NCBI GenBank assembly: GCA_905178155.1
Contig: CAJINV010000001.1
Coordinates: 14,219,265 to 14,283,264, forward strand
Length of the DNA stretch: 64,000 nt
Source: Amoebophrya sp. A120
Taxonomy: Eukaryota > Protista > Dinoflagellata
Direction: 5' to 3'
In this document: positions 1-64,000 of the stretch, one piece after another
How positions within the stretch are numbered: the stretch's first letter is position 1
Layout: each line of letters opens with the position of its first letter
Notes under the pieces: generated by a model
Databases searched by the model: none
The model's input: the letters and a program-made list of their open reading frames with translations, nothing else
What the model was told of the DNA's origin: nothing
Program-made: the position numbers and the translations under genes

Positions 1-3000
1 ATCTTCAGCACGCAACTTTCTGCCGCTGTTCCTGGCTCTCGTGCTGAAGATTAGTGATAGATCATACACACCACGAACATGAGCGTTACACCAGCATTCT
101 CCTTGCTGCAGGAATCAAGGTTGAGTGACCCAAGCCAGGAAAAAGGACGACAGATTACAGAAGTAATTTGAATTTCTGCGAGATCACACAACACAAGGAA
201 ACTGTGAAAAATTATTTTTTCAATCTTTTCATCAAGCAACGAGCGACTCTTGAAACATCAAGGGTGGGCAACATAGATAGTTAGTACTACTAGAAGAATA
301 ACGAAGCACGTGAGTTGTACATTCTGCCCGGTGTCGCAGCGTGTTGTACCAAACATTTTCCGCGGAGAAGACGACATTTACTTTCTGAATCGGGCAGGTG
401 AGGGCGTACGGTGATGGTCCCGCTATGGCAGATCCAGTAAATCGACCTGAGATGATAGGCAGCACAGGATTTCAAAAATTTTCGGAATATGACAAGGTTT
501 CTTGTTATTAATTTGGTTATTTCGCATTGGATTCAGACTGTTCCAACTCACTGTCACAGCGTCCTTGATCATGAATGAAATATCTTTTTCAATACCCTTC
601 TTCGCGGCTTCGTGTCGCTCGCGTAGGCGTTTTATGATAGTGGACAGTCCCCCTCGCCCAACTATTTTTCCGCACACATAAACGCAAAACTTCCAGCATT
701 TTTCTAGCGCTTTTCAGCAATACGACCTTGCGTGAGAGGAAATCGCATTTACAAGACTTCGCACAGTACTGTGATCCACACCAATGTCGTGCTTTGGTCT
801 GTCAACACATAAGGTTGATCTACGTGTCCTCTGATGTTGTCTCTGTTGCTCGCTCTTGGCCTTGCGCCGTATTAAACTCTACCCATTAAATATTCGAGGG
901 GATGAAGCTGAAGCAAGGGTGGGTGGAGTAGAGATGTCCACCTTGATACGCTTTACGCACCCCGTGATCGCCCCTACCGGTCCTGCTTGGTCTGGGTCGG
1001 CAGGTACGGCATTGTAGTAGGTCTCGCCCCGGCGCGGCACAAAGTAGCAACGGTTGGTGATTGGGTCCCAGAACTCGGTGTTGCCGCTCAACTGGTCCTG
1101 GCGCATCACATACATGCCGTCCCCGTCAGGAATCGCATCCACTGCCACACAAAAGCTTTTTACTTGGTGCCCAGGGTCCACCTGAAGGTTGTGTGATAGA
1201 AGGCGCGCTGTAGGAGATGTTCTTGCAACTTCTTACGATTCCACCACGTCGGTGAACCAATTGCAACGCGACATTCATCGAGAACAGAACAGCAAACTTT
1301 TTGACAAAACAGTGAGCAAAAACAGGAAAACCATTTTGAAAACGTCGAACAAGAAAATCCCTCCTATTAATACTTCCCCCCGCTTCGCGTCGATGTAGTT
1401 GAAGTAGTTGCACAAGAGTATGGCGTGCTCCTCGTAGTCCCCACACGAGATGTCCAGAAAAGTTTTGGAGGTGCACCAGAGATCCACAGCCCGGCCTTCG
1501 AACATCTGCCCGTCCGTCATGAAAGTGATCAGGGAGACGAAGCGAGCGCATTTTTCGATGGCAAAGGGGTCCATCATGTCTGCCACGATGTCCTCGGGTG
1601 GCGCTTGGGGCGTGATGAACCGCGTCACCAGCCGCGACCGGCCCTCGATGTCCGTGCCGAGAGCTTGGGCCAGGTTCTCCTTCACGATGCGATCGGAGCC
1701 TAGGGATGCCATCCACTGGTGCACGTGGTTCAATATGGCTCGGGATTCTTTTCCGGGAATGATCGGCGCATTGCCGCTCTCGGGCTCCGTCAGCACGCGG
1801 TCGAGCGTCACACTGGCAAACAGGAGCATGGGCTCCTCATTCTCTTCGCCTGTTTTTTTTTTAGTTTTTACATTGACGGCGCTAGCGCTTCCTCGTGAGC
1901 ATTGCGCTCGTGAATGACGTTATCCACGAGCGTATACTTACAGAAATATTTATAGTATCTTATCTGTTTGCTTATGCTTCGACTTTCCATGCGTCAATCC
2001 TTTATCTGCAGTTTGTCCCAGCAGAACGTTCTCCAGTGGGTTTGCGGCGTAATGTCAAAATAGGATTTTTCAATGAACCACAACCAAAGTAAGTAATGCA
2101 TAAGCATCAAATAAAGCGTATGATAAACCTTGGGTTGGATCTGGTGGCATTCCTTGTGCCATGCGCTGCTGTGCGGCAGCAGAGGGCGGTTTCTGGTAGC
2201 CGATGATTCCTACCGGCGCGTCGACGCGAAAGCGACCTTCTATTTTGCAGTTGTTTGCCAACACCGTGGGCCAAGGGAGCGCAAACGTCCCCAAATAGCG
2301 CCTCTCTCGCTTGGTGATGACCGCACCGCCCTGATTGCCATAGTTGTTGCTCGACCCGCTCATGGACAGGCTCGCCGTGCCCCCCGCTCCGGTTTGTATG
2401 CTGATCTTATTCCCTGAAAATTAAGCATCCATCCCCATCCACTTTTGCATGACAAACACAGACAAGACTTTTTTGCATGACAAATTGGATGGAGATGGTT
2501 ATTTAATTTTCAGGGAATAGATCTCCGTCTCGTCGAAAACGTTGAAATGCAGGGCGTTCGTGAACGCGTTGAGGGCGTCACCGGACAAAGATACGTTTGG
2601 GTTGAGCCCACTGGCCAGCGGGAAGACGCGGTGCTGGTTGATGTCTGGGTTCAAGCCCGGTATGCGGTACCCGGTGTCTGTTTTCAGCTCCATTTTGTCC
2701 ATGTTTTCGAAGGCAAGTTCCACGACGACCTCGGACACCGTGAGGCCCCTCTGGTTGCGCTCCAGCGCGGAGGGTATCCTCAGCGGCACGTTGTACAGCT
2801 TGGCCACGTTGATGTGGATGCCCGCGCGCTTGGAGCTGGGGTCGTGCAGCCGCTGCTGCATGGCCGGCTTCAGCGGACGCCGCGGCTTCAGGAGCGAGCT
2901 CAGTTTCTGCCACAGTGCGGCCCAGTCGATCTCCTCAGCGTCCTGCCCGTATTCGCGAACGACCGTTTTCACGGAGTACTTCCGCTTTACCGAAGACACC

Positions 3001-6000
3001 ATGCGAGTTCGCGCTTGGATCGCGGCGATGAAATCCTCTACCGCGGTCTCTTCCGCCTCGTCCTGCGAAGGCGGCTCCGCCGCCTGGGTTGTTCCGAAGG
3101 GGTCCGCAGGCGGAGCATCGCCTGTGGTTGGATAGTTCGCAACGAATTCTTAAGCGTCGGTGGCGGAAAGATAAGATCTAGTAATAAGTCGAAGTGCGCT
3201 CCTTGTATAATGTAGTTGTCCTGCTACTTAAGGTCAGATCAAAAAAGATAAACTGCAATATTTTTCAACATCTTCTGCAAAAGTCGTACTTTTCCTCGGT
3301 GTCAAGTCTTTGGGCTTGGGCGGGAGTTTGACTGCGACCGCCGTGCCGTCCTGCGCCGTGCTTGTGTCCTCGCCCGTGAGAATAGCGCGCGCGTTCGCGG
3401 AGATCTGTTGCATGCGCACCTCCTTGTCTGTGGCGGCAATCTGCTCCCCGCCCGCCGAGTGCTTCTGGGCCCGGAAGGCCAACTTGTGAAACCGGCGAGA
3501 CTGCTTCACGTTGCCCCAGTTGACGAATTTCAGGTTGCAATACAGCGACTTCAATGCCGGGTCAAAAGCGGTGGCTTCGGATTTGTGCAGCAACACGTCA
3601 AGCTCGTCGCGGCTTTGCTGTACCATGGGGTGGATCATACCGAAAAGCGCACCCATACGCATACCAGATAAAGACTGAATTTGCATATCCTTATCCATAT
3701 GCTGCGTTCATGGCGTAGTTGTGAAGATGCTGATCCGCAACAGGCAGAAAACAAGCCTGTCATGCGGATTGGAGATTGTATTTGTATTTGTAACTCCCGG
3801 ATGAAAGGGTACTTACAACTGGAGACACCGTTCGAATATTTGTGAAGCAGAAGAACAGACAAGAGCACCAGCATTTTTGTTTTAGTCTTGTCTTGTACGT
3901 GAAAAACTGCCCAAAAAATCTACTATGGGCGTTCTTTTTTGTAGGATAGGGTGGTTTGGATCGAACCGGAGGTCCTCGAGAAGTTGCTGCGTTCGCGAGA
4001 CCAGCAGACTGGAACCTCCGCCGCCAAATGCATCCGCGTTTTGAGAGTCTGTAGTTTTCATGCCTCGTTGGCGGGCAAAAGAACCAAGCGACAATTCAAG
4101 GTTGGGTGCACACCCAACTGCACACGACTCAGGAGATATTACAAAGCCTGCATCATGAAAAAATGGGTCCTTGGAGGAAAGGAAGTTAGTAAAAAATACT
4201 TACTCCGAGGGTCCTTGCCGCCTTGTTTGGAAAACCGCGAAAAAAAGGGCAAGTGGGTTCCTTCTTCAAACGCGCGGTGCAGACTTTCCATGGCCGTCGA
4301 ATCTGCCAGGGGCTGTGGCGGCAAGGCCCCGTCCTTCATCTGGTTGAGCGGCACGGGCCAGAACGTGCGCACCTTTATTACGCCGGTGGTGGTGCTTGTG
4401 TCCTCCATGGCAGACTGCAGTTCCTGCCTGGTTTGCGATTCCCGCTGGTGCGAGCGCGGGGTGCTTGCCGAGGTCCCCTCGACGTAGGTCTGGGTGGAAG
4501 TCGAGGAACGGGTCCCGGCGGCCGTAATCGCGCCGTCGGAGCCAAAAACCAGCTTCTGCCGAATGATCGGAGTGTGCGTCACCCGGGTGCCTTCCGCCGC
4601 TGGAATGGCGATCTGCACGCCACCAATTTTCGTCCACTTCCGTATTCTACCATGCGAGAAGATTCCCAGCGCGCGGGGCACTCCGACCCACACTTGCAGC
4701 TCGATGGTGCGCGGCATCGTGTGCACGCACAGATCAAACGTGTAGGGGCAGGCGGCGCGGGCGAGATCTGCGACCGCCCCGAGGTCCTGGTCTAAGATGT
4801 TACCTGGAATGAAGTGAGCGGAATCAATGGATACCTACGATGCTGCGAGGTGCGACGAATCTAAATAGCCCATTATTTCGCGGAGAGTTGCGTGCAACAT
4901 CGTGATCCATCATGATCTTGATCATCATGGAGGATGTACGTCGCGCAATATCCAAACTTCATCTGCGCTGTTTTTTGTAGATAAGTACTAAGGTTCGCGC
5001 TGGTGCTCCAGGAGTCCCACTGCACTGGCATCGCGCCGGATGTCCCGACTTGCTCTCCGTTGACCACTATCCTGTGCAAAAGTACCGCACTCGTTGTAAT
5101 TACAGTCATATATCAACATCATGCAAATGCATCGCAGATCTACCTTTCTATAAGATGTAGCATGATCATTGTGCTTTTGCTTTTGTGCTTGTGAAAATTT
5201 GTAAAAATGCAGCCATGATGTATAACTACTGCGATGCCGAAACTTTTGCACTGCATAACCACGCATGTGATCTCGACCTTCAGTACCCCACTTTGCAGCC
5301 GGCGTCGACGCTCGAACTCCTGCAGGGAGATCGGGCGGAGCTCGTCCATGTTTGTGACGCGTTCTCTCCTCCAGGAGAGCTCAAAGCGGTACGTGTCCGC
5401 CCCGGGCGGACGCCAGTTCGTTGCGTACCACTCGCGGAGCTGCTGTTCCGCCTGGCTCGGGTCAAATGGCTGCTGCTCCTGCTGCGCGAGGAATTCCAGC
5501 TCTTCGAGCTCCGCCTGCAGGTACTGCTCCACGCGTTTCTGGTCCTCTATGGGGCTCTCAAGCGTTACGTTGAGTGCTGTTGCATGTTGCTTTGTCACGC
5601 ATCAAAGTCTACCTCTACTTCGCGTGACAAGTCATTTAAGTACTTCTCTGTAACGCAAGAGGACGCACAGCAACCTTCCACCCTTCACTGTAGTTGCTAT
5701 TCCGGTGTAACAAACTCACGTAACAGGAACAGTCAACGTAACGCTTGAGTAGACTCCCATATCCTCCTCCGCATTGTGCGAAACCACCTGCGCTTCCAAC
5801 TTCACGGGCGTGCTGACAAAATTCTGCGTTTTGCGCAACGTGCGCAGCTGTTGCCACGTTTTGTACAGTGCGTCAGACACCGCGCTGCGTTCTCGTTTTA
5901 TGCATGGAGCAGATGTCTGTCTGGAAAGTCCAAGTTGTATATGCAAGTGAATTCAGTGAATGACAATGATAACAGCACTGCAAGATTAGCGATACACAGG

Positions 6001-9000
6001 CAAACCTGTCGACAGTTTTTTTATGAAGGGCCGTGAGTTAGTCCCACCGATTCCGCGTGGTCAGCTCCGTGTTTGCATGATCACAGGCAAGAGGACTTCG
6101 CGAGCCTATGGCTCAAATAGTCATATTAGACATAGGCATAGCTCAGACCGCTCATTAATATGTCAGACAAGCTCAACCTCAAGCATGCGACGTGTTGCAA
6201 TCTTCTACAGCCAGACATCTTTGCAATGCATACGCTCCACCTCCGTGCGAATGCTGCGAAATTTTTTCCTTTCCTGTACGTGCAATGCCCACCGGCGCTC
6301 CAGCGCATCCTTTTTCTTCAGCTCCGCGTCGTCCGCGGCGTCGCCTGGTCCGAGCGCATTGGATTGAGGCTGTTGCGCCTGTGCCTGTTTCAGGCTTTCC
6401 AGTAAAGTTTTGCCGTACGCCATCCAGGAAAAAAAAAACGCTACAGTAGTTCATCATACATCGTCGCTCAACAACACTTCTCGACGGCAACACAAGTCTG
6501 CCCTGCAGGACAAAAAAGCTTGTGCTTAAAGATTGATAGTGTGGAGATCTCAACAAGTGAAAACACGCACGAGACGAGACTTCGACGCTGTATTTCGGTC
6601 ATCATGGCAGAAGTTGCACTAGCACCACCTGTTGCCAACGTTTAACTAAGTGTACTAGAAGTACGACGCTAGTAGCTCCTGCACATTTTTCTTGCGATAA
6701 AGGCCACTAAGGCGTCGAACCGGCCGTCGAGAATCTCTATCGGATCTCCTTCTTCGCGGCGGCGGTACTCGTCGTATTGGTACAGGAGTCGTGCGGTGAG
6801 CCGGTCCTCCTCGGAATACAAGGTCGTCAGGATCTCCTTCGCGTTCTTCTCGCGAATGCCCAAGCCGTGCTGAAAAGAGGTAAAGGTGACCGTTTCCAAG
6901 CAGATCTTCAACGAGTACATGTGGTCGGCTTTCAACTGCATCCTTTCCGCCCGGAAGTTGTTCATCCGCTTGAACAGGGACCGCTCGTGTGAGTTCAGAA
7001 ACACTGGCATGGTTTGCCTGCTGGAAACCACTATGGATTGCAAAAATGTCTGGGTCTGGAAAGTTGGAACGTGTAATGCTGGTCTTGCATTCCTGTGAAA
7101 TCTGTATTGCATGACCAAAAACAGTGGTGGCCCCTTATTTCATACAAAAATGCAGTTTCTCATGTGGAGTTCGTATGAGAAGGCGTGCTGCAATCTTGTC
7201 ATGTTTTCCTGCATAAGGAAGTGACTTCCTCTTGCACATTTTAGCATCACAAGTTTCTAGACCCAGACATTTTTGCATTTGATAACCACCTCAAAGTCGC
7301 AAAACTGAATCAGCTGCTCCAGCTCCGCGTAGTACTGCTGCCAGGTGGGCAGCGTGCCACGCTATGGGCTGCAAGTATGTCTGGGTCGTCTCCCGGAGGA
7401 GGAGGAGCGCCAGCCTGTGTAATATCATACCCTTGCAACGCGTTGTAAGTGAAGCCAAACTCTGCTGTGCATGGAGCGGATCAGCGTCAGCACCTACATA
7501 GATTGGCATCCAAAAGCGTCACCCTTGTTCCTGTCATGCAGCTATTTTCTTTGGTAGTTAGTGGAGTTCTTTCCTCATGGAGACACTGTCTAGCGCTACA
7601 AGTTTCCTTCATCCCGGCCCAAACTTAGTTGCAGTGGATACGCGCTTGCGGGCAACGATTTTTTGGTACATGTCTTCCAGCGCGTTTCCGGATTGGGGCT
7701 GCGTCGCTCCTGGAAAAAATAGAGACTTTCATCTTCAGGTGATTTGATGATCCGCAATGGAGGCAAGAACTGTAAAGAAGTGCTCGTCCTTCCAAATGCA
7801 AAGTCATTGCTCTTGGTGCAACCACATCAGATGTAAAAATGAACGAAAATACGACTACAAAAGATTCTTGACAGCCGGAGTTGTCTGATACCATAAGCCT
7901 GCTGCTGTCTCGCAATGACGATCGGTCCTGCGCTACTGTCGCCTCCTACTTGTGGAAACTCGGATATTTGCTGGCACTTTTTGGCCAGGGCGATTTTCTC
8001 GCGCATTAGCTGCAGCAAGAGGCGCCAGTAGTTCCACGGTTCGTGCTCCCGCAAGTTCGCTCGACTGCGAAAGAGTCCGTCGTCTGCATTCAACAGTGCG
8101 CGGACAAAGTGGTCGTAGTGCCAGTCTTCGTGCAACACCAGCGGATTTGTCGTGAAGGCGTGGTGGTGCAGCGCAAGCCAGCGCACTATCCACAGTAAAC
8201 GCGGCGTACAGGTACAGTTGGGATGAACCATGCACAACAATTAAACTTTCAGACCATCAAAACCATACTCGCATGGGAATCATTGTAAGAATTCATCTGG
8301 CGCTCCTGACTAAGACTACGTAGTAGGTTTTGGACGAGTGGCAGTCAGTGGCAAAAACATCACATTCACAGTTCTAATTTTGTATCGTCATGCATGTTGT
8401 AGCTGTACTCACCTGTACGCGCAAGGAGCGCACGCATGGGAATGGGAAATTTGTATTCCATACGTGAGAGGAAGCCTTCGCTGCCTGCCAGGGCGCGGAC
8501 GCGGAGCAGAAAAGGATGCAGGGGTATCATGGACATAACTTGCTCTTCGTTTTTGGTAATCGGACTTTGCTCCAGTGTTGGATTGCGACATCTCGTAACC
8601 ACGGTTCGGTCCCCACCGGCACTGCGCGTCGCCTTCTTCGCGCCTCCGACGCGAGAGAACATCCCCGCTCCAGGGTACGGCGCAGAGGAATTGCGACCCC
8701 CATTTCGTGGAGGTGGATACGAGGCTGACATGGCAGTGTCGCCATTTGGATTGTTGTTCCCCTGTCCACCGTCCATGGTTCCGAGGCCCGGCAATTGCTG
8801 CGTTGAGCGCGGGTCTTCTTCCTTCTTGCTGGATCGCGTTACGCGGCTCACGAGACCCCCTAGGGCGGCTTTCGTGCTGTTCTGTGGTGAAATTTTGAAA
8901 CGCAGAAATTTTATTTTGGTTTTACCCTTCACCCATTGACCTCGCACATTAAGTGTACAAATATTAACGCTGAAATTGTGAGGCATGCACGAGATGATAG

Positions 9001-9768
9001 TGGATCAAACCGAAAATGTGATGGTATCCACCAGCGCAGCATGTTTATTACTGCAAGATCAGCCGCTTTTGATCCAGTGGTCTGCTGGTTGTCACCTCCA
9101 CCAGGTGGATTGTTTCCCGCGCCGAAAGCCGGTGTCTGACCCCCTTGCTGCATGCCGAACCCCCCGGGGGGGCCGGTACCGGACCCACCGAGGTTCATCC
9201 GTGGACTGGGCTGCGTGGCGGTGCTGCCAAATCCGGCTCCAGGTCCACCGAACCCGGGCGTGCTCCCCGCGAAGGAGGGTGGTATCAAAACGAAGAAAAT
9301 AAATCTCCCTTAACTTTCCTCACATTTTCTACTTCGTTCTAGTGCTGGGCATAAAATAATCAGAATTTTGCGACGCCCTCGAGATTGGCGTACACAAATC
9401 AAAATAGAAATTAGCAATTGGCTGCACCATTGAGGGATCGCAGAACTGCGCTTCTATTGATTGTGCACCAGTAATTGCTGCATACGCATCGAGAAGTTTG
9501 ACAAATCCAATATCCATGGTGGGTTTGAAAGACGTACCATTACAGATGGCCTTCAGAATGCTGCCTGCAGCTCTTGGTTTCCATATACTTATGTGCAAGA
9601 CAAGGCCGATCATTTGTGGCCACAACAAGGAAGTCGGCATGGCAAAGTTTCCCTTGGAGGATGGAGTGGGGAGATTATCTTCCTCATAATAGGCTGCTGC
9701 CCTCCGCCAAACGTGGCGGTCGAGGAGGAGGACCCCCCATACTGAAACTGGCTGGAGTTGTTATACAT
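1..9768 (-). CDS. CC2D2A: CC2D2A/MKS6-like ciliary transition-zone protein (multi-exon; 3' end probably runs off the window start)
   Basis: Exons carry CC2D2A/CEP76-type C-terminal motifs in order: HFNVFDE, ERRYLGTFALPW..IEGRFRVDAP, CARFVSLI, DLWCTSKTFLDISCGDYEEHAILLCNYF, AIPDGD.YV, EFWDP, CPIQKVNVVFSAENVWYN. A C2-like segment and coiled coils lie upstream. Exons join in frame across GT-AG introns (e.g. 1182-1373, 1850-2128) and TIR elements. The start ATG at 9768, whether the low-complexity N-terminus belongs to this gene, and several junctions are uncertain. Confidence 0.8.
2408..2519. mobile_element. TIR introner-like element, family D (112 bp), direct repeat GATCT
   Basis: GATCT|TATTCCCTGAAAATTAA...TTAATTTTCAGGGAATA|GATCT, with a perfect 17-bp inverted repeat that extends imperfectly. 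Removal with one repeat joins FDETEI to SIQTGAGGTASLSMSGSSNNY in frame. Confidence 0.92.
5068..5257. mobile_element. TIR introner-like element, family B (190 bp), direct repeat ACCAC
   Basis: ACCAC|TATCCTGTGCAAAAGT...ACTTTTGCACTGCATA|ACCAC. Removal gives KVEITCVVNGEQVG in frame. Confidence 0.9.
5548..5761. mobile_element. TIR introner-like element (214 bp), direct repeat TCCTC
   Basis: TCCTC|TATGGGG..CTCAAGCGTTACGTTGA...TCAACGTAACGCTTGAG..CCCATA|TCCTC, with a perfect 17-bp inverted core. Removal gives NAEEDQKRVEQYL. Confidence 0.92.
5899..6232. mobile_element. Degenerate TIR element, family A (334 bp), imperfect repeat CGTTT/CGCTC
   Basis: Left end TATGCATGGAGCAGATGTCTG versus reverse complement of right end TATGCATTGCAAAGATGTCTG. 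Removal gives RTEV(E/K)RERSAVSDALY. Confidence 0.8.
6421..6699. mobile_element. Strongly decayed TIR element (CAT...ATA ends, repeat TACGC/AAGGC)
   Basis: Weak inverted repeat ATCCAGGAAAAA versus ATCGCAAGAAAAA. Removing element plus 5 bp joins FDALVA to (Y/F)GKTLLESL in frame. Confidence 0.5.
7032..7284. mobile_element. TIR introner-like element, family A (253 bp), direct repeat ACCAC
   Basis: About 31-bp TIR, TATGGATTGCAAAAATGTCTGGGTCTGGAAA...TTTCTAGACCCAGACATTTTTGCATTTGATA. Removal gives QFCDFEVVSSRQTMP. Confidence 0.93.
7363..7640. mobile_element. Degenerate TIR element, family A (278 bp), repeat CACGC/CGCGC
   Basis: Left TATGGGCTGCAAGTATGTCTGGGTCG versus right reverse complement TATCCACTGCAACTAAGTTTGGGCCG. 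Removal gives MYQKIVARKRGTLPTWQQYY. Confidence 0.8.
9283..9691. mobile_element. Degenerate TIR element (409 bp), repeat GGTGG/GGCTG
   Basis: Left TATCAAAACGAAGAAAATAAATCTCCC versus right reverse complement TATTATGAGGAAGATAATCTCCC. Removal joins two Gly-rich exons in frame (GGGQQPSFAGSTPG). Confidence 0.65.
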
Positions 9769-10762
9769 GACACGGCGGGGTAGAAGACGGGCAGAAGCCA
9801 CGGCCTAGTCAAGCCTTCGGAGGCAAAGTAGAACGAACCGAATGAAGCCGAAGCTCCGAGCGCAGGAGCAGGACCATCTTGCGTTCACAAACTTCTGTAG
9901 TACTGCACTTAACTAATGACGGAGTAGAGTTGTTAGAGTGCTGCCAGCAGCTGCCTGCAAGACGTATGAATCATAAGAGGTTGTTGATGTAGTTCATCTG
10001 GACTGTTGTATCGGTATGGACACACACGCCTTGGCTTTTTTTCTTTGTAAGTTATACAGTCATTCGCATTCCCTCGACTACAAGTCGCGCATCTTGCTGC
10101 GCTCCGCTCTCAACGTAGTTTTCATCTAGATACTCATACACTCATCCGGCGTGGTGACCTTTAGCTTCAAGAAAGATACACTCACACAACTCCAACCGGA
10201 TTTCATGTACACTACCTACGATGATCCCGTCAGCGTTGCCGGAGTGACTTTTCTCCTGGAACAGGTGGCAGCGCTGACACCAAGGGCGCGCCCATGCTTT
10301 GATCTCGACAACTCCACGTGTGTGCCTTCGTGCTGTCGCTATTGGGTTATGGTGCCTTTCCATTTATTTGCTTCGAAGATGAAACTTTTTGATTTTGTGC
10401 CGCGATAGTTCGCTCTCCAACAACGGACCACATTTTATTGATATGTTTCCAAAAAAATTCTACATCAAAAACATTATTTGTAAAGAAGCAGCCACGTCGT
10501 CGAACAAGTGGTCTTGAAGAGCACACTCGTCAAGCACACCTCTTTTTCATATCTTACAAAAAATAATCATGCTATCTAACTCAAATAGCCTGCAGCGTTC
10601 TTTGCATTTATGGAAATTGCGTTTGTTCGTGTACTTAGTGGAGCGATCTGCCTAGGAAAGGAACCACGCAGTCTAGCAGCAAGCAGGATTTTTGGGATGA
10701 AAAAAAATTGGAACCACGTATATCGTAAGTAGATGTTGTTATCGATTCGGATATATTGCACC

Positions 10763-13642
10763 TCATGCTTCTACTTTTGACGGCAGCGCGCCCTCCACAC
10801 CGTCGCACGACGCTTCGACAGTAGAAGATGCCCCTTTCAGCAGCGTTTTCCAGACGTTGCGCTTGGCAATTTCCTGTGCCTTGTTGCGGAGATAGACGCG
10901 GAAATGGAACAGCAGGTACCCCAACGCGGACAACAACACGACGCGGCGGCGCTGGTCGCGCGAGCGGGTGGCGAAGACAGCGAGAAAAGCAAAAAACGCG
11001 GCCGCTTTCTGGCCGTGGCCGGCAAAGTATGACAGTGTACAACCTGCTCCCCTCCCCGTTTTTATTTGCCACTGCCAGGCTGATGAGCAGCAGCAATAGA
11101 TGCAAGGCCACCACAGAGGCCTCCGCATGACAAACCCGCACACAGCTTGTCGTGCGTTTTTTTTGGTGTTCAAAAATTGTCATGGATGTTAACATGATGT
11201 TGATGCTTCAAGCAAGGCAAGAAGTGGATTTGTTGTTTTCCGTAACAAATGCGGGAAAGGGACAGGGAGAGTTCGTAGTTGTGCACTCGCATACAAAGTA
11301 CCGCTTGGTCAGCTCGGCGTCCGCCAACCGCTTCGTGATCTCGTATCAAACTAAAAGGCGCACAGACTCCAGAAACCTCAGTGAATGTTTCTACGTGCGA
11401 AGCAATCTTCTCTAGCTCTGTGGAGCCATTTGCCACCGTGCCTGCATACGTAACACAAGTTTTTGTTTTCGGGGACCAAAACCAATGCATAGCGAAGAAA
11501 ATAATGCCCTAACAACTATATAAACATGAAAGAGAAGAAGTCGAAGTTCAAGTTACTACTTCGCAATACAAACTACACTTAGAAATTCTTTCTAAGAGTG
11601 TTGCACTTTTCATTTGATATCTCGTCCTGCTGCTTCTTGCAGACCTCGCCCCAGACCTGCACCGCTACACGCTGGGACTCCCACTTCTCCTGAGAATGGT
11701 AAACAAACAGTGCATGAGTTTGAGAAGTCATGCTCATGAGTCATGTACACTGTTTCACTTGCCATTGCTAAGAAGAAACCAAACATGCAACGTGAAATAG
11801 TACTACACCAGTACTTCTTGAGATTAAAAATGTACTACTCAACTTCGGCAAAGATGACAGCTCGAACAGTACGTGAAGATCTCTTGTCACTACTATTCGT
11901 TATTGATACCTGCACAAAAACCCGGTTGCTTTCCCATTTCTCCTGCAGGTACTTCTTGACCACTTCCGCGCGACACTTTTCGCGCACCGTCCGATAGAAG
12001 GCCTCCACGTCCAATCGCTTGGAGAGCAACTTGCAAAACTGGTCGTGCATTCGCGTTACCCGGTTCTCTCGCGCCACCACGACTGCTGCGTAACTCTTCG
12101 CGACCGTCTGCGCCACCTGCGGGCTGTCACGGAACATCGCCATCCAGTTCCTGTTAGTTGTACGTGGCATATGGAAATAAGTTGTAGCCAGCAACTTCAA
12201 CAGGTTCAAAAATTAAATCAGAATCAGGATTGCTCTCGTACGCATGATACTGTTTGAGTTTGTGTCAAGAATCTGTTTCTGTATCTCCTTCGAAAAGCTG
12301 TAGACGGTTTGTTGCTTAAGGTTCATCGTCGACAAGAGCGAATTAAGCTATTCCCCCACCTAAATGTCGAATCCGCTGCTGCTCGTGGTTCCGAGACGCA
12401 TTCCTTTACGAACTTCTCGTGCGCATTGTCGACAACGGCGCTGGAGTATGAGAGGGCACAACCCTGCGCGCCGCTCATTTGGCATGCAAAATGCCAAAAC
12501 TTCCCCTTTGCCTTCTGGTTCTGGCGCTGTCTACTGCATGACAAATTTCGCAACGAGAAACGAGACAACTTCTGGTCTGTCGTGACAAGTTACTTGTCTA
12601 TCACGCACAGCCCCCACCTTCGCGGGTGCTTCTGTTGCTGCTCACCAGGCCTCTCAAGTGAGCGGGGGGGGCAGTCGTTGTGCACTCTGATATGGGAGGA
12701 GCTTCCGATGTGGCGAGGTAGGCACCGGTGACGGCGTCCACGTCCTCGGCAGTGTGCATCATCTCATCTGGCGATGAATTGTTTCCCGCCACAACTGGCG
12801 AAGTGGTCTGTTCCGCCTGCTGTACGTCGTTGTACGGGTGACTGGCCTATCAACTGTAAAAATGTCTGGGTCTGGAAGAATTCATGTTTGTCATGCTTGT
12901 CTGGCATGACTCTAAAATCTTCCATGCACGTTACCCAAGAGCTCCGTTTTTCTGTGATGCAGAGCTGCAGTTTGTCATGCAGAATAGGCAACACCTAGGA
13001 GCTCAGAAACTTGTCATGCTGAGCCAGTATTCGTAGCCTCATCATGAGACGCCACCCAGCATCACAAGTTTCCAGACCCAGACATTTTTACTTTTGATAT
13101 GGCCACATTTGGGTAGATCGGAACGAGTTTCTGGCTCTCCATTATAACGCGCTCAGCTGTTACAATCTCAAACGTTACAATAGAATATGGTGATCTGTGA
13201 TGCAAGAGTGCATGACCTAGCCTACTCCCACAGGATTGCGCATGACAAGTTCTGGAGGCCAAATCCGCACTAGAATCTGGCGAAATTTGTATTGCGAAAG
13301 GTGGAACGCTGTGCGAGTCTGTCATGCTCATCATGCAACACAAATTCCAGATTCTATTGTAACGTTTGAGATTGTAACACCTGAACAGGTTATATCCATG
13401 CGGTCTTGCTTCTTAGTGGCATCAAATTTCGCGTCGCTCACACCGCCAGCTGAATATACACCGAAACAAGTGGTGGACTCCGTCACAGGTGTCTCAACTG
13501 GCGTGACTAGGGGCGTGGAGGAATTAGAATCACTGTAGCCCTGCTCTTTGGAGGTAGTAGTTCCGGCGTGAGCTGCTGGCTTTGGGGCGCCTTTGCTGGA
13601 ACCCTTGTTGTTCCCTTTGTTGTTTCTCTTCACTTTTGCCAT
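10763..13642 (-). CDS. Uncharacterised multi-exon protein with C-terminal hydrophobic segments
   Basis: About eight exons join in frame from MAKVKRNNKG (ATG 13642) across four clear TIR elements, two GT-AG introns and one unresolved intron, ending AAAFFAFLAVF...VVLLSALGYLLF. No family recognised; the 3' end is uncertain. Confidence 0.65.
11028..11293. mobile_element. TIR introner-like element, family C (266 bp), direct repeat CAAAG
   Basis: CAAAG|TATGACAGTGTACAAC...GTTGTGCACTCGCATA|CAAAG. Removal gives AELTKRYFAGHGQK. Confidence 0.88.
11344..11619. mobile_element. TIR introner-like element (276 bp), direct repeat TCTCG
   Basis: TCTCG|TATCAAACTAAAAGGCGCA...TGCACTTTTCATTTGATA|TCTCG. Removal gives KKQQDEITKRLAD. 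Confidence 0.88.
12848..13099. mobile_element. TIR introner-like element, family A (252 bp), direct repeat TGGCC
   Basis: 30-bp TIR TATCAACTGTAAAAATGTCTGGGTCTGGAA...TTCCAGACCCAGACATTTTTACTTTTGATA, with ends close to those of 7032-7284. Removal gives YPNVASHPYND. Confidence 0.93.
13143..13394. mobile_element. TIR introner-like element (252 bp), direct repeat TCCAT
   Basis: About 45-bp TIR with a perfect 29-bp core TGTTACAATCTCAAACGTTACAATAGAAT. Removal gives KKQDRMESQKLVP. Confidence 0.94.
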
Positions 13643-14277
13643 TTTGGATCAGGCTTGCTCGTACAAGTCTGCTTAGTGTCTCCGTGTACGTGGCACTTTC
13701 ACTTATTTTATTGCCCTTGCGATAATAAAAGAACTTCGATGTACTGACGTTCTGGAGATGGCACTGGCAGTCCGTAGGACTTATTGCAATTGGATGCAGA
13801 GTTGCTACAACGACCGCAGTTATTCGTCTTCGTCTTCCCCGCCCGAGTTTGTACTTCTGTTTCTGTAAGTATCTGTATCTATGAGGAATGGTTACTTTCA
13901 TCTAGTGAGGAAGAGGAAGCAGATCAGCGGCCACGACATCGATGATCTTACAGACCCCATGCTGACGACTACTTGGATCAGACACTTCTTCCGCGGATGT
14001 TCTAGTACCCCCGCTGGCTTTGTTTCGAAACGCGGCCGGTTGATGAACTTGCTTATTCTCCACAACTACGCACGAGTAGCCCCGACGACAATCAAACAGA
14101 CCGAAGATGACATAATTAAGAAACGCACCCACGGTAATGATCTTTATCGTTGTCTTTCTTTTGACCGAGAAAACGGCACGAACCTGTGGACGAACTGCCC
14201 AAGGCCAAGGGATCAATCATTACTCGTGGCGAGATTTGTTTCGCAGTTGGAAGTTGTAAAAGCACGCCCGTGTAATT

Positions 14278-16188
14278 TTACTTTTCATTTGTCTCAACTT
14301 TATTTGTCGTTCTTGCGGACGCGGCATTTTCTTTCTCAAACATATCCCGATCCACGTCAATAATCCATATCCTGGGCCTCGCAAGAAACATATTCGCGGC
14401 ATTAATTTTCAAACAACTTATATCATCACCGATTTTCACTAGACTACATCCGCGCTTATGATGTCGATGGCCAACGAGGTGGATTTTTGGTTTAGTTCTC
14501 GATAGAAATTTGTTGAACTTTCCCCCAAGATTCCAGCAATGGGTCATGAGGATGTCAACGTTCTCGTTACGTGAGTCAGATCTTGTTCCGTGTGCCCCCA
14601 CACTACCCGGTATACTGGGCGCAGCCTCGATTCCTGCTGTTGTACTATCCTGCTCGTCCTTTTTATTTAGAAACTCATTCTCATTCCAGCTTTCTGGGTC
14701 TTGGCCCACCCGATTGAAACTGGTTCCCAGATTCGCTTCTGCGCCGTAGATTTCGACGATGGTCGCCGGCTTGGCGCCGGAGGCGTTTCGTAGTGGTGCC
14801 TGCCGTTCTTGACCGTGCACCGGAACCGAAGTGGAGACAAAAGACAACAACGGAAGAAACTGGAGATGCTCGTCGCTTTTGCCAAAACTGTCGGATTGGG
14901 ATTGTCTCGTTTTCTGCTTGCCGGCGCCCGTCAGCTGCGTCGCTAGAACATCGTCGTGATTTCCACCAATGTATCATGTGCAAAACAAGTATCGTACTCG
15001 TACCGTAGTAATCGCAGTCATGCATTACAAATTTCTCTCTCAAGAAAGTCAAATCCGCATTACAAATTTCATTTCTCACGCTGAGGGAATTTGTAATGCG
15101 TTTATACGAGTACGTCGATACTTTTGCACAGGATATAATGGCGAACTTGTACCCGACCGGGAGGCTAAACCACCATTCCTGGAGTGCCGTGGCTTTTTCC
15201 TCACAAATTCTCGCTTGCAGCTCGTCGCTGCCATCCGCGTAGAGCCTCGAGTCGTAGAAGAAATCGCCACAATGCAGGAGGAGATCGATGTCTTTGTCCT
15301 GCGGAATCTCCGGAAAGTGTTCATGCGTGTCGGATACCACACAGATACGGACTTTCCCCTGCTGTTTTGGTCCCAGAAAATGCACCGACCGAAGGTGACG
15401 CGGGTAGATTGGAAGCGACTCTAGATTTTTCTGTTGACCGCCGCCATGTGCACTTTCCACATCTTGGCCTAGCGGGAGATCAGTACCTGGGAACGAGCCA
15501 ACGGGTGCGGTGCTGTGCGACAGAAAGTACGTGAGCCAACTTTCAAGCTGCGCTTGCAGAAAGAGCTTTACTGAATGCTTGAAAGAAGTGTAGTTGGTGG
15601 TGAGGCCGCTAAACGAGCAATTGTTGTTCGTGGGATCGTCCTTTGTTCCGGATGCTGGTGCAGTCGCAGTGAGTGAAAAGTCGACGTAATCAACTTCCGT
15701 TCGGCACCAGGCGCCGAAAGTCAAGCGTTGCAATTTGAACCAAGCGGGTCGGATATACTCCAGATACTGATGAAGTCCGAGTTGCCGCAAACAGAATGGC
15801 TGCGATAAATCGAGAAGGCGGTTGTCGAGCCTGTGATACAATCATAGATTTTTGACCATATGGTCGAAGACCAAGTTGACACAAAACGGTGCTGCCAGCA
15901 GCATTAGTACAGCAACGGTCAATACGGTGTATGATATGACCTTTCCGTGATCTTTTTAGCAAGGAAGCTCTTTTACTTGTTCTCGAGGATGAAGAAAAAG
16001 CAAACAAACAAAGGATGTTACAGAAACGGCACGACGCTGTGACAGAGATGGTAGAACGGAAATGCAACAGGATTGTAAGGACTAAAGACGGCATAGTGCC
16101 ACCAGAACTGCCACGATCGCAAGTCCGGCGCGCCCGCGGGAAAACCGACTAACCACCTCCAGAAACCATCTTCGATCGGAGACCTCAT
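14278..16188 (-). CDS. Calcineurin-like metallophosphoesterase (MPPED1/2-like), 3 exons
   Basis: Motifs VVSDTH, LHCGDF, GNHD, ILMTH, GHRH and INAA occur in order. GNHD comes into frame only after removing element 14972-15135. A GT-AG intron near 15833-16020 joins an N-terminal exon. Confidence 0.88.
14972..15135. mobile_element. TIR introner-like element, family B (164 bp), repeat CAATG/TAATG
   Basis: Left TATCATGTGCAAAA versus right reverse complement TATCCTGTGCAAAA. Removal restores FAI(G/S)GNHD. Confidence 0.9.
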
Positions 16189-16814
16189 TTGTCCGCAGCA
16201 GAGCTTCGTGAGAAACAAAGAACCGATTCTTTTTTTTCATATAGCTGGCCTAGATGACCTTCTTCTTGACAACTTTAACGCTGACCTCTACATTGTGTCT
16301 GGCCCCGAATTGCTCTTTACGTCGTATTATACACATATCGATCAAAAGTGAATGTAGTGGTTGTGAAGGGATGGGATCGCGATGAAGATCGTCGCTCTGA
16401 TTACAGGCGACACGAAGTACTTAGATATCAGATGCCGATGCGTGAACCGAAGATGAAAAAACAACAAACTCGATATATTGTGCAGCGTGAGCAAATGCAA
16501 AGCAATTTCAACGGCAATCATGAATTAACAAGCTGCATCAGCAATGTGAGTATCAAGTTTTTGTGACGCCATGAACATTGGGATTGGCCTTTCTTCAAGT
16601 TTCATGTGGCACAACAAAGTACTCCTCCTGGGTCTTCCACGACCTAGCTTTGTTTCTACTTTCTTATATGTCGCTGCACCTGCAGGAACACTGTCACGGT
16701 CGGTTGCTTGTGGTCTTTGTTGCCTCGAAACGTTCTTTCGCTCGTGAAATCGATGAGGCCAAAATTGTTGATCAGGAGGGGAGGGAGCTATAGAGATCAT
16801 CTTCCAGTTTTTTG

Positions 16815-17957
16815 TTACACTTGATTTCCCATCTGCGACGTGCCACCTCCGCCCCCGCTGTCGCTGTTTCCAAAAACAGGTCGGTCATCTGCGAACTCGA
16901 CGTAGCTGCTCGCGGAGCTAGATTCGAGGTGCTGTTTATACTTGTTCATTGCGAAGTAGCTTCCCGCGCCCACGAGCACTAGCATGAATGTGACCGTCCA
17001 GTAAGAGTCTGAGAACAACACATAAGCCACGGCGTCGATAAACAGTAGCGCGCAGAGAAAGTAGAGAAAATACTGTCGAAGCATCATTTTTTGCTGCAGC
17101 TGCCTCGAAGATTGGCTAAACTGGCCGGCAGTGCTGTTGAGAGTTGCGGACTTGTTGTCCAGGCCCCGCCACTATCCGGGCCAAACATGCCGGGCGTGTT
17201 TGGAAAGTTTATTAGACTTCTCATTGTACTACACCTGCTCTCGCATACTTCATCAATTCCCTGTGATGCGTGTTCCGGAACACCACCACCAGCGCTGCAT
17301 CTTTATGCTGCACAGACGAGACCACTTATCATGCGGGTTATGCACTACAGAACCGATGAAAAGCTTTCCATGCGTAGCTACATGCTGTCACTGCAGTCAG
17401 GTGAAGGAGAACGTATAGTACTCCTACTCGCTCATGTGTAAGCATCACAACACTTTCCAGACACAGACATGTTTGCAATTGGTAGCAACTGGCCATCGCG
17501 GGCTACCATCTGCTGCTATCCCGAGTAAAAACGTCCGCGCCCCCCAAACAATTTGCCATGCAAATCTGTATGCCAAAGCCGAAATTGTGTATCTGCGTAC
17601 ACTTATTCATTGCGTCTCATCATGCGCAACTCCATGCTCGAATCACATATCTAAATCAGGATGCCAAAAATCGACCTGTGAAGCGACTGCACTAGAGACC
17701 CAACGCTGTCATGCACCTGTTTGCGTTTAAGTTTATTGAGTTTGTGTAGCAAATCTGCGATCTCAATTCTGGGGACGAGGGGACGTCGTGTTTGCGCAGG
17801 ATAGCTGCATAGACTGCTTTAGTGTATCCGTCGCCGTTTGCACCTGGCCGCGAGTCTGCTCCAAAGAGACCATCCTCGAAGGACCGCTGCTGGTATTTAG
17901 ATCGTCGGCGGTGCTGCCGATGCTACTTCCGCCCGGTGCCGTTGACGATGCCGACAT
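16815..17957 (-). CDS. R-SNARE, synaptobrevin/VAMP family, 3 exons
   Basis: Spliced sequence LEQTRGQVQTATDTLKQSMQQMVARDGQLRGLDNKSATLNSTAGQFSQSSRQLQQKM fits the synaptobrevin coil with its zero-layer Arg, and is followed by hydrophobic membrane segments. Confidence 0.88.
17173..17484. mobile_element. Degenerate TIR element, family A (312 bp), repeat GCCAC/GCAAC
   Basis: Right end AGCATCACAACACTTTCCAGACACAGACATGTTTGCAATTGGTA matches family A but ends GTA. Left end is TATCCGGGCCAAACATG..GTGTTTGGAAAGT. It lies inside the SNARE motif. Confidence 0.82.
17517..17803. mobile_element. TIR introner-like element (287 bp), direct repeat GCTGC
   Basis: GCTGC|TATCCCGAGTAAAAACGTCC...GGACGTCGTGTTTGCGCAGGATA|GCTGC. 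Removal gives KQSMQQMVARDG. Confidence 0.85.
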
Positions 17958-18711
17958 CTTGCAATTGTACTTTTAATGTTGTAGATGTACCCAGCTGGGG
18001 TCCGTATCCTTGCAATTGTTTCTCTTTTTTTGTCTTCGTTTTTTGTTTTTCAAATCCGAAAACGAGCAGGTCTCGGTAGACGGGAACAGCCTGTGCTATA
18101 TCTACCTTTACGACTTTTGCTTGCACGACCTGGTTTCCCTTGGGCCGCAAAAACTTTTTCTAACTTTGTTGTATACTATTGAGAGAAAATAAGGTTAAGG
18201 CTTCAGTGTACCATGGCGGGTAGAAATTTGCCGCTCCTTTGATGAAGCAGGGGCTGGTAATTTCTCGGGAGGAAAACAGTCACAAAATGGTCCTGGCTGA
18301 AGAACAATTCCTTTTCCTGTGCTTCATCAAACGAAAGCAGAGGGAGTCGCTCGTGTGTGTGCCCATGAGGTGGAAAACCTCCTCGGGCAAAAAATTCATT
18401 CACTTTCTAGTCATCTTCTCTTCGAAACCTTTCGTGTAAAATCAAAATAGGTCCTGCTCATCCAACTGGTGAGTGCCCTCTGTCTTCTACTCGACAATGA
18501 ATCGTACAGGAATACGAATAATGCTATCCTCGGAATGATGTTGATGAGCCTCGGTGCTGAGGCTGACGAACCGACATCAGATCTTTTCAGTACAAAGCTA
18601 TCAGCCTAATTGTAGTTGCGTTCATCCTCTTGCGCTTGCCTCATCTACTTACTGCACTAGGACGATTAGCAAGCTAGCAATCCTATTCATAAACCGCCTT
18701 GACCTACACGA

Positions 18712-21700
18712 CTAGAAGACGAATTCACTCAAGTCCACGAGTCCATCTTCATCTCGCGGCATGCCTGTCGCTGCGTCGATCGGCGAACCTGTCGTGGCCT
18801 CCCCGCTCTCTACATCAAGTTGCCTCCCCGGGAGGTGACCGCCAGCACGCAGCTGTTGTAGCTTCATCATGGACCGGCTCTTTGCCCGCAAAGTTCTTGA
18901 CGCGGCCAGCCACCCTGCGTAGCTGAAGGTTTTCACATACGCCGTACCCATCTGGAGGAACTTTTGGATCGCCGTTCCGCTCGCGAAGAAAGCCGCCGGG
19001 AACTGGCCGCGACGATACAGTTCCTGGCCGAGGAGGAGCCAGGGTTCCGCGAGAAAGGGATTCAGGTCGATAACCTGAAGTAGCTTGTTTTCGTAGGCTG
19101 AAGATGTTTCCGATTCGACGCCGGATGGTGCTTCATCTTTCCGAAGACGTTTAATAGCAGACAACACTTGATGTGTGTGAGGTCCCCTTGAAGATCCTCG
19201 TGTCTGCATGGCTCCTGGTGCCGCCCCTCCAAGCGAAATCCCGCCGATCGAGTGAGCATCGACCCGGCTCTCTTCGTCTTTCTCGAGCTGCAGCAGCTCC
19301 CAGAGTAGGTCACGAGCCGCTTTTTCGCGCACCTCGGTCAGGTCGATCGATAGTGTGCAATGGCCGAAAACTGGAGGTAATGCCAGATTTTGCAGCGCTC
19401 GAGCAGGAATCCCTGCTGCAATCTTCTCTCCGCGATCCAAATCGCCGTACTTGCGCAACACGTGTGCCATTCGTGCCTGCGGAAACAGGTGAATCGGGGG
19501 CTTCGACGCCCCAGGCCAACGACCTTCGGACGAATCGAACTCGCGCAACCAATCGCACCAGCCACATCGGTCGTTCGCCTGATCCAAGGTGTCCGCCATG
19601 GCAATAATGATCAGGGACACAATATCTGTTCGCCGCACGAGGTAGTACTTTTTGTATTTCTCACGCGCGGCCCTATTTCGATTTTCCTCTGCGTCCTGCT
19701 CTCCTGTATTGCGTTTCGCTTCGCTGTGGTCTACGACATCACCAGAGTCGGATTTGGAGCTTCGCAAAACGCCTCTCCATCCCTTCACGTATAGCAGTGT
19801 CGTGTCCAGAAATCCGCGGGTCCCGGAGGCGTGGACTTCTTCCAGAAGTACCTTGAAATCAATAACCGAGTACAAGAAAATCAGTCGCTCGGCTGTTTCG
19901 CCCACTATGCCGGCAACTAGTTTGCGCAACCGCAGGGAAACGGCGGAAACGCCGCTGACAGCATGGCACGCGAGTGAAGCGTCAGGGATTAGGTCTTCGG
20001 GGAAAAGATTCGATGTTTCCTTGTCGCCGGAGGGGAGAGTGCTGCCTCGTTCCGGCCTGCAAAATTTCCTTTCTTGGGCAGCGTTTGTTTCAGTGAAAAA
20101 ATCGGACTCGTCGTCATTGTCAGCCGATCCCGAGGCAGAGACTTTTATCTGATCGCTCTTGTCTGCATCCTCTCCTCCGAGTAGAGAAGCCGAAGATAAG
20201 ATCTTGAACTTGAACTGTCCCCCGGCTCCGTACACAGAGTGCAGCGCGCCAGCATTGCAGAGATACTGGGGCTGCTTCCACAGCTTGAGCGCTGTGTAGG
20301 TGCCCTCCAGATGTCGTCGCATCACGTCCCGGTTGTGTCCCAGTCGTAGCGCCGGGCTTTTCTGCAAAAAGTACGCTAACTTTGGGGGCAGCCTCGCGGT
20401 ATTTTCCGACAAAATTTGATTCAGAACTGAATTTTGGTCGGATGTCATTGCGTCAAGGGCCGAGTCTCGGGCGAGAAATATTCGGGTCGCGGTACTAGAA
20501 GAAGATGAGGCAGCTTCATCATCCAACGTGGAGGCGGGGCCGTGATCTTCAGACGGGTTCGTGCCGGAGGATAACGGTCGAGGTCCTGCAGCTCCAGTAG
20601 GAGCAACTTTTTGTGTTTCTTTCCAGGTCTCGCTTGCGGCCCATGCCGTGAAGGCGTCGTCCGTTGTGTTTTCTTGAATTTTCCGCTCCAATGCGCTCAA
20701 CCACGAGTCCGCAGTCGCAGTATTGTCGTGTGGAGGCCCCCCTGTTGGTAGTGCCACGGAATCTTCTACGTACGTTGAAACATCCTGCCGAGCGGAGGGC
20801 CCCTTCCCGCTGCCCGAGGCATCATCATCATCTTCATCATCAAATTTTTGAACTTGAAGTAGAGCTTTCAAAAAGTCCACGTCTGCTGATTCCTCACGGG
20901 CCTGCGCCAGCGCCTTCCGCAGTGGATGGTCGTGTTCAGAATGTTCTAGAAACACCCGCAATCGCTGCTTCGCCCATATTGGCTGCACCACCTCTTCGCC
21001 GGGCACCAAGTTGCTCTCCCACAAAACAACCAGAGCGTCGAGGATACGAAACGCGAAGTCCCATTTTTTCGACGACGAAGCTGACGCGGGTCCATCTTCT
21101 CTCGTACCTGCAGGTGGAGCTGGCAGTTGTGCATTTTCCAGAATTCGCTCGCGGTTTGTCGACTGGGGAATGACCGCCACGTTTTTGTAGTGAACGGAGA
21201 AGCAATGCAGGAGCTGCGAGGCAGTGACCGACAACTCTTCCGCCAACCTGCGCACCAGCGGATCTCCCAGGGGGCCCCAATAGTGGCCGAGGTCCTCATT
21301 GGCAAAAAGTTGGGAGTATCCAACGAAACTGGCTTGTAGGGAGTGCTGCGCAAACTTCAAAAAATCACGCTCGAGATCCACGTGGGTTTGCCCCGGATGG
21401 TACACCGAAAACTTGTTTTGAATCACGGACACTGGCACGATGCCGGGGAGCGCTTCTTGCTGGGCCGACGAGGCTGCTGCATTTGTACTATCCGTGTTGC
21501 GGTCACCAGAAGCTTCATTGGCACTTGTTTTGGTCCCAGTGTCCCTGCTCCTGGCGTCTCGAAACAGGTGCGTATCGCGTTTTAACATGAGCTTGCGGTT
21601 TTTGTCCAGAAATTCGAGCTCGCTAAATCCGAAATTCGAGACTCCGAGTGCGCGTACCGTCTTGTCCTCCCGAACCAGCTCCTCTAGCCCTGACCAGGCA

Positions 21701-22902
21701 GCCAACAGTGCGGTCGAGTCGTGAAACGGGTAGCGATGGATTAGGACCAGATCGAAATAACCCGTGTTCAAAATCTTCAACTGCTTCGTGATCTCGTACC
21801 GCACTTCGTAGAAGGTGTGAAAATTAGAAATCTTTGTCGTCAGAAACAGCTCCTCGCGCTTGACATTGCTTCTCTTTATCGCATTCCTCAAACAGCGATG
21901 ATTTCCGTACGACTCCGCCGTGTCCAAATGCCGCACCCCTGTTTGCAGGGCCTGGAAGACAGCTTCTTCGCATTTCGTGCCGTTCAGACGCCATGTGCCG
22001 AACCCGATCATGGGAACTTTTTCGCTCCTGTATACTTCTTGATTCTCATGTTGATCATGGTCTTGAGCAGAAGATCCTCGCTGATTTATTTTATTGCGTT
22101 CTTCTTGTGTCGCAAATCCGCGTCCACGACCTTTTCTTGTTCCCGGCACATCATCCGTCTTCAGTGAGCTGGTCTTGGCGTCCTTGTACTCGCTGTCGAA
22201 GAGCAGAGGAAGTGCCATTTTTTGCGTCCCCTGACGCTGATCGGCACGGAGTCGAGGCAAGAGATGCTGAAAGACCAATTCTCGTAGCCCCGTCAGGACC
22301 GTTTGGTCGGTCTGCTCAAAAACGGCGGCGGTCTCTTCTCCCGCTTCGGGGTCGGGCATTTGCAGGAGGAAATCAATGTCCCGCAACAGGTCCCCGAGTG
22401 CTTCCACATTTAGTCGGATCAAAGTGAGAAGATTCAGTCCGTAGCGCGCAACCTGCAGGGCGCCCCGCAATCGGGTGAAATCTTCTCGGCAGGATAGGGT
22501 TGGTGTAACTACGACTTGTTGGGATACAACATGGGCTTCGTTGTGTCCTTCTTCTGCCGCGTCTTCAGTGCCGCGATTCGCAGAGCACACTTCCAGTGCG
22601 CGTTGTATCGCCGCCGCAGCTGCTTCACCAACGGGAAGATGGATTGTTTGTCCTCGTGTACCAGAGTGTTTGTCGTCCGGAGCAGTTGCAACTCCGGCTG
22701 CTGGTGCGGAAGCGCCGCTGCGTACGAGAACTGTAGTGGCTGTTGACGGTGACGAGCTGTTGCCTCTCCACTCGAAAAGAAGGTCGAGCAAAAGCAAGCG
22801 GAGAAACGCCTTCATCACACGAAACGCGAGAACAGAACAATGTCGGTCAGTGGTCAACATTGGTGCAATCGATCTGGTGTTGCTGCTCTCGCTGTTTCTC
22901 AA
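18712..22902 (-). CDS. Aldo-keto reductase fused to a DUF6817-like/TPR module (uninterrupted ORF)
   Basis: AKR motifs: PMIGFGTW, HLDTAESYGN, LFLTTKI, DLVLIH, RALGVSNF, AVIPQS..RILEN. C-terminal motifs: HLEGTYTALKLW..LCNAGALHSVYG, IVGETAERLIFLYS, WPG.SKP, PPVFGHCT, ARDLLW, NPFLAEPWLLLGQ. The true start is probably a downstream ATG (22863 or 22815). Confidence 0.8.
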   Translation of the reverse strand: MRNSESSNTRSIAPMLTTDRHCSVLAFRVMKAFLRLLLLDLLFEWRGNSSSPSTATTVLVRSGASAPAAGVATAPDDKHSGTRGQTIHLPVGEAAAAAIQRALEVCSANRGTEDAAEEGHNEAHVVSQQVVVTPTLSCREDFTRLRGALQVARYGLNLLTLIRLNVEALGDLLRDIDFLLQMPDPEAGEETAAVFEQTDQTVLTGLRELVFQHLLPRLRADQRQGTQKMALPLLFDSEYKDAKTSSLKTDDVPGTRKGRGRGFATQEERNKINQRGSSAQDHDQHENQEVYRSEKVPMIGFGTWRLNGTKCEEAVFQALQTGVRHLDTAESYGNHRCLRNAIKRSNVKREELFLTTKISNFHTFYEVRYEITKQLKILNTGYFDLVLIHRYPFHDSTALLAAWSGLEELVREDKTVRALGVSNFGFSELEFLDKNRKLMLKRDTHLFRDARSRDTGTKTSANEASGDRNTDSTNAAASSAQQEALPGIVPVSVIQNKFSVYHPGQTHVDLERDFLKFAQHSLQASFVGYSQLFANEDLGHYWGPLGDPLVRRLAEELSVTASQLLHCFSVHYKNVAVIPQSTNRERILENAQLPAPPAGTREDGPASASSSKKWDFAFRILDALVVLWESNLVPGEEVVQPIWAKQRLRVFLEHSEHDHPLRKALAQAREESADVDFLKALLQVQKFDDEDDDDASGSGKGPSARQDVSTYVEDSVALPTGGPPHDNTATADSWLSALERKIQENTTDDAFTAWAASETWKETQKVAPTGAAGPRPLSSGTNPSEDHGPASTLDDEAASSSSSTATRIFLARDSALDAMTSDQNSVLNQILSENTARLPPKLAYFLQKSPALRLGHNRDVMRRHLEGTYTALKLWKQPQYLCNAGALHSVYGAGGQFKFKILSSASLLGGEDADKSDQIKVSASGSADNDDESDFFTETNAAQERKFCRPERGSTLPSGDKETSNLFPEDLIPDASLACHAVSGVSAVSLRLRKLVAGIVGETAERLIFLYSVIDFKVLLEEVHASGTRGFLDTTLLYVKGWRGVLRSSKSDSGDVVDHSEAKRNTGEQDAEENRNRAAREKYKKYYLVRRTDIVSLIIIAMADTLDQANDRCGWCDWLREFDSSEGRWPGASKPPIHLFPQARMAHVLRKYGDLDRGEKIAAGIPARALQNLALPPVFGHCTLSIDLTEVREKAARDLLWELLQLEKDEESRVDAHSIGGISLGGAAPGAMQTRGSSRGPHTHQVLSAIKRLRKDEAPSGVESETSSAYENKLLQVIDLNPFLAEPWLLLGQELYRRGQFPAAFFASGTAIQKFLQMGTAYVKTFSYAGWLAASRTLRAKSRSMMKLQQLRAGGHLPGRQLDVESGEATTGSPIDAATGMPRDEDGLVDLSEFVF

Positions 22903-23924
22903 AACAAAATGACGCGTTGCAATCCAGCACCGATCGCGTAATTATGGTCTTTATGTTGTGGTATTTCTCGATGCTTTTCACTATTTACATGAGGTGACCG
23001 TCTCGTCAATGAAGCTCGAGTCAAAGAAAGGCCTGATGAGCACTGTGATCGCAAAATTCCTGATCAATATTTCTGCCAAACCTGCACAGAGCAAGAAATC
23101 GAAGATGATAGTGAGGCTGGCGCTCAATTTGTCGAACACCTAGTAGGTACATAGGCGGCGTTCTGATGAATGCCTTTTTTCGATTTTGATGAGACATTGA
23201 AAGATATCACAAATACGTATAGTGTCGTCTTCTCTACTTCGTTTCTACGATAAGTACTCAAATACCAATATTCGACAAGACATTTTAGATTTCATACGTC
23301 TGATTTCTTTACTTATACTTTGTACAACGAGCGGAAAGTAGAACTACCTGAAAAAAGAGAATCTTCGCTATCATTGTTCATTGAAAACAAAAACAAACGC
23401 GCCTCGAAAGTAAGGTGCGTCTGTGCCTGCTGTCGCTCTCGCTGCCACTTAGCACTTAGAAAATAACAGAAGTAGAAGTAAACCGCGTAGTACGACAAAG
23501 AGGTGTTCTGCTTCTCAGTAAATAACGTGTAAAGTAGCTAACTTGCTGACGCTGACGCATCTGCATCAAAACTCTGCTAGAAACCATTCATTTTTATCCT
23601 TCCAAAAGATGCCGAGAAACCACTCCCAAAAACGTAGAAAATCCTTGCGGCCAAAAAAAATTCAAATCCATTGAACCACTCGGACTCACTTTAATCAAAT
23701 TCCTCAACCGAGGACCTGCTGGAAAAACGAAACCACATAGTACACATCCCTTTTGTTTGCCTCGATAATGGAATACGGCTTTGAAGCTGGTGGTGTAGGT
23801 GTAGCCCCATGGATGAACATATGAAACGGGACAAACACTTGTTACAAAAACACTAAAAAGCAATGCAATAGCAGCAAGTCCAAGTCCATGCTCTTTTCTA
23901 CTTTCCACCACTACTATTTCCACC

Positions 23925-25103
23925 TCAGGAGCTAAACCCGCGCTGCCGGTCGAGCACACGCTGCGCGACCTCATCGTCAACATCGACCTTCAAGACAAGT
24001 CGGGTTTTCACGCCACCGGTAGCTGCTCGAACCGGCTCCGGGGAGCGGTGGACTAACCCATTGGGCTTTGTCGGGAAGTGGTGCCCCTTCATGAAGAGGA
24101 TGTTCCCCACGCCAATCCGGCAAATCGGGGTTCGGTCCTGCACGACGGAGTCGTTGTTGCCGCAGTTGTTGAGTTCCCAGAAGTCCACGTGCGCGTCGTG
24201 AATGTACTCCGTGGAGCTGACGTTGTAGGTGCAGATCGCGCGGCACACGTAGTAGTCCTGGTGCCACCGGGCGCAGACGTTATCGGTCATCAGTTCGAGC
24301 TTCAGGATCAACGAGTCCGCATTGGTGACCAGTTTCGCGACCACGGCACCGATTTCCACGGCGTCGGTGCGGACCTGATTCGCGAGGTCCTCCGGGAGCC
24401 CAATGGCGCAGAGCGGGTCCAGCAGCGCGCTGGCAGCGGAGATGAGTCGGAGTTTTAGATCCTGTTCGTCGAGGTTGGCATGATTTTTCTTGTTGTGATT
24501 CGTAGTACCAATGATCATTTTCTCGTCCTTCTGCTGGTCTTGTTTCTTCTGCTCCTCGTGATCATGTTGTTGACCATCGCGGCTTTGCCTCTTCAGAGAT
24601 CTGCTGTTTTTGCCATTCTTGTTCCTGACTTGCTGGTTCTGAAGATGGTCGCTTCCCGCTGTGGTTTTTTCGGGGTTCAGGATCGGAACCACTTCCATCA
24701 CTCCTTCCAGTTCCCCCAGCGCCTGCAGCTGGTGTAAGCGGTCAATGGCCGCCTGCGCGTGGTCCCAATTCTGCGACCGCATCACGCCCAGTCCCTTGTA
24801 CTTCTCACCCTCCTTGCCCAGCCAGTCCTCCAGTTTTTCGCACGGCAAGATCGCATCGAGACGGTAGGGCGAGCCGACGGAGGACGAGGCGGTGGGCTCG
24901 ACGTAATCAACAGAAGAAGTAGATGCAGCAGTGTTGGTTGTGCCGTGCTTGACTGACGAATCGCGGGTCGAGGCTGGCGAGGTGCGCTCGTCCATTCTTT
25001 GCTTCTTGGACCCAAAAACCGCTTGCAGTTCATTGTCGTCGAGCCGCCGGCCAACCACGTCCAGGACGTTCGAAGAATTAGTTGTGCTCCGTCGGGGCGT
25101 CAT
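23925..25103 (-). CDS. DUF1826 domain protein with a low-complexity N-terminus
   Basis: CARWHQDYYVCRAICTY..STEY, LFMKG, GLVHRSP and RLVLKVD match the DUF1826 pattern as I recall it (CPRFHVD..RLLCTY.G.GTEW, LVHRSP, RLLL.LD). Confidence 0.75.
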   Translation of the reverse strand: MTPRRSTTNSSNVLDVVGRRLDDNELQAVFGSKKQRMDERTSPASTRDSSVKHGTTNTAASTSSVDYVEPTASSSVGSPYRLDAILPCEKLEDWLGKEGEKYKGLGVMRSQNWDHAQAAIDRLHQLQALGELEGVMEVVPILNPEKTTAGSDHLQNQQVRNKNGKNSRSLKRQSRDGQQHDHEEQKKQDQQKDEKMIIGTTNHNKKNHANLDEQDLKLRLISAASALLDPLCAIGLPEDLANQVRTDAVEIGAVVAKLVTNADSLILKLELMTDNVCARWHQDYYVCRAICTYNVSSTEYIHDAHVDFWELNNCGNNDSVVQDRTPICRIGVGNILFMKGHHFPTKPNGLVHRSPEPVRAATGGVKTRLVLKVDVDDEVAQRVLDRQRGFSS

Positions 25104-26264
25104 GATGTTGCTTTGCGATGCAGATTAAGGTGGAGTAGATGGCGACCACGTACTAGGGGAAACAGCACAAGGCGATCTGTTCAAGCTACGGCTCGGCGTG
25201 CATGAAGACGAACAACTACAACAAGGTCTGGAGAAGATGTAGTTTCTGGGAAAGACCTCCTTTAAAAGCAAGACTCTACAACTTCTCTCCACAACCACAA
25301 CCACACCTACTAGATCAACCTTCCGCGACGGTTGATTGAATTCAGAATCAAATCACAACTTGTCAACTTGACCGCGTCGCTCTAATGACTTGCCTTGCTA
25401 AAAGGAAACTTTCTGATCTGTCTTCGTGTTGTGAATGGTCGCATGATTTTGTTGAGATATTCGACATATTCAAAAAAATACAAGTAGATGTGGAAGTACG
25501 TACTCAGTAAGTAGCTAAAGTTCATTTTGCGGCCATTTCCGACCATTTCCATTTCGTGGCCGCCTCGGAAGATAGAAAAATAGCCACTCCTTCATTTTCA
25601 TCATTATCGGGGATGTACTAGTAGATTGGGATGTACTAGTAGATTTGCATCTGTGTGTATCACTTCGTTGCTCCTTCACGATAAAAAGCATTTCTTGGCA
25701 TGAACCGCTCTCCATCACCAGATTTCTTTTCCTCTTTTCTGTTGTTGATCCACAGTCGTATGTAAATTAATACAAAAAATGATACGGAACCTCCGCGAAC
25801 GCCGCTCATGCACAAGCACGGATAGTACCTCCACTATCAGTGCGGAATTTTCTTTTGATTGCTGAATCACATACATTTAGTGCAACGCCAATAGAAGCAG
25901 GGTTTTTATTTCTTTCGTCGCCTCTACTTCGGGTGTATGACCCGGAGTTGCTACTACTTTCAGCATTACCGCTCCAAATCCAAGGGACATTTCTTTGTTC
26001 GATATGAGGATGCTGTCGACGTGGGAATAAGAACGCAGGCAATTGAAAATTTGTAAATGGAATTCTACCTCTACGTCGAGCAAAAAGCATCCTAATCTCT
26101 GATGTAACAGTTGCACCAATCATCTACTACGAATGACACAGTCTGTTACTGTTTTCCTAATTTTTTGTTTTCATTATACAAATTTCCTCGAATGCAACAT
26201 CAAATTGAAATTGTACATTGAAAATAAAACCTAAACCTCGATGTCCTGCAGAGTGATCACGCCT

Positions 26265-27389
26265 CAAAAGGCGACTATGAAGTGTGACTCTTCTCCTGGT
26301 GGCACTGTGTACTCGACTTCCCGCCCGTCCGGGAGCGTTATTCGCCCCTTGTCCCCTGGTTTCATGTCTGGCTCGCGCTTCACTGAGATACGCTTTACCC
26401 GCCTCTGGGCAACAGCCCGCTTGTCTTTGGAAATCTGTTTTTGGTTGATGTGTGGAAATTTTTATGTTTGTGACTTTTTTGCTCAAAAATGCACTCGTTT
26501 GCTCGCTTTCTCATCCTTGGGACAGAGAGGACACGAGAGTGAAAAACAATTACGCGTATAGTGCGTCTCACGACCACGAAGTGAGAAAAATTGAATCCTC
26601 GGCTTGGCGCCCTTGCTTAGCTATAGTAAAAAAGAGATGGTTGCAAGTACCGGCCTTTCCAAGTATGGTTGATCTCCGTTCCACTGCATTTCCCAGAAGG
26701 TGGGGAACGCCTCCGGCGCTGGTTCCTTCTCGCCATCCTTTCCCGCCATTACGTTCCGGATTGATGCGCTCACACAGTTGTTGGTAGCATGATTTACCTG
26801 ACAAGTAGTTGTCGTGCCGTGGTAACGTAAGACTGAAAAAAGAAAATGAGTCTCGCAATCAGGTCGTGGGGCAGGAGGATTTCATTTTCGAAGTTTTTGA
26901 AAAAAGTATATTGTCGGCGAAAAACAAAAAACATTTTGGTTGGCCTGCTCTATAGGAATTCCGGAGGTAGCGTTGGTTTTTGTTGAGCAGAAGGAGGAGT
27001 AGCAACCAGTACGCATAACCTTCCAGCAGGTATTAGTACGATACCTCAAAGACAATCACTTTTCCCTTCTGGAAGAGCGAAACCATGGAACTTGGCGGGA
27101 CGCTTTCCGGATCGAGCGGATCGCCTTCTATGTCCTGGATTTCCACGTAGATGCCATCCGACTCGAGCGTGTACTCGCCTTTGAAACCAAAGTTCTTCCC
27201 CTGTACCTGACAGTAAATCTTGCCCGGGACGCCAAAGATGTTGGTCGTGATGTAACTCATGGTGAAGCACTGCCGGTTGTTACTCCCGCAAAACCGGAAC
27301 ACCACGGGTTCGCCAATACTGTCATCTTTGACGACCCAGATCCCATACAGGTACTCCAGATTGCCCACGACCTCATTGATGTTTCCCAT
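26265..27389 (-). CDS. Putative small multi-exon protein, unknown function
   Basis: Protein-like exon from 27389 to about 27045 ends at a GT donor. A protein-like last exon KPGDKGRITLPDGREVEYTVPPGEESHFIVAF* lies near 26270-26400. Internal exons are unresolved and the two parts could be separate genes. Confidence 0.45.
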
Positions 27390-28731
27390 CTTGATGCTGC
27401 TGAGTCAACGAGAACGAGGACAGCGACAGCTCTCTTTGTATATTTCTAGTGCATGTTGATCATGCGCGGAGCCTTGCGCTACACGTAGTACACTTAAAGA
27501 AGGAGGCTTGTACTCCTTGCTTTCCAAAAGAGTTCTTTTGCTTCCGGTTTCACGGGCTCCCGATGTATACGTTGCAGTTTTAGGTGGTCCTTTATTGATA
27601 GATCTTGACACAATCACATAGCGATGACGCGAACTAGCAGTAGCAACCCACGACCTCGATTTGAATTATACCACGAACGACTTCAACAATGTGGATTACG
27701 ATACGAAGACGAGGAGTGAGGATGCAATGATGAAAGTGTGGAGGAGCTGTGCTGCGAGCGTTTCACCACAGACACAGTGAGGAGCTGCTCCTGCTCCACA
27801 GATGATCTAATAAGACGATGCGGACAAACATTGCATGAATATGACGAAGATCATGACGATTGGCACGGGAGATATCCCCTCCTCCACAGACATTTCACGA
27901 CCATCTTTATCGATCAATGCATTTTCTACATGATTCTTGTTTTTTTATTCACGCGACCTCTACCAAGAAGAGAACGCCCCTTCAACGAACTGCTAATCTT
28001 TATGAGACGAACGCAGAACATCTTCAGCATATCCTAAAGTTCATATTGATATTGTATTTCAATACCACAACTCGACGACCCAAAAACGGTTCTTCTTCTT
28101 TTATCATGTGCACAGCACAACCACTCTCACTCACGCGATGGAGTGTATGAAGCGTTGTCTCAGTTTGCTCAGGGAGGTACATTTCAAATCAACAGGAGTT
28201 CTTGCGTGGTCGGCTTTTGCGTTTTCGTTTATTCGCCTACAAATCAATCCTCGCAAGGACATCAAAAATTGTCAAATATTTAATCGTAAACAGCGACATC
28301 AATACAGGATTCATTTGAGAAGTTCATCGGGCAGTAGGAAGCGAATTCAGGGCGTTCTTACCTTGTGGTTGTACAGGTGATCTTCACAGTGTCAAAGTTG
28401 GTATTGTAGTTGGAAGCGTACGAGGGCGTCGTTAGCTACTTACAACTGGGCGGACGAAGGGAGCGGGACCGGATAAAACAAACGAAGTGCTGGATCAAGA
28501 TGAACGCTGCAGAACGTGGTACAAAATTCCGCGCTGCTGGTGTAGTGGCTGTCGAGCAATCCTATTTCTGGAACTTCAAGAGTGGGTGTTGGAATTTCAG
28601 AAATAGATGTGGTGGAGGCGCCGGTCGAAAACGATGCACGACACTAACACTAATCGGAGGACGTCCTGTCGTGTTCGTTCAAGCACAACAAAAAGTTTGT
28701 TTATTCCTATCGAGCAGCCGCATTTTTAGCG

Positions 28732-31028
28732 TTACATTCCCAGCTTCGCTTTTAGCGCCCTGTTTTCCGTTTCCAACTCGGCTATTCTTGCGTGCGCCTG
28801 CGCCAGCTCCTCCTTGTACTCCCGTATTCCCTTGGGTTTTGCAGCGGCGCTCCCGTTGGACGCAGACGCGAATACGCCGCTGCCGTCCGTGCGGCTCTCG
28901 CGGTTCATGCTCATGCGCGTCCGCGGCTTCTTCGCGCCGCCCTCCCACTCGTCGGCAGTGAGCGAGGCGATGGGCGCGAGGGTGTCGGGGTACAGGTCCG
29001 ACTGGAAGGCCTCCGATTTTCGCGGCACGACGAAGGAGATATAACAGTGCACAACTCCCCCTCGCCCTCATTTGTCATGCAAATTACCCAATCCACGTCC
29101 ACCCTTTTTCTCTTGGCACTGTTTGCATGACAAGTTTTGGTACCCCAAATAGCACTACACTCCAGTGCAAATTTGTTAAGCAAAACCGGCACTGTTGCTG
29201 ATGCTTGTATTGCTGTTCATGCTATACAAATGAGGGGGGGGGAGTTGTGCACTGTCATAGGAGATCGCCTGCACCGCCCCGGACTCGCATTTCACCCCGC
29301 GCATGATCTCCTTCTTCGCGGTGTCCACGGCGTACTTGGGGAGGAAATCGAACCCCTTCTGGGGCGTGGTGGACCGGTAGTCGGACACGTAGTGGAAAAA
29401 GGGCGCCTCCTCCACCATTTCGAAGTACTTCACGTTGCCGTCGCCCTTGCCTGCCAGGTACAGCATCCGCGTGTCCGCGTCGTAGAAGGGGAAAAGCGCG
29501 CCCGTTCCCTGATCCAGGGGCAGGAGGTGCAGGGGCTCCGACCCGGCGGGCTCCGCGGTGAAGTTGCGCAAGTCCCACACGCAAACCTGCCTCTCCGCCA
29601 TACTGCTGAAACCGGTCGTAAGTACTCGGTCTGTTTATTTGATTTTGTTGTAGGTCGAAGATGATGAACAATTTGCGCTCATGCAAACGAATTTTTGTAC
29701 TTCTACTTTTAAAATAGCGATTGCGATGCAACTGCGGAGCTATGTAAAAGAAGCCTAGAACGACGATCGCAGCGACCAGGAAAGCGAAACCACATAGACA
29801 TGTCGTAACAGAAGTGGCTAGCTCGCGAAATTGCCAAAATTGATGGAACAGACTCCAGATGAGTTTTCTTTTCTATCTAGTATGAAGATCTGAAAAATCA
29901 TAAAAAAGAATGTTTTCTGCTCCTTCCTACTCACCTGTTCGATGGTTATGTCCGTCCAGCCAGAGTGTTTTCATGCTCTTGACTCCTTCGTGCGCCCGTG
30001 TGAGTGCCACCACCCCTTTCTTCACCCTCGGATCGATTATGTGGACGAATTTGTCCTTGCAGCAAACCGTCAGGAGGTCGCCATCGTGATTCCACCTGAT
30101 GTGCTGTAGTAGGTCCGTAAAGGGCACCTCAAGCACGGCGTCTTGGGTCTCCGTGTTCAATATTCTTACGACATGGTCGTAAGCGCCCGTGGCTACTATC
30201 CCGTTGGCGGCCGGATTGTGGTGCAGAAGACTTACCTGTGCTTTTGGTGTTGCTTGTGGCACTCGAAGTTTGCTGGCTTTGTGGACGTGCTTGTCCCCAT
30301 TAGCCTCTCTGATTCAGCAGCACGTCTAGCATATCGTGGTCGAGACGATACAAAAAGATCACACAGAAACCTTACTGGACGTAAGGGCGCGGACAAAAAA
30401 GAAAATCATGCTTTCTCTTTCATTTCATTATCGACATGTACCTTCTTTGGGTGTGGTATTTCGCACACACTTTGCTTCAAGTTTTCCTTTAGGCCTCCGT
30501 CTGGAATTTGGAATATCCTAAAGTGACAGTCTTCACTGACAGACGCGATCATGTTTTCGTCGAAGGGATTGAACTCGAAATCGAGTACCTATGGAAGGTG
30601 TGCTTTTTCTGACCATCAAGAACTGAGTACTTTTCCTAACGAAGTGAATGCGATGAAGTAGTGCTGCAGCCAAGTAAGTTAAAACAGTTGCTGCAAGAAC
30701 CATGGCCGACTTATGATGTTATGGAATAAATAAACAAGTAAAAATCCTGCTTCTTCTTCTAGGCGTGGAGAAAAAAAGTTGCACGTACCCCGCCCTGGTG
30801 TCCGGAAATGACCGGTATGCTTGGTGGCATTCTCCCTTGTTGTTTCCAGTCGAGTAGACATATGTTGCCTCCGCCGCCGGTACCCCATGGTATGGCGACA
30901 AACTGGCTGTTTGCCTTCACGCCGGAGGACTCCGATACCTTTGTCGCCGGCCTCAAATCTTCCCATTTTGCCTTCCAGGGGTCGCCCCACACGTGGCGAA
31001 AGCTACTCTGCCGGACGATGTTTGCCAT
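28732..31028 (-). CDS. Coronin (WD40 actin-binding protein), 5 exons
   Basis: [80 protein letters not shown] and a C-terminal coiled coil. Three GT-AG introns plus one TIR element. Confidence 0.96.
29040..29259. mobile_element. TIR introner-like element, family C (220 bp), direct repeat GGAGA
   Basis: GGAGA|TATAACAGTGCACAACTCCCCC...GGGGGAGTTGTGCACTGTCATA|GGAGA. Removal restores coronin [10 protein letters not shown]. Confidence 0.95.
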
Positions 31029-32045
31029 CTTGTTAGTGCTGGACGAACTACGTTCGTTGGGTTGAAACATTCAAATCTTCATCAACCGAGGCGGATGCCA
31101 TGTCCATGAGAAAATATCTTGCGTTCTTCTTCTTCTTGTTGAGGCCCTTCACGGCCGAGGATGGCCAACAGTACTAAGCTAGCATATCGATGACGACACA
31201 CATTGATGTTGCAGATTGGCCGGCGAGGACCGTCAGCTTTTCTACGCTGTGCCACTTCTTCCGACGGAGCTGCATTTAGCTTTGATACCTTTAGCCACAC
31301 TCAGACCTCTGCTGTGTGAAGAAGATGTCCATCAAGGCATCAAAAGGTTTTTGAGTTGCTTTCCACACACAGAGGTCAAATTTCATCAACATCTAGTGCT
31401 TTCCCGTGATAAAACGAACACTAAAACGCATTGCATGGAAAAGGACATAAAATTTGCTTAGTAAACACAAATGAGGCGCCGCGAGGAGTTGCAGCCACAT
31501 CTATATCTACATCATCTGGCTGTCAGAACATACTGCAGGTATCAAGTTGTAACGCACCTACCACGCGAGGTATGGTATTTTTTCTTTCGTATTGCCTCGT
31601 CCAACGACGAGGACCTGGTACTAAAGATGAGCTGCAACTAAACTAGAGTCCTCGCGCTCCGTAGAAAATATCTCGGAATAAGTGGGCAATATCAACATGA
31701 ACTTGAACACAAGAGGCGATTGCTCGTCGCTGGTCCTGATGCGCTTGCAGGTGGTGGGTAATTTCATCGCTTTGTTAATCTCCTGTCATCCTGCTCGTCG
31801 TCATGCTACTAGGAAATAAGTGAAATTTTCCTGTTGTGCTCGATCATCATCTGGACGATTCCATGGTTTTTTCGATTCGGCGGGATGGTACCACAACATG
31901 ATCATGATGCGTATTATTGGCGGAACTAGTTGTGCGATTTCTTGCGATGAGCTCGGATCAAGTTGGTAAAAACTGAATGAGGATTTTGCTATGCTAAATT
32001 TCCAGCTTTCTATGCAAGTTTTTTGTTTCGGGTTCGGCATGAAGA

Positions 32046-35000
32046 TTATTCATACTCCCATTCGACATGTAGAGGCTGCGCACTCCAACACCACGGAGAA
32101 AAACGGTTCGCGAGCGGTGACAGAAGCTGAATGCCTTTCGTTGTCGCGCGGCAACGTGTTCCACCAGTCCCGGCTCCTGCACACAATTCTTGATATTCCT
32201 GACCCTGGTCCGCATTGTTGTCGTTCCCTTGCTTTTCGAAGTGCTGGACCCACACTTCGCAGGCAAACGTCTGCAGCAGGTGGTTGGCCTGCTCTGTAGC
32301 TGGTACTCGCAGCGGATTATTGTCGAGCAGTGCGTCCGTGGAGTAGAATTCAGGATTCTCTTCATCATCCGGCCCCTTCCAGAAGGGGTTCCGCGTGCGA
32401 GACAGTGCCATCCTCGTGGGGCTGCGTTCCTCGAAAAGTTCCGCAAGCACCCGGCGCACGCGCCAGTTTTTAGCAGGTGAAAGAGCTGCCAGGTATGCGA
32501 AGCAAAAGTATCAGTATCTACATCTTTTTCGTGCGCTTGCAGCTGCGCGGGGACTAGAAACGAACTTGATGAGTTTTTTCTATGCACGTGAAACGCAATC
32601 ACTCTTCAGGTGTACTAAATGCTTGCACCTTGTTAGGTCATCATGATCATCATGTCGGCCGTGGACCACGACACAAGGTGAAGCTGCAAAGCTGTATGAG
32701 AAGTGGCCGCAAGTGACACGCTTGCGGTTGCGATACTTTTGTGCACGCCCTAGCATGTTGTCTTCATCTGCCGTCAGGCCTCCTGCAGCGGTGCCGGTAG
32801 ATTGGCTGTCAAGTAGCCCAGGGTCTCTTGCGGCAGGGGCAGGAGAGCCGGAGTTGCTGCTCTTGTCGAGGTCCCCACCCGCGAGCGCGCAAACGTGTTG
32901 CGAAAAGGCCGGCGCACCGCAGTAGTCGGGTTCAAGTGCGAAGTCAAGAAGTTTACTACCCACCGTCTCATAGCTCCAGAGCCATCTACTGCACCCGTAG
33001 TGTCGCGTTCTGGACGAGGTGGCTGCCTTCGCGCATCTTTTAGTGTGGCTCGAACTCGATTCATGATCTTCATCAACTGTTTTGCTCGGGGTCGCAGCTG
33101 GTCGTGGTCCTCGTCGCGAAGATGACATAGGCGTAGTGCTACAAGAACTCACTCGCCTGGCCAGAGCGTGGAACGCTTTCAAGTTCATGTTGCAATTGTC
33201 CAGCTCGACCCCCCACGAGATGCTCGCAGGTCGGAGCGCTGCAATTTCGTCTACTAGCGCCCTTTGGCCGCCGGCTGAATCGTCCGCCTCCCACTCCGCG
33301 CTGATCGAGACTCTCTGGTGTCTCAGTTCGATGGTGAGCTTTCGTGCCAACAAGAGCTCGCGGACCTCCGCTAACTTCCGCATCGTCCGGGCGAGGAATA
33401 GCTGTACCACATCGCCGCTGTTGTGCGTATAACCCGGCGCGAGTCCGTCGTGCTCCGAGACGTGGATATCCAACTGCTCGAGATACTCCTCCAGTGACAT
33501 GCACGCCAACGCGTGCAGCTCCCCTGGAAGGCAGGGGCAGACCTCTCCGGGTAGGAGTTGGTCGGGGTCAATGCAGTTGTGCCACATCGTAACGTTGCCG
33601 ACGTCGGTACTGAAGTCTTCGGGTGGGAGAGCTTCCGTTTCGGTTTTGCCAAGCTGGATTTTTCTCTTATTGCGCTTACTCTTATTCATTTTCCGATTAC
33701 TTGTTGTTTGCACCCGATTTTGATTTTCTCTGCTATTTCTCTGTTTTACAGGGAGCGCGGGGCAGAAGTCAGAAGTTGCTGCGGAACGTGCACCCGCAGA
33801 AGCTGCTAGAGGGCTATTATGTGCGCTAGCGTAGTCTGCATTTCCCGGCGCCTCAGCGTCTGCTTTTTCAGCTTCGTCCCCTGAGTGAAAGATGCTGTCA
33901 TTTTGATTTTCTCTACTTGCAGCTTTCAAAGATGGTGCGGTAGCTCGTCCCCCCGCCTGCTGGCCCGGCTTCTCTACTGATGAAGTTACTACATTCGAAC
34001 GCGAACACGCAGGCCCAGCTGGAATTAGCTTCCCGGTGAAAAGATACTCTATAAGCGCCACCCGATCAACCTTCAGACTGAAGCAGCAGACGGGCTCGAA
34101 GTTTCGCCACGAGGTAACATCTACTCCGGGTTTCGGTATCCACTTTGGATCCTTCATCTTGAGGGCGTGTTTATCATGCAAGTATCCTGTTCGAAAGCCA
34201 CCGCATTTCTTGGCCCATAACAAAAAGTTACTCGTCGCACAGATACTAGCAATACCGCATCATTCAACAGCTCAATGCGATATTAGCACTTATTAATGGC
34301 ACTTACATATTTATTTTTATACATGATTGAAAGGAGCCGAAGTTCCTTTTTGTTTTTCCTCATCTTTTGCTTTTCCCATTTTGTTTGCAAAGAAAATACG
34401 TACCATGAATGCGCTGAAGGAGAAGCGCGACCAGATGTTGCTTCTGGGGGAAGCCCTCCTGCATGAGGCCATGTCGTCTCTGGATATACATACAGCCGGC
34501 AGGCTGCTTATAGAAATCGATTTCTTATTTTGGTTACTTCTCGCGATGCCAATATGCGGTGCTTTTATTCTATTTGTATTTGATAAGCGCTCGACAACAG
34601 CGGTGACAGTAAGTGGCAGCTCAGAATCGTCGCCAGGATTTATCTCGCACGTGGGAATTGTAGCTGATGTCCCGCTCTTTTTGATTTCGTCTGCCTCTGC
34701 CCAGGCACCGGCGACGTGAGCCCAGATTTTCAGATACTTCGCCTCTAGCTTGCTGTCGCCGAGTTGCAGTGGGGAGAGCGTTTTTGCCGACTCTGCTGCC
34801 CTTTCTAGCACGTTAACGCACGAGGCAAAAAAGTTGCGAAGGCAAGAACGAGTATGAAAGAGAAAGCTGCAATATCAATGTCAGCGCCACCCGTCAACGA
34901 TGCTGATTTGCGCCAATACACATCACACAAACAAGCGGAGCACGAACAATGCAACAAATGGCCAAACGCAAGCGGATGTTACTTTTAGACATAGGCATAT

Positions 35001-38000
35001 ACCACTTCTCTCTGCAACAGTTCGTTGTGCGTTTTGCTCACAATATCATCCACATCTTATCAGCTGCAAATTATGCGCCAAAGTCTTGGAGGGCGCATGC
35101 TCGCTGACATTGCACCAGCTATAGCGGCCCATATCGAGTCCAGATTGAAGAATACCAGACTTGCACAACGTCCTCTAGTGGGGTGTTTTCTTGCCCGAGC
35201 ATATCGGCGATTACGTTGAATTTTGCCACTGTGTATGCTTGCGAACAGAAACCGACGAAGGTCGTGCTCGTTCTTTCGCTAGACGATGAGTGCTGCTCTT
35301 TTTGTTCCACCTGGGGCGTCTGCGAAGATTGCGAAGGAGTCATACCGTTGGGCCCACGATATTCACTTGATGAGTTTGCCTGCTGTGCAGTGTGGTTTTT
35401 GGTGCGTTGTTTGTTCGCGGACAGTCTCTGTTTGTCACAGCCTCCCGTCGAAGACAACGTGGTAGCTGCGCCATTGTTCTTATCGGTCTTTCCGTCGGAT
35501 GAGCCTTGCGAACCGATCGGGGCAGCTTGTTGCGCGTGTTTTTTCTCTAGTGGAGGAACAGGTGAAACCCACTGCGCGTTCAGAAGCTCTCGAAAGTCCA
35601 AAAAATCGAGCTGGACGTGGGTGGACCCTTCCGTTATTGTCACGTCAGTTGGCGGACCCCAAGAATCGAAGGGGTGGATTGTTATTTCTTGTCGGATCTT
35701 CTTCGCTGATGCGCACACACCATCTTCGCTGGTGCTCGTCGGGCTGGACATTTTTTCCTCCACAGGGGCGTTGCGGTTTGTCATCTTATTGGCCTCATCT
35801 TCCCCCCCGCAGCGTCTTGTTTATGAGAGAGCACAACTCGTCCCCTGCCCCCCTTGTTCATTTGGATATGCAAAACACCAAACCCACTTTTTGTGTATCA
35901 ATGGCGCGTTCTAGTTCTTGAAGCACTGAGTGCGTGACAAATTTTGATGAAACCTCGTCAAAGGGAAGTGCAGATTTTGATCTGGTATGCGGAGGCAAAA
36001 TTATTTCTGCCGTTGCTTATGCTTGCGTTACTGCGCAACTACATGCCCTTCAAATGAGAGGGAAGTGGGGTCGTTGTGCACTCTCATATTGTTCGCAAAT
36101 CCAATACAAAAGCGTGTGTGCGAAATTCATGTTGATGGTCGTCTCGAAATGTCCTCGGGCTGGACACTTCGCGGTGAGCAGGGACAGTGGAGGAAGCGGT
36201 GTCCTTGTCCTGGTGTACGACGTCCCTCACCGTCGGCGTCTTCGTTCCTCTGACGCTTTTCCTTTGCGCATCGCAACAAGAACCGGAAATAGCTTTTTTC
36301 TCAAAGGTGGGCCCAATTGTGAAAGGCTTACGTCGCTTAGTTCCATCTTGAGATGAACCGGCTGTAGCTGTATGCCAAGAAGAACGGTGGACCACGACGT
36401 CGTCGAGACTGCTGCTCTGATTTGAGTCAGGATCAGGTGTCTGCTGGGCTGGTGACTTTGAGTGCGTGGAAATCACGCTTCTTGTCGAGGACGGATCGTC
36501 CTGCTGTTCGTTTTCGTTCTGCTTCATCTTCTTGAAAGCACCACCGCTCTCCTCGATCCACGTCAGTTTTTTTGCATCAGTTTCCGCGGCCAAAAGACCC
36601 CGACTTTCCATTTCCTCGCGCAGTATCCGATGGGCCTCCCCTAGCTGCGCGTCCGTTGCATCTAGACTGGGGTCGAATGTCTTTTCGCCTCTTTTCAGCA
36701 TCTCCCGCTTCCGTTCTTGCAACTGTGTTTTCCGTTCCAGTACATCGATCATCACGCTGCTTAAAATTTTATCGTCGGTGCAGCTCTTTACGGCTCGCTT
36801 CAATTGCGCTGTGCTGTCGTAAGAAATCTGGAATAAGTCCTCCAGCTGCCTTCGCGCATGTTCCCCATACGCCGCTAGGGCAATCTTTCGGGTATCTATC
36901 GAGTCAGGCTTTACCCTCAGAGCGAGGTCAATGGCGAGCGACATGGGTCGCGCCTGCGCGGACATGCATGCATGGCGCAGAATCTTGGTCGCAAGGTCGC
37001 GCTCAACGCCGAAATAAACCCACTTGCTATCGGGATCGACACCCTCATTCGCTTTGGCTCTTTGGATGTGCTTGAGATCGTAAATCGTCGGACAATCTCT
37101 TGGCATCCGCCAACCTGGACCTGCGGAAGTAAAGCACGTATGGTTGCGGGCATACTCCTGAAGCCAGTCACAGCTGTCGCTTAGCGCGCACAACGCCTTT
37201 GTGTATGAAGTCGCCGTAAAACCCAATGTGGCTGCGAGATTGAGATGACCGACAGATGTACCAATCATCATCGTATCGAAATCATCCATAAGAATCTTGA
37301 TGATTTTGCTAATCGTCTGCATCTGCCTCTCAAGAATCTGCTTCCTGAGGTCCGTTCTCTCTTGTCGGAGCTTGTAGTTCTGCAGCCGCAACGTAAACAT
37401 CTCTTCTCGGTGCTGTTTCATCTGCAGGCGCATTTTTTTCTCCGCGCGTCGCCCGGGGCGCTGCGGCGTATTTGGGAAATCATTCAGATCATCATCTACA
37501 TCTTTCTCCTGCTCCTCGATATCGTCTAGACTGGTTTCTTCAGTCTGGGCCGAGGTTGACGCCGGTGTAATTAATCCTTTCGAACAAGCACCGGATTGTA
37601 GATCCGTGTTCTTCTGAGCAGCGGGAACGAGGAGTCCGCTGTGCTTGCACTCTAGCTCCTGCTGTTTGTTCCTTTTCTTTGCAGCACTTTCGTCAAACGT
37701 GGCACGGACCAGTTGAGCGTCTTCGTTGGCTCGCCGTCCTTCTTGGTCCTGAGCCGCGCCACCAGCTGCAGCACCGCATGCGCCAAGTTCATCTTCGCGC
37801 TGATGCGCATAACCTCCTAGGCGGAACAGAATACGCACCGCTTCTCTGGTCTCCTGCTTCAGGGGCGACGGGGCGGGCACTGACGGTTGTGCGTTTGGGT
37901 CTGTACAAACCTCATCAAGTAGCGTTGTAGTCGGGGAGGCGGACGAAGTGGACGGCTTTGTGCATTTGTTGGCACCAGGATCATCTCCTGCTGCGCAGAA

Positions 38001-41000
38001 GATTTCAGTAAAGTATTCTCTCAGCGGGTATCGGCTTGGGCTTGTTCGTCCTGTAGTGGCTGGTAGCGACGCGACCGACGGCGAGCCGAGGTTTCCACTG
38101 CCTCCCTGCTGTTGAGGATTCCCTTCTCCTTGTTCCGCCTGTTCTTCTTCGTCGATATTCAACGAGCCCTGATCTCCTGGTAAGGCGTGTCCGTCGGCAA
38201 GCCTACGGATGTGCTTCTGAAAACGCACGATGAAGCCGGCCGCCGACATGTTGTCCAGTATGCTTCTGTCCGAGTCTGAATTGACATAATTGTAGCCCAT
38301 TTTTGCCTGTATCTCGTCCTGTTGTAGCAACAGTGCGAAAAACACAAGCTGCTCGCGCCAGGCTTCAACGACATTCGGGTCAAGCAACGCAGACACACAG
38401 CTCTGTAGCAAGCCGACGTGCATGAGTTTGAGGCCGTCTGCCCTCGCATAGAACGTGGGAGCCTGCGCGCAATTGGCTCCTCGTAGTTCGCCTTCGCGGT
38501 CTTGCTGTATTCCTTCGGCAAAACTGTTGTAAAGTAAGTCAGGCGTCGCGAGGATGTAGCCGGACTCTTCGCAAAGTACATGCGCGCACTGGCGCCTGGT
38601 TTCGTCGTAGTGGCAAGTTTGGAATAGGGCGCGCTGGAAAAGTGGCTTCGCTGCAGCGTAATCTTGGTGGAGAAGACGAGATCGGGCCTGTTCCAGTGCC
38701 ACTTTGTGCAGATCATGCTGCTCAACATCAACTACATGGTAATGAGCTTGCTCCTTCTCGTCCTTTGTAGAGCTGTTCGCTTTACTTTTATCTTCACATC
38801 CTCGCGAGGCAGGTCCTCGCGAGGCAGCTCCACCCGAACCACTAAAACTGCTGGACTGCTCTTCGTTTCCTAAAGACATCACGCCTGACAACAGCAGGAC
38901 TGCCGCGAACCCGAATGACCCGGTTGCCCTCATCCCTTTTTCTGTCACGTCTGCGGCAAAGTTTTCGAACCACTTCAGTGTGCCGGTTCCGCGATCCCAT
39001 CTCTTTCTTGTCGCTTCTTCCTGGAGTTTCTTTTCCTTTTTTCTTGTTTCCACATTATCCCGTGGCGAGTGAAGTCTTCCACCCGCGGGGGCGTCCCGCT
39101 CCCGACGGAGAATTCCATTAGCTGCACTGCTCTCCACGCCCGCTTCGTCGCTGGAGACACGGCAATAACCGTACAGTGCTGAGTCCAAGATAACTCCCGC
39201 TGCTGCTCCTGCGTACCGCGTCTTCCGAAAGGCGACCGCGGCCCATATGAGCTCTTTACCGATCAAATACACAATCGCATCTGGCACAGCCTCGTTCATC
39301 GCCCGCAACGCATCACCGAGAATTCGCCAAGCGCGAATATTGTCGTAATCCAAAACCGCAGCCTGTAGACATGCGCGGATATCCACAGAAAAAAACCCAC
39401 TCCCATCCATTTTTTGCATGACAGACACAGGACAGGAGTTCATGCAAGCTTTGCATGACATTGACAAATTGGATGGGGATGAGCCTTTTTTTGTGGATAG
39501 CGGATGGCGTCCGGGTATAGATTGAGCTTGTAAAGACACAGCCCGTAACTCGCAAGCAACCCCGAGTACTCCTGCCGATATTCGACGGCTTCAAGCGCAC
39601 GGCGACAGCAGGCGAAACGCACCTGGCAGAGTGCAACGAGTTCATGCGGAGTGAGGATAGAAAATGGATGTGATGAGGATGGTGCGACCGCACCAGTGCA
39701 GACGCCATCAGGATCATCGGCCTCTCGTCTCATGTTCGGTTCTTCATCCACGGGTCTCGATGAATGGCGTCTCACCTCCTCTGTAATTGTCGACCCGATT
39801 CTCAGCCACTGTAATGCCGTCTTTGGGTATTCCCAATCCAATATCGTGGCGTCGACCGAGGAGCCGCGCACCTCGATTTTGAAAGGGACACAGGCTGTCG
39901 TGAGATTTTCTTTCTCCTTCATCTTATTTCCTGGTGCAGCTGTCTGTTTTTTTCCTTTCGCCACCGGCGCAGTGCTTCTTCTTGAAGATGCAGCTCCAGG
40001 AGCTTCTACTTCGGCGCCACCGATCATTGATGAATCGTTGGTGCTGGTCGTAGGTGTCGCATCTTGTGGCACTAATATCGGATCCAGAATTCGCAAGCCC
40101 TGGCCAACGACGTAGTTTAGCTTTGTCTTTTCTGCTTCTTCTTCCTCCTCATGACATCGTGCCCAGTGTTGGCGTTGCAGCGCCGCTCGCTTTCGGTGCT
40201 TTTTTCCTCCTAATTCTCTTTCCTGCGCCTCCGGCTTTTCCTTTTTTCTTGTCATTTCGATCTCTCGTAGCCCGTCTGTGGCACAACAAGCCTTCTGTTC
40301 ATCGTGCGATTGCGTCTCGTTGCTTTTCGAAAGAGCATCCGTATTCTCTCGTCCACGCCTAGACGACGGTGTGTGGAAAGCCTGTTCATCTTCACAAGAG
40401 TCGCACTCTCGGCGTGCGGAAGTGGCAGTGTTCACAGTGGCCTCCGGCGGCTTTGGAGTGGCTGGCGTTTTTGCAGCTAGCTCAAGAGTGATCCCACTTG
40501 AGGCAGGAGCACCACTGCCCAGCGATGGGAATAGCCTGCTCGTCTGGCGTTGGTCCTGGGACTCGGCCTGGTACGACGTTTGTAGTAAAAGAACAGGAAT
40601 GCACTCACCACACAGGCTTTCGAAAATGAACGACGGACCGGAGCTGTTTTTGGGCCCCAATTCCTTTACTCGTCCAAGGAGCTGGTACAGCGTTCGAGGC
40701 GGTTCTGGTCTCTGGTGTGCCTGACCACTTGTGTTTTCAGCTTTATCTTTGAGACGTTGATGACCACGGTGGAAAAGCTCGCGCTCGCCGCTTTGCGTCG
40801 TCGCTTCAATTAAATCTTGAATCCGTAGCGTGAGAAAAAAATCACCATTGTCGCGGTGTTCGTGTTCCGTAGGGCTAGAGGGTGGCTGCGGCTGTGCAGG
40901 CTGAGCGGTGGAGATACCACACTCATTCTCTTGCTTGCTACTAGCGCGCTCGTCAGAATTCAATTTCGACGCACCGTCTTGGAACTCCTGCATCTCCGCT

Positions 41001-41011
41001 TCCTTCTTCAT
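32046..41011 (-). CDS. Very large multi-exon uncharacterised protein with a TPR-like segment (may be more than one gene)
   Basis: Colinear ORFs 39440-41011, 36084-39539, 35119-35784, 34317-34811, 32580-34223 and 32046-32459. Two junctions close in frame on TIR removal, one giving TPR-like YGLCLYKLNLYPDAIRACLQAAVLDYDNIRAWRILGDAL. The other junctions are unresolved. Confidence 0.55.
34853..35133. mobile_element. Degenerate TIR element (281 bp), repeat ACGAG/TCGAG
   Basis: Left TATG..AGCTG..CAATGTCAGCG versus right reverse complement TATG..AGCTG..CAATGTCAGCG. Removal gives VWYSSIWTRSCLRNFF in frame with ORF 34317-34811. Confidence 0.82.
39380..39499. mobile_element. TIR introner-like element, family D (120 bp), direct repeat GCGGA
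   Basis: GCGGA|TATCCACAGAAAAAA...TTTTTTTGTGGATA|GCGGA. The internal CCCATCCA-TTTTGCATGACA...GACAAATTGGATGG core is shared with 2408-2519. Removal fuses two long ORFs. Confidence 0.92.
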
Positions 41012-41938
41012 TGTTTATTCTACATCTTGTTCGACTTCAAGCTAAGCACACATCATACATGAAAGAAAGCGTCAAAAAACGCCGCGTAGATACAACTGGT
41101 TTATTTTCATATTTCGATACCGAGAATACGAAAGCACTTTATTCGTGTAGAACCTAATACAAGGAAAAAACTAGAAGAGGACCGGACCACCAAACCAGAG
41201 AAGTGGAGAATCAAAAATGGTCAACTACTGTAGACCTAAAGAACTTTGACACGTTTGTATTCTCGGCCTGTAGCAGCTGTACCTTAACATGACGAATAAA
41301 ATGGTAACTGGAACTAATGGCTTCGCTATCCGAGTTGACGTTGAGTACAACTACAAGTATATGCTTGAAGATGATGATGTTGAAGTTGAAACAAATCCTC
41401 GACATCGAAGCACCTTTACTGTCGCGATTCAGAAGATCTACCTCATCCTCATCTACTTGCACTTTGCTAGGCTGATCACGATAATCGTCTTTGCTTTTCG
41501 CCTTGACTTGCGCCGGTTGCGCAAGTACCTCGTCCTGGCTGAGTAATAAAATATGCAAAGTGGTGCAAGAAGTATTTGATCTTCAGTTATCAGCTGGATC
41601 ATGATGGTATTCTGCGTCTGCGCTTCGATCAGCTGATCGCTGCTCCTGTCCTCATCAAGTTGAGTTTCGTGTGTGTTCTTCCTTGTGTTTCCAACATCTG
41701 CTGCGGAGCATACTTACTACCACACACACAGAAGAAAGCCAGCGATGAGAGGACAGAAAAGTAGAGATCAATAGCTTGTTTTCTTCAGTAGATCCAGAAC
41801 AACGACCGATAGTGTCGTCACGATGACTGATCATAACATCTTGTCACCAACCACTGCACCGATGCTGATTCACTGCAACGCGGAACAAGAAAGCAAGCCG
41901 CAAAATCATGAGAGTGACAGGCTTCGAACTACGAAGAG

Positions 41939-44911
41939 CTATGGACAAAGTAGACAGCGAACATCAAGCCTCCGTATCAATATGTCCCTGAAACAAAGAA
42001 CAAAAAGTAGTAATCTCACCGAGTACAGCGGACAACTCAGAGATGAGGCTACTGCCATTCGCATTCCAGCAGTTGGGGTTCGATCATATTTCTTTTCAGA
42101 AGACCTTCCCAGCCGGGCACGGCGTTTTTCTGCCCAGAGACGGAATCGCACAAGCGACATCTTGTGGCGATACAATTGCACGATGCCGGAATTTTCCCGC
42201 CGCTTGTCTGACATCTTTTGTACTTCGACTTCGACTTCTTCAGTTGGAGGAGTCTGGTGCGCGGCGCTGGAAGCATTTCCGCCAGGAGATTTTGCTTTCT
42301 CAGATGGCTTGCTACCATTTAGCCCGTTAATGCCGGGGCTCGGCGTAACCCGCTGCTTCGGGGCGAAAAATGCGTTAGCGAGCGGATGTTGCCTTTGCCC
42401 TTCGTTTGCTGGGACGCCTGAGCTCTGCGCAGTGTCAGTATCGTAATTAATACCTTTTGCAGAAAGGGGAAAGACTTGGTCTTCGGAGGTGGGGGCGAAC
42501 GTGATGCAGCATCCATGTGGTGGAATCACGAATACACTCACAAGGGTATTGCTTTCTTCAGCACTGACTGCGGCCCAAGACACAGCCTGTTCGGCTGACG
42601 GTTGGGGTTGCGCGGGGACGGGTCCAGCATTGTTGCTCCTGTTCTTTCCGCTCCCGCCTGTCTCGGCAGCTTCTGCAGCTGCTGCTTTTTGAGGTGATGT
42701 CCACTGGGCCATCGAGGTCGTCGAGTCTGCTAGCTTATTGCCAACGTGAGTTCCTGGCCCTCGGGTCAACACAACGTCTGTTGCCTCTTGTTCTGGTTCC
42801 GGAATCGTTTTCGCAGAGGCCATCGCTGCGGCACTGCCTCTCCTAGCGACGGATTCCGCCACTTCCTCATCCGTGGCGCAAGCAGATAGAAACGGTTGTA
42901 GAGTTGTTTCTACCTTCGCCAGACCAGGCTGCTGGTCTTCAGTTGCGCTTGCAGCAGCTTCTGAATTTGATGTCTTTCCATCGCCATCTGCGGCTTCTGA
43001 AATAGCCTTCCCGGCATTTGCTAAGTCGTTTTGTCCTCGGGTCGTAGAAATTCGATTAGGCGACGTTGCGATTGGTAACGACTTCTGGAGGTTCGAGTTG
43101 GAGGTAGATGACGAGGGCAATTTCACTTCATCTCCAAAGAGCAGATGGAAATCTTCTGGCGGTTTGCGCTGTGCTGACGGCGTTCCTTCCGTCGCACCGG
43201 ATGAGCCTGGTGTTCTGCCACTTCCCTGCAGAAGTTGACTCATTCGCGCTTTTTCCTGCGAAATCGGCGGCATTATTCCACCAGCGGTACTAGAGAAATC
43301 ATGATCCTCTACTGCCATAAGCTCTTCATCAACGTCCGCCAATTCGCTGTATTTTGACACTCGTGGTCGACCCTCGTCGTCGAAAGCGCGAATGGGAGTG
43401 AGCTTGCTGTTTGGGTGCCCACCTGTAGGCGGACTGCTTGAGAGCTGATCGAATTCCGTGTCGCCCATATCAAAGTCCAAGACCCGACCGGAGGAGGACA
43501 TAACTAGCCCGCTCTTCGGACTGTCGCGCCCAGGTTCGTAGGCAGGACCTCGTCCAACAGGGAGTTCGAGCGGATGCTGTTGATCGTGCTGGTAGTTGCC
43601 CGGAGCTCCAGCGGTTGAATGCGCCTCCTGCTGCAGTTCCTCGGTCACACCACTGACCGGCAGGTTTTCCACCGTGGTTAGCAAGCCAGGCGAGGCAGAG
43701 GCTGCGGATGCCCTTGAGGATTTGCTTGGGTGGTCCCATCCAAGCGACAACCGGCGGTCGGAAAATAACGGCCGCGGATCGTGCTCTTCAACTGCGAATG
43801 AGGGTTGCTGGGTGTAGGCTGCAGCTGCAGCTGCACCAGCTCCTGCGGAGATAGAAGATGACACCGCGGGGGCCCGGGCGTCGTGCTGCCGAAAACAGAC
43901 AAACTCGTCTTCCTGGATCCCCGTGTTCCTCCCGGCACCAGCATTTTGGTGGTTGTTCTCATCTTGCAACACTACTTTTCTCTTGAGCAGTTTGCAGTGC
44001 TCGACGGACACGCTGCCGGAGCTGCTCCTACTACTGCTTGAGGTCGCGGATTCGCCCGGTTTCAACATCGTCTGCAGGCCTTCCTCTTCTTGAGATGAGG
44101 TTCGATTCGCCCTGTGGTTTTTCCTTGCAGCATCAAAACTCGCCTTCCACTCTTGGCGATTCTTCTCATTCGAGGGACGATTATCGCCGCTGCAGTTGGA
44201 GGCAGACAGTACGTACGAGACGGACAGGTCCTGATCGGGGAGACACCGCGACATAAACCAGTAGTATTCCGGCGAGCTCTCTACCACAATGGCGTATTTC
44301 ACTTGGCGGCAACCGTACTCGAAGACGTCGGCGACTTGAAAAAGGGTCCACATCAGCGTCTTCCAGCTGCGCGTGCGACCGTCGTAATCGTCGATGGAGG
44401 GAAGCAACACTCTGACGTCCTCCGCAATTCCAAAAACACTGTCAGCATTGGCGCTCAGCTGTTCGGGCGCAGCTGCGACCGCTGGCTGGTTCGCAACGCC
44501 AAACATAGTCTTCGGCGTTGACTCGGTTTTGTTGATTTGCATTTTTTTGCTGTGATCCGCGTCGGTTGCCGTTTTGCTTTCTTCATCTTCTTCTGGAGTA
44601 GGGGCAACAGTCTCACGCCCTTCGTTGGTTGCACTTTCGGACTTGGGCTCGGAGTTTGCGAAAAACCACACTCCGCGCGGTGCCATTGCGTGCGAAAGAA
44701 CCCCATCGGCATCTTGGTTTACAGAGCCACAAAGCCGCAACTCTTTGTCTCTCCGGATTTTTGCTAGGTTGTCGCTGCGAGTCACATGCACCCATTCTCG
44801 GAACGAGAGCTTCGACGCCTCGTTGCGTTCGCTGCTGTGAGCAATCTGAGTGCTCTGGGCCATCATCTTTTTGTTTTTGTCTTTGCTAGTAGAAAGACCG
44901 CGGTCGTGCAT
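41939..44911 (-). CDS. Uncharacterised, largely low-complexity protein (990-aa ORF)
   Basis: Long ORF on the same strand as its neighbours, Ser/Ala/Glu-rich. No family recognised; the 3' end may be spliced. Confidence 0.6.
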   Translation of the reverse strand: MHDRGLSTSKDKNKKMMAQSTQIAHSSERNEASKLSFREWVHVTRSDNLAKIRRDKELRLCGSVNQDADGVLSHAMAPRGVWFFANSEPKSESATNEGRETVAPTPEEDEESKTATDADHSKKMQINKTESTPKTMFGVANQPAVAAAPEQLSANADSVFGIAEDVRVLLPSIDDYDGRTRSWKTLMWTLFQVADVFEYGCRQVKYAIVVESSPEYYWFMSRCLPDQDLSVSYVLSASNCSGDNRPSNEKNRQEWKASFDAARKNHRANRTSSQEEEGLQTMLKPGESATSSSSRSSSGSVSVEHCKLLKRKVVLQDENNHQNAGAGRNTGIQEDEFVCFRQHDARAPAVSSSISAGAGAAAAAAYTQQPSFAVEEHDPRPLFSDRRLSLGWDHPSKSSRASAASASPGLLTTVENLPVSGVTEELQQEAHSTAGAPGNYQHDQQHPLELPVGRGPAYEPGRDSPKSGLVMSSSGRVLDFDMGDTEFDQLSSSPPTGGHPNSKLTPIRAFDDEGRPRVSKYSELADVDEELMAVEDHDFSSTAGGIMPPISQEKARMSQLLQGSGRTPGSSGATEGTPSAQRKPPEDFHLLFGDEVKLPSSSTSNSNLQKSLPIATSPNRISTTRGQNDLANAGKAISEAADGDGKTSNSEAAASATEDQQPGLAKVETTLQPFLSACATDEEVAESVARRGSAAAMASAKTIPEPEQEATDVVLTRGPGTHVGNKLADSTTSMAQWTSPQKAAAAEAAETGGSGKNRSNNAGPVPAQPQPSAEQAVSWAAVSAEESNTLVSVFVIPPHGCCITFAPTSEDQVFPLSAKGINYDTDTAQSSGVPANEGQRQHPLANAFFAPKQRVTPSPGINGLNGSKPSEKAKSPGGNASSAAHQTPPTEEVEVEVQKMSDKRRENSGIVQLYRHKMSLVRFRLWAEKRRARLGRSSEKKYDRTPTAGMRMAVASSLSCPLYSVRLLLFVLCFRDILIRRLDVRCLLCP

Positions 44912-46510
44912 TCCTCCTTGTCAGTTGACATCATAGACAACAACTTCAACTCATTCTAGCTTGTAGCTTGCAGCAGAGAACTGCTTTTGTAAGCTAAGGC
45001 TGTGACGATAGAATGTCAACCGAATTTTCACGGTGTGAAGACAATCAACGACGAAGAAACGCGGGCGGTGTGAACACTGGCCATCTTGCATGTCAAGCAG
45101 AATCTAGGCGGGATTCAGTGTTTCTTAGTCGCAATCAATCTATGGTGACTATCGTCACAGCCTGTGGGGAAAAATTTAGCGTTCCAAACAACACACAAAT
45201 TTTGACGTCTCAGTCAGGGGGGTAAAACATGAAAGTTCCAATTTGTTTAATCACCCTAAATTTGTGAAAAATATCAGATCAACAATCGTTGATCGTCACT
45301 AGTATACAGTGCGGGGTTAGAGTGAACTTCATTTTTGTTCCTTCTCATGAACATCGTGATTTGCATGAGACCTCATTTTGAATCATCATCGTAGCATCGT
45401 GATTTACATCGTGATTTCAATTTAGTCAATTCAGATCGGGATGCTTGTCAAGAACAAATTCTTGATCATGCTTACAATAAAGTAGGTAGTGGTAGAGATA
45501 ATACCTGAAGGAATTGCGCCACCAGCTCACTTCTTTCTCTTTCATCTGCTTCAGTTACGGCTCTCATACCGCTCTCCTACTCCTTGTTCAACAAGTATAA
45601 AGACATCCTTGCGCCGCTCACTTGCGAAACTCTACAAAGGCTAAAACATAGAGTTACCGTTCGTGAAATGAGTAACAAGCTGCCCCGTGCGCATACCCAT
45701 ATGTGAAATGTGAAATATGCCCCCGTCCCCGAACAAATGAAAATGTCACCATCACAACCGACACAAGATTATCAAGCATAACTGCAGACGAGCAGCCAGG
45801 AGATTCTTTGGTGAGCTATGATATTATTTGATTGGTTAAGGGAATAATTGGCAGAGCTAGAGATTCATTTTTCTTTTCACTTTTCTATTTTTTTCCTAGC
45901 CCAGAGCCAGACTACCGAAAGAGACCGAGCACTTTTGTAAATCTACTATTTCTGTCGTCGAACAAGTCGATGATGGACTACACTAGTGCGATCGTGTTCG
46001 TGGTCGTGTTCGTGTCACAACTTGTAGTTTCCGCACTCTACTTGCTGATCAATACGGATCATTCTAAATTGAACTTTCATCAGTCGCACGGCATGCGCTC
46101 GTGCGTGATCTTCCTTCGTATCTTCGGAACTCAAAAAAAAAAAAGGGCGGCGCATCGGGGGCCGAGCGAAAGCCACAGACAGTTCTTTTTCTTTGCAGAT
46201 CTTTTTTTCTTGCGACCAAAAGAAACGCAAGAAGAGTCTCACGACTAAAACTACTTTGAAACGTCACTGAGCAGGAAAAATGTCCAACATTCGCATGCAA
46301 CATTTGTTGCAAAAACATACTTTCTAGAAACTACTGCAAAAGCAGTTATCGTCTTGCGAACAAGTACGAATCAATTCTGATTTTGCCGATGGCGATACGT
46401 GACTGAAATCTTTCAAAAATTCAAGCAAACGCGGCAGATAAGCACTTGCAACGTGTTAAGTTGTATGCAGGACGACGAAAAACTGGTGCCGTGATTGTCC
46501 TCCCGGTCGC

Positions 46511-47589
46511 TCAGGTTGCGTTTGTGCCGAAAACGGCGTCAAAGGCCATGATGACGTACACGGAGGTCATCCCGGTGATACTGTAGTTGATAAAGAATTC
46601 GACGCTCCGGGCGCTGAGCCCTCTGTACCCCTTGGCAACGCGGGCGATACCAGACCGGTTGTGCTCGTCTGCCTGAAAAGCGTCGCGCAGCGTGGCAAAA
46701 AAACTCTTGCAGGGGGTACCAGGCGGTACGACCATCATTCGGGCCACCGTGGTGTCAAAGGCAAACGCTGCTACCACTGCAACCACGGCCGCGCAACCGT
46801 AGGAGAGGCCCTGTGAAGTAGCAGATGTAGTCGCGGCTATACTGTTCGCCTTCGCGCATCGAGAGCTTGTCACATAATTTGAAAACATAAAGAGGTAGCT
46901 GGCAGGTTTTTTGTGTACTCTATACATGGTGCACGTCAGTGATAAAGTGTTCAACAGTGGTATCAGCATAGCAAGATGCATTCGGCTACAAGTCCCGCCA
47001 CAAGCAAAATAAGAAAGCAAAAGAGTACTGGGCCGTAATTCTGGTGCTGGGCCAAAAAGGTCTGCGTCCCGAAGAAAAATGAGTCGTAGGTTGCTGAGCA
47101 GCAGCCTGCTGCGACGAGCCGGCGCAAGAGGTACGGCAGGGTGCCCGCATTTTTCGCCGTGCGATACAAATTGTCCCATCTGGCTTCCTGCTTGGTGATG
47201 ACGTTCTGTGACAGCAGCTTTTTTCGGTATTCCGCCAAACCGGCGAGGAAACCAGTGGTGAACCCACTGCCGCAACTTCCTACATAGGTCGACGCGGTCC
47301 TTGACAAATTAGTGTTTTGTTGCACGATCTGGGTGTACAGCTCGGAAACCAGAAACATAGGGCCTCGCGTTATCAGCCGTTGCTCGATCGCGGGGAAGAA
47401 GCCGCGGTAGAAATTTCGAAAGTCTCCCGCGTGAATGGTCTTTATCGCGGGCGACAGTTTCTCGGCCCTCACCTGCATTCGGATCTTGATCACATCGAAG
47501 GGGTGGCTCCCACACGTGCCCGGAATCGCTCCGATGCCACCAATCAAGCCTTTCAGAAGGCACGCATGAGCGTCAATTTCGATGCCCAT
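46511..47589 (-). CDS. Mitochondrial carrier family (SLC25) protein, 2 exons
   Basis: Carrier signature HPFDVIKIRMQ, FYRGF and degenerate repeats LAEYRKK and AFDTTVARM. A GT-AG intron at 46811-47027 joins the exons in frame. Confidence 0.9.
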
Positions 47590-48339
47590 CTTGATCTGTC
47601 TTTTCGAACTTTATGAAACGATAATCAAACACTAAAACAAGGAAGCAGTTACGCAGGTGGCGCAAAATGACCAAGGTAGGTGCGGTGTCCCAAACGAAGC
47701 GACGTCCTTCTACAACCTCATAGTGAACGACTGCAGTAAGAGCGTCCTAAAACCGAAACACCAGCAGGAATATAGAATAGCTTACCAAAATATGAATATC
47801 CACAAATGGAGGACAAGCTGTGCTACCGAGAGAACATACAAAGACGACCAGTCTGATCTGCAAGGGATTAGCTCGATGCAGATGAAATGGACGAGCTACT
47901 AGTGCTACCGGCACACACAAATAGGAATAAACCCAAGTGATTTTGTTCGCGGTTAATCTAGCGCTTTATTTGTCGTGCGTATCATTCTACCTTTTTCGGA
48001 TATCATTTGCATAGGTGCGGTTCGTTCTTGTTTCTTCGAATTGAACGCTACTCATCATCAGGGTCGTCTTTTCCTTCTATTCAGAGTGCACCACTCGTCC
48101 ATCGAGAGACGAGGACAGGCGCTCGCAAAGAAAGTTGTAAAAGCACTACTGGTATTAAAGGCAAAGTACTAGTATTCCACTCTGGTTTCAGCATAGACAC
48201 AGAGTTCTGCGAGCAACAAACATCGGAGGCAAAACAAACAAAGTGGATTTATTACATTCACATCACTGAAGATTCTGTTCGTCTTCGTATTCATTGGTTC
48301 CTAAATTCATCTACATTTAGATTCCTAGCTCCGTCACGC

Positions 48340-50664
48340 TCATTTTGGTAGTTCTGGTGGAATCGCAATTCCATTATCCGTCAAAAGTTTCTCCAACTGT
48401 GCGACTCGGGCTTGCAGGCGCTCCATCGAGACAGGCTGGTAAGAAGTTCCATTTGTAGTACGTGGCGCGGATTCATCGTTTTCCGGGCCCTCCTCTCCTG
48501 TGATGCAGCCGGTGCTACCGGTTGCACCGGTTTCCTTGTCCTCTACGCCCTGCACATCCGAGTTGTCCCCGCCTTCGTCGTTCTCGCTAGCGCAGTCGTC
48601 ATTGTCTTCGGACGAGTGATCATTCAGTTCGCTTTCGTCACTCATGTCGTCATCCTCGTTGTCATCTTCGGATGGGTCGTTCTTGTACACATCCGCTGCG
48701 TCCACCGGTAACACGTCGGGATATCCCCAACGCGCTCGCCATTTCTTGTACATCGTGCAGGATTGGAACGCCTGCATCACACGCTTTCTCGCCGTCGGGT
48801 GCAAGTTTGTTGGCATGTGCACGACGGGGCGCTCGAACGGCAGCATTGCTCGGACCTCCAGGATCGCGAGCGCGCACGAGTCCTGGCAAAACAGGATGCT
48901 GCCCGGATCCCTGGCGAACACTTCCTGTTCGACTTCGCTATCGTCTTCTTCTTCGAGTTCGTTGATATGATCCTCCTCATCTTCATCACTGCTGTCAAAT
49001 TTCGAGAGTTTTCGCTTCTTCGAGGTACTTGCTCTCTCCTTTTCCTGTTGTTTGCTGTACAAGTCTTGGTTGATCTCGATGCTGCTGATTTTTGCGTCGA
49101 GAAGGTCACGTGATTCTTTGCTAGATGACGCTGCGTCGCCGCTTGCGAGCAGCATGATCTCCTTAGACGCAGGTCCGCTTACCAGTGCGAGATCGGTGAG
49201 CATGACGAGAAACAGGGTGGGCGTTGTGGGCCAAACTGGTGGAAACAGTTTACTACTCGGCGTCCGTCCGATCAACATGGCACTGTCCGAGTGGCACAAG
49301 GAGTATCCGGCCGACGTGATGTCGTTCCCTGCGCATTCGTACGAATCAAACTCGATCGCGGCCGCATAGTCGGACGGGTCATGCATCACGAACCGCCTGT
49401 AGTCGTTGCAGTTTCGTCTTTGTGGGTAGGAGTACTCCTCCTTGACGGGCCGCTTGCCGCCCGTGTACGTTGGCAAGAACGAGTCCTCCTGTTGCCCCTG
49501 CTGACGTTTTCCTGTACTACTAGACTGCTTGTAAAAGTCCGGATCCAGTAATTGCTGCAGGTAATTCGGGGCCGCCTTCTTTGTGTCGATCATCTTCGCA
49601 ATGGGCATCACAATCCTCATCGTGTCGGGCAGTATCAGGTTGCAGGAGCTGGCTGGCTTGTTCCCAGAATGATACAGCGGCCCCGCATAAGAAACGATTT
49701 CCGAATACGACATAAGAGCTGAGCGCGCAATTGTCACGTCCCTTTCGACGTCGAACTTCTTTCCGCACAGTTTCCGGAGGTAGTTGCTCTCCTGCATCGA
49801 CTTCCAGGAATTACCTGTAGCATATCGCATGTAGCCATCTTCCCTGCGCAATATGCGGGCGTCTTTGCGACTGTGGTCAGACAGCGAGAGGTTTGGACCA
49901 AGGCGCGCGTTGGTAAACCGCGGCTGGCCGGTCTGGGGATCGGTCTTGCGTAACATCACGTCTTCGTCCTCGAAATAGGGGTGACAGTTCTGTTTGATGA
50001 CCCACTCGGTACCGGAGCACGTGAGCCAGTCGCGGTGATCGGGCTCGAGTGTGCATGGCGGGATGTGGATATTCTCGTATTCGGTGTGATAGTTGTAGGG
50101 CCCGAACCGCTCGTGCATTTCTTCAGCGATCCCACGTGGATCTTCAACCAGGAAGCGGAATATGAGCTTCCTAGCAGGGTCCGGCAGGAAGAAGTCCTTC
50201 ATCTTGTTCTGCGTTGCTTTCTTCGTGTCGGAAAATCTTGCAGCAAGAGCTTGCTCTTCAGCGGTGAGATCTCGCAGGGATGTGACTGTTTTTCCGCGGA
50301 CATAAGTGGTAACCTTCAGCTGCGACGCCCCGCTTGCTCCATTCACTGCAAGATCCTTCTTCATCTTGAGGAATTTGGTTTGCTCCTTTGCCTTCTCTAT
50401 ATCTGCCGCGGAGAGGATGCCTGTTTGCAACCACGATTGCGCTTGCGCCCGATCGGCTGCTGCTACCAATCCGAAGTCCTCTGACTGAAATTCTCCGCTT
50501 GCAACTCCAGCAGCAATAGCACTTCGCTCGAGCGCGAGCGCGGCGATGTTAACTAGGCGCGGATATATTTTCGGCACATCGGATTCGGAATCAATTTCGG
50601 GAAAAAAGAAGTCCATGTCAATGTCCGGGTCTACTATGTCGCTGTAGTTGGCCAAGTACTGCAC
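48340..50664 (-). CDS. Uncharacterised protein with acidic tracts and a C-terminal short coiled coil (probably a last exon)
   Basis: 774-aa ORF with no ATG at its start and an open frame upstream to about 50740. It may splice to 51073-51747. Confidence 0.6.
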   Translation of the reverse strand: MQYLANYSDIVDPDIDMDFFFPEIDSESDVPKIYPRLVNIAALALERSAIAAGVASGEFQSEDFGLVAAADRAQAQSWLQTGILSAADIEKAKEQTKFLKMKKDLAVNGASGASQLKVTTYVRGKTVTSLRDLTAEEQALAARFSDTKKATQNKMKDFFLPDPARKLIFRFLVEDPRGIAEEMHERFGPYNYHTEYENIHIPPCTLEPDHRDWLTCSGTEWVIKQNCHPYFEDEDVMLRKTDPQTGQPRFTNARLGPNLSLSDHSRKDARILRREDGYMRYATGNSWKSMQESNYLRKLCGKKFDVERDVTIARSALMSYSEIVSYAGPLYHSGNKPASSCNLILPDTMRIVMPIAKMIDTKKAAPNYLQQLLDPDFYKQSSSTGKRQQGQQEDSFLPTYTGGKRPVKEEYSYPQRRNCNDYRRFVMHDPSDYAAAIEFDSYECAGNDITSAGYSLCHSDSAMLIGRTPSSKLFPPVWPTTPTLFLVMLTDLALVSGPASKEIMLLASGDAASSSKESRDLLDAKISSIEINQDLYSKQQEKERASTSKKRKLSKFDSSDEDEEDHINELEEEDDSEVEQEVFARDPGSILFCQDSCALAILEVRAMLPFERPVVHMPTNLHPTARKRVMQAFQSCTMYKKWRARWGYPDVLPVDAADVYKNDPSEDDNEDDDMSDESELNDHSSEDNDDCASENDEGGDNSDVQGVEDKETGATGSTGCITGEEGPENDESAPRTTNGTSYQPVSMERLQARVAQLEKLLTDNGIAIPPELPK

Positions 50665-51072
50665 AATCCTTTGCTCAAACCGTTCACATCCTAGGAGCCC
50701 CAGAAGAACGTGCCCTGAGTATTGATGAAGTTGTGGGATCTACTACAAGAACTGACTATTCATATTTCTGGTTCGGTAGCATTCGCCTTCCATCAAGTCC
50801 AAAAGCAAAAGAGTCCCTGCTTCTCGTCTCCCCACTTGATTTTACTTACTTAAAATGCTCGAGAGAGCAGGACCTCGTATGTTGTAAGTATCACTTTAAA
50901 GGGCACGAGTCAGTTGTGCTTGTGGCGCCGTTGCAGCAAATGTCGAGGATTAGCAACTTGCCACGCGTATTGAAGATGTAAACAAGGACATGCTTGCTAG
51001 AATAATGCTTTCGATCTTCAGCGACAGCCTACACTTGGAAACGCGTCGCAGGTGTCTAGCTGAGTGGTGGGT

Positions 51073-51747
51073 CTAAGTACCTGGAGAAAGGCAACGCCTG
51101 TGGTGGTGCAGAGTGTGCGTTTGCTCGGTCGACGCAATGCAGACTGACGTAGGTTCGTCCTCGTGCCAGTAGCGAAACGGAGCGAAGCCATTGGCTTCCG
51201 GGCAGCCGTGCGGGAATATCGTCTGAAGAAGAGAAGCTAGGGCATCACTGGCGGGTCCCTCCTCAAGGAAACTTTCCCCGGTCGTGAGGAACTTGTAGAG
51301 CCTGCGAATCTTTATGGATCCTAGCAGAAAAGTCCCGAGCCCGTGGCCAAACCCGGAAAATACGTCAAGGAACAAAAGGACCCGAGTAATTTGCCAGACC
51401 GAGTTCTCATACTCCGCGACGCTGGACGTGGTAAAAGACCGATGGTCTCTCTGTAATCCCTCAGCCAGTTTCGGGTAGATGTAGTCTCCACCGCAAACGT
51501 AGGGCCCCACGTACGGATAGGTCTCCAGCAGCCTTTTCGCCAGAGGGACGTAGTTGACATGTTCGCGTCGCAGGTGCTCCGGCGTCGCGAAGCGTGACCG
51601 CAAGCTTTCGCGAAACTCCTGGAGAAACTGCCTTGTTGGATGCAAGTCGAGCATCTGATGCTCAAGTGCACCAGGATCGAGAGGATCACCCATCATTTTT
51701 ATTGGCACCGAGGATACGGATGCAACTGGGAGCAAGCTCAAGATCAA
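51073..51747 (-). CDS. Putative exon or uncharacterised protein
   Basis: 224-aa protein-like ORF on the minus strand, possibly the first exon of the 48340-50664 gene. Confidence 0.45.
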   Translation of the reverse strand: MILSLLPVASVSSVPIKMMGDPLDPGALEHQMLDLHPTRQFLQEFRESLRSRFATPEHLRREHVNYVPLAKRLLETYPYVGPYVCGGDYIYPKLAEGLQRDHRSFTTSSVAEYENSVWQITRVLLFLDVFSGFGHGLGTFLLGSIKIRRLYKFLTTGESFLEEGPASDALASLLQTIFPHGCPEANGFAPFRYWHEDEPTSVCIASTEQTHTLHHHRRCLSPGT

Positions 51748-53021
51748 AAGAACTACTAATACTCCTACACCTCGGTCGAGGAGAACTAGAACTACTTACA
51801 ACAATTTCCAAAGTCTAAATCAAGAAACCAGAACTACAGAATGCAGACTGAGAACGAGGTGGTCATGACTTTATTTCTGAATTCTCCTGCTCAATGTCAA
51901 TGAGGTGTCTGTGTGTCGAGAACGATTTCAACTGCTAGCGATGCACGACCTGGACGAGTGAGTTATCATCAATTATCAAGTTCTAGATGAAGCTTTTCTT
52001 TCCGTTTTGCGCCCTTTTTCGTTTTCGCTTTGATCGCGATCTCTCAAAAACACGAGCAAGCGACATATCATCAAGGCATGCGAGTTTGAATCGGAAAGGC
52101 GTTTTTCGTCCAAGCAGAAACGCGCGCAGTCGAGAGCTAGGAATGAAGACCATTTCACGACCATAATGATGAGAAAGAGACAACGACTTTGAGAGAATTC
52201 ATCATCTAGTTCGCCCTTTACTATTTGTACTTGCGGATTATGATGAATCATGAGAATGGCGGCGCGACGAGCTTGTCCTCCTGATCGGGGAGAACATGAG
52301 CAAGGAATCTCGAATGTGCATTGATTCCTTTCTTTATCAGCTTTCATCTTGCGTGGGTTTTTTCATTTCTTTTCCATTTGGGGAGAAAAAGACATGTAGT
52401 GCGTCCGCTACTTTCTTTGGCGATCATCACTCTGTTCCGAGCGGAATCCCTTCTGCTTCGATTCTCACTTTTTCGTACTTACGCAAGGTCAACCTGCACG
52501 CGTCCCATGCCCATACCAACTGAAACAACCCACTCTCTTCGGTCAGTCGCATCTCGTCCTGCTGCATTCTTGCTGCCATTCCTTTTCACGGACTCTAAGG
52601 CCGTATCTGTCCAGCATCGTTCACGCGGAGGTTCTGTGCTGCTTCCTAAGCTTTCTCGTGGTCCTTCTCCTTACTCTGAGTTTCATAATATGTCGACTCA
52701 CTCATATTTTCTTCCTGCGCTGCTTAACCGCTCCCTTGCCCAGACGTCTCTGCTTCCGCAAACGCAGGGCCGCCGCACGGCGACGCCTGCTCGGAGCGAG
52801 CGTACAGGTTGGCCTGCACGAAGCAACGCCATTCCGCGGAGCAGTGGCCGCATGACGAAAGCCTGTCGCCTCGGCTGCAGAACAGTCTTTTTCGACGGTG
52901 GAACATGACTTCCGGCTGCTCGTTCGGCGTCGGATGAACCCAGCGCCGCTGACCTTGACACCATGTCCATGACACGGGTTGCCACATCTTCAACGAGGAC
53001 GACGGAATTTTTATAGCCTAT

Positions 53022-56000
53022 TCACTCACCTGCTGAATTATCAACATCCGGTTCTGTCGAGCCACCTCTGGCGTCCTTGCTTTTTCCTCCCCTTTTGTCC
53101 TGCTCAAGAATCTTTTTCTGTTGCTTTTTCTCCTCCTTCATGATTCTATTCGATTTCCGCAAGGACGCGTTCATGGTGTCTTCCCCCTTCGAAAAGTCCT
53201 TGTAGAGTCTTTTCCCGAACGAGTGCAGCAACGCCAGGTCGTCCGTCGCCTCGTCGTCGTTGGGAGCAAACGGCAGGCGGTCGAAGAAGGTCATGGGATT
53301 CAAAATATCCACACCCGGGTCCACATACACGCCGTCGCGAAGACGGAAGACGTTCGCCTTGTCCTCCAAGTGCTCGGCGTCCGTGACCGGCACGGTATTG
53401 CCCTTACTGTCTTTCCGAAACAACTGGTCGCCTTTCTCTTTTTTCACCGGCTCTTTTCTACCTCGCTCTTTGTCCTTGGCTTTTTTGTCCTCCTTGTCGG
53501 CTGATGAGCTGGACTTCTTTTTCTTCTTTTCCTTGTCTTTTGCGCCGCTAGAGGGCGGCTTTGTCGCAAAGAAGTCTTCGTCGACGGAGCTTTCGCTGTA
53601 AGACTCGGGTTCGTCCGGGAGATTCCAATTTATCTTGCGTTCCCGCGGCCCTTTCGTTAAGCGCATCTTGTGTCGGTCGAGCCCCTTCTTCAGTCGGTCC
53701 CTCAAATTTTCCAGCTCAAATCGCATCCGCTTCTCCAACGCGCTCTCGAGGTCAATGTGTACGGGAATTGCGGTGCGGAGCGTCGCGCCATTGCCGTCCA
53801 GGTGCATCACGTTGTGCGCCGGCACGGTGATCGACGTGACTATGTTCGGTCGCTGCTTGTCACACGTCACCGGCAACTCCTTCGGCGGTCTGGTTTTCTT
53901 CTGGCCCTGCTGCTCGATCTGCTCCGCCTCCTCCTGCTCAAGGGCCGCGACCTCTCCGTCGTGGTCTGTAACTGTAGCGCCCCCGTTCGCCGCCTGCTGC
54001 TCTGCGTGTTCGCCTGGAGGTTGCTGCTGTGGCGATGCTGGATTCGGTTCTGCGGTAGGGCTTGGTGGACCTTGAGGCTGATCAACTCCGTTGGTACCGG
54101 CAGCCTCCGTAGCGAGGATCTGTCCGTCAGGTTGCTGAGCATTCTGTGCGTCAGCAGTGGTGTCGTCGAAGAAAAGAAATTGAGGACGAAGCTGCGTCTT
54201 CTCGCTGGCGTTAGGGTTAGGCTCGCCCCTCGAAGGATGAACAGCGTTGGCGCAATTTTTACCTTCCGCATCAGGAAGCATAGTACCTTTTGCAAAGTCA
54301 TTTTCCTGAGCTGCGATGATTGGCGAGACGGCGCCGACATAGCCTCCACTCGAGCGACCCAGCGACCGTGATCGCCTGCTTCTCGCAGCACTGGCAGGCG
54401 GTGTAACGCCGCCGAAGATGATTGAGTCTTTGCTTGTGCTGGAGTTGTTGGATGAAGCTGCCCTGTCTGCAGGAGTGGCGATTAGAGGAGGACCTTCACG
54501 AGGATTCCGCAAAGGTGTTTGCGGAGCAGACGCAACCGGTACAACCGGTGAAGCGAGATCTACTTCTCTCGCACCTGTACGACCAGAAGAACGAGGTGAA
54601 TCAAGGTCGTTAAGTCCTCCTGCAAGGCCCTCTGAGTCTGAAGAGGTCGCGTCAAGAACATCCTCATCTTGCACTTGCTCCTCGCTCGCGGAAGGCGACG
54701 AGACACCCCCCACGAAACTGGCCAAATGATCCCCTTCGTACATGTCAACTTCTTTGATGTTTTGCGCTTTTTGGTTCGCCGCAAAAAAAGCCCGTTGCAT
54801 GTCTGTCAGATTTTCCAAGCCCTTCCCGAATTCGGTCGTCAACACGAGCGCCTTCTCCATGTCCGTTCTTCGATCCCCGATCTGCTGCAGCACCGCGGCT
54901 TCCGCCTTCGAGAAGTAGCTCCGCTCCAGCATCACCATCTTTAGGGCCTTCTCCATGTCCCCGAACCCGTCCAACCCACCGTACATGTAGATTTCCTCCT
55001 CTTTCTGGTTGAACTCGCGATGGACAACCTTGTCCGTTCCCTTCAGCTTCGCCCGCGCTTTGGCAAAGCGCTTCTTCCGCTCCTCGTCTTCTTTCTGTTT
55101 CTCAAACTGCTCCTGCCGCTTTCTCGTTTCCTCCTTGAGCAGAAACTTTTGCCTCATCTGTTCGCCCTCACGGTGCTGCTTTTTCAACCCAAGGTACGCT
55201 TTGCGCTCGTGTTTCTCGCGGGGAGCCGTGTTCTCGCTGAAGGATCCCCAAGCTTCGCCGCTCCGCTCGTATTCCTCGTGAAAGTACTGCCAAACGAGCA
55301 CGCACTTCGGCCGAAAAATCTTCAGCAGGTCCCGAACTTTCTCGATCTCCCGCTCCAGAACCCGAACCGAATTCCTTCGGTAGTACCGGCTGCGGATGTG
55401 CACCGCACGCCGCTTCCAGAAGGAAACCAGCAAGAGAAAGGCTCTGCTGCTGAGCCAGTGCGCGGAGTCCGGCAGCGCGTGGTCAGGAAGAATGCCGCGG
55501 AGGCGGCGCGGCGCTGTTTCAAGTTTTTCGAACACATAGCTCGTCCAGGTTAATACCGCTTGCGTTTCGCCGTCCTTAGTGGAGACGGCAGCAGCTTCGT
55601 CTCTCCCCCGGAAAGCATTCTCCACACCGTAACGCAGCTCCGGGCGTCTTGGCTCGAACAAGATCGAGCTTTCATCAAAGGATCTTGTCGTCATCTTTCC
55701 CGCGCGCTTCGGGTCCTTCCTGACCAAAAATTCGGTCCTCGAGGGAATTCCCTTGTTCTGGACGGCGTTGATGATCTGAGACACGTTTGTCAAAAGTCGG
55801 AACTTCGAGAACGGAGCCGCGAGATCGAGTGTGCCGGGGGTCTGCTGGGAGCCTGGCGGGATCATCAGCCCAACGATGGAGTCACCGGTTTGCAAACCGA
55901 ATTTCCCTGCAAAGGTCGAGGAAAAGCGATGCTCGTCGTGCTCGGGGACAGTTAGACGGATTGTCGTCGATGCCATGGTTTCAAACTTGAAGCCCAGCTC

Positions 56001-59000
56001 GACGGTAGTTGGTTTTTGATGTTGACCCTTAATATTTCGTGCCTCGTCCTCTTTTAGCCGATCGTACGACAAATGGCGGTACTGCTTGTGAATCGAGCGA
56101 GGCAAAAACCAGAAGCTGCACACCGGCTTCCCGAATTCCGTCGAGATTGCCTTTTCAATGCGGCGCATGATCGCATCCTCCGGATTCTGCCCGTGCCACG
56201 ACGCGACGTTCTCCACCGGTGAACCTGAAACAAGCGCAAGCAAATCGCCGACACGAATTCCGTACTGCTGCGTTTTGCTCAGCTCCTCCGTCGGGCCCGC
56301 CGGCGGCGCAGTCCAGGTAACGTGCACGTAGGGGAAGCCACTCCAATCCAGCTCGAAGCCAAACAACTTCTTGATTTTTTCACAAGCCGTCAAACTCCCG
56401 TCGTGCACTGCCGCCTCGTCAATCAGATGCTGTTTCCAACCGACTAAGCCAGACTTACCCGGGTTCGCCTGAGCGGCCGCGAGAAACACTCGCAGCAGCA
56501 TCGGTGGTGGCGGAGGCCCGAGGGTGAGCGGGCGAAAGTTTCTTTTGTACTTTTTCGTGTTGCCTGAAGTGACGTCATAGTTTGCATCGCCCTCTTCAGG
56601 ATGTGTGTCTTTTTCCCCGCCCCCCGCTGCTTGCTCGTCAAGACACTCAAGTGCGTCCACCATGACGATCCGCGGGTTGAGAACGTCTGGCTCTTCGCGA
56701 AAGTACTGCAAGGACGGATCGCCGCAGGACTTTAGGCTTTTTGCGGAGATGATCTCAATTTGCTTGTTCCTACGATTGTTCGCGATCCCGTTGTCCACGT
56801 CAGAGTCCATGACGAGTGGATACCGGAAAGCAGTGAGAGTCGCAAGCGTGTCAAGCTCCAATCGGCGCTGCTGGAATTCTTGCTTCTGTTCAGGCGGTAA
56901 ATCATCAAACTGGTCCAAGTCGTCTTCCAAATTGCCGTCGGATTCGTCAACGATTCTCTGAAAGTGCATCCCAACTTCATGCAGCGGTCCCGCACAAAGC
57001 GGGTCCGCAAGCAAACTCCTGTGCAGCCGTGTTCCCGTGGCCAACAGTTGCGTATGTTGAATGCCGTGCGTCACAAGGTACTCGCGATTGCACTCGACCT
57101 CACCCGTCACCCAGTCCAGCTGCAGTGGCTGCCGCCAAAACTTTTCTCCGATTGTCTCCTGCACGTATCGGCCGCAGGAGCTCTGGAGTAGCTCCGGAAT
57201 CTCCCGCTGCGCTCGGGAAACTGTGGACTCGGGGGGCAGCTGTGCATCTTTCCCTTTTCCTTTCTTTTTTCCGCCGGGTTTCTTTTTCTTTCCTTTGCCT
57301 GCTTTGTTTTTTCCAACTTTGCTTTTGCTACTTTCTTCGTCCGGGAAAAAGATGAAGGGCGCACCACCGTGGCCATGCTCACTCCAACCGTCACTGTCAC
57401 TGAAGATCCTTGCCGGCGCATCAGCATAAACCGTGTCGTCCTGCTCGAATGTGGAATTATCTGTATCTCGGTAAAAGAGAAACGCATCTTGATCTTCGTC
57501 AGCACCGAGCGCGGGTCCGCTAGGAGAGAAAGCTTTTCCCTTCTTCTTGGTTTTCCCCGTTCCCTTCCCATGTGCGGGTAGTACTTCTCCATTGTCATTC
57601 ATGTTAGCCTGGTGTGTCATCTTTTTGCCTTCGCCTTTTTTCATCTTATTTGCGCCGGCGGCGGCCCCGGCGCCCGGGGCCCCGTCGTTCGAATTTTCAT
57701 TCACGTCCTCCGGTGGAAGAGGCTCCTCAAACGTCAGACCGCCAGCCAAGTACCCGTCGACCAAACGAGTTAGTCTTGATGGCGTAGGCTCTTCGCCTTG
57801 CTCTTGCGCAGTGTTCTTTGTAGAACCAGCTCGAACTGCTTCTGGAGTTGTCCCCTTAGTAGAAGTCTGGTTCAGAATGCTTCTCTTCGGCTTTGTCGCC
57901 GTATTTTTCGGCAGAACAGACACTGCTGCAAGCCGCGAGCTCGCTGTCCAGGAGGAAAAAAGCTCGTCGACCAGCGCAGCCCGGCCTACCGCTTCGCTTT
58001 TCTTTTCCACAAAGTCCTGGACCAAATCTTCTGCGCCCACGGGTCCTCGCACGAAGTCAAGAAACCGCCCGTTTTGGTTGAAGAGATCGAACCTGGTCAC
58101 GCTCGACGGCTCTGCTCTCGACGGCGTGCGGACCGCTTGGCTCAGCGTGAAATCTCGCAGGAGCTGGATCAGGGCAAGCCGGCTTTTGTCCAGGCTTTCT
58201 CGAGCAACGATGCGCAAGACGTCCGGCGTAGCCAGGCTGCTAAAATTGTCTGTGCGCAGTTTCGAAACTTCCCTCCTCTTTTGCTGGCTCGCCCGGGGGC
58301 TCTCCGGCATCCTCCCGAGAAACGTCTCCTCTAACTCCCACTCGAGTCTCATTCTGGGCTGCCGCAGTGTGATAGCGATGATCGCAGATGACCCAGCTAG
58401 AGCATTTCCATCCTCGTCGTCATCAACATCTTCGCCCCAAAACTTCCCGCCATCGCCGCTCTTCTGCATGTCGGCGGGAAGTAGTTCTTCGCTTGCAAAC
58501 AACTGACTGAGCTTGTCCTCTGGTGAAGAGCCCACACTAGTCCCTCCATCAGGTGCTCCCTCGGTCTCTTTCTGCGGCACGAACAGTTGTCTGCGAACGC
58601 TCGGTATTTCTAGGAAGTCCAGATCGGCTACTGCTGCGGCCAGGTCACTGTCGCCATTGTCAGTGTTCTCTGCGCCAAATTTCGCAAGCAAACCGCCCAG
58701 TCCGTAGCTCGCACCCGCTTTTTTTGAGGTGCGGCGCACACCGGCTTTGATAGCTTCCAAGGTCGGGGTGGAGGCGGCAGAGGAGCCGGATATTGCGTCC
58801 TCCTCAGCAAGATCATCTTCGCCCGACTTTTTCTTCCGCCTCAGCAAGGGGTCGTCTTCATCCAGATGCGTCCCCAGTGCCACGTACAGAGACGGCGCTG
58901 AACAAGTAGAAGTGGCTCCCTCTTTTTTGCTCCGCGCAGCCACGTAGACACGGTCCGCAGCGTCGGGGATCTGCAGCACCGCGTCTTCCAGATCATCCAG

Positions 59001-62000
59001 TGCTTGATGCTCAGGAGAAGCGGCGGTGTTTGCAGTTTCCGCCACTGCGTCAGCGGTGAGAGGGAAAACGTCCAGACTTCCCAATAGAATGTTCGCGCGC
59101 AGCAGACGGTGCTTCTGGGCATGCAGAAAGAAAAGGTTTTGAAAAAAATCCGAAGTGTCGTGCTGGCGCTTGCATCTGTAGTTCAGGTGGAGATGGTTCG
59201 ATTTATTACTGTCTCGTGAGCCGGTCGTTTGCGAAGTTGGGTTTTTCATTCCAACTCCGGAAATCGCATTAGCGAGGTTTCCGCGCAGATTTTTCGCAGT
59301 GGTCTGAATCCCGTCTTGTTCAGCACCAGTACTTGCGCCGGCTTGAATCGTGTGCCACTTTTGAAGAAGCTGCGACTCCGGATGTAGCCAAGCGAAGAAA
59401 TCGTGCCTCTTAGAGGTAGAACTGGCTTCGAGCAGATGAAGGTCAAACAAGGGAGAAGAAACGTTGTCTCCCAAGCCGCCTTCCAGACAGCGCCGGAAAC
59501 CCTTGCGAAGAAGATCGCAGCGCGTGCGCAGAACCTTCTCGGCAGCACTCTTTTCCGGAAGCGTGCGAGGAGTGCTGGCAATTCGATAAGTCTGTAAGCG
59601 CAAGTCCAAAGTTTCCAACACTAGTCGACGGAAGGAGATCTCGACGGCACTCCTGTCAGTCACAGAAACCGTCGGAGACAACTGTAGAGCTGGACCAGAA
59701 GCGGCAGTTTGATCTTTTGGATCCTCATTATTTGTTCGCGGAGCAGTCTTCTTCTTCATCTTTCGCGCGATTGCAAGCTCCGCGACAGAATTGCTACTAC
59801 TTGCCCCATCATCTGACGCTGCTACTGCCGGCATTCTGTGCCGCCCCTCTACCAGCTTTTTCGTTCTAGCTTTCGGCACTGATTTCCGCTGTTGCGCGGA
59901 CGACGACGGCGATGAACTTTTCGGACTTGTTTTCTTCTTGTTTCTAGAAGACTCCGCTTTTGCGCGAAGCATGGACTTGGTGATGTCTTTTACGTCAAGG
60001 GACATTTGCAGTGGGTCGTCTTCTAAATGTTTGTTCAAACTCGCCGCAGCCTTCGCCACCTTCCGTGCTGCATCCTCCCGTTGCGCTAGCGTCCGGCCCT
60101 TTTTGAATTTCGCCATCTCCTTCTGCAGAGCCTCGTGTTTCTTCCTGGCCTCCTCTGCGTGCTCCTCGGCCTTGCGTTTCTTCTCCTCCCGCTTATCAAT
60201 CATCTGTTGCTTGAGCCGCTTATCCAACTCGATTTGTTCCTCCAGATGCATCACAAAATACTTTGCCTTTTCCATGTCGCTGATGTCGGTCCGGGCGAGC
60301 GTCTCCTGCTCTTGCTTCGTCGTAAAGTAGCTGTGCTTCTTCCGCATTTCGTAGCGCATCCTCTCCAGCGCGGCGGCTTGCTCCATGTCCGTTTTTCCGT
60401 CGGTTTCCATTTTCTTCATCAGTTCCTCTTCCTTCTGCGAAAATGGATTGAAGACCTGGTCGCCCTTCGGGTCTTCGATCCGTCGAAGGCGAGCCTTCCC
60501 GGCGACGGCGACCGTATCCCATTTCGTCGGATAGTAGAAGGTGGTGGGGTCGCGTTGGCTTTTGACCATGCTGCGCGGGAAACCTCTTTCTCGGCGAACG
60601 AGCAGCTGTAGTGGCGGGCGGTGGGAGGCGTCGATCGCTTTTTGAAGAGCATCTCGATTCTTCCCATCTTCCAACTGCCCATTATCCCAGGCCATCACCA
60701 AATCGCCCTCCTCAAGCCCGTTCGTAGACGCCCAGGACTCTCCTTGAACGAGAGACGCCAGCTGTCCCATCACGGAAGCGCTACCGAGCGAAATTTCGCC
60801 CAACGTCAGTGACTCAATCCTCTTTTTGAGATCTGCCGCCTTCGCTGCTCTCTCGGTGGCCGGCGTTTGTTGCTCCGTCTCCTCATCAGCCTTGGGCTGT
60901 GCAGCTGCGGCTCCGACCGCCGATGAGGTTAAGTAAAACCCCACATCGTAGCCGCCGCTCATTAAAGCATCAAACGCAATTCCAGGCAATTCCAGTTGCA
61001 CGTACTGCGACAGGAACTTTTTCCGCAGAAACGCGAAGGAATAGACCGCTGGCGATTTTTCATCTTTTTTTTCTTCTTTTTTTTCTGACATCTCGTTGAC
61101 CCGCACCCAGCGCAGCACGTCCTTCCCCCGTTGCTGCAACTTCCGAACGATGGCCGCGTCCGGGTCGATCCCGGGCCACTGCGCCACCGCCGTCACCGGG
61201 TAACCCGCGACGGACAGCAAGACATCGCCCTCTTCGACTCCGATCCCCGCTGCCTTGCTTTGCTTTTTCGTCTTTTTGTCTTTCTTCGTGTTCACGTGCT
61301 GCACGGTCACGAGGGGAAAGCGCTGCCAGTCCAGCACAAATCCAAACAGCTTCAGCATCTTCTGTGCGCCGGAAGCGTACGCGTCCTGCAACGCCTTCAC
61401 GTCGACCTTGCGCTCCTGCCAACCGATGAGTCCCAGGTCAAGGTGCGCCGGCGTGAGTTTCAGCAAATCCGTTGTTTTCCCGACGGTTCTTCTCAACCGG
61501 TCCTCTTCTTCCTGGCTGATTTGAAGGTCTTCGCGTTCATTCAGATCCAAGCTCTTGTCAAAATCCTCAGTAACAGGTTCGAGCTCTGCTTTCTGCCTCC
61601 CAGAGGACTTCGTGGCCTTCGGGACGAGGAGGGGAAGCAGAAACGGCGCTTGCTGCAGCAGGTTCCGCGCCTCTGCATCGCCATCCCCTTTCAGAGTTGC
61701 ATCTGGCAAATTTCGCCAGGCTTCCGGAAGACGGACTGCGCGTCGCCGCTCTCCCCGCTTCTCGCGAATTTTGAGAGACTCGGGGAAGTCCTCGCTCGGT
61801 CTGAAGACGAGCAAATGCAGCGGTCTTGGGCCTCGCATCTGCGACAAGTACTCATCCCGGAGAAACTCAGGACCGAGGTCAACAGTGGGCGTTGATGAAA
61901 GAGCATCAGCTTCGCTTGTTGCTGCCGCGACGTCGCTTCCCACGGCCGCGGCGCCCGCCGCGCCCGGAAGGATTATTTCGACGCTGCCGACTTTCAAGTG

Positions 62001-64000
62001 TTTGTACGAATAGACGGAAAACTCGTTTGCAGCTAGAATCCGATCACCGGGACGCAAGCCTCGACGCGGCCCCCAAAGCATGCTGTGAACAGCGGTGCGA
62101 TGCCGCCTCGCGCGGATCCGGTCATCTGTAACCTCAATCCCAAGGTCGCCGTCGGTCGCCCGCAGTTGCACAAACTGTCCCTCGCGCTGCTTCGAGAGGA
62201 AAGAGAGGACGAATCTTTTGACTGCCAGTGCGGTCGTTGGTTCCTTCGCAGCTGTGCTAGCCACTTCAGACGTTTTTTGCTGATCTTTCTTCTTTTTCTT
62301 CTTCTCCCCCCGGCGGTCGATGCCTACAATCTCGCCCTCTTTCTGCATCAAAGTTCGGAGTAGCGCCTCGTTCGGATCACCGCCCACCAGGTCTGCGATG
62401 TTGTCAACCGGAAAGATCTCTTTTCCGCGAGCAGCGTCCTGATATTCTAGAAACAGACCGATAAACACATCTCCAATTGCACACGGAATAATCGGTCGGC
62501 CCTCGTTGGGCGCCAGACTGTCAGCTTCGAATCCCCGCTCGACGTGGGAAATCCTGACACGCGGGAACTCTCGCCAGTCGAACCGCAGACCGGTTAAAAG
62601 TCGCAGTCGCTCGCCTGCGGGCACAGCCGGGTTTTCGTACCGCGCCATATTCTGTCCACTGCTGCCATAGCGGATGCTCAACGACTTCAATCCGAAGGCC
62701 GCATGATCCTCACTGGTAGCACTGAGTCCTGTCAAATGTGACAGTAGAAACGGCTGCGGCCCTTGGTTTTCTGCACGGCCCAGGGCCAGGCGCGCTCGCG
62801 CTGACAAATCTCGCCGACCAGCAGGTTGAACCGCCCCAAGATGCTTGTGTTTGTGTTTATTGTTCCGCACCTTCCGCTTTTCTGCGGCATCCAAACTGGT
62901 GTGAAACAAAAATTCTTGCTGCGCTTCGGACATGTGAAACAGCCAGGAGCAGACGTCCGCAGTCGTCGTGTACCTCCAGCGCTCGCTCTGCAGCCTGTAG
63001 ACGTGAGCGATGTCGTCAGTCAAGCGTGTCAGATTACTCCGAATCACGTCGTCCATTTGCAAAGTTGAAACTTCGTCGGTACTGGAGTACTTCAATGACT
63101 CTGCCTCCCGGGTGCCGAAATCTGGGTGCAAGCGGAAACTCCAGCGGAGATCGTCGTCGATAAAGCGAGAGCCACCTCTGCGCATCTTTGCGAGCTCGGC
63201 GTACTCCAGCAGCCACTGCCGGATCGAGGCGAAACGGTTCCGCTTCTCGTTTCGCGCGATCAAAACGGAGAAGTACCTCGAGCTGTCTTCGGGTCTGTCG
63301 GCAGGCACGAACTCTGACGCAGCAATGCCGTCATCAGTGTCCTCATCTGCATTGCCTCCGAGTGGATCGGTGGAAGTGCCAGTTGTTTTTTGCGTCTTGT
63401 CCTTCGTAGACTGTAGCTTCTCACTTTCATCTTTTTCAGATACCACAACTCCAGGCGTTGCTGAAGCAAGATACAGGCCTCGCTGAAAGAAGTGGGCGGC
63501 AATCACCGCAAACGACGAGACGCGCGCGATTTCGAAGGTGTAGTCCTCGTCGTCTTGCTCGTCGGCGCCAATCGATTTCATTGTGGCATTGAAAGCGAAT
63601 GGGTCTTGGTCCAACAGCGCTGCTTTGAATCCCCGCCGCGTGTAGATATTTTTCAGAGACTGGTCCAGGACCTGCGTCGGCTTTTCCACAAATTCACCAT
63701 CTTCGCCGACGAGCCCTGCGACGGAGGCATCTCTCACCGCTTTGTCCGCGCCTGCAGCAATCAGAGCGGCGGAAGGTTTTTCATCTTTTGGCTTTGGCGA
63801 TTGCGACTCTGCCTCTACGACTACAGCAGGGTGAGGGTGACCCAGCTTCTTATTTTTACCTTTCCCTTTCCCCTTTGCCTTTGCTGGTTTTTGCCCCGCC
63901 GGTTCTACTTTCCCTTTTCCCTTCAGCTTCGACGACGGTGTTTTCGCCTTGGAGGTTGTGCCAGGCGGTGAAGATGTGCTCCGACTCCCGCCGCGGCCAC
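53022..64000 (-). CDS. Giant uninterrupted ORF (over 3,600 aa, 5' end outside the window) with three paired PDZ-like modules and coiled coils
   Basis: The frame stays open from 63737 to the window edge. Three internal repeats have the pattern FGF.LDW..FP.V.V...GD.L..V.G.PV..VA.W.G.DP..AI, each followed by LG(F/I)...GL..GD.(I/V). Confidence 0.75.
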   Translation of the reverse strand, partial: GRGGSRSTSSPPGTTSKAKTPSSKLKGKGKVEPAGQKPAKAKGKGKGKNKKLGHPHPAVVVEAESQSPKPKDEKPSAALIAAGADKAVRDASVAGLVGEDGEFVEKPTQVLDQSLKNIYTRRGFKAALLDQDPFAFNATMKSIGADEQDDEDYTFEIARVSSFAVIAAHFFQRGLYLASATPGVVVSEKDESEKLQSTKDKTQKTTGTSTDPLGGNADEDTDDGIAASEFVPADRPEDSSRYFSVLIARNEKRNRFASIRQWLLEYAELAKMRRGGSRFIDDDLRWSFRLHPDFGTREAESLKYSSTDEVSTLQMDDVIRSNLTRLTDDIAHVYRLQSERWRYTTTADVCSWLFHMSEAQQEFLFHTSLDAAEKRKVRNNKHKHKHLGAVQPAGRRDLSARARLALGRAENQGPQPFLLSHLTGLSATSEDHAAFGLKSLSIRYGSSGQNMARYENPAVPAGERLRLLTGLRFDWREFPRVRISHVERGFEADSLAPNEGRPIIPCAIGDVFIGLFLEYQDAARGKEIFPVDNIADLVGGDPNEALLRTLMQKEGEIVGIDRRGEKKKKKKDQQKTSEVASTAAKEPTTALAVKRFVLSFLSKQREGQFVQLRATDGDLGIEVTDDRIRARRHRTAVHSMLWGPRRGLRPGDRILAANEFSVYSYKHLKVGSVEIILPGAAGAAAVGSDVAAATSEADALSSTPTVDLGPEFLRDEYLSQMRGPRPLHLLVFRPSEDFPESLKIREKRGERRRAVRLPEAWRNLPDATLKGDGDAEARNLLQQAPFLLPLLVPKATKSSGRQKAELEPVTEDFDKSLDLNEREDLQISQEEEDRLRRTVGKTTDLLKLTPAHLDLGLIGWQERKVDVKALQDAYASGAQKMLKLFGFVLDWQRFPLVTVQHVNTKKDKKTKKQSKAAGIGVEEGDVLLSVAGYPVTAVAQWPGIDPDAAIVRKLQQRGKDVLRWVRVNEMSEKKEEKKDEKSPAVYSFAFLRKKFLSQYVQLELPGIAFDALMSGGYDVGFYLTSSAVGAAAAQPKADEETEQQTPATERAAKAADLKKRIESLTLGEISLGSASVMGQLASLVQGESWASTNGLEEGDLVMAWDNGQLEDGKNRDALQKAIDASHRPPLQLLVRRERGFPRSMVKSQRDPTTFYYPTKWDTVAVAGKARLRRIEDPKGDQVFNPFSQKEEELMKKMETDGKTDMEQAAALERMRYEMRKKHSYFTTKQEQETLARTDISDMEKAKYFVMHLEEQIELDKRLKQQMIDKREEKKRKAEEHAEEARKKHEALQKEMAKFKKGRTLAQREDAARKVAKAAASLNKHLEDDPLQMSLDVKDITKSMLRAKAESSRNKKKTSPKSSSPSSSAQQRKSVPKARTKKLVEGRHRMPAVAASDDGASSSNSVAELAIARKMKKKTAPRTNNEDPKDQTAASGPALQLSPTVSVTDRSAVEISFRRLVLETLDLRLQTYRIASTPRTLPEKSAAEKVLRTRCDLLRKGFRRCLEGGLGDNVSSPLFDLHLLEASSTSKRHDFFAWLHPESQLLQKWHTIQAGASTGAEQDGIQTTAKNLRGNLANAISGVGMKNPTSQTTGSRDSNKSNHLHLNYRCKRQHDTSDFFQNLFFLHAQKHRLLRANILLGSLDVFPLTADAVAETANTAASPEHQALDDLEDAVLQIPDAADRVYVAARSKKEGATSTCSAPSLYVALGTHLDEDDPLLRRKKKSGEDDLAEEDAISGSSAASTPTLEAIKAGVRRTSKKAGASYGLGGLLAKFGAENTDNGDSDLAAAVADLDFLEIPSVRRQLFVPQKETEGAPDGGTSVGSSPEDKLSQLFASEELLPADMQKSGDGGKFWGEDVDDDEDGNALAGSSAIIAITLRQPRMRLEWELEETFLGRMPESPRASQQKRREVSKLRTDNFSSLATPDVLRIVARESLDKSRLALIQLLRDFTLSQAVRTPSRAEPSSVTRFDLFNQNGRFLDFVRGPVGAEDLVQDFVEKKSEAVGRAALVDELFSSWTASSRLAAVSVLPKNTATKPKRSILNQTSTKGTTPEAVRAGSTKNTAQEQGEEPTPSRLTRLVDGYLAGGLTFEEPLPPEDVNENSNDGAPGAGAAAGANKMKKGEGKKMTHQANMNDNGEVLPAHGKGTGKTKKKGKAFSPSGPALGADEDQDAFLFYRDTDNSTFEQDDTVYADAPARIFSDSDGWSEHGHGGAPFIFFPDEESSKSKVGKNKAGKGKKKKPGGKKKGKGKDAQLPPESTVSRAQREIPELLQSSCGRYVQETIGEKFWRQPLQLDWVTGEVECNREYLVTHGIQHTQLLATGTRLHRSLLADPLCAGPLHEVGMHFQRIVDESDGNLEDDLDQFDDLPPEQKQEFQQRRLELDTLATLTAFRYPLVMDSDVDNGIANNRRNKQIEIISAKSLKSCGDPSLQYFREEPDVLNPRIVMVDALECLDEQAAGGGEKDTHPEEGDANYDVTSGNTKKYKRNFRPLTLGPPPPPMLLRVFLAAAQANPGKSGLVGWKQHLIDEAAVHDGSLTACEKIKKLFGFELDWSGFPYVHVTWTAPPAGPTEELSKTQQYGIRVGDLLALVSGSPVENVASWHGQNPEDAIMRRIEKAISTEFGKPVCSFWFLPRSIHKQYRHLSYDRLKEDEARNIKGQHQKPTTVELGFKFETMASTTIRLTVPEHDEHRFSSTFAGKFGLQTGDSIVGLMIPPGSQQTPGTLDLAAPFSKFRLLTNVSQIINAVQNKGIPSRTEFLVRKDPKRAGKMTTRSFDESSILFEPRRPELRYGVENAFRGRDEAAAVSTKDGETQAVLTWTSYVFEKLETAPRRLRGILPDHALPDSAHWLSSRAFLLLVSFWKRRAVHIRSRYYRRNSVRVLEREIEKVRDLLKIFRPKCVLVWQYFHEEYERSGEAWGSFSENTAPREKHERKAYLGLKKQHREGEQMRQKFLLKEETRKRQEQFEKQKEDEERKKRFAKARAKLKGTDKVVHREFNQKEEEIYMYGGLDGFGDMEKALKMVMLERSYFSKAEAAVLQQIGDRRTDMEKALVLTTEFGKGLENLTDMQRAFFAANQKAQNIKEVDMYEGDHLASFVGGVSSPSASEEQVQDEDVLDATSSDSEGLAGGLNDLDSPRSSGRTGAREVDLASPVVPVASAPQTPLRNPREGPPLIATPADRAASSNNSSTSKDSIIFGGVTPPASAARSRRSRSLGRSSGGYVGAVSPIIAAQENDFAKGTMLPDAEGKNCANAVHPSRGEPNPNASEKTQLRPQFLFFDDTTADAQNAQQPDGQILATEAAGTNGVDQPQGPPSPTAEPNPASPQQQPPGEHAEQQAANGGATVTDHDGEVAALEQEEAEQIEQQGQKKTRPPKELPVTCDKQRPNIVTSITVPAHNVMHLDGNGATLRTAIPVHIDLESALEKRMRFELENLRDRLKKGLDRHKMRLTKGPRERKINWNLPDEPESYSESSVDEDFFATKPPSSGAKDKEKKKKKSSSSADKEDKKAKDKERGRKEPVKKEKGDQLFRKDSKGNTVPVTDAEHLEDKANVFRLRDGVYVDPGVDILNPMTFFDRLPFAPNDDEATDDLALLHSFGKRLYKDFSKGEDTMNASLRKSNRIMKEEKKQQKKILEQDKRGGKSKDARGGSTEPDVDNSAGE

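Follow-up and report, generated by a model that had tools for sequence, protein, structure and literature searches.

Introners of Amoebophrya sp. A120 are removed as element plus five nucleotides, with a candidate register for the cut

Described introners and related introns

Introners of Amoebophrya sp. A120 carry inverted repeats that start with TAT, followed by ~7 variable bases and an A stretch, and are bounded by direct repeats of 3–5 nt, 5 bp in the example of Fig. S19 (Farhat 2021, PMC7789003). According to this report, they average ~240 nt, form many families and are removed with RNA-seq support, for which a hairpin model is given. Splice positions are described as variable, general mobilization by transposases is argued against, and A120 possesses most spliceosome subunits as well as U2, U4, U5 and U6, while U1 was not detected. 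A survey that distributes A120 introners over several transposable element classes lists most A120 families as ‘TIR DNA, unknown’, with automated TSD lengths of mostly 2–6 (56 of 58 A120 rows; Gozashti 2025, PMC12130899). Therein, family 38 is recorded with ‘5-bp TSD, TA/TA Termini’ (supplementary file 8, row 580) and represents, by its integrase-like ORFs and TIRs, a candidate autonomous source. Family 19 has a TSD of 5 by manual inspection, and family 65 is Mutator-like with an 8–9-bp TSD.

Here, we analysed a window of 64,000 nucleotides of the A120 genome. Its elements match the introners of Farhat in strain, TAT inverted repeats, boundary repeats and removal from RNA. The initial annotation had left open whether its rule was already in print; for A120, publications indeed already give the TAT start, the inverted repeats and direct repeats of 5 bp. 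Thus, the element class is already known and the cut register is a testable refinement. Like the families of Gozashti, the elements are TIR DNA elements residing in A120 genes, and family 38 is alike in TSD and termini; the parts of that study compared here state no single end or TSD rule across A120 families. The internal motif GCATGACA and the unused GT-AG options reported below are not described in the text of PMC7789003, although its figures S19–S25 could show them, and the literature searched held no prior description of the cut register, the unused GT-AG options or the restriction of GCATGACA to elements.

Three further systems are close. In Micromonas and Aureococcus introners and in Fritillaria introns, MITE-like elements with TIR and TSD likewise became introns from which one repeat’s worth is removed (PMC11282704); these have defined dinucleotides (GT/GC-AG; AG-AC, AG-AT), whereas the window elements share an acceptor dinucleotide in no register. 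Nonconventional introns of euglenids also lack GT-AG and have paired ends with helix-spaced splice sites (Nomura 2025, PMC12501133; PMC11282704). Their code N3-CDG...CHG-N5-6 precedes a purine; the window elements, in contrast, have a TAT/ATA stem and mixed repeat bases, the base after the cut not being restricted to purines, which places them outside the euglenid type. Ginger transposons have integrase-related transposases and TIRs, and their members Tdd-4/5 generate 5-bp TSDs as seen here (Bao 2010, PMC2836005). However, Ginger termini are TGTNR and TSDs mostly 4 bp, whereas the window elements end in TAT and lack a transposase, and membership in Ginger was rejected on the termini.

Elements of the window and their ends

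All 17 elements of the initial annotation and the decayed element at 6421 were recovered and their ends located (Table 1). Their TAT...ATA ends hold, with 17173–17484 as the GTA-ending exception, and, as claimed, 11 of these 17 have a perfect 5-bp flanking repeat. Window scanning and the P0070 annotation yielded five additional elements. All host genes examined lie on the minus strand.

Table 1. Elements and annotated host genes in the window (repeat, matches in the 5-nt flanking repeat; RNA joint, flanking positions and skipped length; +5, removal of element plus 5 nt; added, absent from the initial annotation)
Feature	Position	Strand	Length (bp)	Repeat	RNA joint	Remarks
Element	633..948	-		4/5		Added; annotated P0070 fits +5
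Element	2408..2519	-	112	5/5	2402>2520, 117 nt	Joint in X3 and X4
Element	3633..3948	-		5/5	3627>3949, 321 nt	Added; RNA 3' end ATC
Element	5068..5257	-	190	5/5	5062>5258, 195 nt	
Element	5548..5761	-	214	5/5	5542>5762, 219 nt	
Element	5899..6232	-	334	3/5	5893>6233, 339 nt	Overlap 2 nt; cut at most 2 nt before TAT
Element, decayed	6421..6699	-		3/5	6416>6701, 284 nt	Overlap 1 nt; RNA 3' end ATG; cut 1 or 2 nt before TAT
Element	7032..7284	-	253	5/5	7025>7284, 258 nt	Related to 12848 and 17173 (blastn)
Element	7363..7640	-	278	4/5		Mismatch at repeat position 4; annotated P0070 fits +5
Element	8187..8462	-		2/5		Added; basis: annotated P0070
Element	9283..9691	-	409	3/5		Two tandem TAT at RNA 5' end
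Element	11028..11293	-	266	5/5		Annotated P0073 fits +5
Element	11344..11619	-	276	5/5		Annotated P0073 fits +5
Element	12447..12692	-		3/5		Added; related to 29040 and 35822; P0073 fits +5, cut at most 3 nt before TAT
Element	12848..13099	-	252	5/5		Arms 93% identical over 30 nt; fold z -13.2
Element	13143..13394	-	252	5/5		P0073 fits +5
Element	14972..15135	-		4/5	X3 contig pieces 14270-14967 and 15137-15829	Metallophosphoesterase gene; cut at least 1 nt before TAT
Element	17173..17484	-		4/5	17167>17485, 317 nt	Synaptobrevin gene; RNA 5' end TAC; overlap 2 nt; cut at most 2 nt before element
Element	17517..17803	-	287	5/5	17511>17804, 292 nt	
Element	29040..29259	-		5/5		Coronin gene; strong terminal stem, fold z -7.8
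Element, decayed	34853..35133	-		4/5		Weak arms; basis: frame only
Element	35822..36088	-		5/5		Added; basis: scan, frame only
Element	39380..39499	-	120	5/5		Related to 2408 (blastn, 72.5% over 80 nt); basis: frame only
P0070 of A120	3..9768	-				1859 aa; CEP76-type domains; 20 introns in window, 11 TAT...ATA type; runs past window start
P0073 of A120	10763..13642	-				377 aa; 7 introns, 5 TAT...ATA type
P0001 of A120 (coronin)	28760..31026	-				467 aa; 4 introns, 1 TAT...ATA type; outer coordinates approximate

The elements span 112–409 bp, carry no transposase ORF and mostly contain stops in all three frames. At a repeat length of 5, mean identity is 0.88 with 13 of 22 elements perfect, a value inflated by partial selection of this set for at least 3/5 repeat identity; lengths of 3, 4 and 6–10 gave 0.25–0.31 with at most one perfect case. 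Scanning the window for TA...TA (at least 13/20 matching arm positions and a repeat of at least 4/5) returned 14 matches, 11 of them with a perfect repeat, as compared to 0–5 and 0–1, respectively, in 20 block dinucleotide shuffles serving as chance control.

The 44 ends display the published introner layout, i.e. TAT-starting inverted repeats of 8–20 nt, ~7 variable nt and an A stretch, and the 5-nt repeat falls within the published 3–5 nt. Position 12 is A in 40 and position 4 is G or C in 38 of these ends. Moreover, GCATGACA is an internal motif common to different families, with 16 copies inside elements and 0 in the rest of the window. Hence, of the earlier view that TIRs differ between families and only geometry is constant, the family differences stand, but the restriction to geometry does not, given the common A12, G/C4 and GCATGACA. 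Arm positions 1–3 can pair in 20–22 and positions 11–14 in 19–20 of the 22 elements.

Blastn links the window elements into related sequence families that occur across unrelated genes, and copies from other loci are present in X3 and X4. Contigs and reads from other loci stop matching at the termini 7032, 12848 and 15135 or no more than 1 nt away from them, as expected of a mobile unit. TIRs, a flanking duplication of constant length and absence of a transposase ORF are features of MITE-like elements, and the elements very probably originate from transposons.

Removal from RNA and reading frames of the host genes

The RNA data are assembled transcript contigs from runs X3 and X4, which share a single study code. 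The contigs with element joints also skip five GT-AG introns and therefore represent spliced RNA. In all ten elements with displayed joints, the contigs skip exactly the element plus 5 nt, the outcome predicted for this transcript test; nine joints are present in both runs, and the tenth (14972) derives from X3 contig pieces. An inventory of the 31 introns in P0070, P0073 and P0001, drawn up independently of the motif, comprises 14 GT-AG and 17 non-canonical introns. All of the latter are of the TAT...ATA type and 16 fit +5. Thus, as compared to the variable 3–5-nt repeats and open borders in PMC7789003, removal of element plus 5 nt applies to 16/17 annotated and 10/10 RNA-defined cases.

The sole annotated misfit to +5 counted from the outermost TAT is 9283, where the predicted join fails as annotated P0070 holds one residue more. 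This element fits only from its inner TAT: the 411 nt removed according to the annotation begin one nucleotide ahead of that TAT and extend 4 nt past ATA, and no other join within ±12 nt yields the P0070 peptide. Use of nearby GT-AG sites had been named as a refuting outcome; in-frame options of this kind at 7363 and 8187 are unused in the annotation, mismatching P0070.

Three window exons match annotated A120 proteins at 100% identity, namely P0070, a putatively ‘CC2D2A-like’ protein, P0073 and P0001. Thirteen joins generate 1252 aa without a stop, as compared to 236 aa when unspliced. Removal of three elements, 34853 included, opens a frame of 1977 aa versus 1832–1842 aa if 34853 is kept or mis-cut. 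The claimed restoration of frame holds for coronin, synaptobrevin (PF00957 match) and the phosphoesterase, in which the join restores the GNHD motif (PF00149, E 4.5e-4, below the Pfam cut-off). However, frame alone cannot separate +5 from +2 or +8; the distinction comes from the RNA joints and the homologues. The coronin +5 join equals annotated P0001 and is gap-free in 28/28 aligned homologues, and coronin homologues including A25 have the length of the +5 join at the protein level. Runs X9 and X10 gave no coverage of the exons.

In sum, RNA joints and protein identity bear out the proposed excision of introner-type insertions as element plus one repeat, including the link to Amoebophrya: the elements are introners of A120 and are removed as element plus 5 nt, which we regard as practically certain.

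Cut register and mode of removal

Imperfect repeats permit the cut to be located. Four RNA junctions are informative (5899, 6421, 14972 and 17173; Table 1) and weakly place it 1–2 nt before TAT and 4–3 nt after ATA. As compared to the variable positions in PMC7789003, the cut is thereby confined to 1–2 nt before TAT in this window. By our own arithmetic, four registers drawn independently at random would be compatible with one another ~18% of the time. A single fixed register in which the intron takes in 1 nt upstream of TAT and 4 nt downstream of ATA (1/4) is slightly favoured.

It is a single annotated protein, P0070 with its 9283 join, that speaks for 1/4 rather than 2/3. The annotation of this join possibly drew on the same RNA data, and an error in it is conceivable. 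The mismatch at repeat position 4 of the 7363 element would decide the register.

As to splice signals, GT-AG ends occur in 0/22 elements in each of six registers, with one GC-AG possibility, and the elements hence lack the U2-type combination of GT/GC donor and AG acceptor. RNA-defined canonical introns start with GTA in 4/5 cases. The invariant TA at donor positions +2/+3 of the elements is partly imposed by the scan requirement; TA is present in both arms, and so the donor TA may reflect the transposase only. Donor position +5 is C in 12 and G in 8 of 22 elements, a poor match to the usual donor. The elements yielded no branch-point candidate; CATGAC, considered as one, does not occur on the RNA strand of 2408, an element that is spliced.

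We propose that a non-autonomous element is mobilized in trans, likely by a DDE, integrase-like transposase producing a 5-bp staggered cut, whose repair would leave the 5-bp duplication. Element ends would read TAT-(G/C)-N6-7-A-rich, and the internal GCATGACA copies may be putative binding sites. Mature RNA lacks the element plus 5 nt, so that length and frame revert to those before insertion, whatever the phase. The cut appears to fall inside the repeats, and the likely remover is a spliceosome with relaxed end recognition, probably cutting 1 nt before TAT. In this case, the donor would be N-U-A-U-(C/G), with U+2 and A+3 as in the usual GUA donors of this genome, and the acceptor would depend on distance from the paired ends rather than on AG. 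For spliceosomal catalysis taken by itself, the balance tips just in favour. The whole account, its steps being weighted rather than multiplied, appears moderately probable.

Alternatively, elements of the same transposon origin could be removed by a non-spliceosomal, euglenid-like endonuclease-ligase that measures from the paired TAT/ATA stem and cleaves at either end. The lack of an AG/GT requirement in every register, the in-frame GT-AG options left unused at 7363 and 8187, the pairing of arm positions 1–3 and 11–14, the failure to detect U1 in A120 (PMC7789003) and the spacer-from-helix code of Euglena (PMC12501133) all agree with such an activity. However, 6421 is spliced exactly despite approximately zero predicted end pairing, the annotated donor of 9283 goes with the inner TAT instead of the arm register and thereby points to recognition of the sequence, and G-U pairs at mismatched arm positions are not significantly biased towards the RNA strand (27 vs 16, p=0.13). 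We consider this route possible but doubtful. The observations on 6421 and on G-U pairs likewise count against the structure-guided pathway put forward in the initial annotation and against the spliceosomal account with its paired ends.

It is unlikely that the spliceosome removes the elements with a sliding cut, whose place in the repeat would differ between introns. The Fig. 3 legend of PMC7789003 gives splice positions as variable or unknown, and four junctions are too few to argue strongly against sliding. However, a single register accommodates these junctions together with the joins annotated for 9283, 12447 and 8187. Moreover, aligner-style tie-breaking alone reproduces the published spread of end dinucleotides (r=0.97; r=0.94 in a control with random element ends), and this spread is therefore no evidence of real variation.

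A hairpin with a short direct repeat is a known setting for template-switching artefacts of reverse transcriptase. The elements have this artefact-prone layout and the RNA evidence consists of cDNA-derived contigs only, such that real mRNAs might retain the inserts. Yet most elements carry stops in three frames and break up conserved proteins, 28 homologues align across the coronin join without a gap, and 6421 is skipped with just 1 nt of overlap and no hairpin, making this explanation very improbable. Excision from DNA in an expressing stage, resembling TA-bounded internal eliminated sequences of ciliates, would account for TA-bearing ends and precise removal but is hardly credible, as the elements are present in the assembly, two runs contain 0.96 and four runs ~0.41 of the words from 4000–13900, as expected for DNA and spliced RNA, respectively, and many unspliced other-locus copies appear in RNA-type contigs.

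Returning to relaxed spliceosomal removal at 1/4, we tentatively extend it to a single code, a combination we rate somewhat short of even: the cut would lie 1 nt before UAU and 4 nt after AUA, dinucleotide diversity would reflect aligner sliding, and one transposase would have seeded most families. The donor N-U-A-U-S would then be GUA-like with +1 free, and the AUA+4 end would ignore even an adjacent in-frame AG. That is, splicing would reverse the 5-bp target duplication wherever the element inserted, and the seeding transposase would be integrase-like, acting on TA ends and binding the common GCATGACA motif.

Splicing mode and borders are the points on which the register would add to PMC7789003. 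If a single register applies, the borders would be fixed for tens of thousands of A120 introns, and the acceptor would be picked by distance and not by AG. An adapted spliceosome lacking U1 and a non-spliceosomal process like that of Euglena could then be put to a sharp test against each other. Such a register would also explain how a transposon can land harmlessly anywhere in coding sequence.

Inventory and terminal anatomy of the elements

All 17 TAT...ATA insertions listed in the initial annotation, as well as the decayed copy at 6421, were confirmed in the window, and 11 of the 17 carry perfect 5-bp flanking repeats, as counted there. Four further elements were obtained by scanning (633, 3633, 12447 and 35822; elements are named by start coordinate) and one by mapping of annotated proteins (8187), giving a total of 23. 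A strict scan returned 14 matches, 11 of them with a perfect repeat, as compared to 0–5 matches and 0–1 perfect repeats in 20 shuffles; some 20 weak matches among the 42 rows of a relaxed scan were discarded collectively, rather than one by one, as duplicates or likely chance hits. Repeat identity was 0.88 at a flank length of 5 alone and about 0.25 at other lengths, as determined for 22 elements chosen in part on 5-nt repeat identity. Families are common to different genes by sequence, and comparison with contigs and reads revealed that copies from other loci end at the TAT/ATA termini. Thus, the mobile unit is TAT...ATA, and the 5-mer is host sequence.

The element ends are bipartite: TAT is followed by G or C at position 4 (38/44), by variable positions 6–8 and by an A-rich block with A at position 12 (40/44). 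The two arms pair in 20–22 of 22 elements at positions 1–3, position 2 being imposed by the scan criterion, in 13–15 at positions 4–9 and in 19–20 at positions 11–14. In addition, GCATGACA occurs in 16 copies in 10 of the 22 elements, in both orientations and in different families, and in none of the remaining 58 kb of the window; it is possibly a transposase-binding or ancestral motif. The earlier proposal that terminal sequences differ between families and that geometry is the constant is only partly true, as end positions 4 and 12 and GCATGACA are common across families. CATGAC was rejected as a branch point, as it is found in both orientations and at scattered distances and is absent from the RNA strand of the spliced element 2408.

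All host genes examined are read from the minus strand, which agrees with the co-oriented gene clusters published for Amoebophrya (PMC7789003), and single exons are 100% identical to the annotated A120 proteins P0001 (coronin), P0070 and P0073. Insertion density is patchy: the first 10 kb contain 11 elements, as compared to none detected in the very long coding-like stretches at about 52900–64000 and 36089–39379; coding sequence appears unbroken past 53 kb. The inverted repeat lying within element 14972 may be a palindrome of that element or a second element nested in it (see table). No Rfam family reached its gathering score anywhere in the window.

Features of the window discussed in the text
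Feature	Position	Strand or orientation	Basis or description
GCATGACA	2446-2480	both orientations	inside element
GCATGACA	12892-13020	both orientations	inside element
GCATGACA	29074-29130	both orientations	inside element
GCATGACA	39415-39460	both orientations	inside element
Element	34853	minus	frame evidence only
Element	35822	minus	frame evidence only
Element	39380	minus	frame evidence only
Inner inverted repeat	15009-15112		inside element 14972; TA ends, flank repeat 4/5
Element end	12848-12879		32 nt; carried by 71-86 X9 reads with different flanks
RNA-type contig pile-ups	6706-7339, 12412-13679, 14948-15581, 16850-17483		inside elements
Element-free coding-like exon	36090-39374		1095 aa
A-rich stretch	46120-46170		intergenic-like; about 12 A in run, then GGGCGGCGCATCGGGG

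Removal of the elements from RNA

Five GT-AG introns are skipped in the transcript contigs of runs X3 and X4, which are therefore spliced RNA. Among the 15 of 42 joints listed for these contigs, the element plus 5 nt is skipped exactly at 2408, 3633, 5068, 5548, 5899, 6421, 7032, 17173 and 17517, and X3 contig pieces reveal the same at 14972. The predicted removal of the element plus one repeat copy was thus borne out exactly at all ten elements with listed contig evidence. Between 1000 and 7300, the 12 listed joints comprise five of GT-AG and seven of TAT-element type; one listed joint, an internal 145-nt skip in X4, was treated as another copy.

The reading frames were judged by whole-gene tests, because introns missing from the model (7032, 7363 and 9283) distorted a local test of each element. 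With 13 joins, the first gene encodes 1252 aa free of stops, as compared to 236 aa when unspliced. Mapping of the three annotated proteins defined 31 introns, that is 14 GT-AG and 17 non-canonical introns; all of the latter are TAT elements, and removal of the element plus 5 nt fits 16 of them (the count of 20 introns for P0070 excludes one spurious last inventory row). A120 annotations were made from transcript alignments (PMC7789003), and the annotated proteins may not be independent of the X3/X4 data. In the coronin gene, the +5 join reproduces P0001 and shows no gap in alignment with 28 homologues, whereas joins at +2, +8 and -1 mismatch P0001. The canonical GT-AG introns of the P0070 gene (42–9690) measure 149–279 nt, which is element-like in size, and some of them could descend from old elements whose ends have since drifted to GT-AG.

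The exception is element 9283, where the +5 join is in frame, yet P0070 is one residue longer. Among the joins within 12 nt of the ends, a single one yields the P0070 peptide. This join removes 411 nt, from 1 nt before an inner TAT to 4 nt after ATA, and equals +5 measured from this second TAT; it is known from annotated P0070 rather than from an RNA joint.

The raw RNA runs X9 and X10, which bear the same species label, gave no coverage of window exons and are thus uninformative on splicing; none of the runs listed with window sequence is catalogued as RNA. The X9 reads carrying the end of 12848 suggest that this family may be present in another locus or strain and be expressed or left unspliced there. 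Summed contig depth reaches about 890 on element interiors versus about 3–40 on exons, and this pile-up indicates that numerous copies originating at other loci, either unspliced or excised, are present in the RNA assemblies.

Young elements have strong predicted folds (z down to -13). However, 6421 is cut exactly despite zero predicted end pairing, and the strand bias expected from selection on an RNA stem was not significant (G-U versus A-C mismatches 14:13 ungapped, 27:16 gapped), so structure-guided removal is only plausible.

Register of the cut

Perfect repeats hide the position of the cut and imperfect ones reveal it; accordingly, the register was read from the latter. The RNA joints permit 0–2 repeat bases before TAT within the intron at 5899 and 17173 and 1–2 at 6421, and require at least 1 at 14972. 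All four junctions are compatible with a single register of 1 or 2, an agreement that random registers would reach in about 18% of cases by our own arithmetic. The join annotated at 9283 favours 1 base before TAT and 4 after ATA. At 7363, alternative registers are synonymous, so that the protein is uninformative, and none of the 15 of 42 joints listed covers this element.

No register gives GT-AG ends at any of the elements examined. Both 7363 and 8187 have an available GT...AG join that adjoins the element and keeps the frame, but the annotated protein does not follow it; use of such nearby GT-AG sites, which would have spoken against the proposed rule, is not seen in the annotation there. 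The donor at register 1 reads N-T-A-T-(C/G) and resembles the GTA start found in 4 of 5 RNA-defined canonical introns, for which reason we favour a relaxed spliceosome.

The published end dinucleotides of family 1, with NT in 67% of starts and AN in 65% of ends, seem to favour register 1 but were rejected as support for the 1/4 register. A simulated best-match tie-break toward GT-AG or CT-AC, modelled on BLAT behaviour, gives r=0.97, matches the counts at every repeat length from 3 to 8 (r 0.96–0.97) and performs nearly equally with random element ends (r=0.94). These tables reflect sliding inside the repeat and have no bearing on the register.

Relation to published introners

The window elements agree with A120 introner elements in every defining feature tested. 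According to Farhat et al. 2021 (PMC7789003), the latter have inverted repeats of 8–20 nt, in which an initial TAT leads into seven variable bases and then a run of A, together with direct repeats of 3–5 nt, and number 29,850 copies in 1954 families; the legend of Fig. S19 in the same source gives 5-bp repeats for an A120 example. There, U1 snRNA was not found in A120, and borders and mechanism were left open; a strain from Karlodinium has GT-AG introns and U1 (PMC12005148). Gozashti et al. 2025 (PMC12130899) treat 58 A120 families, of which family 38 has integrase-like ORFs and is described as '5-bp TSD, TA/TA Termini', other families being placed elsewhere. The window elements lack the termini of Ginger transposons (PMC2836005) and do not follow the Euglena intron code (PMC12501133), though they may act in a manner similar to the Euglena introns.

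The elements are real, spliced and already published. Regarding the initial query about prior publication, the element class is thus in print, but no paper found by searches of the accessible literature states a fixed register. Part of what is described here may already be visible in published figures or supplements. The residual value lies in a testable refinement absent from the papers found, namely constant +5 removal, probably at a fixed register, with an adjacent AG ignored, as well as a common internal motif.

Follow-up and report, generated by a model that had tools for sequence, protein, structure and literature searches.

A 12-bp motif shared by families of short inverted-repeat elements in Amoebophrya sp. 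A120, a putative subterminal DNA binding site

Results

The short TAT...ATA inverted-repeat elements of Amoebophrya sp. A120 and of a related assembly carry a 12-bp motif, GCAT[G/C/T]ACA(A/G)(A/G)TT (commonest form, GCATGACA), which is probably a subterminal site that has to be bound on the DNA for the elements to be mobilised, comparable to the AAACGG repeats of maize Ds1. We favour this reading because the motif is confined to elements, is present in all 12 families, lies at a fixed distance from the ends and is conserved along lineages.

The window (the whole 64-kb stretch of DNA analysed) contains 16 occurrences of GCATGACA, 8 on each strand, compared with an expectation of 2.74 ± 1.66 (maximum 7; 16 or more in 0 of 100 shuffles). 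With an order-3 Markov background the octamer ranks first among 25,091 8-mers (Poisson p 1.3e-8); with an order-1 background it is fifth among the window 8-mers. The original prediction had listed 16 positions, with about two copies expected by chance, and had placed almost all of them in elements or other introns: every position was exact, the list was complete, the excess over chance was confirmed, and all the copies fall within 10 of 19 short TAT...ATA elements with 5-bp duplications (elements, 4,675 nt: 16 copies; remaining non-coding DNA, 19,141 nt: none; coding DNA, 40,184 nt: none). The octamer is therefore not equally frequent in all non-coding DNA, the outcome named beforehand as contradicting the prediction. 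Fifteen of the copies are within elements called from sequence; the remaining one, at 3758, is within 3633-3948, an element that is spliced out and whose left end is GAT in place of TAT. The 7 window GT-AG introns confirmed by RNA-like contigs harbour no copy, and an Rfam search of the window gave no matches.

The ten elements bearing GCATGACA belong to about six families (+ and − indicate the strand of each site): 2408-2519 (duplication GATCT; 2447+ and 2475+, each antisense with respect to the minus-strand transcript; removed by splicing, joint 2402>2520) and the family-10 element 39380-39499 (39416+, 39453+), which are homologous (79% column identity); 3633-3948 (3758−; joint 3627>3949); 7363-7640 (7532−); two elements with family-4-like ends, 11028-11293 (11125+; an RNA-like contig piece ends at 11022) and 12447-12692 (12536+); the family-0 element 12848-13099 (12889−, 12973−, 13012−, plus GCATCACA at 12953− and 13059+); the family-9 element 13143-13394 (13240+, 13320−; five sites in total; an RNA-like contig piece begins at 13395); 17517-17803 (17707−; spliced out); and the family-4 element 29040-29259 (29073−, 29125+). 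Seven elements carry other forms of the motif: 5068-5257 (a single degenerate site at 5129; spliced out); 5548-5761 (GCGTGACA variants at 5593− and 5622+; spliced out); the family-0 element 7032-7284 (four variant sites, including GCATCACA at 7244); 11344-11619 (a single variant site at 11563); the family-1 element 14972-15135 (three GCATTACAAATT sites; spliced out, 14967 being joined to 15137); the degenerate element 17173-17484 (GCATCACA at 17262− and 17442+; spliced out); and the family-4 element 35822-36088 (a GCGTGACA variant at 35932). Two old elements, 633-948 (1-mismatch duplication; joint 627>949) and 5899-6232 (family 0; 2-mismatch duplication; joint 5893>6233), have no site at a PWM score of at least 9, but the main contig shows both of them spliced out. 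The claim that copies often form inverted pairs was overstated: exact copies are inverted in two (13240/13320 and 29073/29125) of the five window elements having several of them, and 439 of 1,142 adjacent site pairs in the larger set described below are inverted, compared with 703 direct.

Nine window elements, with splice joints resolved at 633..6232 and 14972..17803, are removed without GT-AG ends, one copy of the duplication being kept, in the RNA-like contigs X3 and X6 (among the runs listed, none is recorded as RNA). The DNA-like run X1 is continuous across 7262-12872, and the exons lie outside the coverage of runs X9 and X10. RNA folding of eight elements left motif sites paired in some and unpaired in others.

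The larger set comprises 637 kb from a related public assembly with 557 elements; loci L134 and L135 (two viral_contigs matches, apparent chance hits) were excluded before all counts, and family 0, the search target, accounts for 253 of 575 elements. The density of GCATGACA was 6.34 per kb in elements (880 in 138,790 nt), 3.40 in element relics (187 in 55,069 nt), 0.35 in other non-coding DNA (69 in 197,956 nt) and 0.04 in coding DNA (10 in 244,853 nt). In the comparison of enrichment and position proposed with the original prediction, the octamer density in elements was 18 times that of the remaining non-coding DNA, and the sites peaked 36-39 and 45-49 from the element end, in both orientations. 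GCAT[GCT]ACA was carried by 86-100% of the copies in all 12 families having at least 3 members. These families form 10 BLAST components once the motif is masked and do not align outside it at E 1e-5; unmasked interiors link family 0 with family 1 and family 2 with family 4. The prediction that the octamer recurs in unrelated families holds as far as several families are concerned, but not in full: TAT ends and 5-bp duplications are common to them, and some unmasked interiors align. De novo, the motif was the top shared 8-mer, present in at least half of the members in 11 of 13 groups, and the median number of sites per element was 2-5, compared with 0.015 in shuffles. One 873-nt TAT...ATA element had no motif site.

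The elements are short, non-coding and multi-copy, with terminal inverted repeats and target duplications, as in MITEs and non-autonomous TIR DNA transposons. Of 133 anchored family-0 copies, 111 had a 5-bp duplication; among the 574 elements called, 446 had an exact one (a figure biased by the caller). T, A and T were found at 296, 301 and 299 of 312 anchored ends, and positions 11-13 were A in 86-92% of ends; families 4, 7, 8 and 9 have TAT and lack AAA at positions 11-13.

No motif site was centred 7-27 bp from an element end, and the modal site fell at the two peaks in 11 of the 12 families; 10.5-bp phasing beyond position 53 was unsupported (R 0.07). In the RAG/Transib 12/23 rule, short-spacing end pairs with long-spacing end; a similar asymmetry was rejected here, as 37/47, 47/47 and 37/37 end pairs all occur (family 0: 90 long/long, 57 short/long; family 10: 4 short/short). 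Terminal-repeat positions 4-13 as a degenerate motif copy were also rejected as a rule, the resemblance being limited to some families and offset 4 not being the best-scoring one.

Conservation was analysed in trees of 18 subfamilies (231 copies). On internal branches the core changed at 0.0018 per cell and the rest of the interior at 0.017; on terminal branches the two values were 0.020 and 0.054 (Fisher p 8e-6 for the contrast), so that along the lineages that left copies the core changed about 10 times more slowly than neighbouring bases. Small subfamilies showed no significant terminal/internal contrast (p 0.34). The six closest pairs gave 0.021 for the core and 0.055 for the interior (p 0.08), and since a 2-3-fold difference in conservation persists even there, some host selection is possible. 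The number, place and orientation of the sites turn over among subfamilies, and the word itself is kept. Private core mutations were similar in coding (24/1,386) and non-coding (37/2,365) insertions, in a coding-context test whose power is undemonstrated, TAT being lost at 7 of 84 ends flanked by coding sequence and at 2 of 80 flanked by non-coding sequence. Family-0 copies had 4.4 sites in coding (n=65) and 4.6 in non-coding (n=73) context.

Among 435 strand-assigned elements, sites were confined to the sense strand in 63 and to the antisense strand in 84, occurred on both in 268 and were absent from 20, with a slight antisense excess (193 vs 149 elements, p 0.02). A strand-polarised group (2.6 vs 0.4 sites) was inserted 27 times in sense and 32 times in antisense, one subfamily was skewed in orientation (11:1 in one count, 25:11 in another), and site positions were similar at the 5' and 3' intron ends.

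Discussion

Subterminal binding repeats are a textbook principle, and on this reading one protein complex would move all the TAT...ATA families. We infer that the 2-5 internal sites of each element would be bound either by a DDE transposase, which may be integrase-like, or by a helper protein of the host. The first site lies about 37 or about 47 bp from the end; these distances differ by one helical turn, and therefore the site would occupy the same DNA face. Catalysis at the TAT ends would generate the 5-bp duplication, and copies losing their sites would cease spreading yet stay spliceable. Families with different terminal repeats could use one machine because they share the internal sites; common ancestry may be part of the cause in families with shared positions. 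No cognate protein was identified, and no autonomous element was found in the 637 kb of the related assembly. Three long candidate elements were noted (L014:505-1608, L055:13016-13888 and L045:5039-11235), and 8 ORFs from the first two had no Pfam match.

Other explanations have to be weighed against a subterminal binding site. The motif might be read in double-stranded DNA by a protein of the host, perhaps a domesticated transposase domain, that marks the element co-transcriptionally for non-canonical splicing, which we consider doubtful. Such a mark fits the strand results, because either strand works, and agrees with the conservation of the core above the interior on terminal branches and in close pairs, as well as with U1 snRNA being reported as undetected in A25 and A120 in the available text of PMC7789003; but 633-948 and 5899-6232 are spliced without any site, family-0 copies have similar numbers of sites whether their context is coding or non-coding, and conservation is highest on branches leaving descendants. 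A DNA-level mark aiding splicing is possible. The more ambitious version also seems doubtful: a single sequence-specific protein whose gene lies outside the elements, perhaps an integrase-like transposase that has been domesticated, would both license introner mobility and mark the introners on the DNA for U1-independent splicing; if true, mobility and intron recognition would be one cis-code across thousands of introners and many terminal-repeat families. An RNA splicing signal is an unlikely role for the motif, and its binding in pre-mRNA by a splicing factor is very improbable, despite the splicing of elements without GT-AG ends, the orientation-skewed subfamily and the GCAUG word, which resembles the RBFOX site. 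This explanation is already largely refuted by the near strand symmetry of the 435 elements with its slight antisense excess; furthermore, 2408-2519 is spliced with antisense copies only, the GCAUG word is broken because position 5 is free (G/C/T), the two intron ends are alike in site positions, and the two site-free elements are spliced as well. Of the two roles originally predicted, the subterminal binding site fits the confinement, the 12 families, the spacing and the conservation, whereas a motif for removal is disfavoured at the RNA level.

The motif might also be an inert relic, spread by internal duplication from one ancestor with an internal repeat and devoid of present function. The TAT ends and 5-bp duplications common to all families and the unmasked interiors connecting families 0/1 and 2/4 would agree with this; nevertheless it is improbable, given a core change about 10-fold below that of neighbouring bases on internal branches, a word kept despite the turnover of sites among subfamilies, and families that are unalignable outside the motif. 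Least plausible of all, to the point of being hardly credible, is a general non-coding regulatory word, such as a transcription-factor site, not specific to elements. The 0.35 copies per kb in other non-coding DNA, about 10 times the uniform expectation, would favour it, as would 2 octamers inside 13 GT-AG introns predicted in the related loci (too few to serve as a control); against it stand the absence of copies from the other non-coding DNA and the 7 confirmed GT-AG introns of the window, and the residual sites, which are often clustered 30-37 nt apart and resemble decayed or missed elements (relaxed end-finding places 13 of 79 residual octamers inside a candidate element). TGCATGCA, presumably the apicomplexan AP2 word, is rare (7 inside vs 12 outside elements). 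GTCATGC/GTCACGC may resemble paired-domain sites.

A subterminal binding site bears on how A120-type introners move and get spliced, for which the terminal repeat was the sole signal given in the available text of the describing paper. The 12-bp word, common to all the families examined and found at fixed distances from the ends, constitutes a bait for the responsible protein and a signature for locating the autonomous element and decayed copies, and its mutation could separate mobility from splicing. The data suggest that many published introner families are one system served by one machine.

The window elements match the published A120-type introners, described in the available texts as non-canonical, with a terminal repeat of TAT, seven variable bases and AAA, short direct repeats, and many families of about 110-320 nt (PMC7789003, PMC12130899); a direct repeat of 3-5 nt is given for their borders, and the accessible row for fam38 in an introner dataset reads '5-bp TSD, TA/TA termini' (PMC12130899). 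The TAT-start repeat followed by an A-run, the direct repeats at the borders and the non-GT-AG splicing were all found here. Element anatomy and co-oriented genes would point to Amoebophrya sp. A120 or a close relative as the source, and a protein search gave three unnamed hits. The available texts and supplements on A120 introners describe no internal motif shared among families (PMC7789003, PMC12130899). In its available text, Farhat et al. reported no transposase in A120 and argued against general mobilisation by transposases (PMC7789003); our evidence points in the opposite direction, because the motif is shared and fixed in position, and the elements insert in both orientations.

According to the text available, what maize Ds1 has in common with Ac is limited to the terminal repeat and a small number of AAACGG sites for the transposase (PMC3260210), and, from its reference titles, Ds1 can be spliced as an intron. 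The elements described here are similarly short and non-autonomous, with unrelated interiors and a few copies of an internal word whose binding is putative. Unlike hAT elements, with 8-bp duplications and one shared terminal repeat, they have 5-bp duplications and terminal repeats that differ beyond TAT; membership of hAT (Ac/Ds) was rejected (8-bp duplication in 0 of 133 anchored copies), and the analogy of working like Ds1 stands. Like IS3EU/GingerRoot (PMC10045372, PMC6839031), they have TA..TA termini and no sequence-specific target, and an integrase-related transposase was suggested for A120 fam38 in the available source; the IS3EU/GingerRoot duplication is usually 6 bp, whereas here it was 5 bp in 111 and 6 bp in 0 of the 133 copies. 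The word 'subterminal' is absent from the GingerRoot paper. Because it is repeated within each element inward of the ends and is conserved along the lineages that spread, the motif is a candidate member of the class of subterminal transposase-binding repeats.

Results

The window holds 16 exact copies of the octamer GCATGACA, 8 per strand, at precisely the 16 places listed in the original prediction; 2.74 ± 1.66 are expected by chance (about two had been proposed), and 16 was reached in none of 100 shuffles. Ranked by over-representation among 25,091 8-mers, the octamer comes first against a third-order Markov model and fifth against a first-order one, and its single-base variants are scarce, with the exception of GCATCACA (11 copies). 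All 16 copies lie inside 10 of the 19 elements, short TAT...ATA inverted-repeat introners that make up 4,675 nt of the window; the remaining non-coding DNA (19,141 nt) and the coding DNA (40,184 nt) contain none. The model that separated coding from non-coding DNA was correct for 97% of bases in confirmed exons and 96% of those in confirmed GT-AG introns. The original observation that almost all copies fall in elements or other introns was borne out by elements alone, and equal frequency in all non-coding DNA was not seen. The copies cannot be treated as 16 independent cases: about six families account for all of them, and element 2408-2519 is homologous to 39380-39499. With the profile of the wider motif, 17 of the 19 elements have sites and the 7 confirmed GT-AG introns (1,406 nt) have none; 11 weaker matches lie in the remaining 59 kb.

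The window is eukaryotic, its genes are largely on the minus strand, and it contains GT-AG introns plus the elements, whose terminal inverted repeats (13-50 nt) and 5-bp flanking duplication match A120-type introners described from Amoebophrya, a parasitic dinoflagellate (PMC7789003). When an exact duplication was required and 10 or more of 13 end bases had to pair, 11 elements were called, vs 0-1 in each of five shuffles. Contigs of sequencing runs X3 and X6, taken as RNA by guess, lack at least seven GT-AG introns and at least nine elements, each element along with one duplication copy (splice joints: 15 listed of 32, plus one from contig pieces); a DNA-like run traverses 7262-12872 without a break. 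The joint 3627>3949 places octamer 3758 inside element 3633-3948, which is spliced despite a left end mutated to GAT, so perfect TAT at both ends is dispensable for splicing. Near 3811-3816 the transcribed strand of this element also reads GTAAGT, which goes unused in the main contig. Where the duplication copies differ (627-953, 5893-6237, 17167-17489, 14967-15140), the spliced contig retains the first three bases of the upstream copy (RNA sense) in three cases, and in one case its base 5 is that of the downstream copy. Assuming that the cut is the same in every element, it would lie behind the third or fourth base of the duplication, immediately outside the inverted repeat.

Fourteen of the 19 elements lie within the first 15.2 kb and none was called after 39499, 39500-64000 being mainly long unbroken minus-strand reading frames. 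Pfam matches, all on the minus strand, were: aldo/keto reductase with DUF6817 (18715-22941); mitochondrial carrier (46966-47610); and, weakly, calcineurin-like phosphoesterase (14684-15841), where an element lies close to the 3' part. Summed contig depth at 12757-13099 in the DNA-like run (about 270,000 vs about 28 on unique flanks; not a copy number) fits a family of very high copy number.

A scan with the terminal repeat of one family found at least 138 stretches, all those listed being in contigs of the related assembly JACKZZ01 (loci L001-L133), whose matching to the window was confined to elements. With overlaps removed, 557 elements were called in 636,773 nt of loci (false calls, 1 per 200 kb of shuffled DNA). 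Octamers per kb were 6.34 in elements, 3.40 in element relics, 0.35 in other non-coding DNA and 0.04 in coding DNA; two fell in 13 predicted GT-AG introns. The other non-coding value exceeds the uniform expectation; these residual octamers are often clustered 30-37 nt apart and look like decayed or missed elements, just 13 of 79 being assignable to a candidate element.

With the motif masked, the 575 elements of loci and window form 12 families of at least three (10 BLAST components), with a further 39 as singletons or pairs; family 0 is over-represented (253/575) as the search target. Depending on the family, 86-100% of copies carry the core GCAT[GCT]ACA and 24-100% the exact octamer (74% and 62% of the singletons and pairs). 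In an unbiased ranking GCATGACA is the first of the shared interior 8-mers; weighting by family gives the profile GCAT[G 0.58, C 0.25, T 0.15]ACA(A/G)(A/G)TT, and elements have a median of 2-5 sites, vs 0.015 in shuffles. The motif is shared between families, as predicted, but "unrelated" overstates the case: TAT ends and the 5-bp duplication are common to all, and unmasked interiors connect families 0-1 and 2-4. The raw RNA reads from run X9 leave the window's exons uncovered; 84 of them match 12848-12879 and then run into a different interior also bearing TGTCATGC, which is likely a single locus of a related strain.

Two long elements were also observed. L055:13016-13888 (873 nt, TAT...ATA, exact 5-bp duplication) has no GCAT[GCT]ACA site along its length, repeats CCGTCTAC/GTAGACGG in place of the motif and contains an internal palindrome; it may represent a second class with a different candidate binding word. 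L014:505-1608 (1,104 nt) has a GC-rich repetitive interior, with motif sites grouped in its first 350 nt.

The motif is subterminal, as had been suspected: no site is centred 7-27 nt from an element end, and density peaks at 36-39 and 45-49 nt in either orientation, where a modal site falls in 11 of 12 families (first site at 56-60 in family 9). Phasing of 10-11 bp was matched in 0 of 2,000 permutations; the signal arises from the two first peaks, with no 10.5-bp phasing beyond position 53. A pairing rule between the two end spacings was not followed. Inverted pairs, as noted originally, do occur in the larger set (306 divergent and 133 convergent pairs of adjacent sites), but direct ones are more frequent (703).

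In trees of 18 subfamilies (231/575 elements), changes per cell on internal branches were 0.0018 for core bases vs 0.017 for other interior bases, and on terminal branches 0.020 vs 0.054 (terminal/internal contrast, Fisher p 8e-6 overall, 2e-6 in five large subfamilies, 0.34 in small ones). On these trees, copies with descendants kept the motif; in single copies its loss is about 2% per base, similar to the best-conserved terminal-repeat positions. Counting against a clean reading, the interior remains 2-3 times less conserved than the core even in the closest pairs, which could reflect unsampled parents or weak host selection. Private core mutations were similar in coding (24/1,386) and non-coding (37/2,365) insertions, a comparison without shown power because TAT has no added protection in coding context either. 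Terminal-repeat positions 4-10 changed faster on internal branches than the interior (0.039 vs 0.017), unlike the nearly invariant TAT and A-run; left/right end exchange is one possible cause.

Discussion

The elements, their termini and the duplication are already published; the octamer enrichment is a genuine feature. Literature and supplement searches, covering the text of open papers, found no internal motif common to families: GCATGACA as query gave nothing on the subject, by title or abstract start, among the matches listed; supplements gave 0 matches; and none was found in the accessible parts of PMC12005148, PMC11282704, PMC11453091 and PMC9860276, or of the text and supplement of PMC7789003.

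Sites are sense-only in 63, antisense-only in 84, on both strands in 268 and absent in 20 of 435 elements with assigned gene strand (minus in 18/18 window elements), with a small antisense excess (193 vs 149, p 0.02). Element 2408-2519 has octamers in antisense only and yet is spliced; 633-948 and 5899-6232 are spliced and have no site. Insertion orientation was 27:32 in a strongly strand-polarised group and unskewed across five groups (p 0.29), one subfamily being skewed 11:1. Spread by reverse splicing is disfavoured because elements inserted in either orientation.

The motif spans families, is fixed in position, conserved along lineages and indifferent to strand, and sits inside elements with 5-bp duplications. 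It probably serves as an internal docking site for the mobilising complex, whose cuts would fall at the TAT ends. No transposase was found in the 636,773 nt of loci or among the ORFs of L055:13016-13888 and L014:505-1608 (four in the latter, 0 Pfam matches). IS3EU/GingerRoot elements have similar termini, but membership was rejected because they make 6-bp rather than 5-bp duplications (PMC10045372, PMC6839031). A plausible partner is an A120 family reported by Gozashti et al. (PMC12130899; dataset rows 1-38 of 58 for A120), which has TA/TA termini, duplicates 5 bp and shows integrase-like homology. The docking suggested here by sequence resembles that of maize Ds1, which uses AAACGG as an internal docking site (PMC3260210).

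Follow-up and report, generated by a model that had tools for sequence, protein, structure and literature searches.

We confirm that the coronin gene of Amoebophrya sp. A120 contains, besides introns of the GT-AG kind, a genuine intron that lacks canonical ends yet is excised precisely. One cut position, N|NTAT…ATANNNN|, is probably fixed for the A120 elements of this type. Our best reading is fixed-register removal by a relaxed U2-type spliceosome that would measure from short motifs, to which we give a probability of about 0.5. The existence of the coronin intron itself will not surprise specialists: its class is already published for this organism (Farhat et al. 2021, PMC7789003), and the annotated protein omits the insert. 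What we did not find in print is the removal of the element with exactly five further nucleotides even where the flanking repeats match at only 2/5 positions, and the single register.

The gene lies at 28732..31028 on the minus strand of the window, the whole 64,000-nucleotide stretch of A120 DNA analysed, to which all coordinates refer; unless stated otherwise, features are on this strand. It encodes 453 amino acids, from an ATG at 31028 to a stop at 28732, in five exons (31028-30789, 30588-30442, 30235-29935, 29630-29261 and 29035-28732). The product gives Pfam matches to DUF1899, WD40 and WD40_4 and aligns with other coronins. It equals the A120 database protein from residue 15 of that record on, the record starting 14 codons upstream of ATG 31028 and already lacking the insert; an exon of the locus is 100% identical to it. 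Three introns are GT-AG: 30589..30788 (200 nt), 30236..30441 (206 nt) and 29631..29934 (304 nt). The fourth, placed at 29036..29260 by the register inferred from other elements, measures 225 nt, reads C-TAT…ATA-TCTC and splits a segment conserved among coronins; if it is retained, translation stops after 380 of the 453 residues.

Within this intron sits a 220-nt, high-copy element resembling introners and MITEs (29040..29259, TAT…ATA), flanked by a TCTCC target-site duplication with its 5' copy at 29260..29264 and its 3' copy at 29035..29039, so that the sense strand reads TCTCC|TAT…ATA|TCTCC. Its terminal inverted repeat has 22-nt arms that are 95% complementary. The 5' arm (29238..29259) contains intron positions U+2 and A+3, and the 3' arm (29040..29061) contains A-7 (29042), an adenosine that may serve as branch point or anchor. 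The predicted fold of the region has -119.7 kcal/mol (z -7.4), a value that none of 200 shuffles equalled. Further inside lie a GTCATGC motif common to element families (29125..29131) and its inverse copy GCATGAC (29074..29080).

Removal from RNA is seen in an assembled contig of 2,679 nt from run X4, which differs from the coronin locus in no other letter and skips 225 nt at the joint 29033→29259, with 7 ambiguous letters. This is one contig of one run; we worked with assembled contigs throughout and guessed the run types (X4 and X3 RNA-like, X8 DNA-like), X3 and X4 being two samples of one study, while the contigs of a further run, X5, cover only 28324-28902 at this locus and a raw-read run, X11, yielded no reads there. 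The same X4 contig also lacks the three GT-AG introns, whose joints bear out their assignment in the first-pass annotation. At the insert it shows no canonical junction, and its lack of differences from the locus means that it does not come from a diverged paralogue. The contig overshoots 31200 by 537 nt and 28300 by 176 nt, through long untranslated regions or overlap with neighbouring transcripts. Ambiguous letters also occur at GT-AG ends: 5 in all three coronin introns, 4 and 3 in two others.

A joint of this kind might have an origin other than splicing: DNA lacking the insertion (an insertion-free allele, a retrocopy or programmed excision), editing to canonical ends, or an assembly artefact at the hairpin. 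Where short direct repeats flank a hairpin, reverse transcriptase can jump across it, and the guessed run types and the use of contigs alone leave such origins some room. We consider them very improbable. No contig of DNA-like run X8 carries the coronin joint; at either edge of the insert, X8 contig pieces continue out of the exon and into the element. The summed X8 depth is 35,000-72,000 within the element vs 27-28 in its flanks, and because of this excess and of relatives in the same family we judge the element to be repeated in the genome. The joint contig is free of the GT-AG introns as well and identical to the locus, skipping at repeats cannot yield an exact excess of five nucleotides where the repeats match at 2/5, and retention would truncate a conserved protein. 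Finally, more than 60% of A120 introns are reported as non-canonical with RNA-seq support, and editing is reported at 2-4% of boundaries, in the account of PMC7789003 at hand.

Eight equivalent registers, from 29258-29034 to 29265-29041, give the same coronin mRNA; the corresponding ends are AT-CT, TA-CC, CT-TC, CC-CT, TC-TC, CT-AT, TC-TA and AT-AT. None of the eight has GT-AG, GC-AG, GA-AG or AT-AC ends, as the first-pass annotation had held for GT, GC and AG boundaries, so the intron falls outside the U2-type GT/GC…AG class. The ambiguous span is 7 nt (ATCTCCT), a small correction to this annotation, which had argued from the repeat. A ninth 225-nt deletion, synonymous and with the ends GA-TA, also gives the annotated protein. 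Around each end, to a distance of about 60 nt, every in-frame alternative of the GT/GC/GA-AG or AT-AC kind alters the protein near the junction, in line with the earlier view that only the exact deletion restores it. U12 introns have AT-AC or GT-AG ends and a 5' consensus RTATCCT; the coronin intron would start CTATGAC and has no AT-AC register, and so does not qualify as U12-type.

The published account of A120 introners (PMC7789003) describes inverted repeats of 8-20 nt starting with TAT and direct repeats of 3-5 nt. The coronin insert shares with them the TAT-start inverted repeat, a 5-nt direct repeat, a length of about 240 nt, repetition in the genome, RNA support and a place among GT-AG introns of one gene; as an RNA-supported, repeated, non-GT-AG insert with an inverted and a direct repeat, it belongs to the class. 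That account also gives a consensus of TAT, 7 nt and AAA, as a description of family motifs rather than a definition; the family of the coronin element has TAT with CACAA at positions 11-15. Across the window, A stands at positions 11, 12 and 13 in 13, 19 and 13 of 20 elements. With arms matching at 14/22 or more and repeats of at least 4 nt required, ten window elements run TAT…ATA, all with a 5-nt repeat, compared with none in each of 5 shuffles. Our final list holds 21 elements; a relaxed scan returned mostly noise and was excluded from the counts. The coronin element is about 70% identical to the elements at 12447 and 35822.

Where the two flanking repeats are identical, the cut cannot be placed. 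We therefore define the register r as the number of intron bases ahead of TAT, readable only where the two repeats differ, and set a mismatched-repeat test beforehand on the X4 and X3 contigs over 5770-17950. At least 12 element joints are listed besides that of coronin, 11 of them in both runs. Of the 15 rows listed we used 12 element rows and 2 GT-AG rows, leaving out 12913→13059, which lies inside an element (side 25) and is likely to stem from other copies. In all 13 element joints listed, coronin included, the RNA had lost the element plus exactly 5 nt, and this was so even with repeats matching at 2/5 or 3/5.

Seven elements inform on the register. The tightest upper bound comes from 7363..7640 (flanks GCGCG/GCGTG), whose joint 7357→7641, found in X4 and X3, gives r 0-1. 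A degenerate element ending in ATG, 6421..6699 (GCCTT/GCGTA), gives r 1-2 from the joint 6416→6701, found in X3 only, and the annotated protein P0122 reads ALVAYG at its junction. For 14972..15135 (CATTA/CATTG), in a metallophosphoesterase gene, we predicted before looking that r of at least 1 would give FAIGGNHD and r=0 FAISGNHD; annotated protein P0121 has FAIGGNHD, which sets r>=1 from a protein rather than an RNA joint, and the aligner could have favoured the AT-AC register there. Wider limits come from 5899..6232 (GAGCG/AAACG; r 0-2), 8187..8462 (degenerate, TCACG/GTGCG, a 2/5 match with exact removal of 5 extra nucleotides; r 0-2), 12447..12692 (coronin family, TCCCA/CTCCA; r 0-3) and 17173..17484 (starting TAC, GTTGC/GTGGC; r 0-2).

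The only register compatible with all seven is r=1. Under independent random registers a common one would arise with a probability of 0.03, a figure whose bounds rest on one or two elements each: r<=1 on 7363, r>=1 on the 6421 contig and P0121. With r=1, the coronin intron would be CT…TC. The legend of Fig. 3 in PMC7789003 uses the words 'variable' and 'unknown' for where the cut lies with respect to the hairpin, whereas one register here is compatible with all joints. It is unlikely, in our judgement, that the removed length is exact while the register varies by element, set by repeat-aligned exon ends or by the nearest GT/GC/AG-like pair. That legend, the small number of informative elements, the dependence of the tight bounds on 7363 and 6421, and the GC-AG and GA-AG pairs open to elements 12848 and 5548 speak for such variation. 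Against it, one register fits 7/7, repeats matching at 2/5 or 3/5 still lose exactly 5 extra nucleotides, which makes pairing between them unneeded, and the position-specific conservation on the transcribed strand described below implies a fixed reading frame. The pairs at GGCCA (12848, register 4) and GAGGA (5548, register 2), singled out in the first-pass annotation, are indeed the only G-starting near-canonical options among the 21 window elements, and 14972 adds an AT-AC option that it had passed over; the first two are probably irrelevant, since register 1 alone fits all informative joints.

As possible further support for register 1 we considered Table S4 of PMC7789003, as far as available, in which 9/9 top A120 classes start N-T and 9/9 A25 classes start TT; we dropped it, as 7/9 A120 classes differ by at most a single base from GT-AG or from GT-AG reversed, which a pull of the aligner could account for. 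Exons of 27, 38 and 44 nt between neighbouring elements (17485-17511, 13100-13137 and 11294-11337) are joined exactly. The 12848 element (12689-13095) reaches summed depths of 368 and 964 in two RNA-like runs, levels that its exons do not approach. The family's RNA is abundant, from other copies or from retained or excised introns. Under r=1 some families (14972-15135, 17517-17803, 3633-3948) start NTATCCT, which resembles the U12 5' consensus, although the minor spliceosome is reported to be missing from this organism.

An arm-pattern search of metagenomes returned 70 stretches, 69 of them on contigs sharing one accession prefix, an assembly that we call related from shared element families (71-91% identity) and its fit to the window codon model. 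These stretches, 315 kb in all, hold about 310 elements with 5-nt repeats (318 vs 15 in shuffles), about 60 of them copies of the coronin family. Of 66 repeat pairs, 35 are perfect at 5 nt and 23 match at 4/5; some of the remaining 8 are mis-paired element ends. Taking out the element plus 5 nt leaves 145 of 154 junctions in coding-like frames, compared with 49-59 for +3, +4, +6 and +7, a count inflated by selecting loci on their score after +5 removal. Coronin-family copies lie in frames in both orientations, 15 with and 10 against the coronin element and 2 unclear. The 34 mismatched-repeat junctions contain no stop codon under any register, so they do not separate registers. At r=1, the intron phase in loci L001-L069 is 0 in 66, 1 in 23 and 2 in 38 (n=127). 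In repeats with a mismatch at positions 1-2, A/T mostly stands in the 5' copy and G/C in the 3' copy.

The ends of these elements are conserved unequally. Counted inwards on the predicted sense strand of 152 unique elements, exceptions to the terminal triplet number 0, 2 and 6 in the 5' arm vs 6, 7 and 1 in the 3' arm (Fisher p 0.002, with post hoc grouping, one assembly, predicted strands and a strand-blind scan); a strict subset (n=100) gives 0, 0 and 4 vs 3, 5 and 1 (p 0.007). The two exceptions at 5' position 2 look like false calls, and A-7 has 1 exception in 152. From this asymmetry, the transcribed strand retains U+2, A+3 and A-7 but tolerates C in place of U+4 and variation at U-6 and A-5. 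The exceptional ends in the window (ATG at 6421, ATC at 3633, TAC at 17173) point in the same direction. Against a U12-type reading, 70 of 136 elements have G at position 4 and 59 have C. The +1 base is unconstrained (G 45, A 41, T 38, C 31; n=155), and any GY-AG register is open to only 9/155.

We propose the following course. A non-autonomous DNA transposon would almost certainly have inserted and duplicated 5 bp of exon, to judge by anatomy and copy number. Element and 5 nt would then leave the RNA exactly, with the pre-insertion frame restored, as in the 13/13 joints listed from assembled contigs. The cut would probably be fixed at N|NUAY…AUANNNN|, so that the intron takes one base ahead of TAT and four beyond ATA. 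At even odds, a spliceosome freed of its G+1 and AG requirements would read U+2/A+3 as the 5' site and take A-7 for its branch or ruler; because the ends are symmetric, elements could be spliced in either orientation. The kept U+2/A+3 correspond to the UA in GUA 5' sites, and A-7 resembles a branch-type A.

The relaxed spliceosome is placed first because of these kept bases, a near-complete spliceosome and a precedent in Fritillaria. PMC7789003 reports 83/89 spliceosomal proteins in A120, plus U2, U4, U5 and U6; as far as that source was available, U1 was not found, U11, U12, U4atac and U6atac are given as absent, and U2AF65, U2AF35 and PRP8 are listed as single-copy. The introns of Fritillaria borealis are likewise transposon-derived, with inverted repeats and target duplications, and are attributed to a modified U2 spliceosome (PMC13326754, PMC11282704). 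They differ in preferring AG-AC and AG-AT ends, whereas +1, -1 and -2 are free in A120-type elements, and Fritillaria keeps U1 and has duplicated U2AF, so that the A120 inventory, as reported, counts against a spliceosome of that kind.

Other observations weigh in the same direction. Spliceosomes are described as using the first-last base pair (PMC13326754), and in A120-type elements +1 is free, GY-AG registers are few, there is no drift to GT-AG and +1/-1 coupling in the related assembly is not clear (p 0.07). Mutated repeats have not moved towards G at +1 (0 G in 4 cases) or at -1. With elements in both orientations, neither a strand-specific branch consensus nor a pyrimidine tract was found, and the contigs contained no lariats or intermediates. 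In addition, the signals would lie in a predicted stem of about -100 kcal/mol that must open.

Between a second removal mechanism and a relaxed spliceosome the first-pass annotation had made no choice. The main rival, which we hold at somewhat less than even odds, dispenses with the spliceosome: modelled on proposals for Euglena and diplonemid introns, it would have an endonuclease measure the hairpin and cut its base in a staggered way, leaving 1 nt 5' and 4 nt 3', before an RNA ligase joined the exons. Junction bases are free, both orientations occur and the cut follows the element ends whatever the flanks, all as such a route would have it; the missing drift to GT-AG, the unfound U1 and the single-copy U2AF keep it close. 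In Euglena nonconventional introns the cuts lie 3 nt upstream and 5-6 nt downstream of a paired motif, and the spacer lengths are strict (PMC12501133), a geometry that the A120 cut parallels; excised Euglena introns are reported as circles (PMC11282704), and RNase III or tRNA-type routes have been proposed for such introns (PMC12621601). These three sources, as far as consulted, describe in Euglena and diplonemids the same absence of GT-AG ends, paired ends, direct repeats, GT-AG introns alongside, and cuts at a set spacing from a paired motif at the ends, the 3' spacer being the longer one. The Euglena motif is N3-CDG…CHG-N5/6 followed by a purine, whereas the probable A120 pattern is N1-UAY…AUA-N4 and then any base, and the lineages are unrelated. 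The first exon base after the intron is a purine in 9 of 13 elements, where the Euglena rule requires one. Applied to CAG/CTG in the coronin element, that rule predicted 218-219 nt instead of the 225 nt of the contig, and we rejected it.

Several results run against cutting and ligation. A ruler made of duplex would predict symmetric conservation, and we found it asymmetric. It would also predict tolerance of G·U, yet G·U and A·C pairs are balanced (8 v 11 and 13 v 14 in the window, 78 v 80 in the related assembly). The ends of 6421 and 8187, poorly paired in the predicted fold, are still cut exactly. The suggestion in the first-pass annotation that the hairpin guides removal is thus only partly supported: the cut is tied to the element ends, but the lack of a G·U-over-A·C bias in the arms and these two elements speak against guidance by pairing. 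The tRNA-type bulge-helix-bulge consists of a 4-bp exon-intron helix between two 3-nt bulges; in 13 elements only 0-3 of the 4 pairs could form, never 4/4. Among the RNA-run joints listed none goes backwards, as a circle would, and libraries of this type would miss circles.

With the relaxed spliceosome preferred, we tentatively suggest, at slightly less than an even chance, that a hidden splice code, N|N-U-A-Y … A-U-A-N-N-N-N|N, is fixed for introns of the A120 type, with G+1 and the 3' AG abandoned and the 3' cut seven bases past a conserved A supplied by the transposon end. If this is true, any TAT…ATA element with a 5-bp duplication would be a perfect intron in either orientation and at any site. 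That would account for the spread of the elements through the whole genome, and no looser end requirement of a spliceosome would have been described. A candidate splice code would make the removal mechanism of about two-thirds of A120 introns testable. From a fixed register with three strand-specific conserved bases one would expect either branching at A-7 or a circle whose sequence is defined; it also predicts which mutations block splicing, and so separates the spliceosome from cut-and-ligate models. The register rule would let gene finders restore frames in related uncultured parasites.

As DNA, the coronin-type elements have the make-up of MITEs: they are short, non-coding and of high copy number, with terminal inverted repeats and a constant target duplication. 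They differ from MITEs in being neutralised by exact removal from RNA. An autonomous partner was not found: the sole credible long copy, a 931-nt member of the coronin family (L067:3001-3931), ends in ATC, is flanked by a perfect 5-nt repeat, carries some 700 nt of additional sequence that is richer in GC, and has no ORF above 130 aa. No transposase family was matched in 14 window ORFs (Pfam), and an Rfam search gave 0 matches. In A120, introners with integrase-like ORFs have been reported, as far as PMC12130899 was consulted.

A near-palindromic motif, TTTGCATGACAAA, occurs inside unrelated element families. GCATGAC has 20 of its 26 window matches within elements, which cover 7.7% of the window, and is present in 111 of 136 related-assembly elements without strand bias (134 vs 122). 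Because of this lack of bias, TTTGCATGACAAA is more likely a DNA-level binding site for a mobilising protein than a splice signal. The GCATGAC motif, the strand-asymmetric conservation and the two orientations are findings of this work that the consulted part of the Farhat account does not contain.

The listed elements are unevenly spread, 18 of 21 in 633-17803 and 3 in 17804-64000, where long uninterrupted ORFs dominate; this second part was scanned without RNA joints, and degenerate elements there may be missed. Twelve other long window frames gave no Pfam match. On the minus strand, a frame of 1409 aa at 18715-22941 matches aldo/keto reductase and DUF6817, and one at 23928-25124 matches DUF1826. 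P0122 (1-9200, minus strand; 1859 aa, with CEP76-like C-terminal domains) is interrupted within the window by 10 hairpin elements and 9 GT-AG introns.
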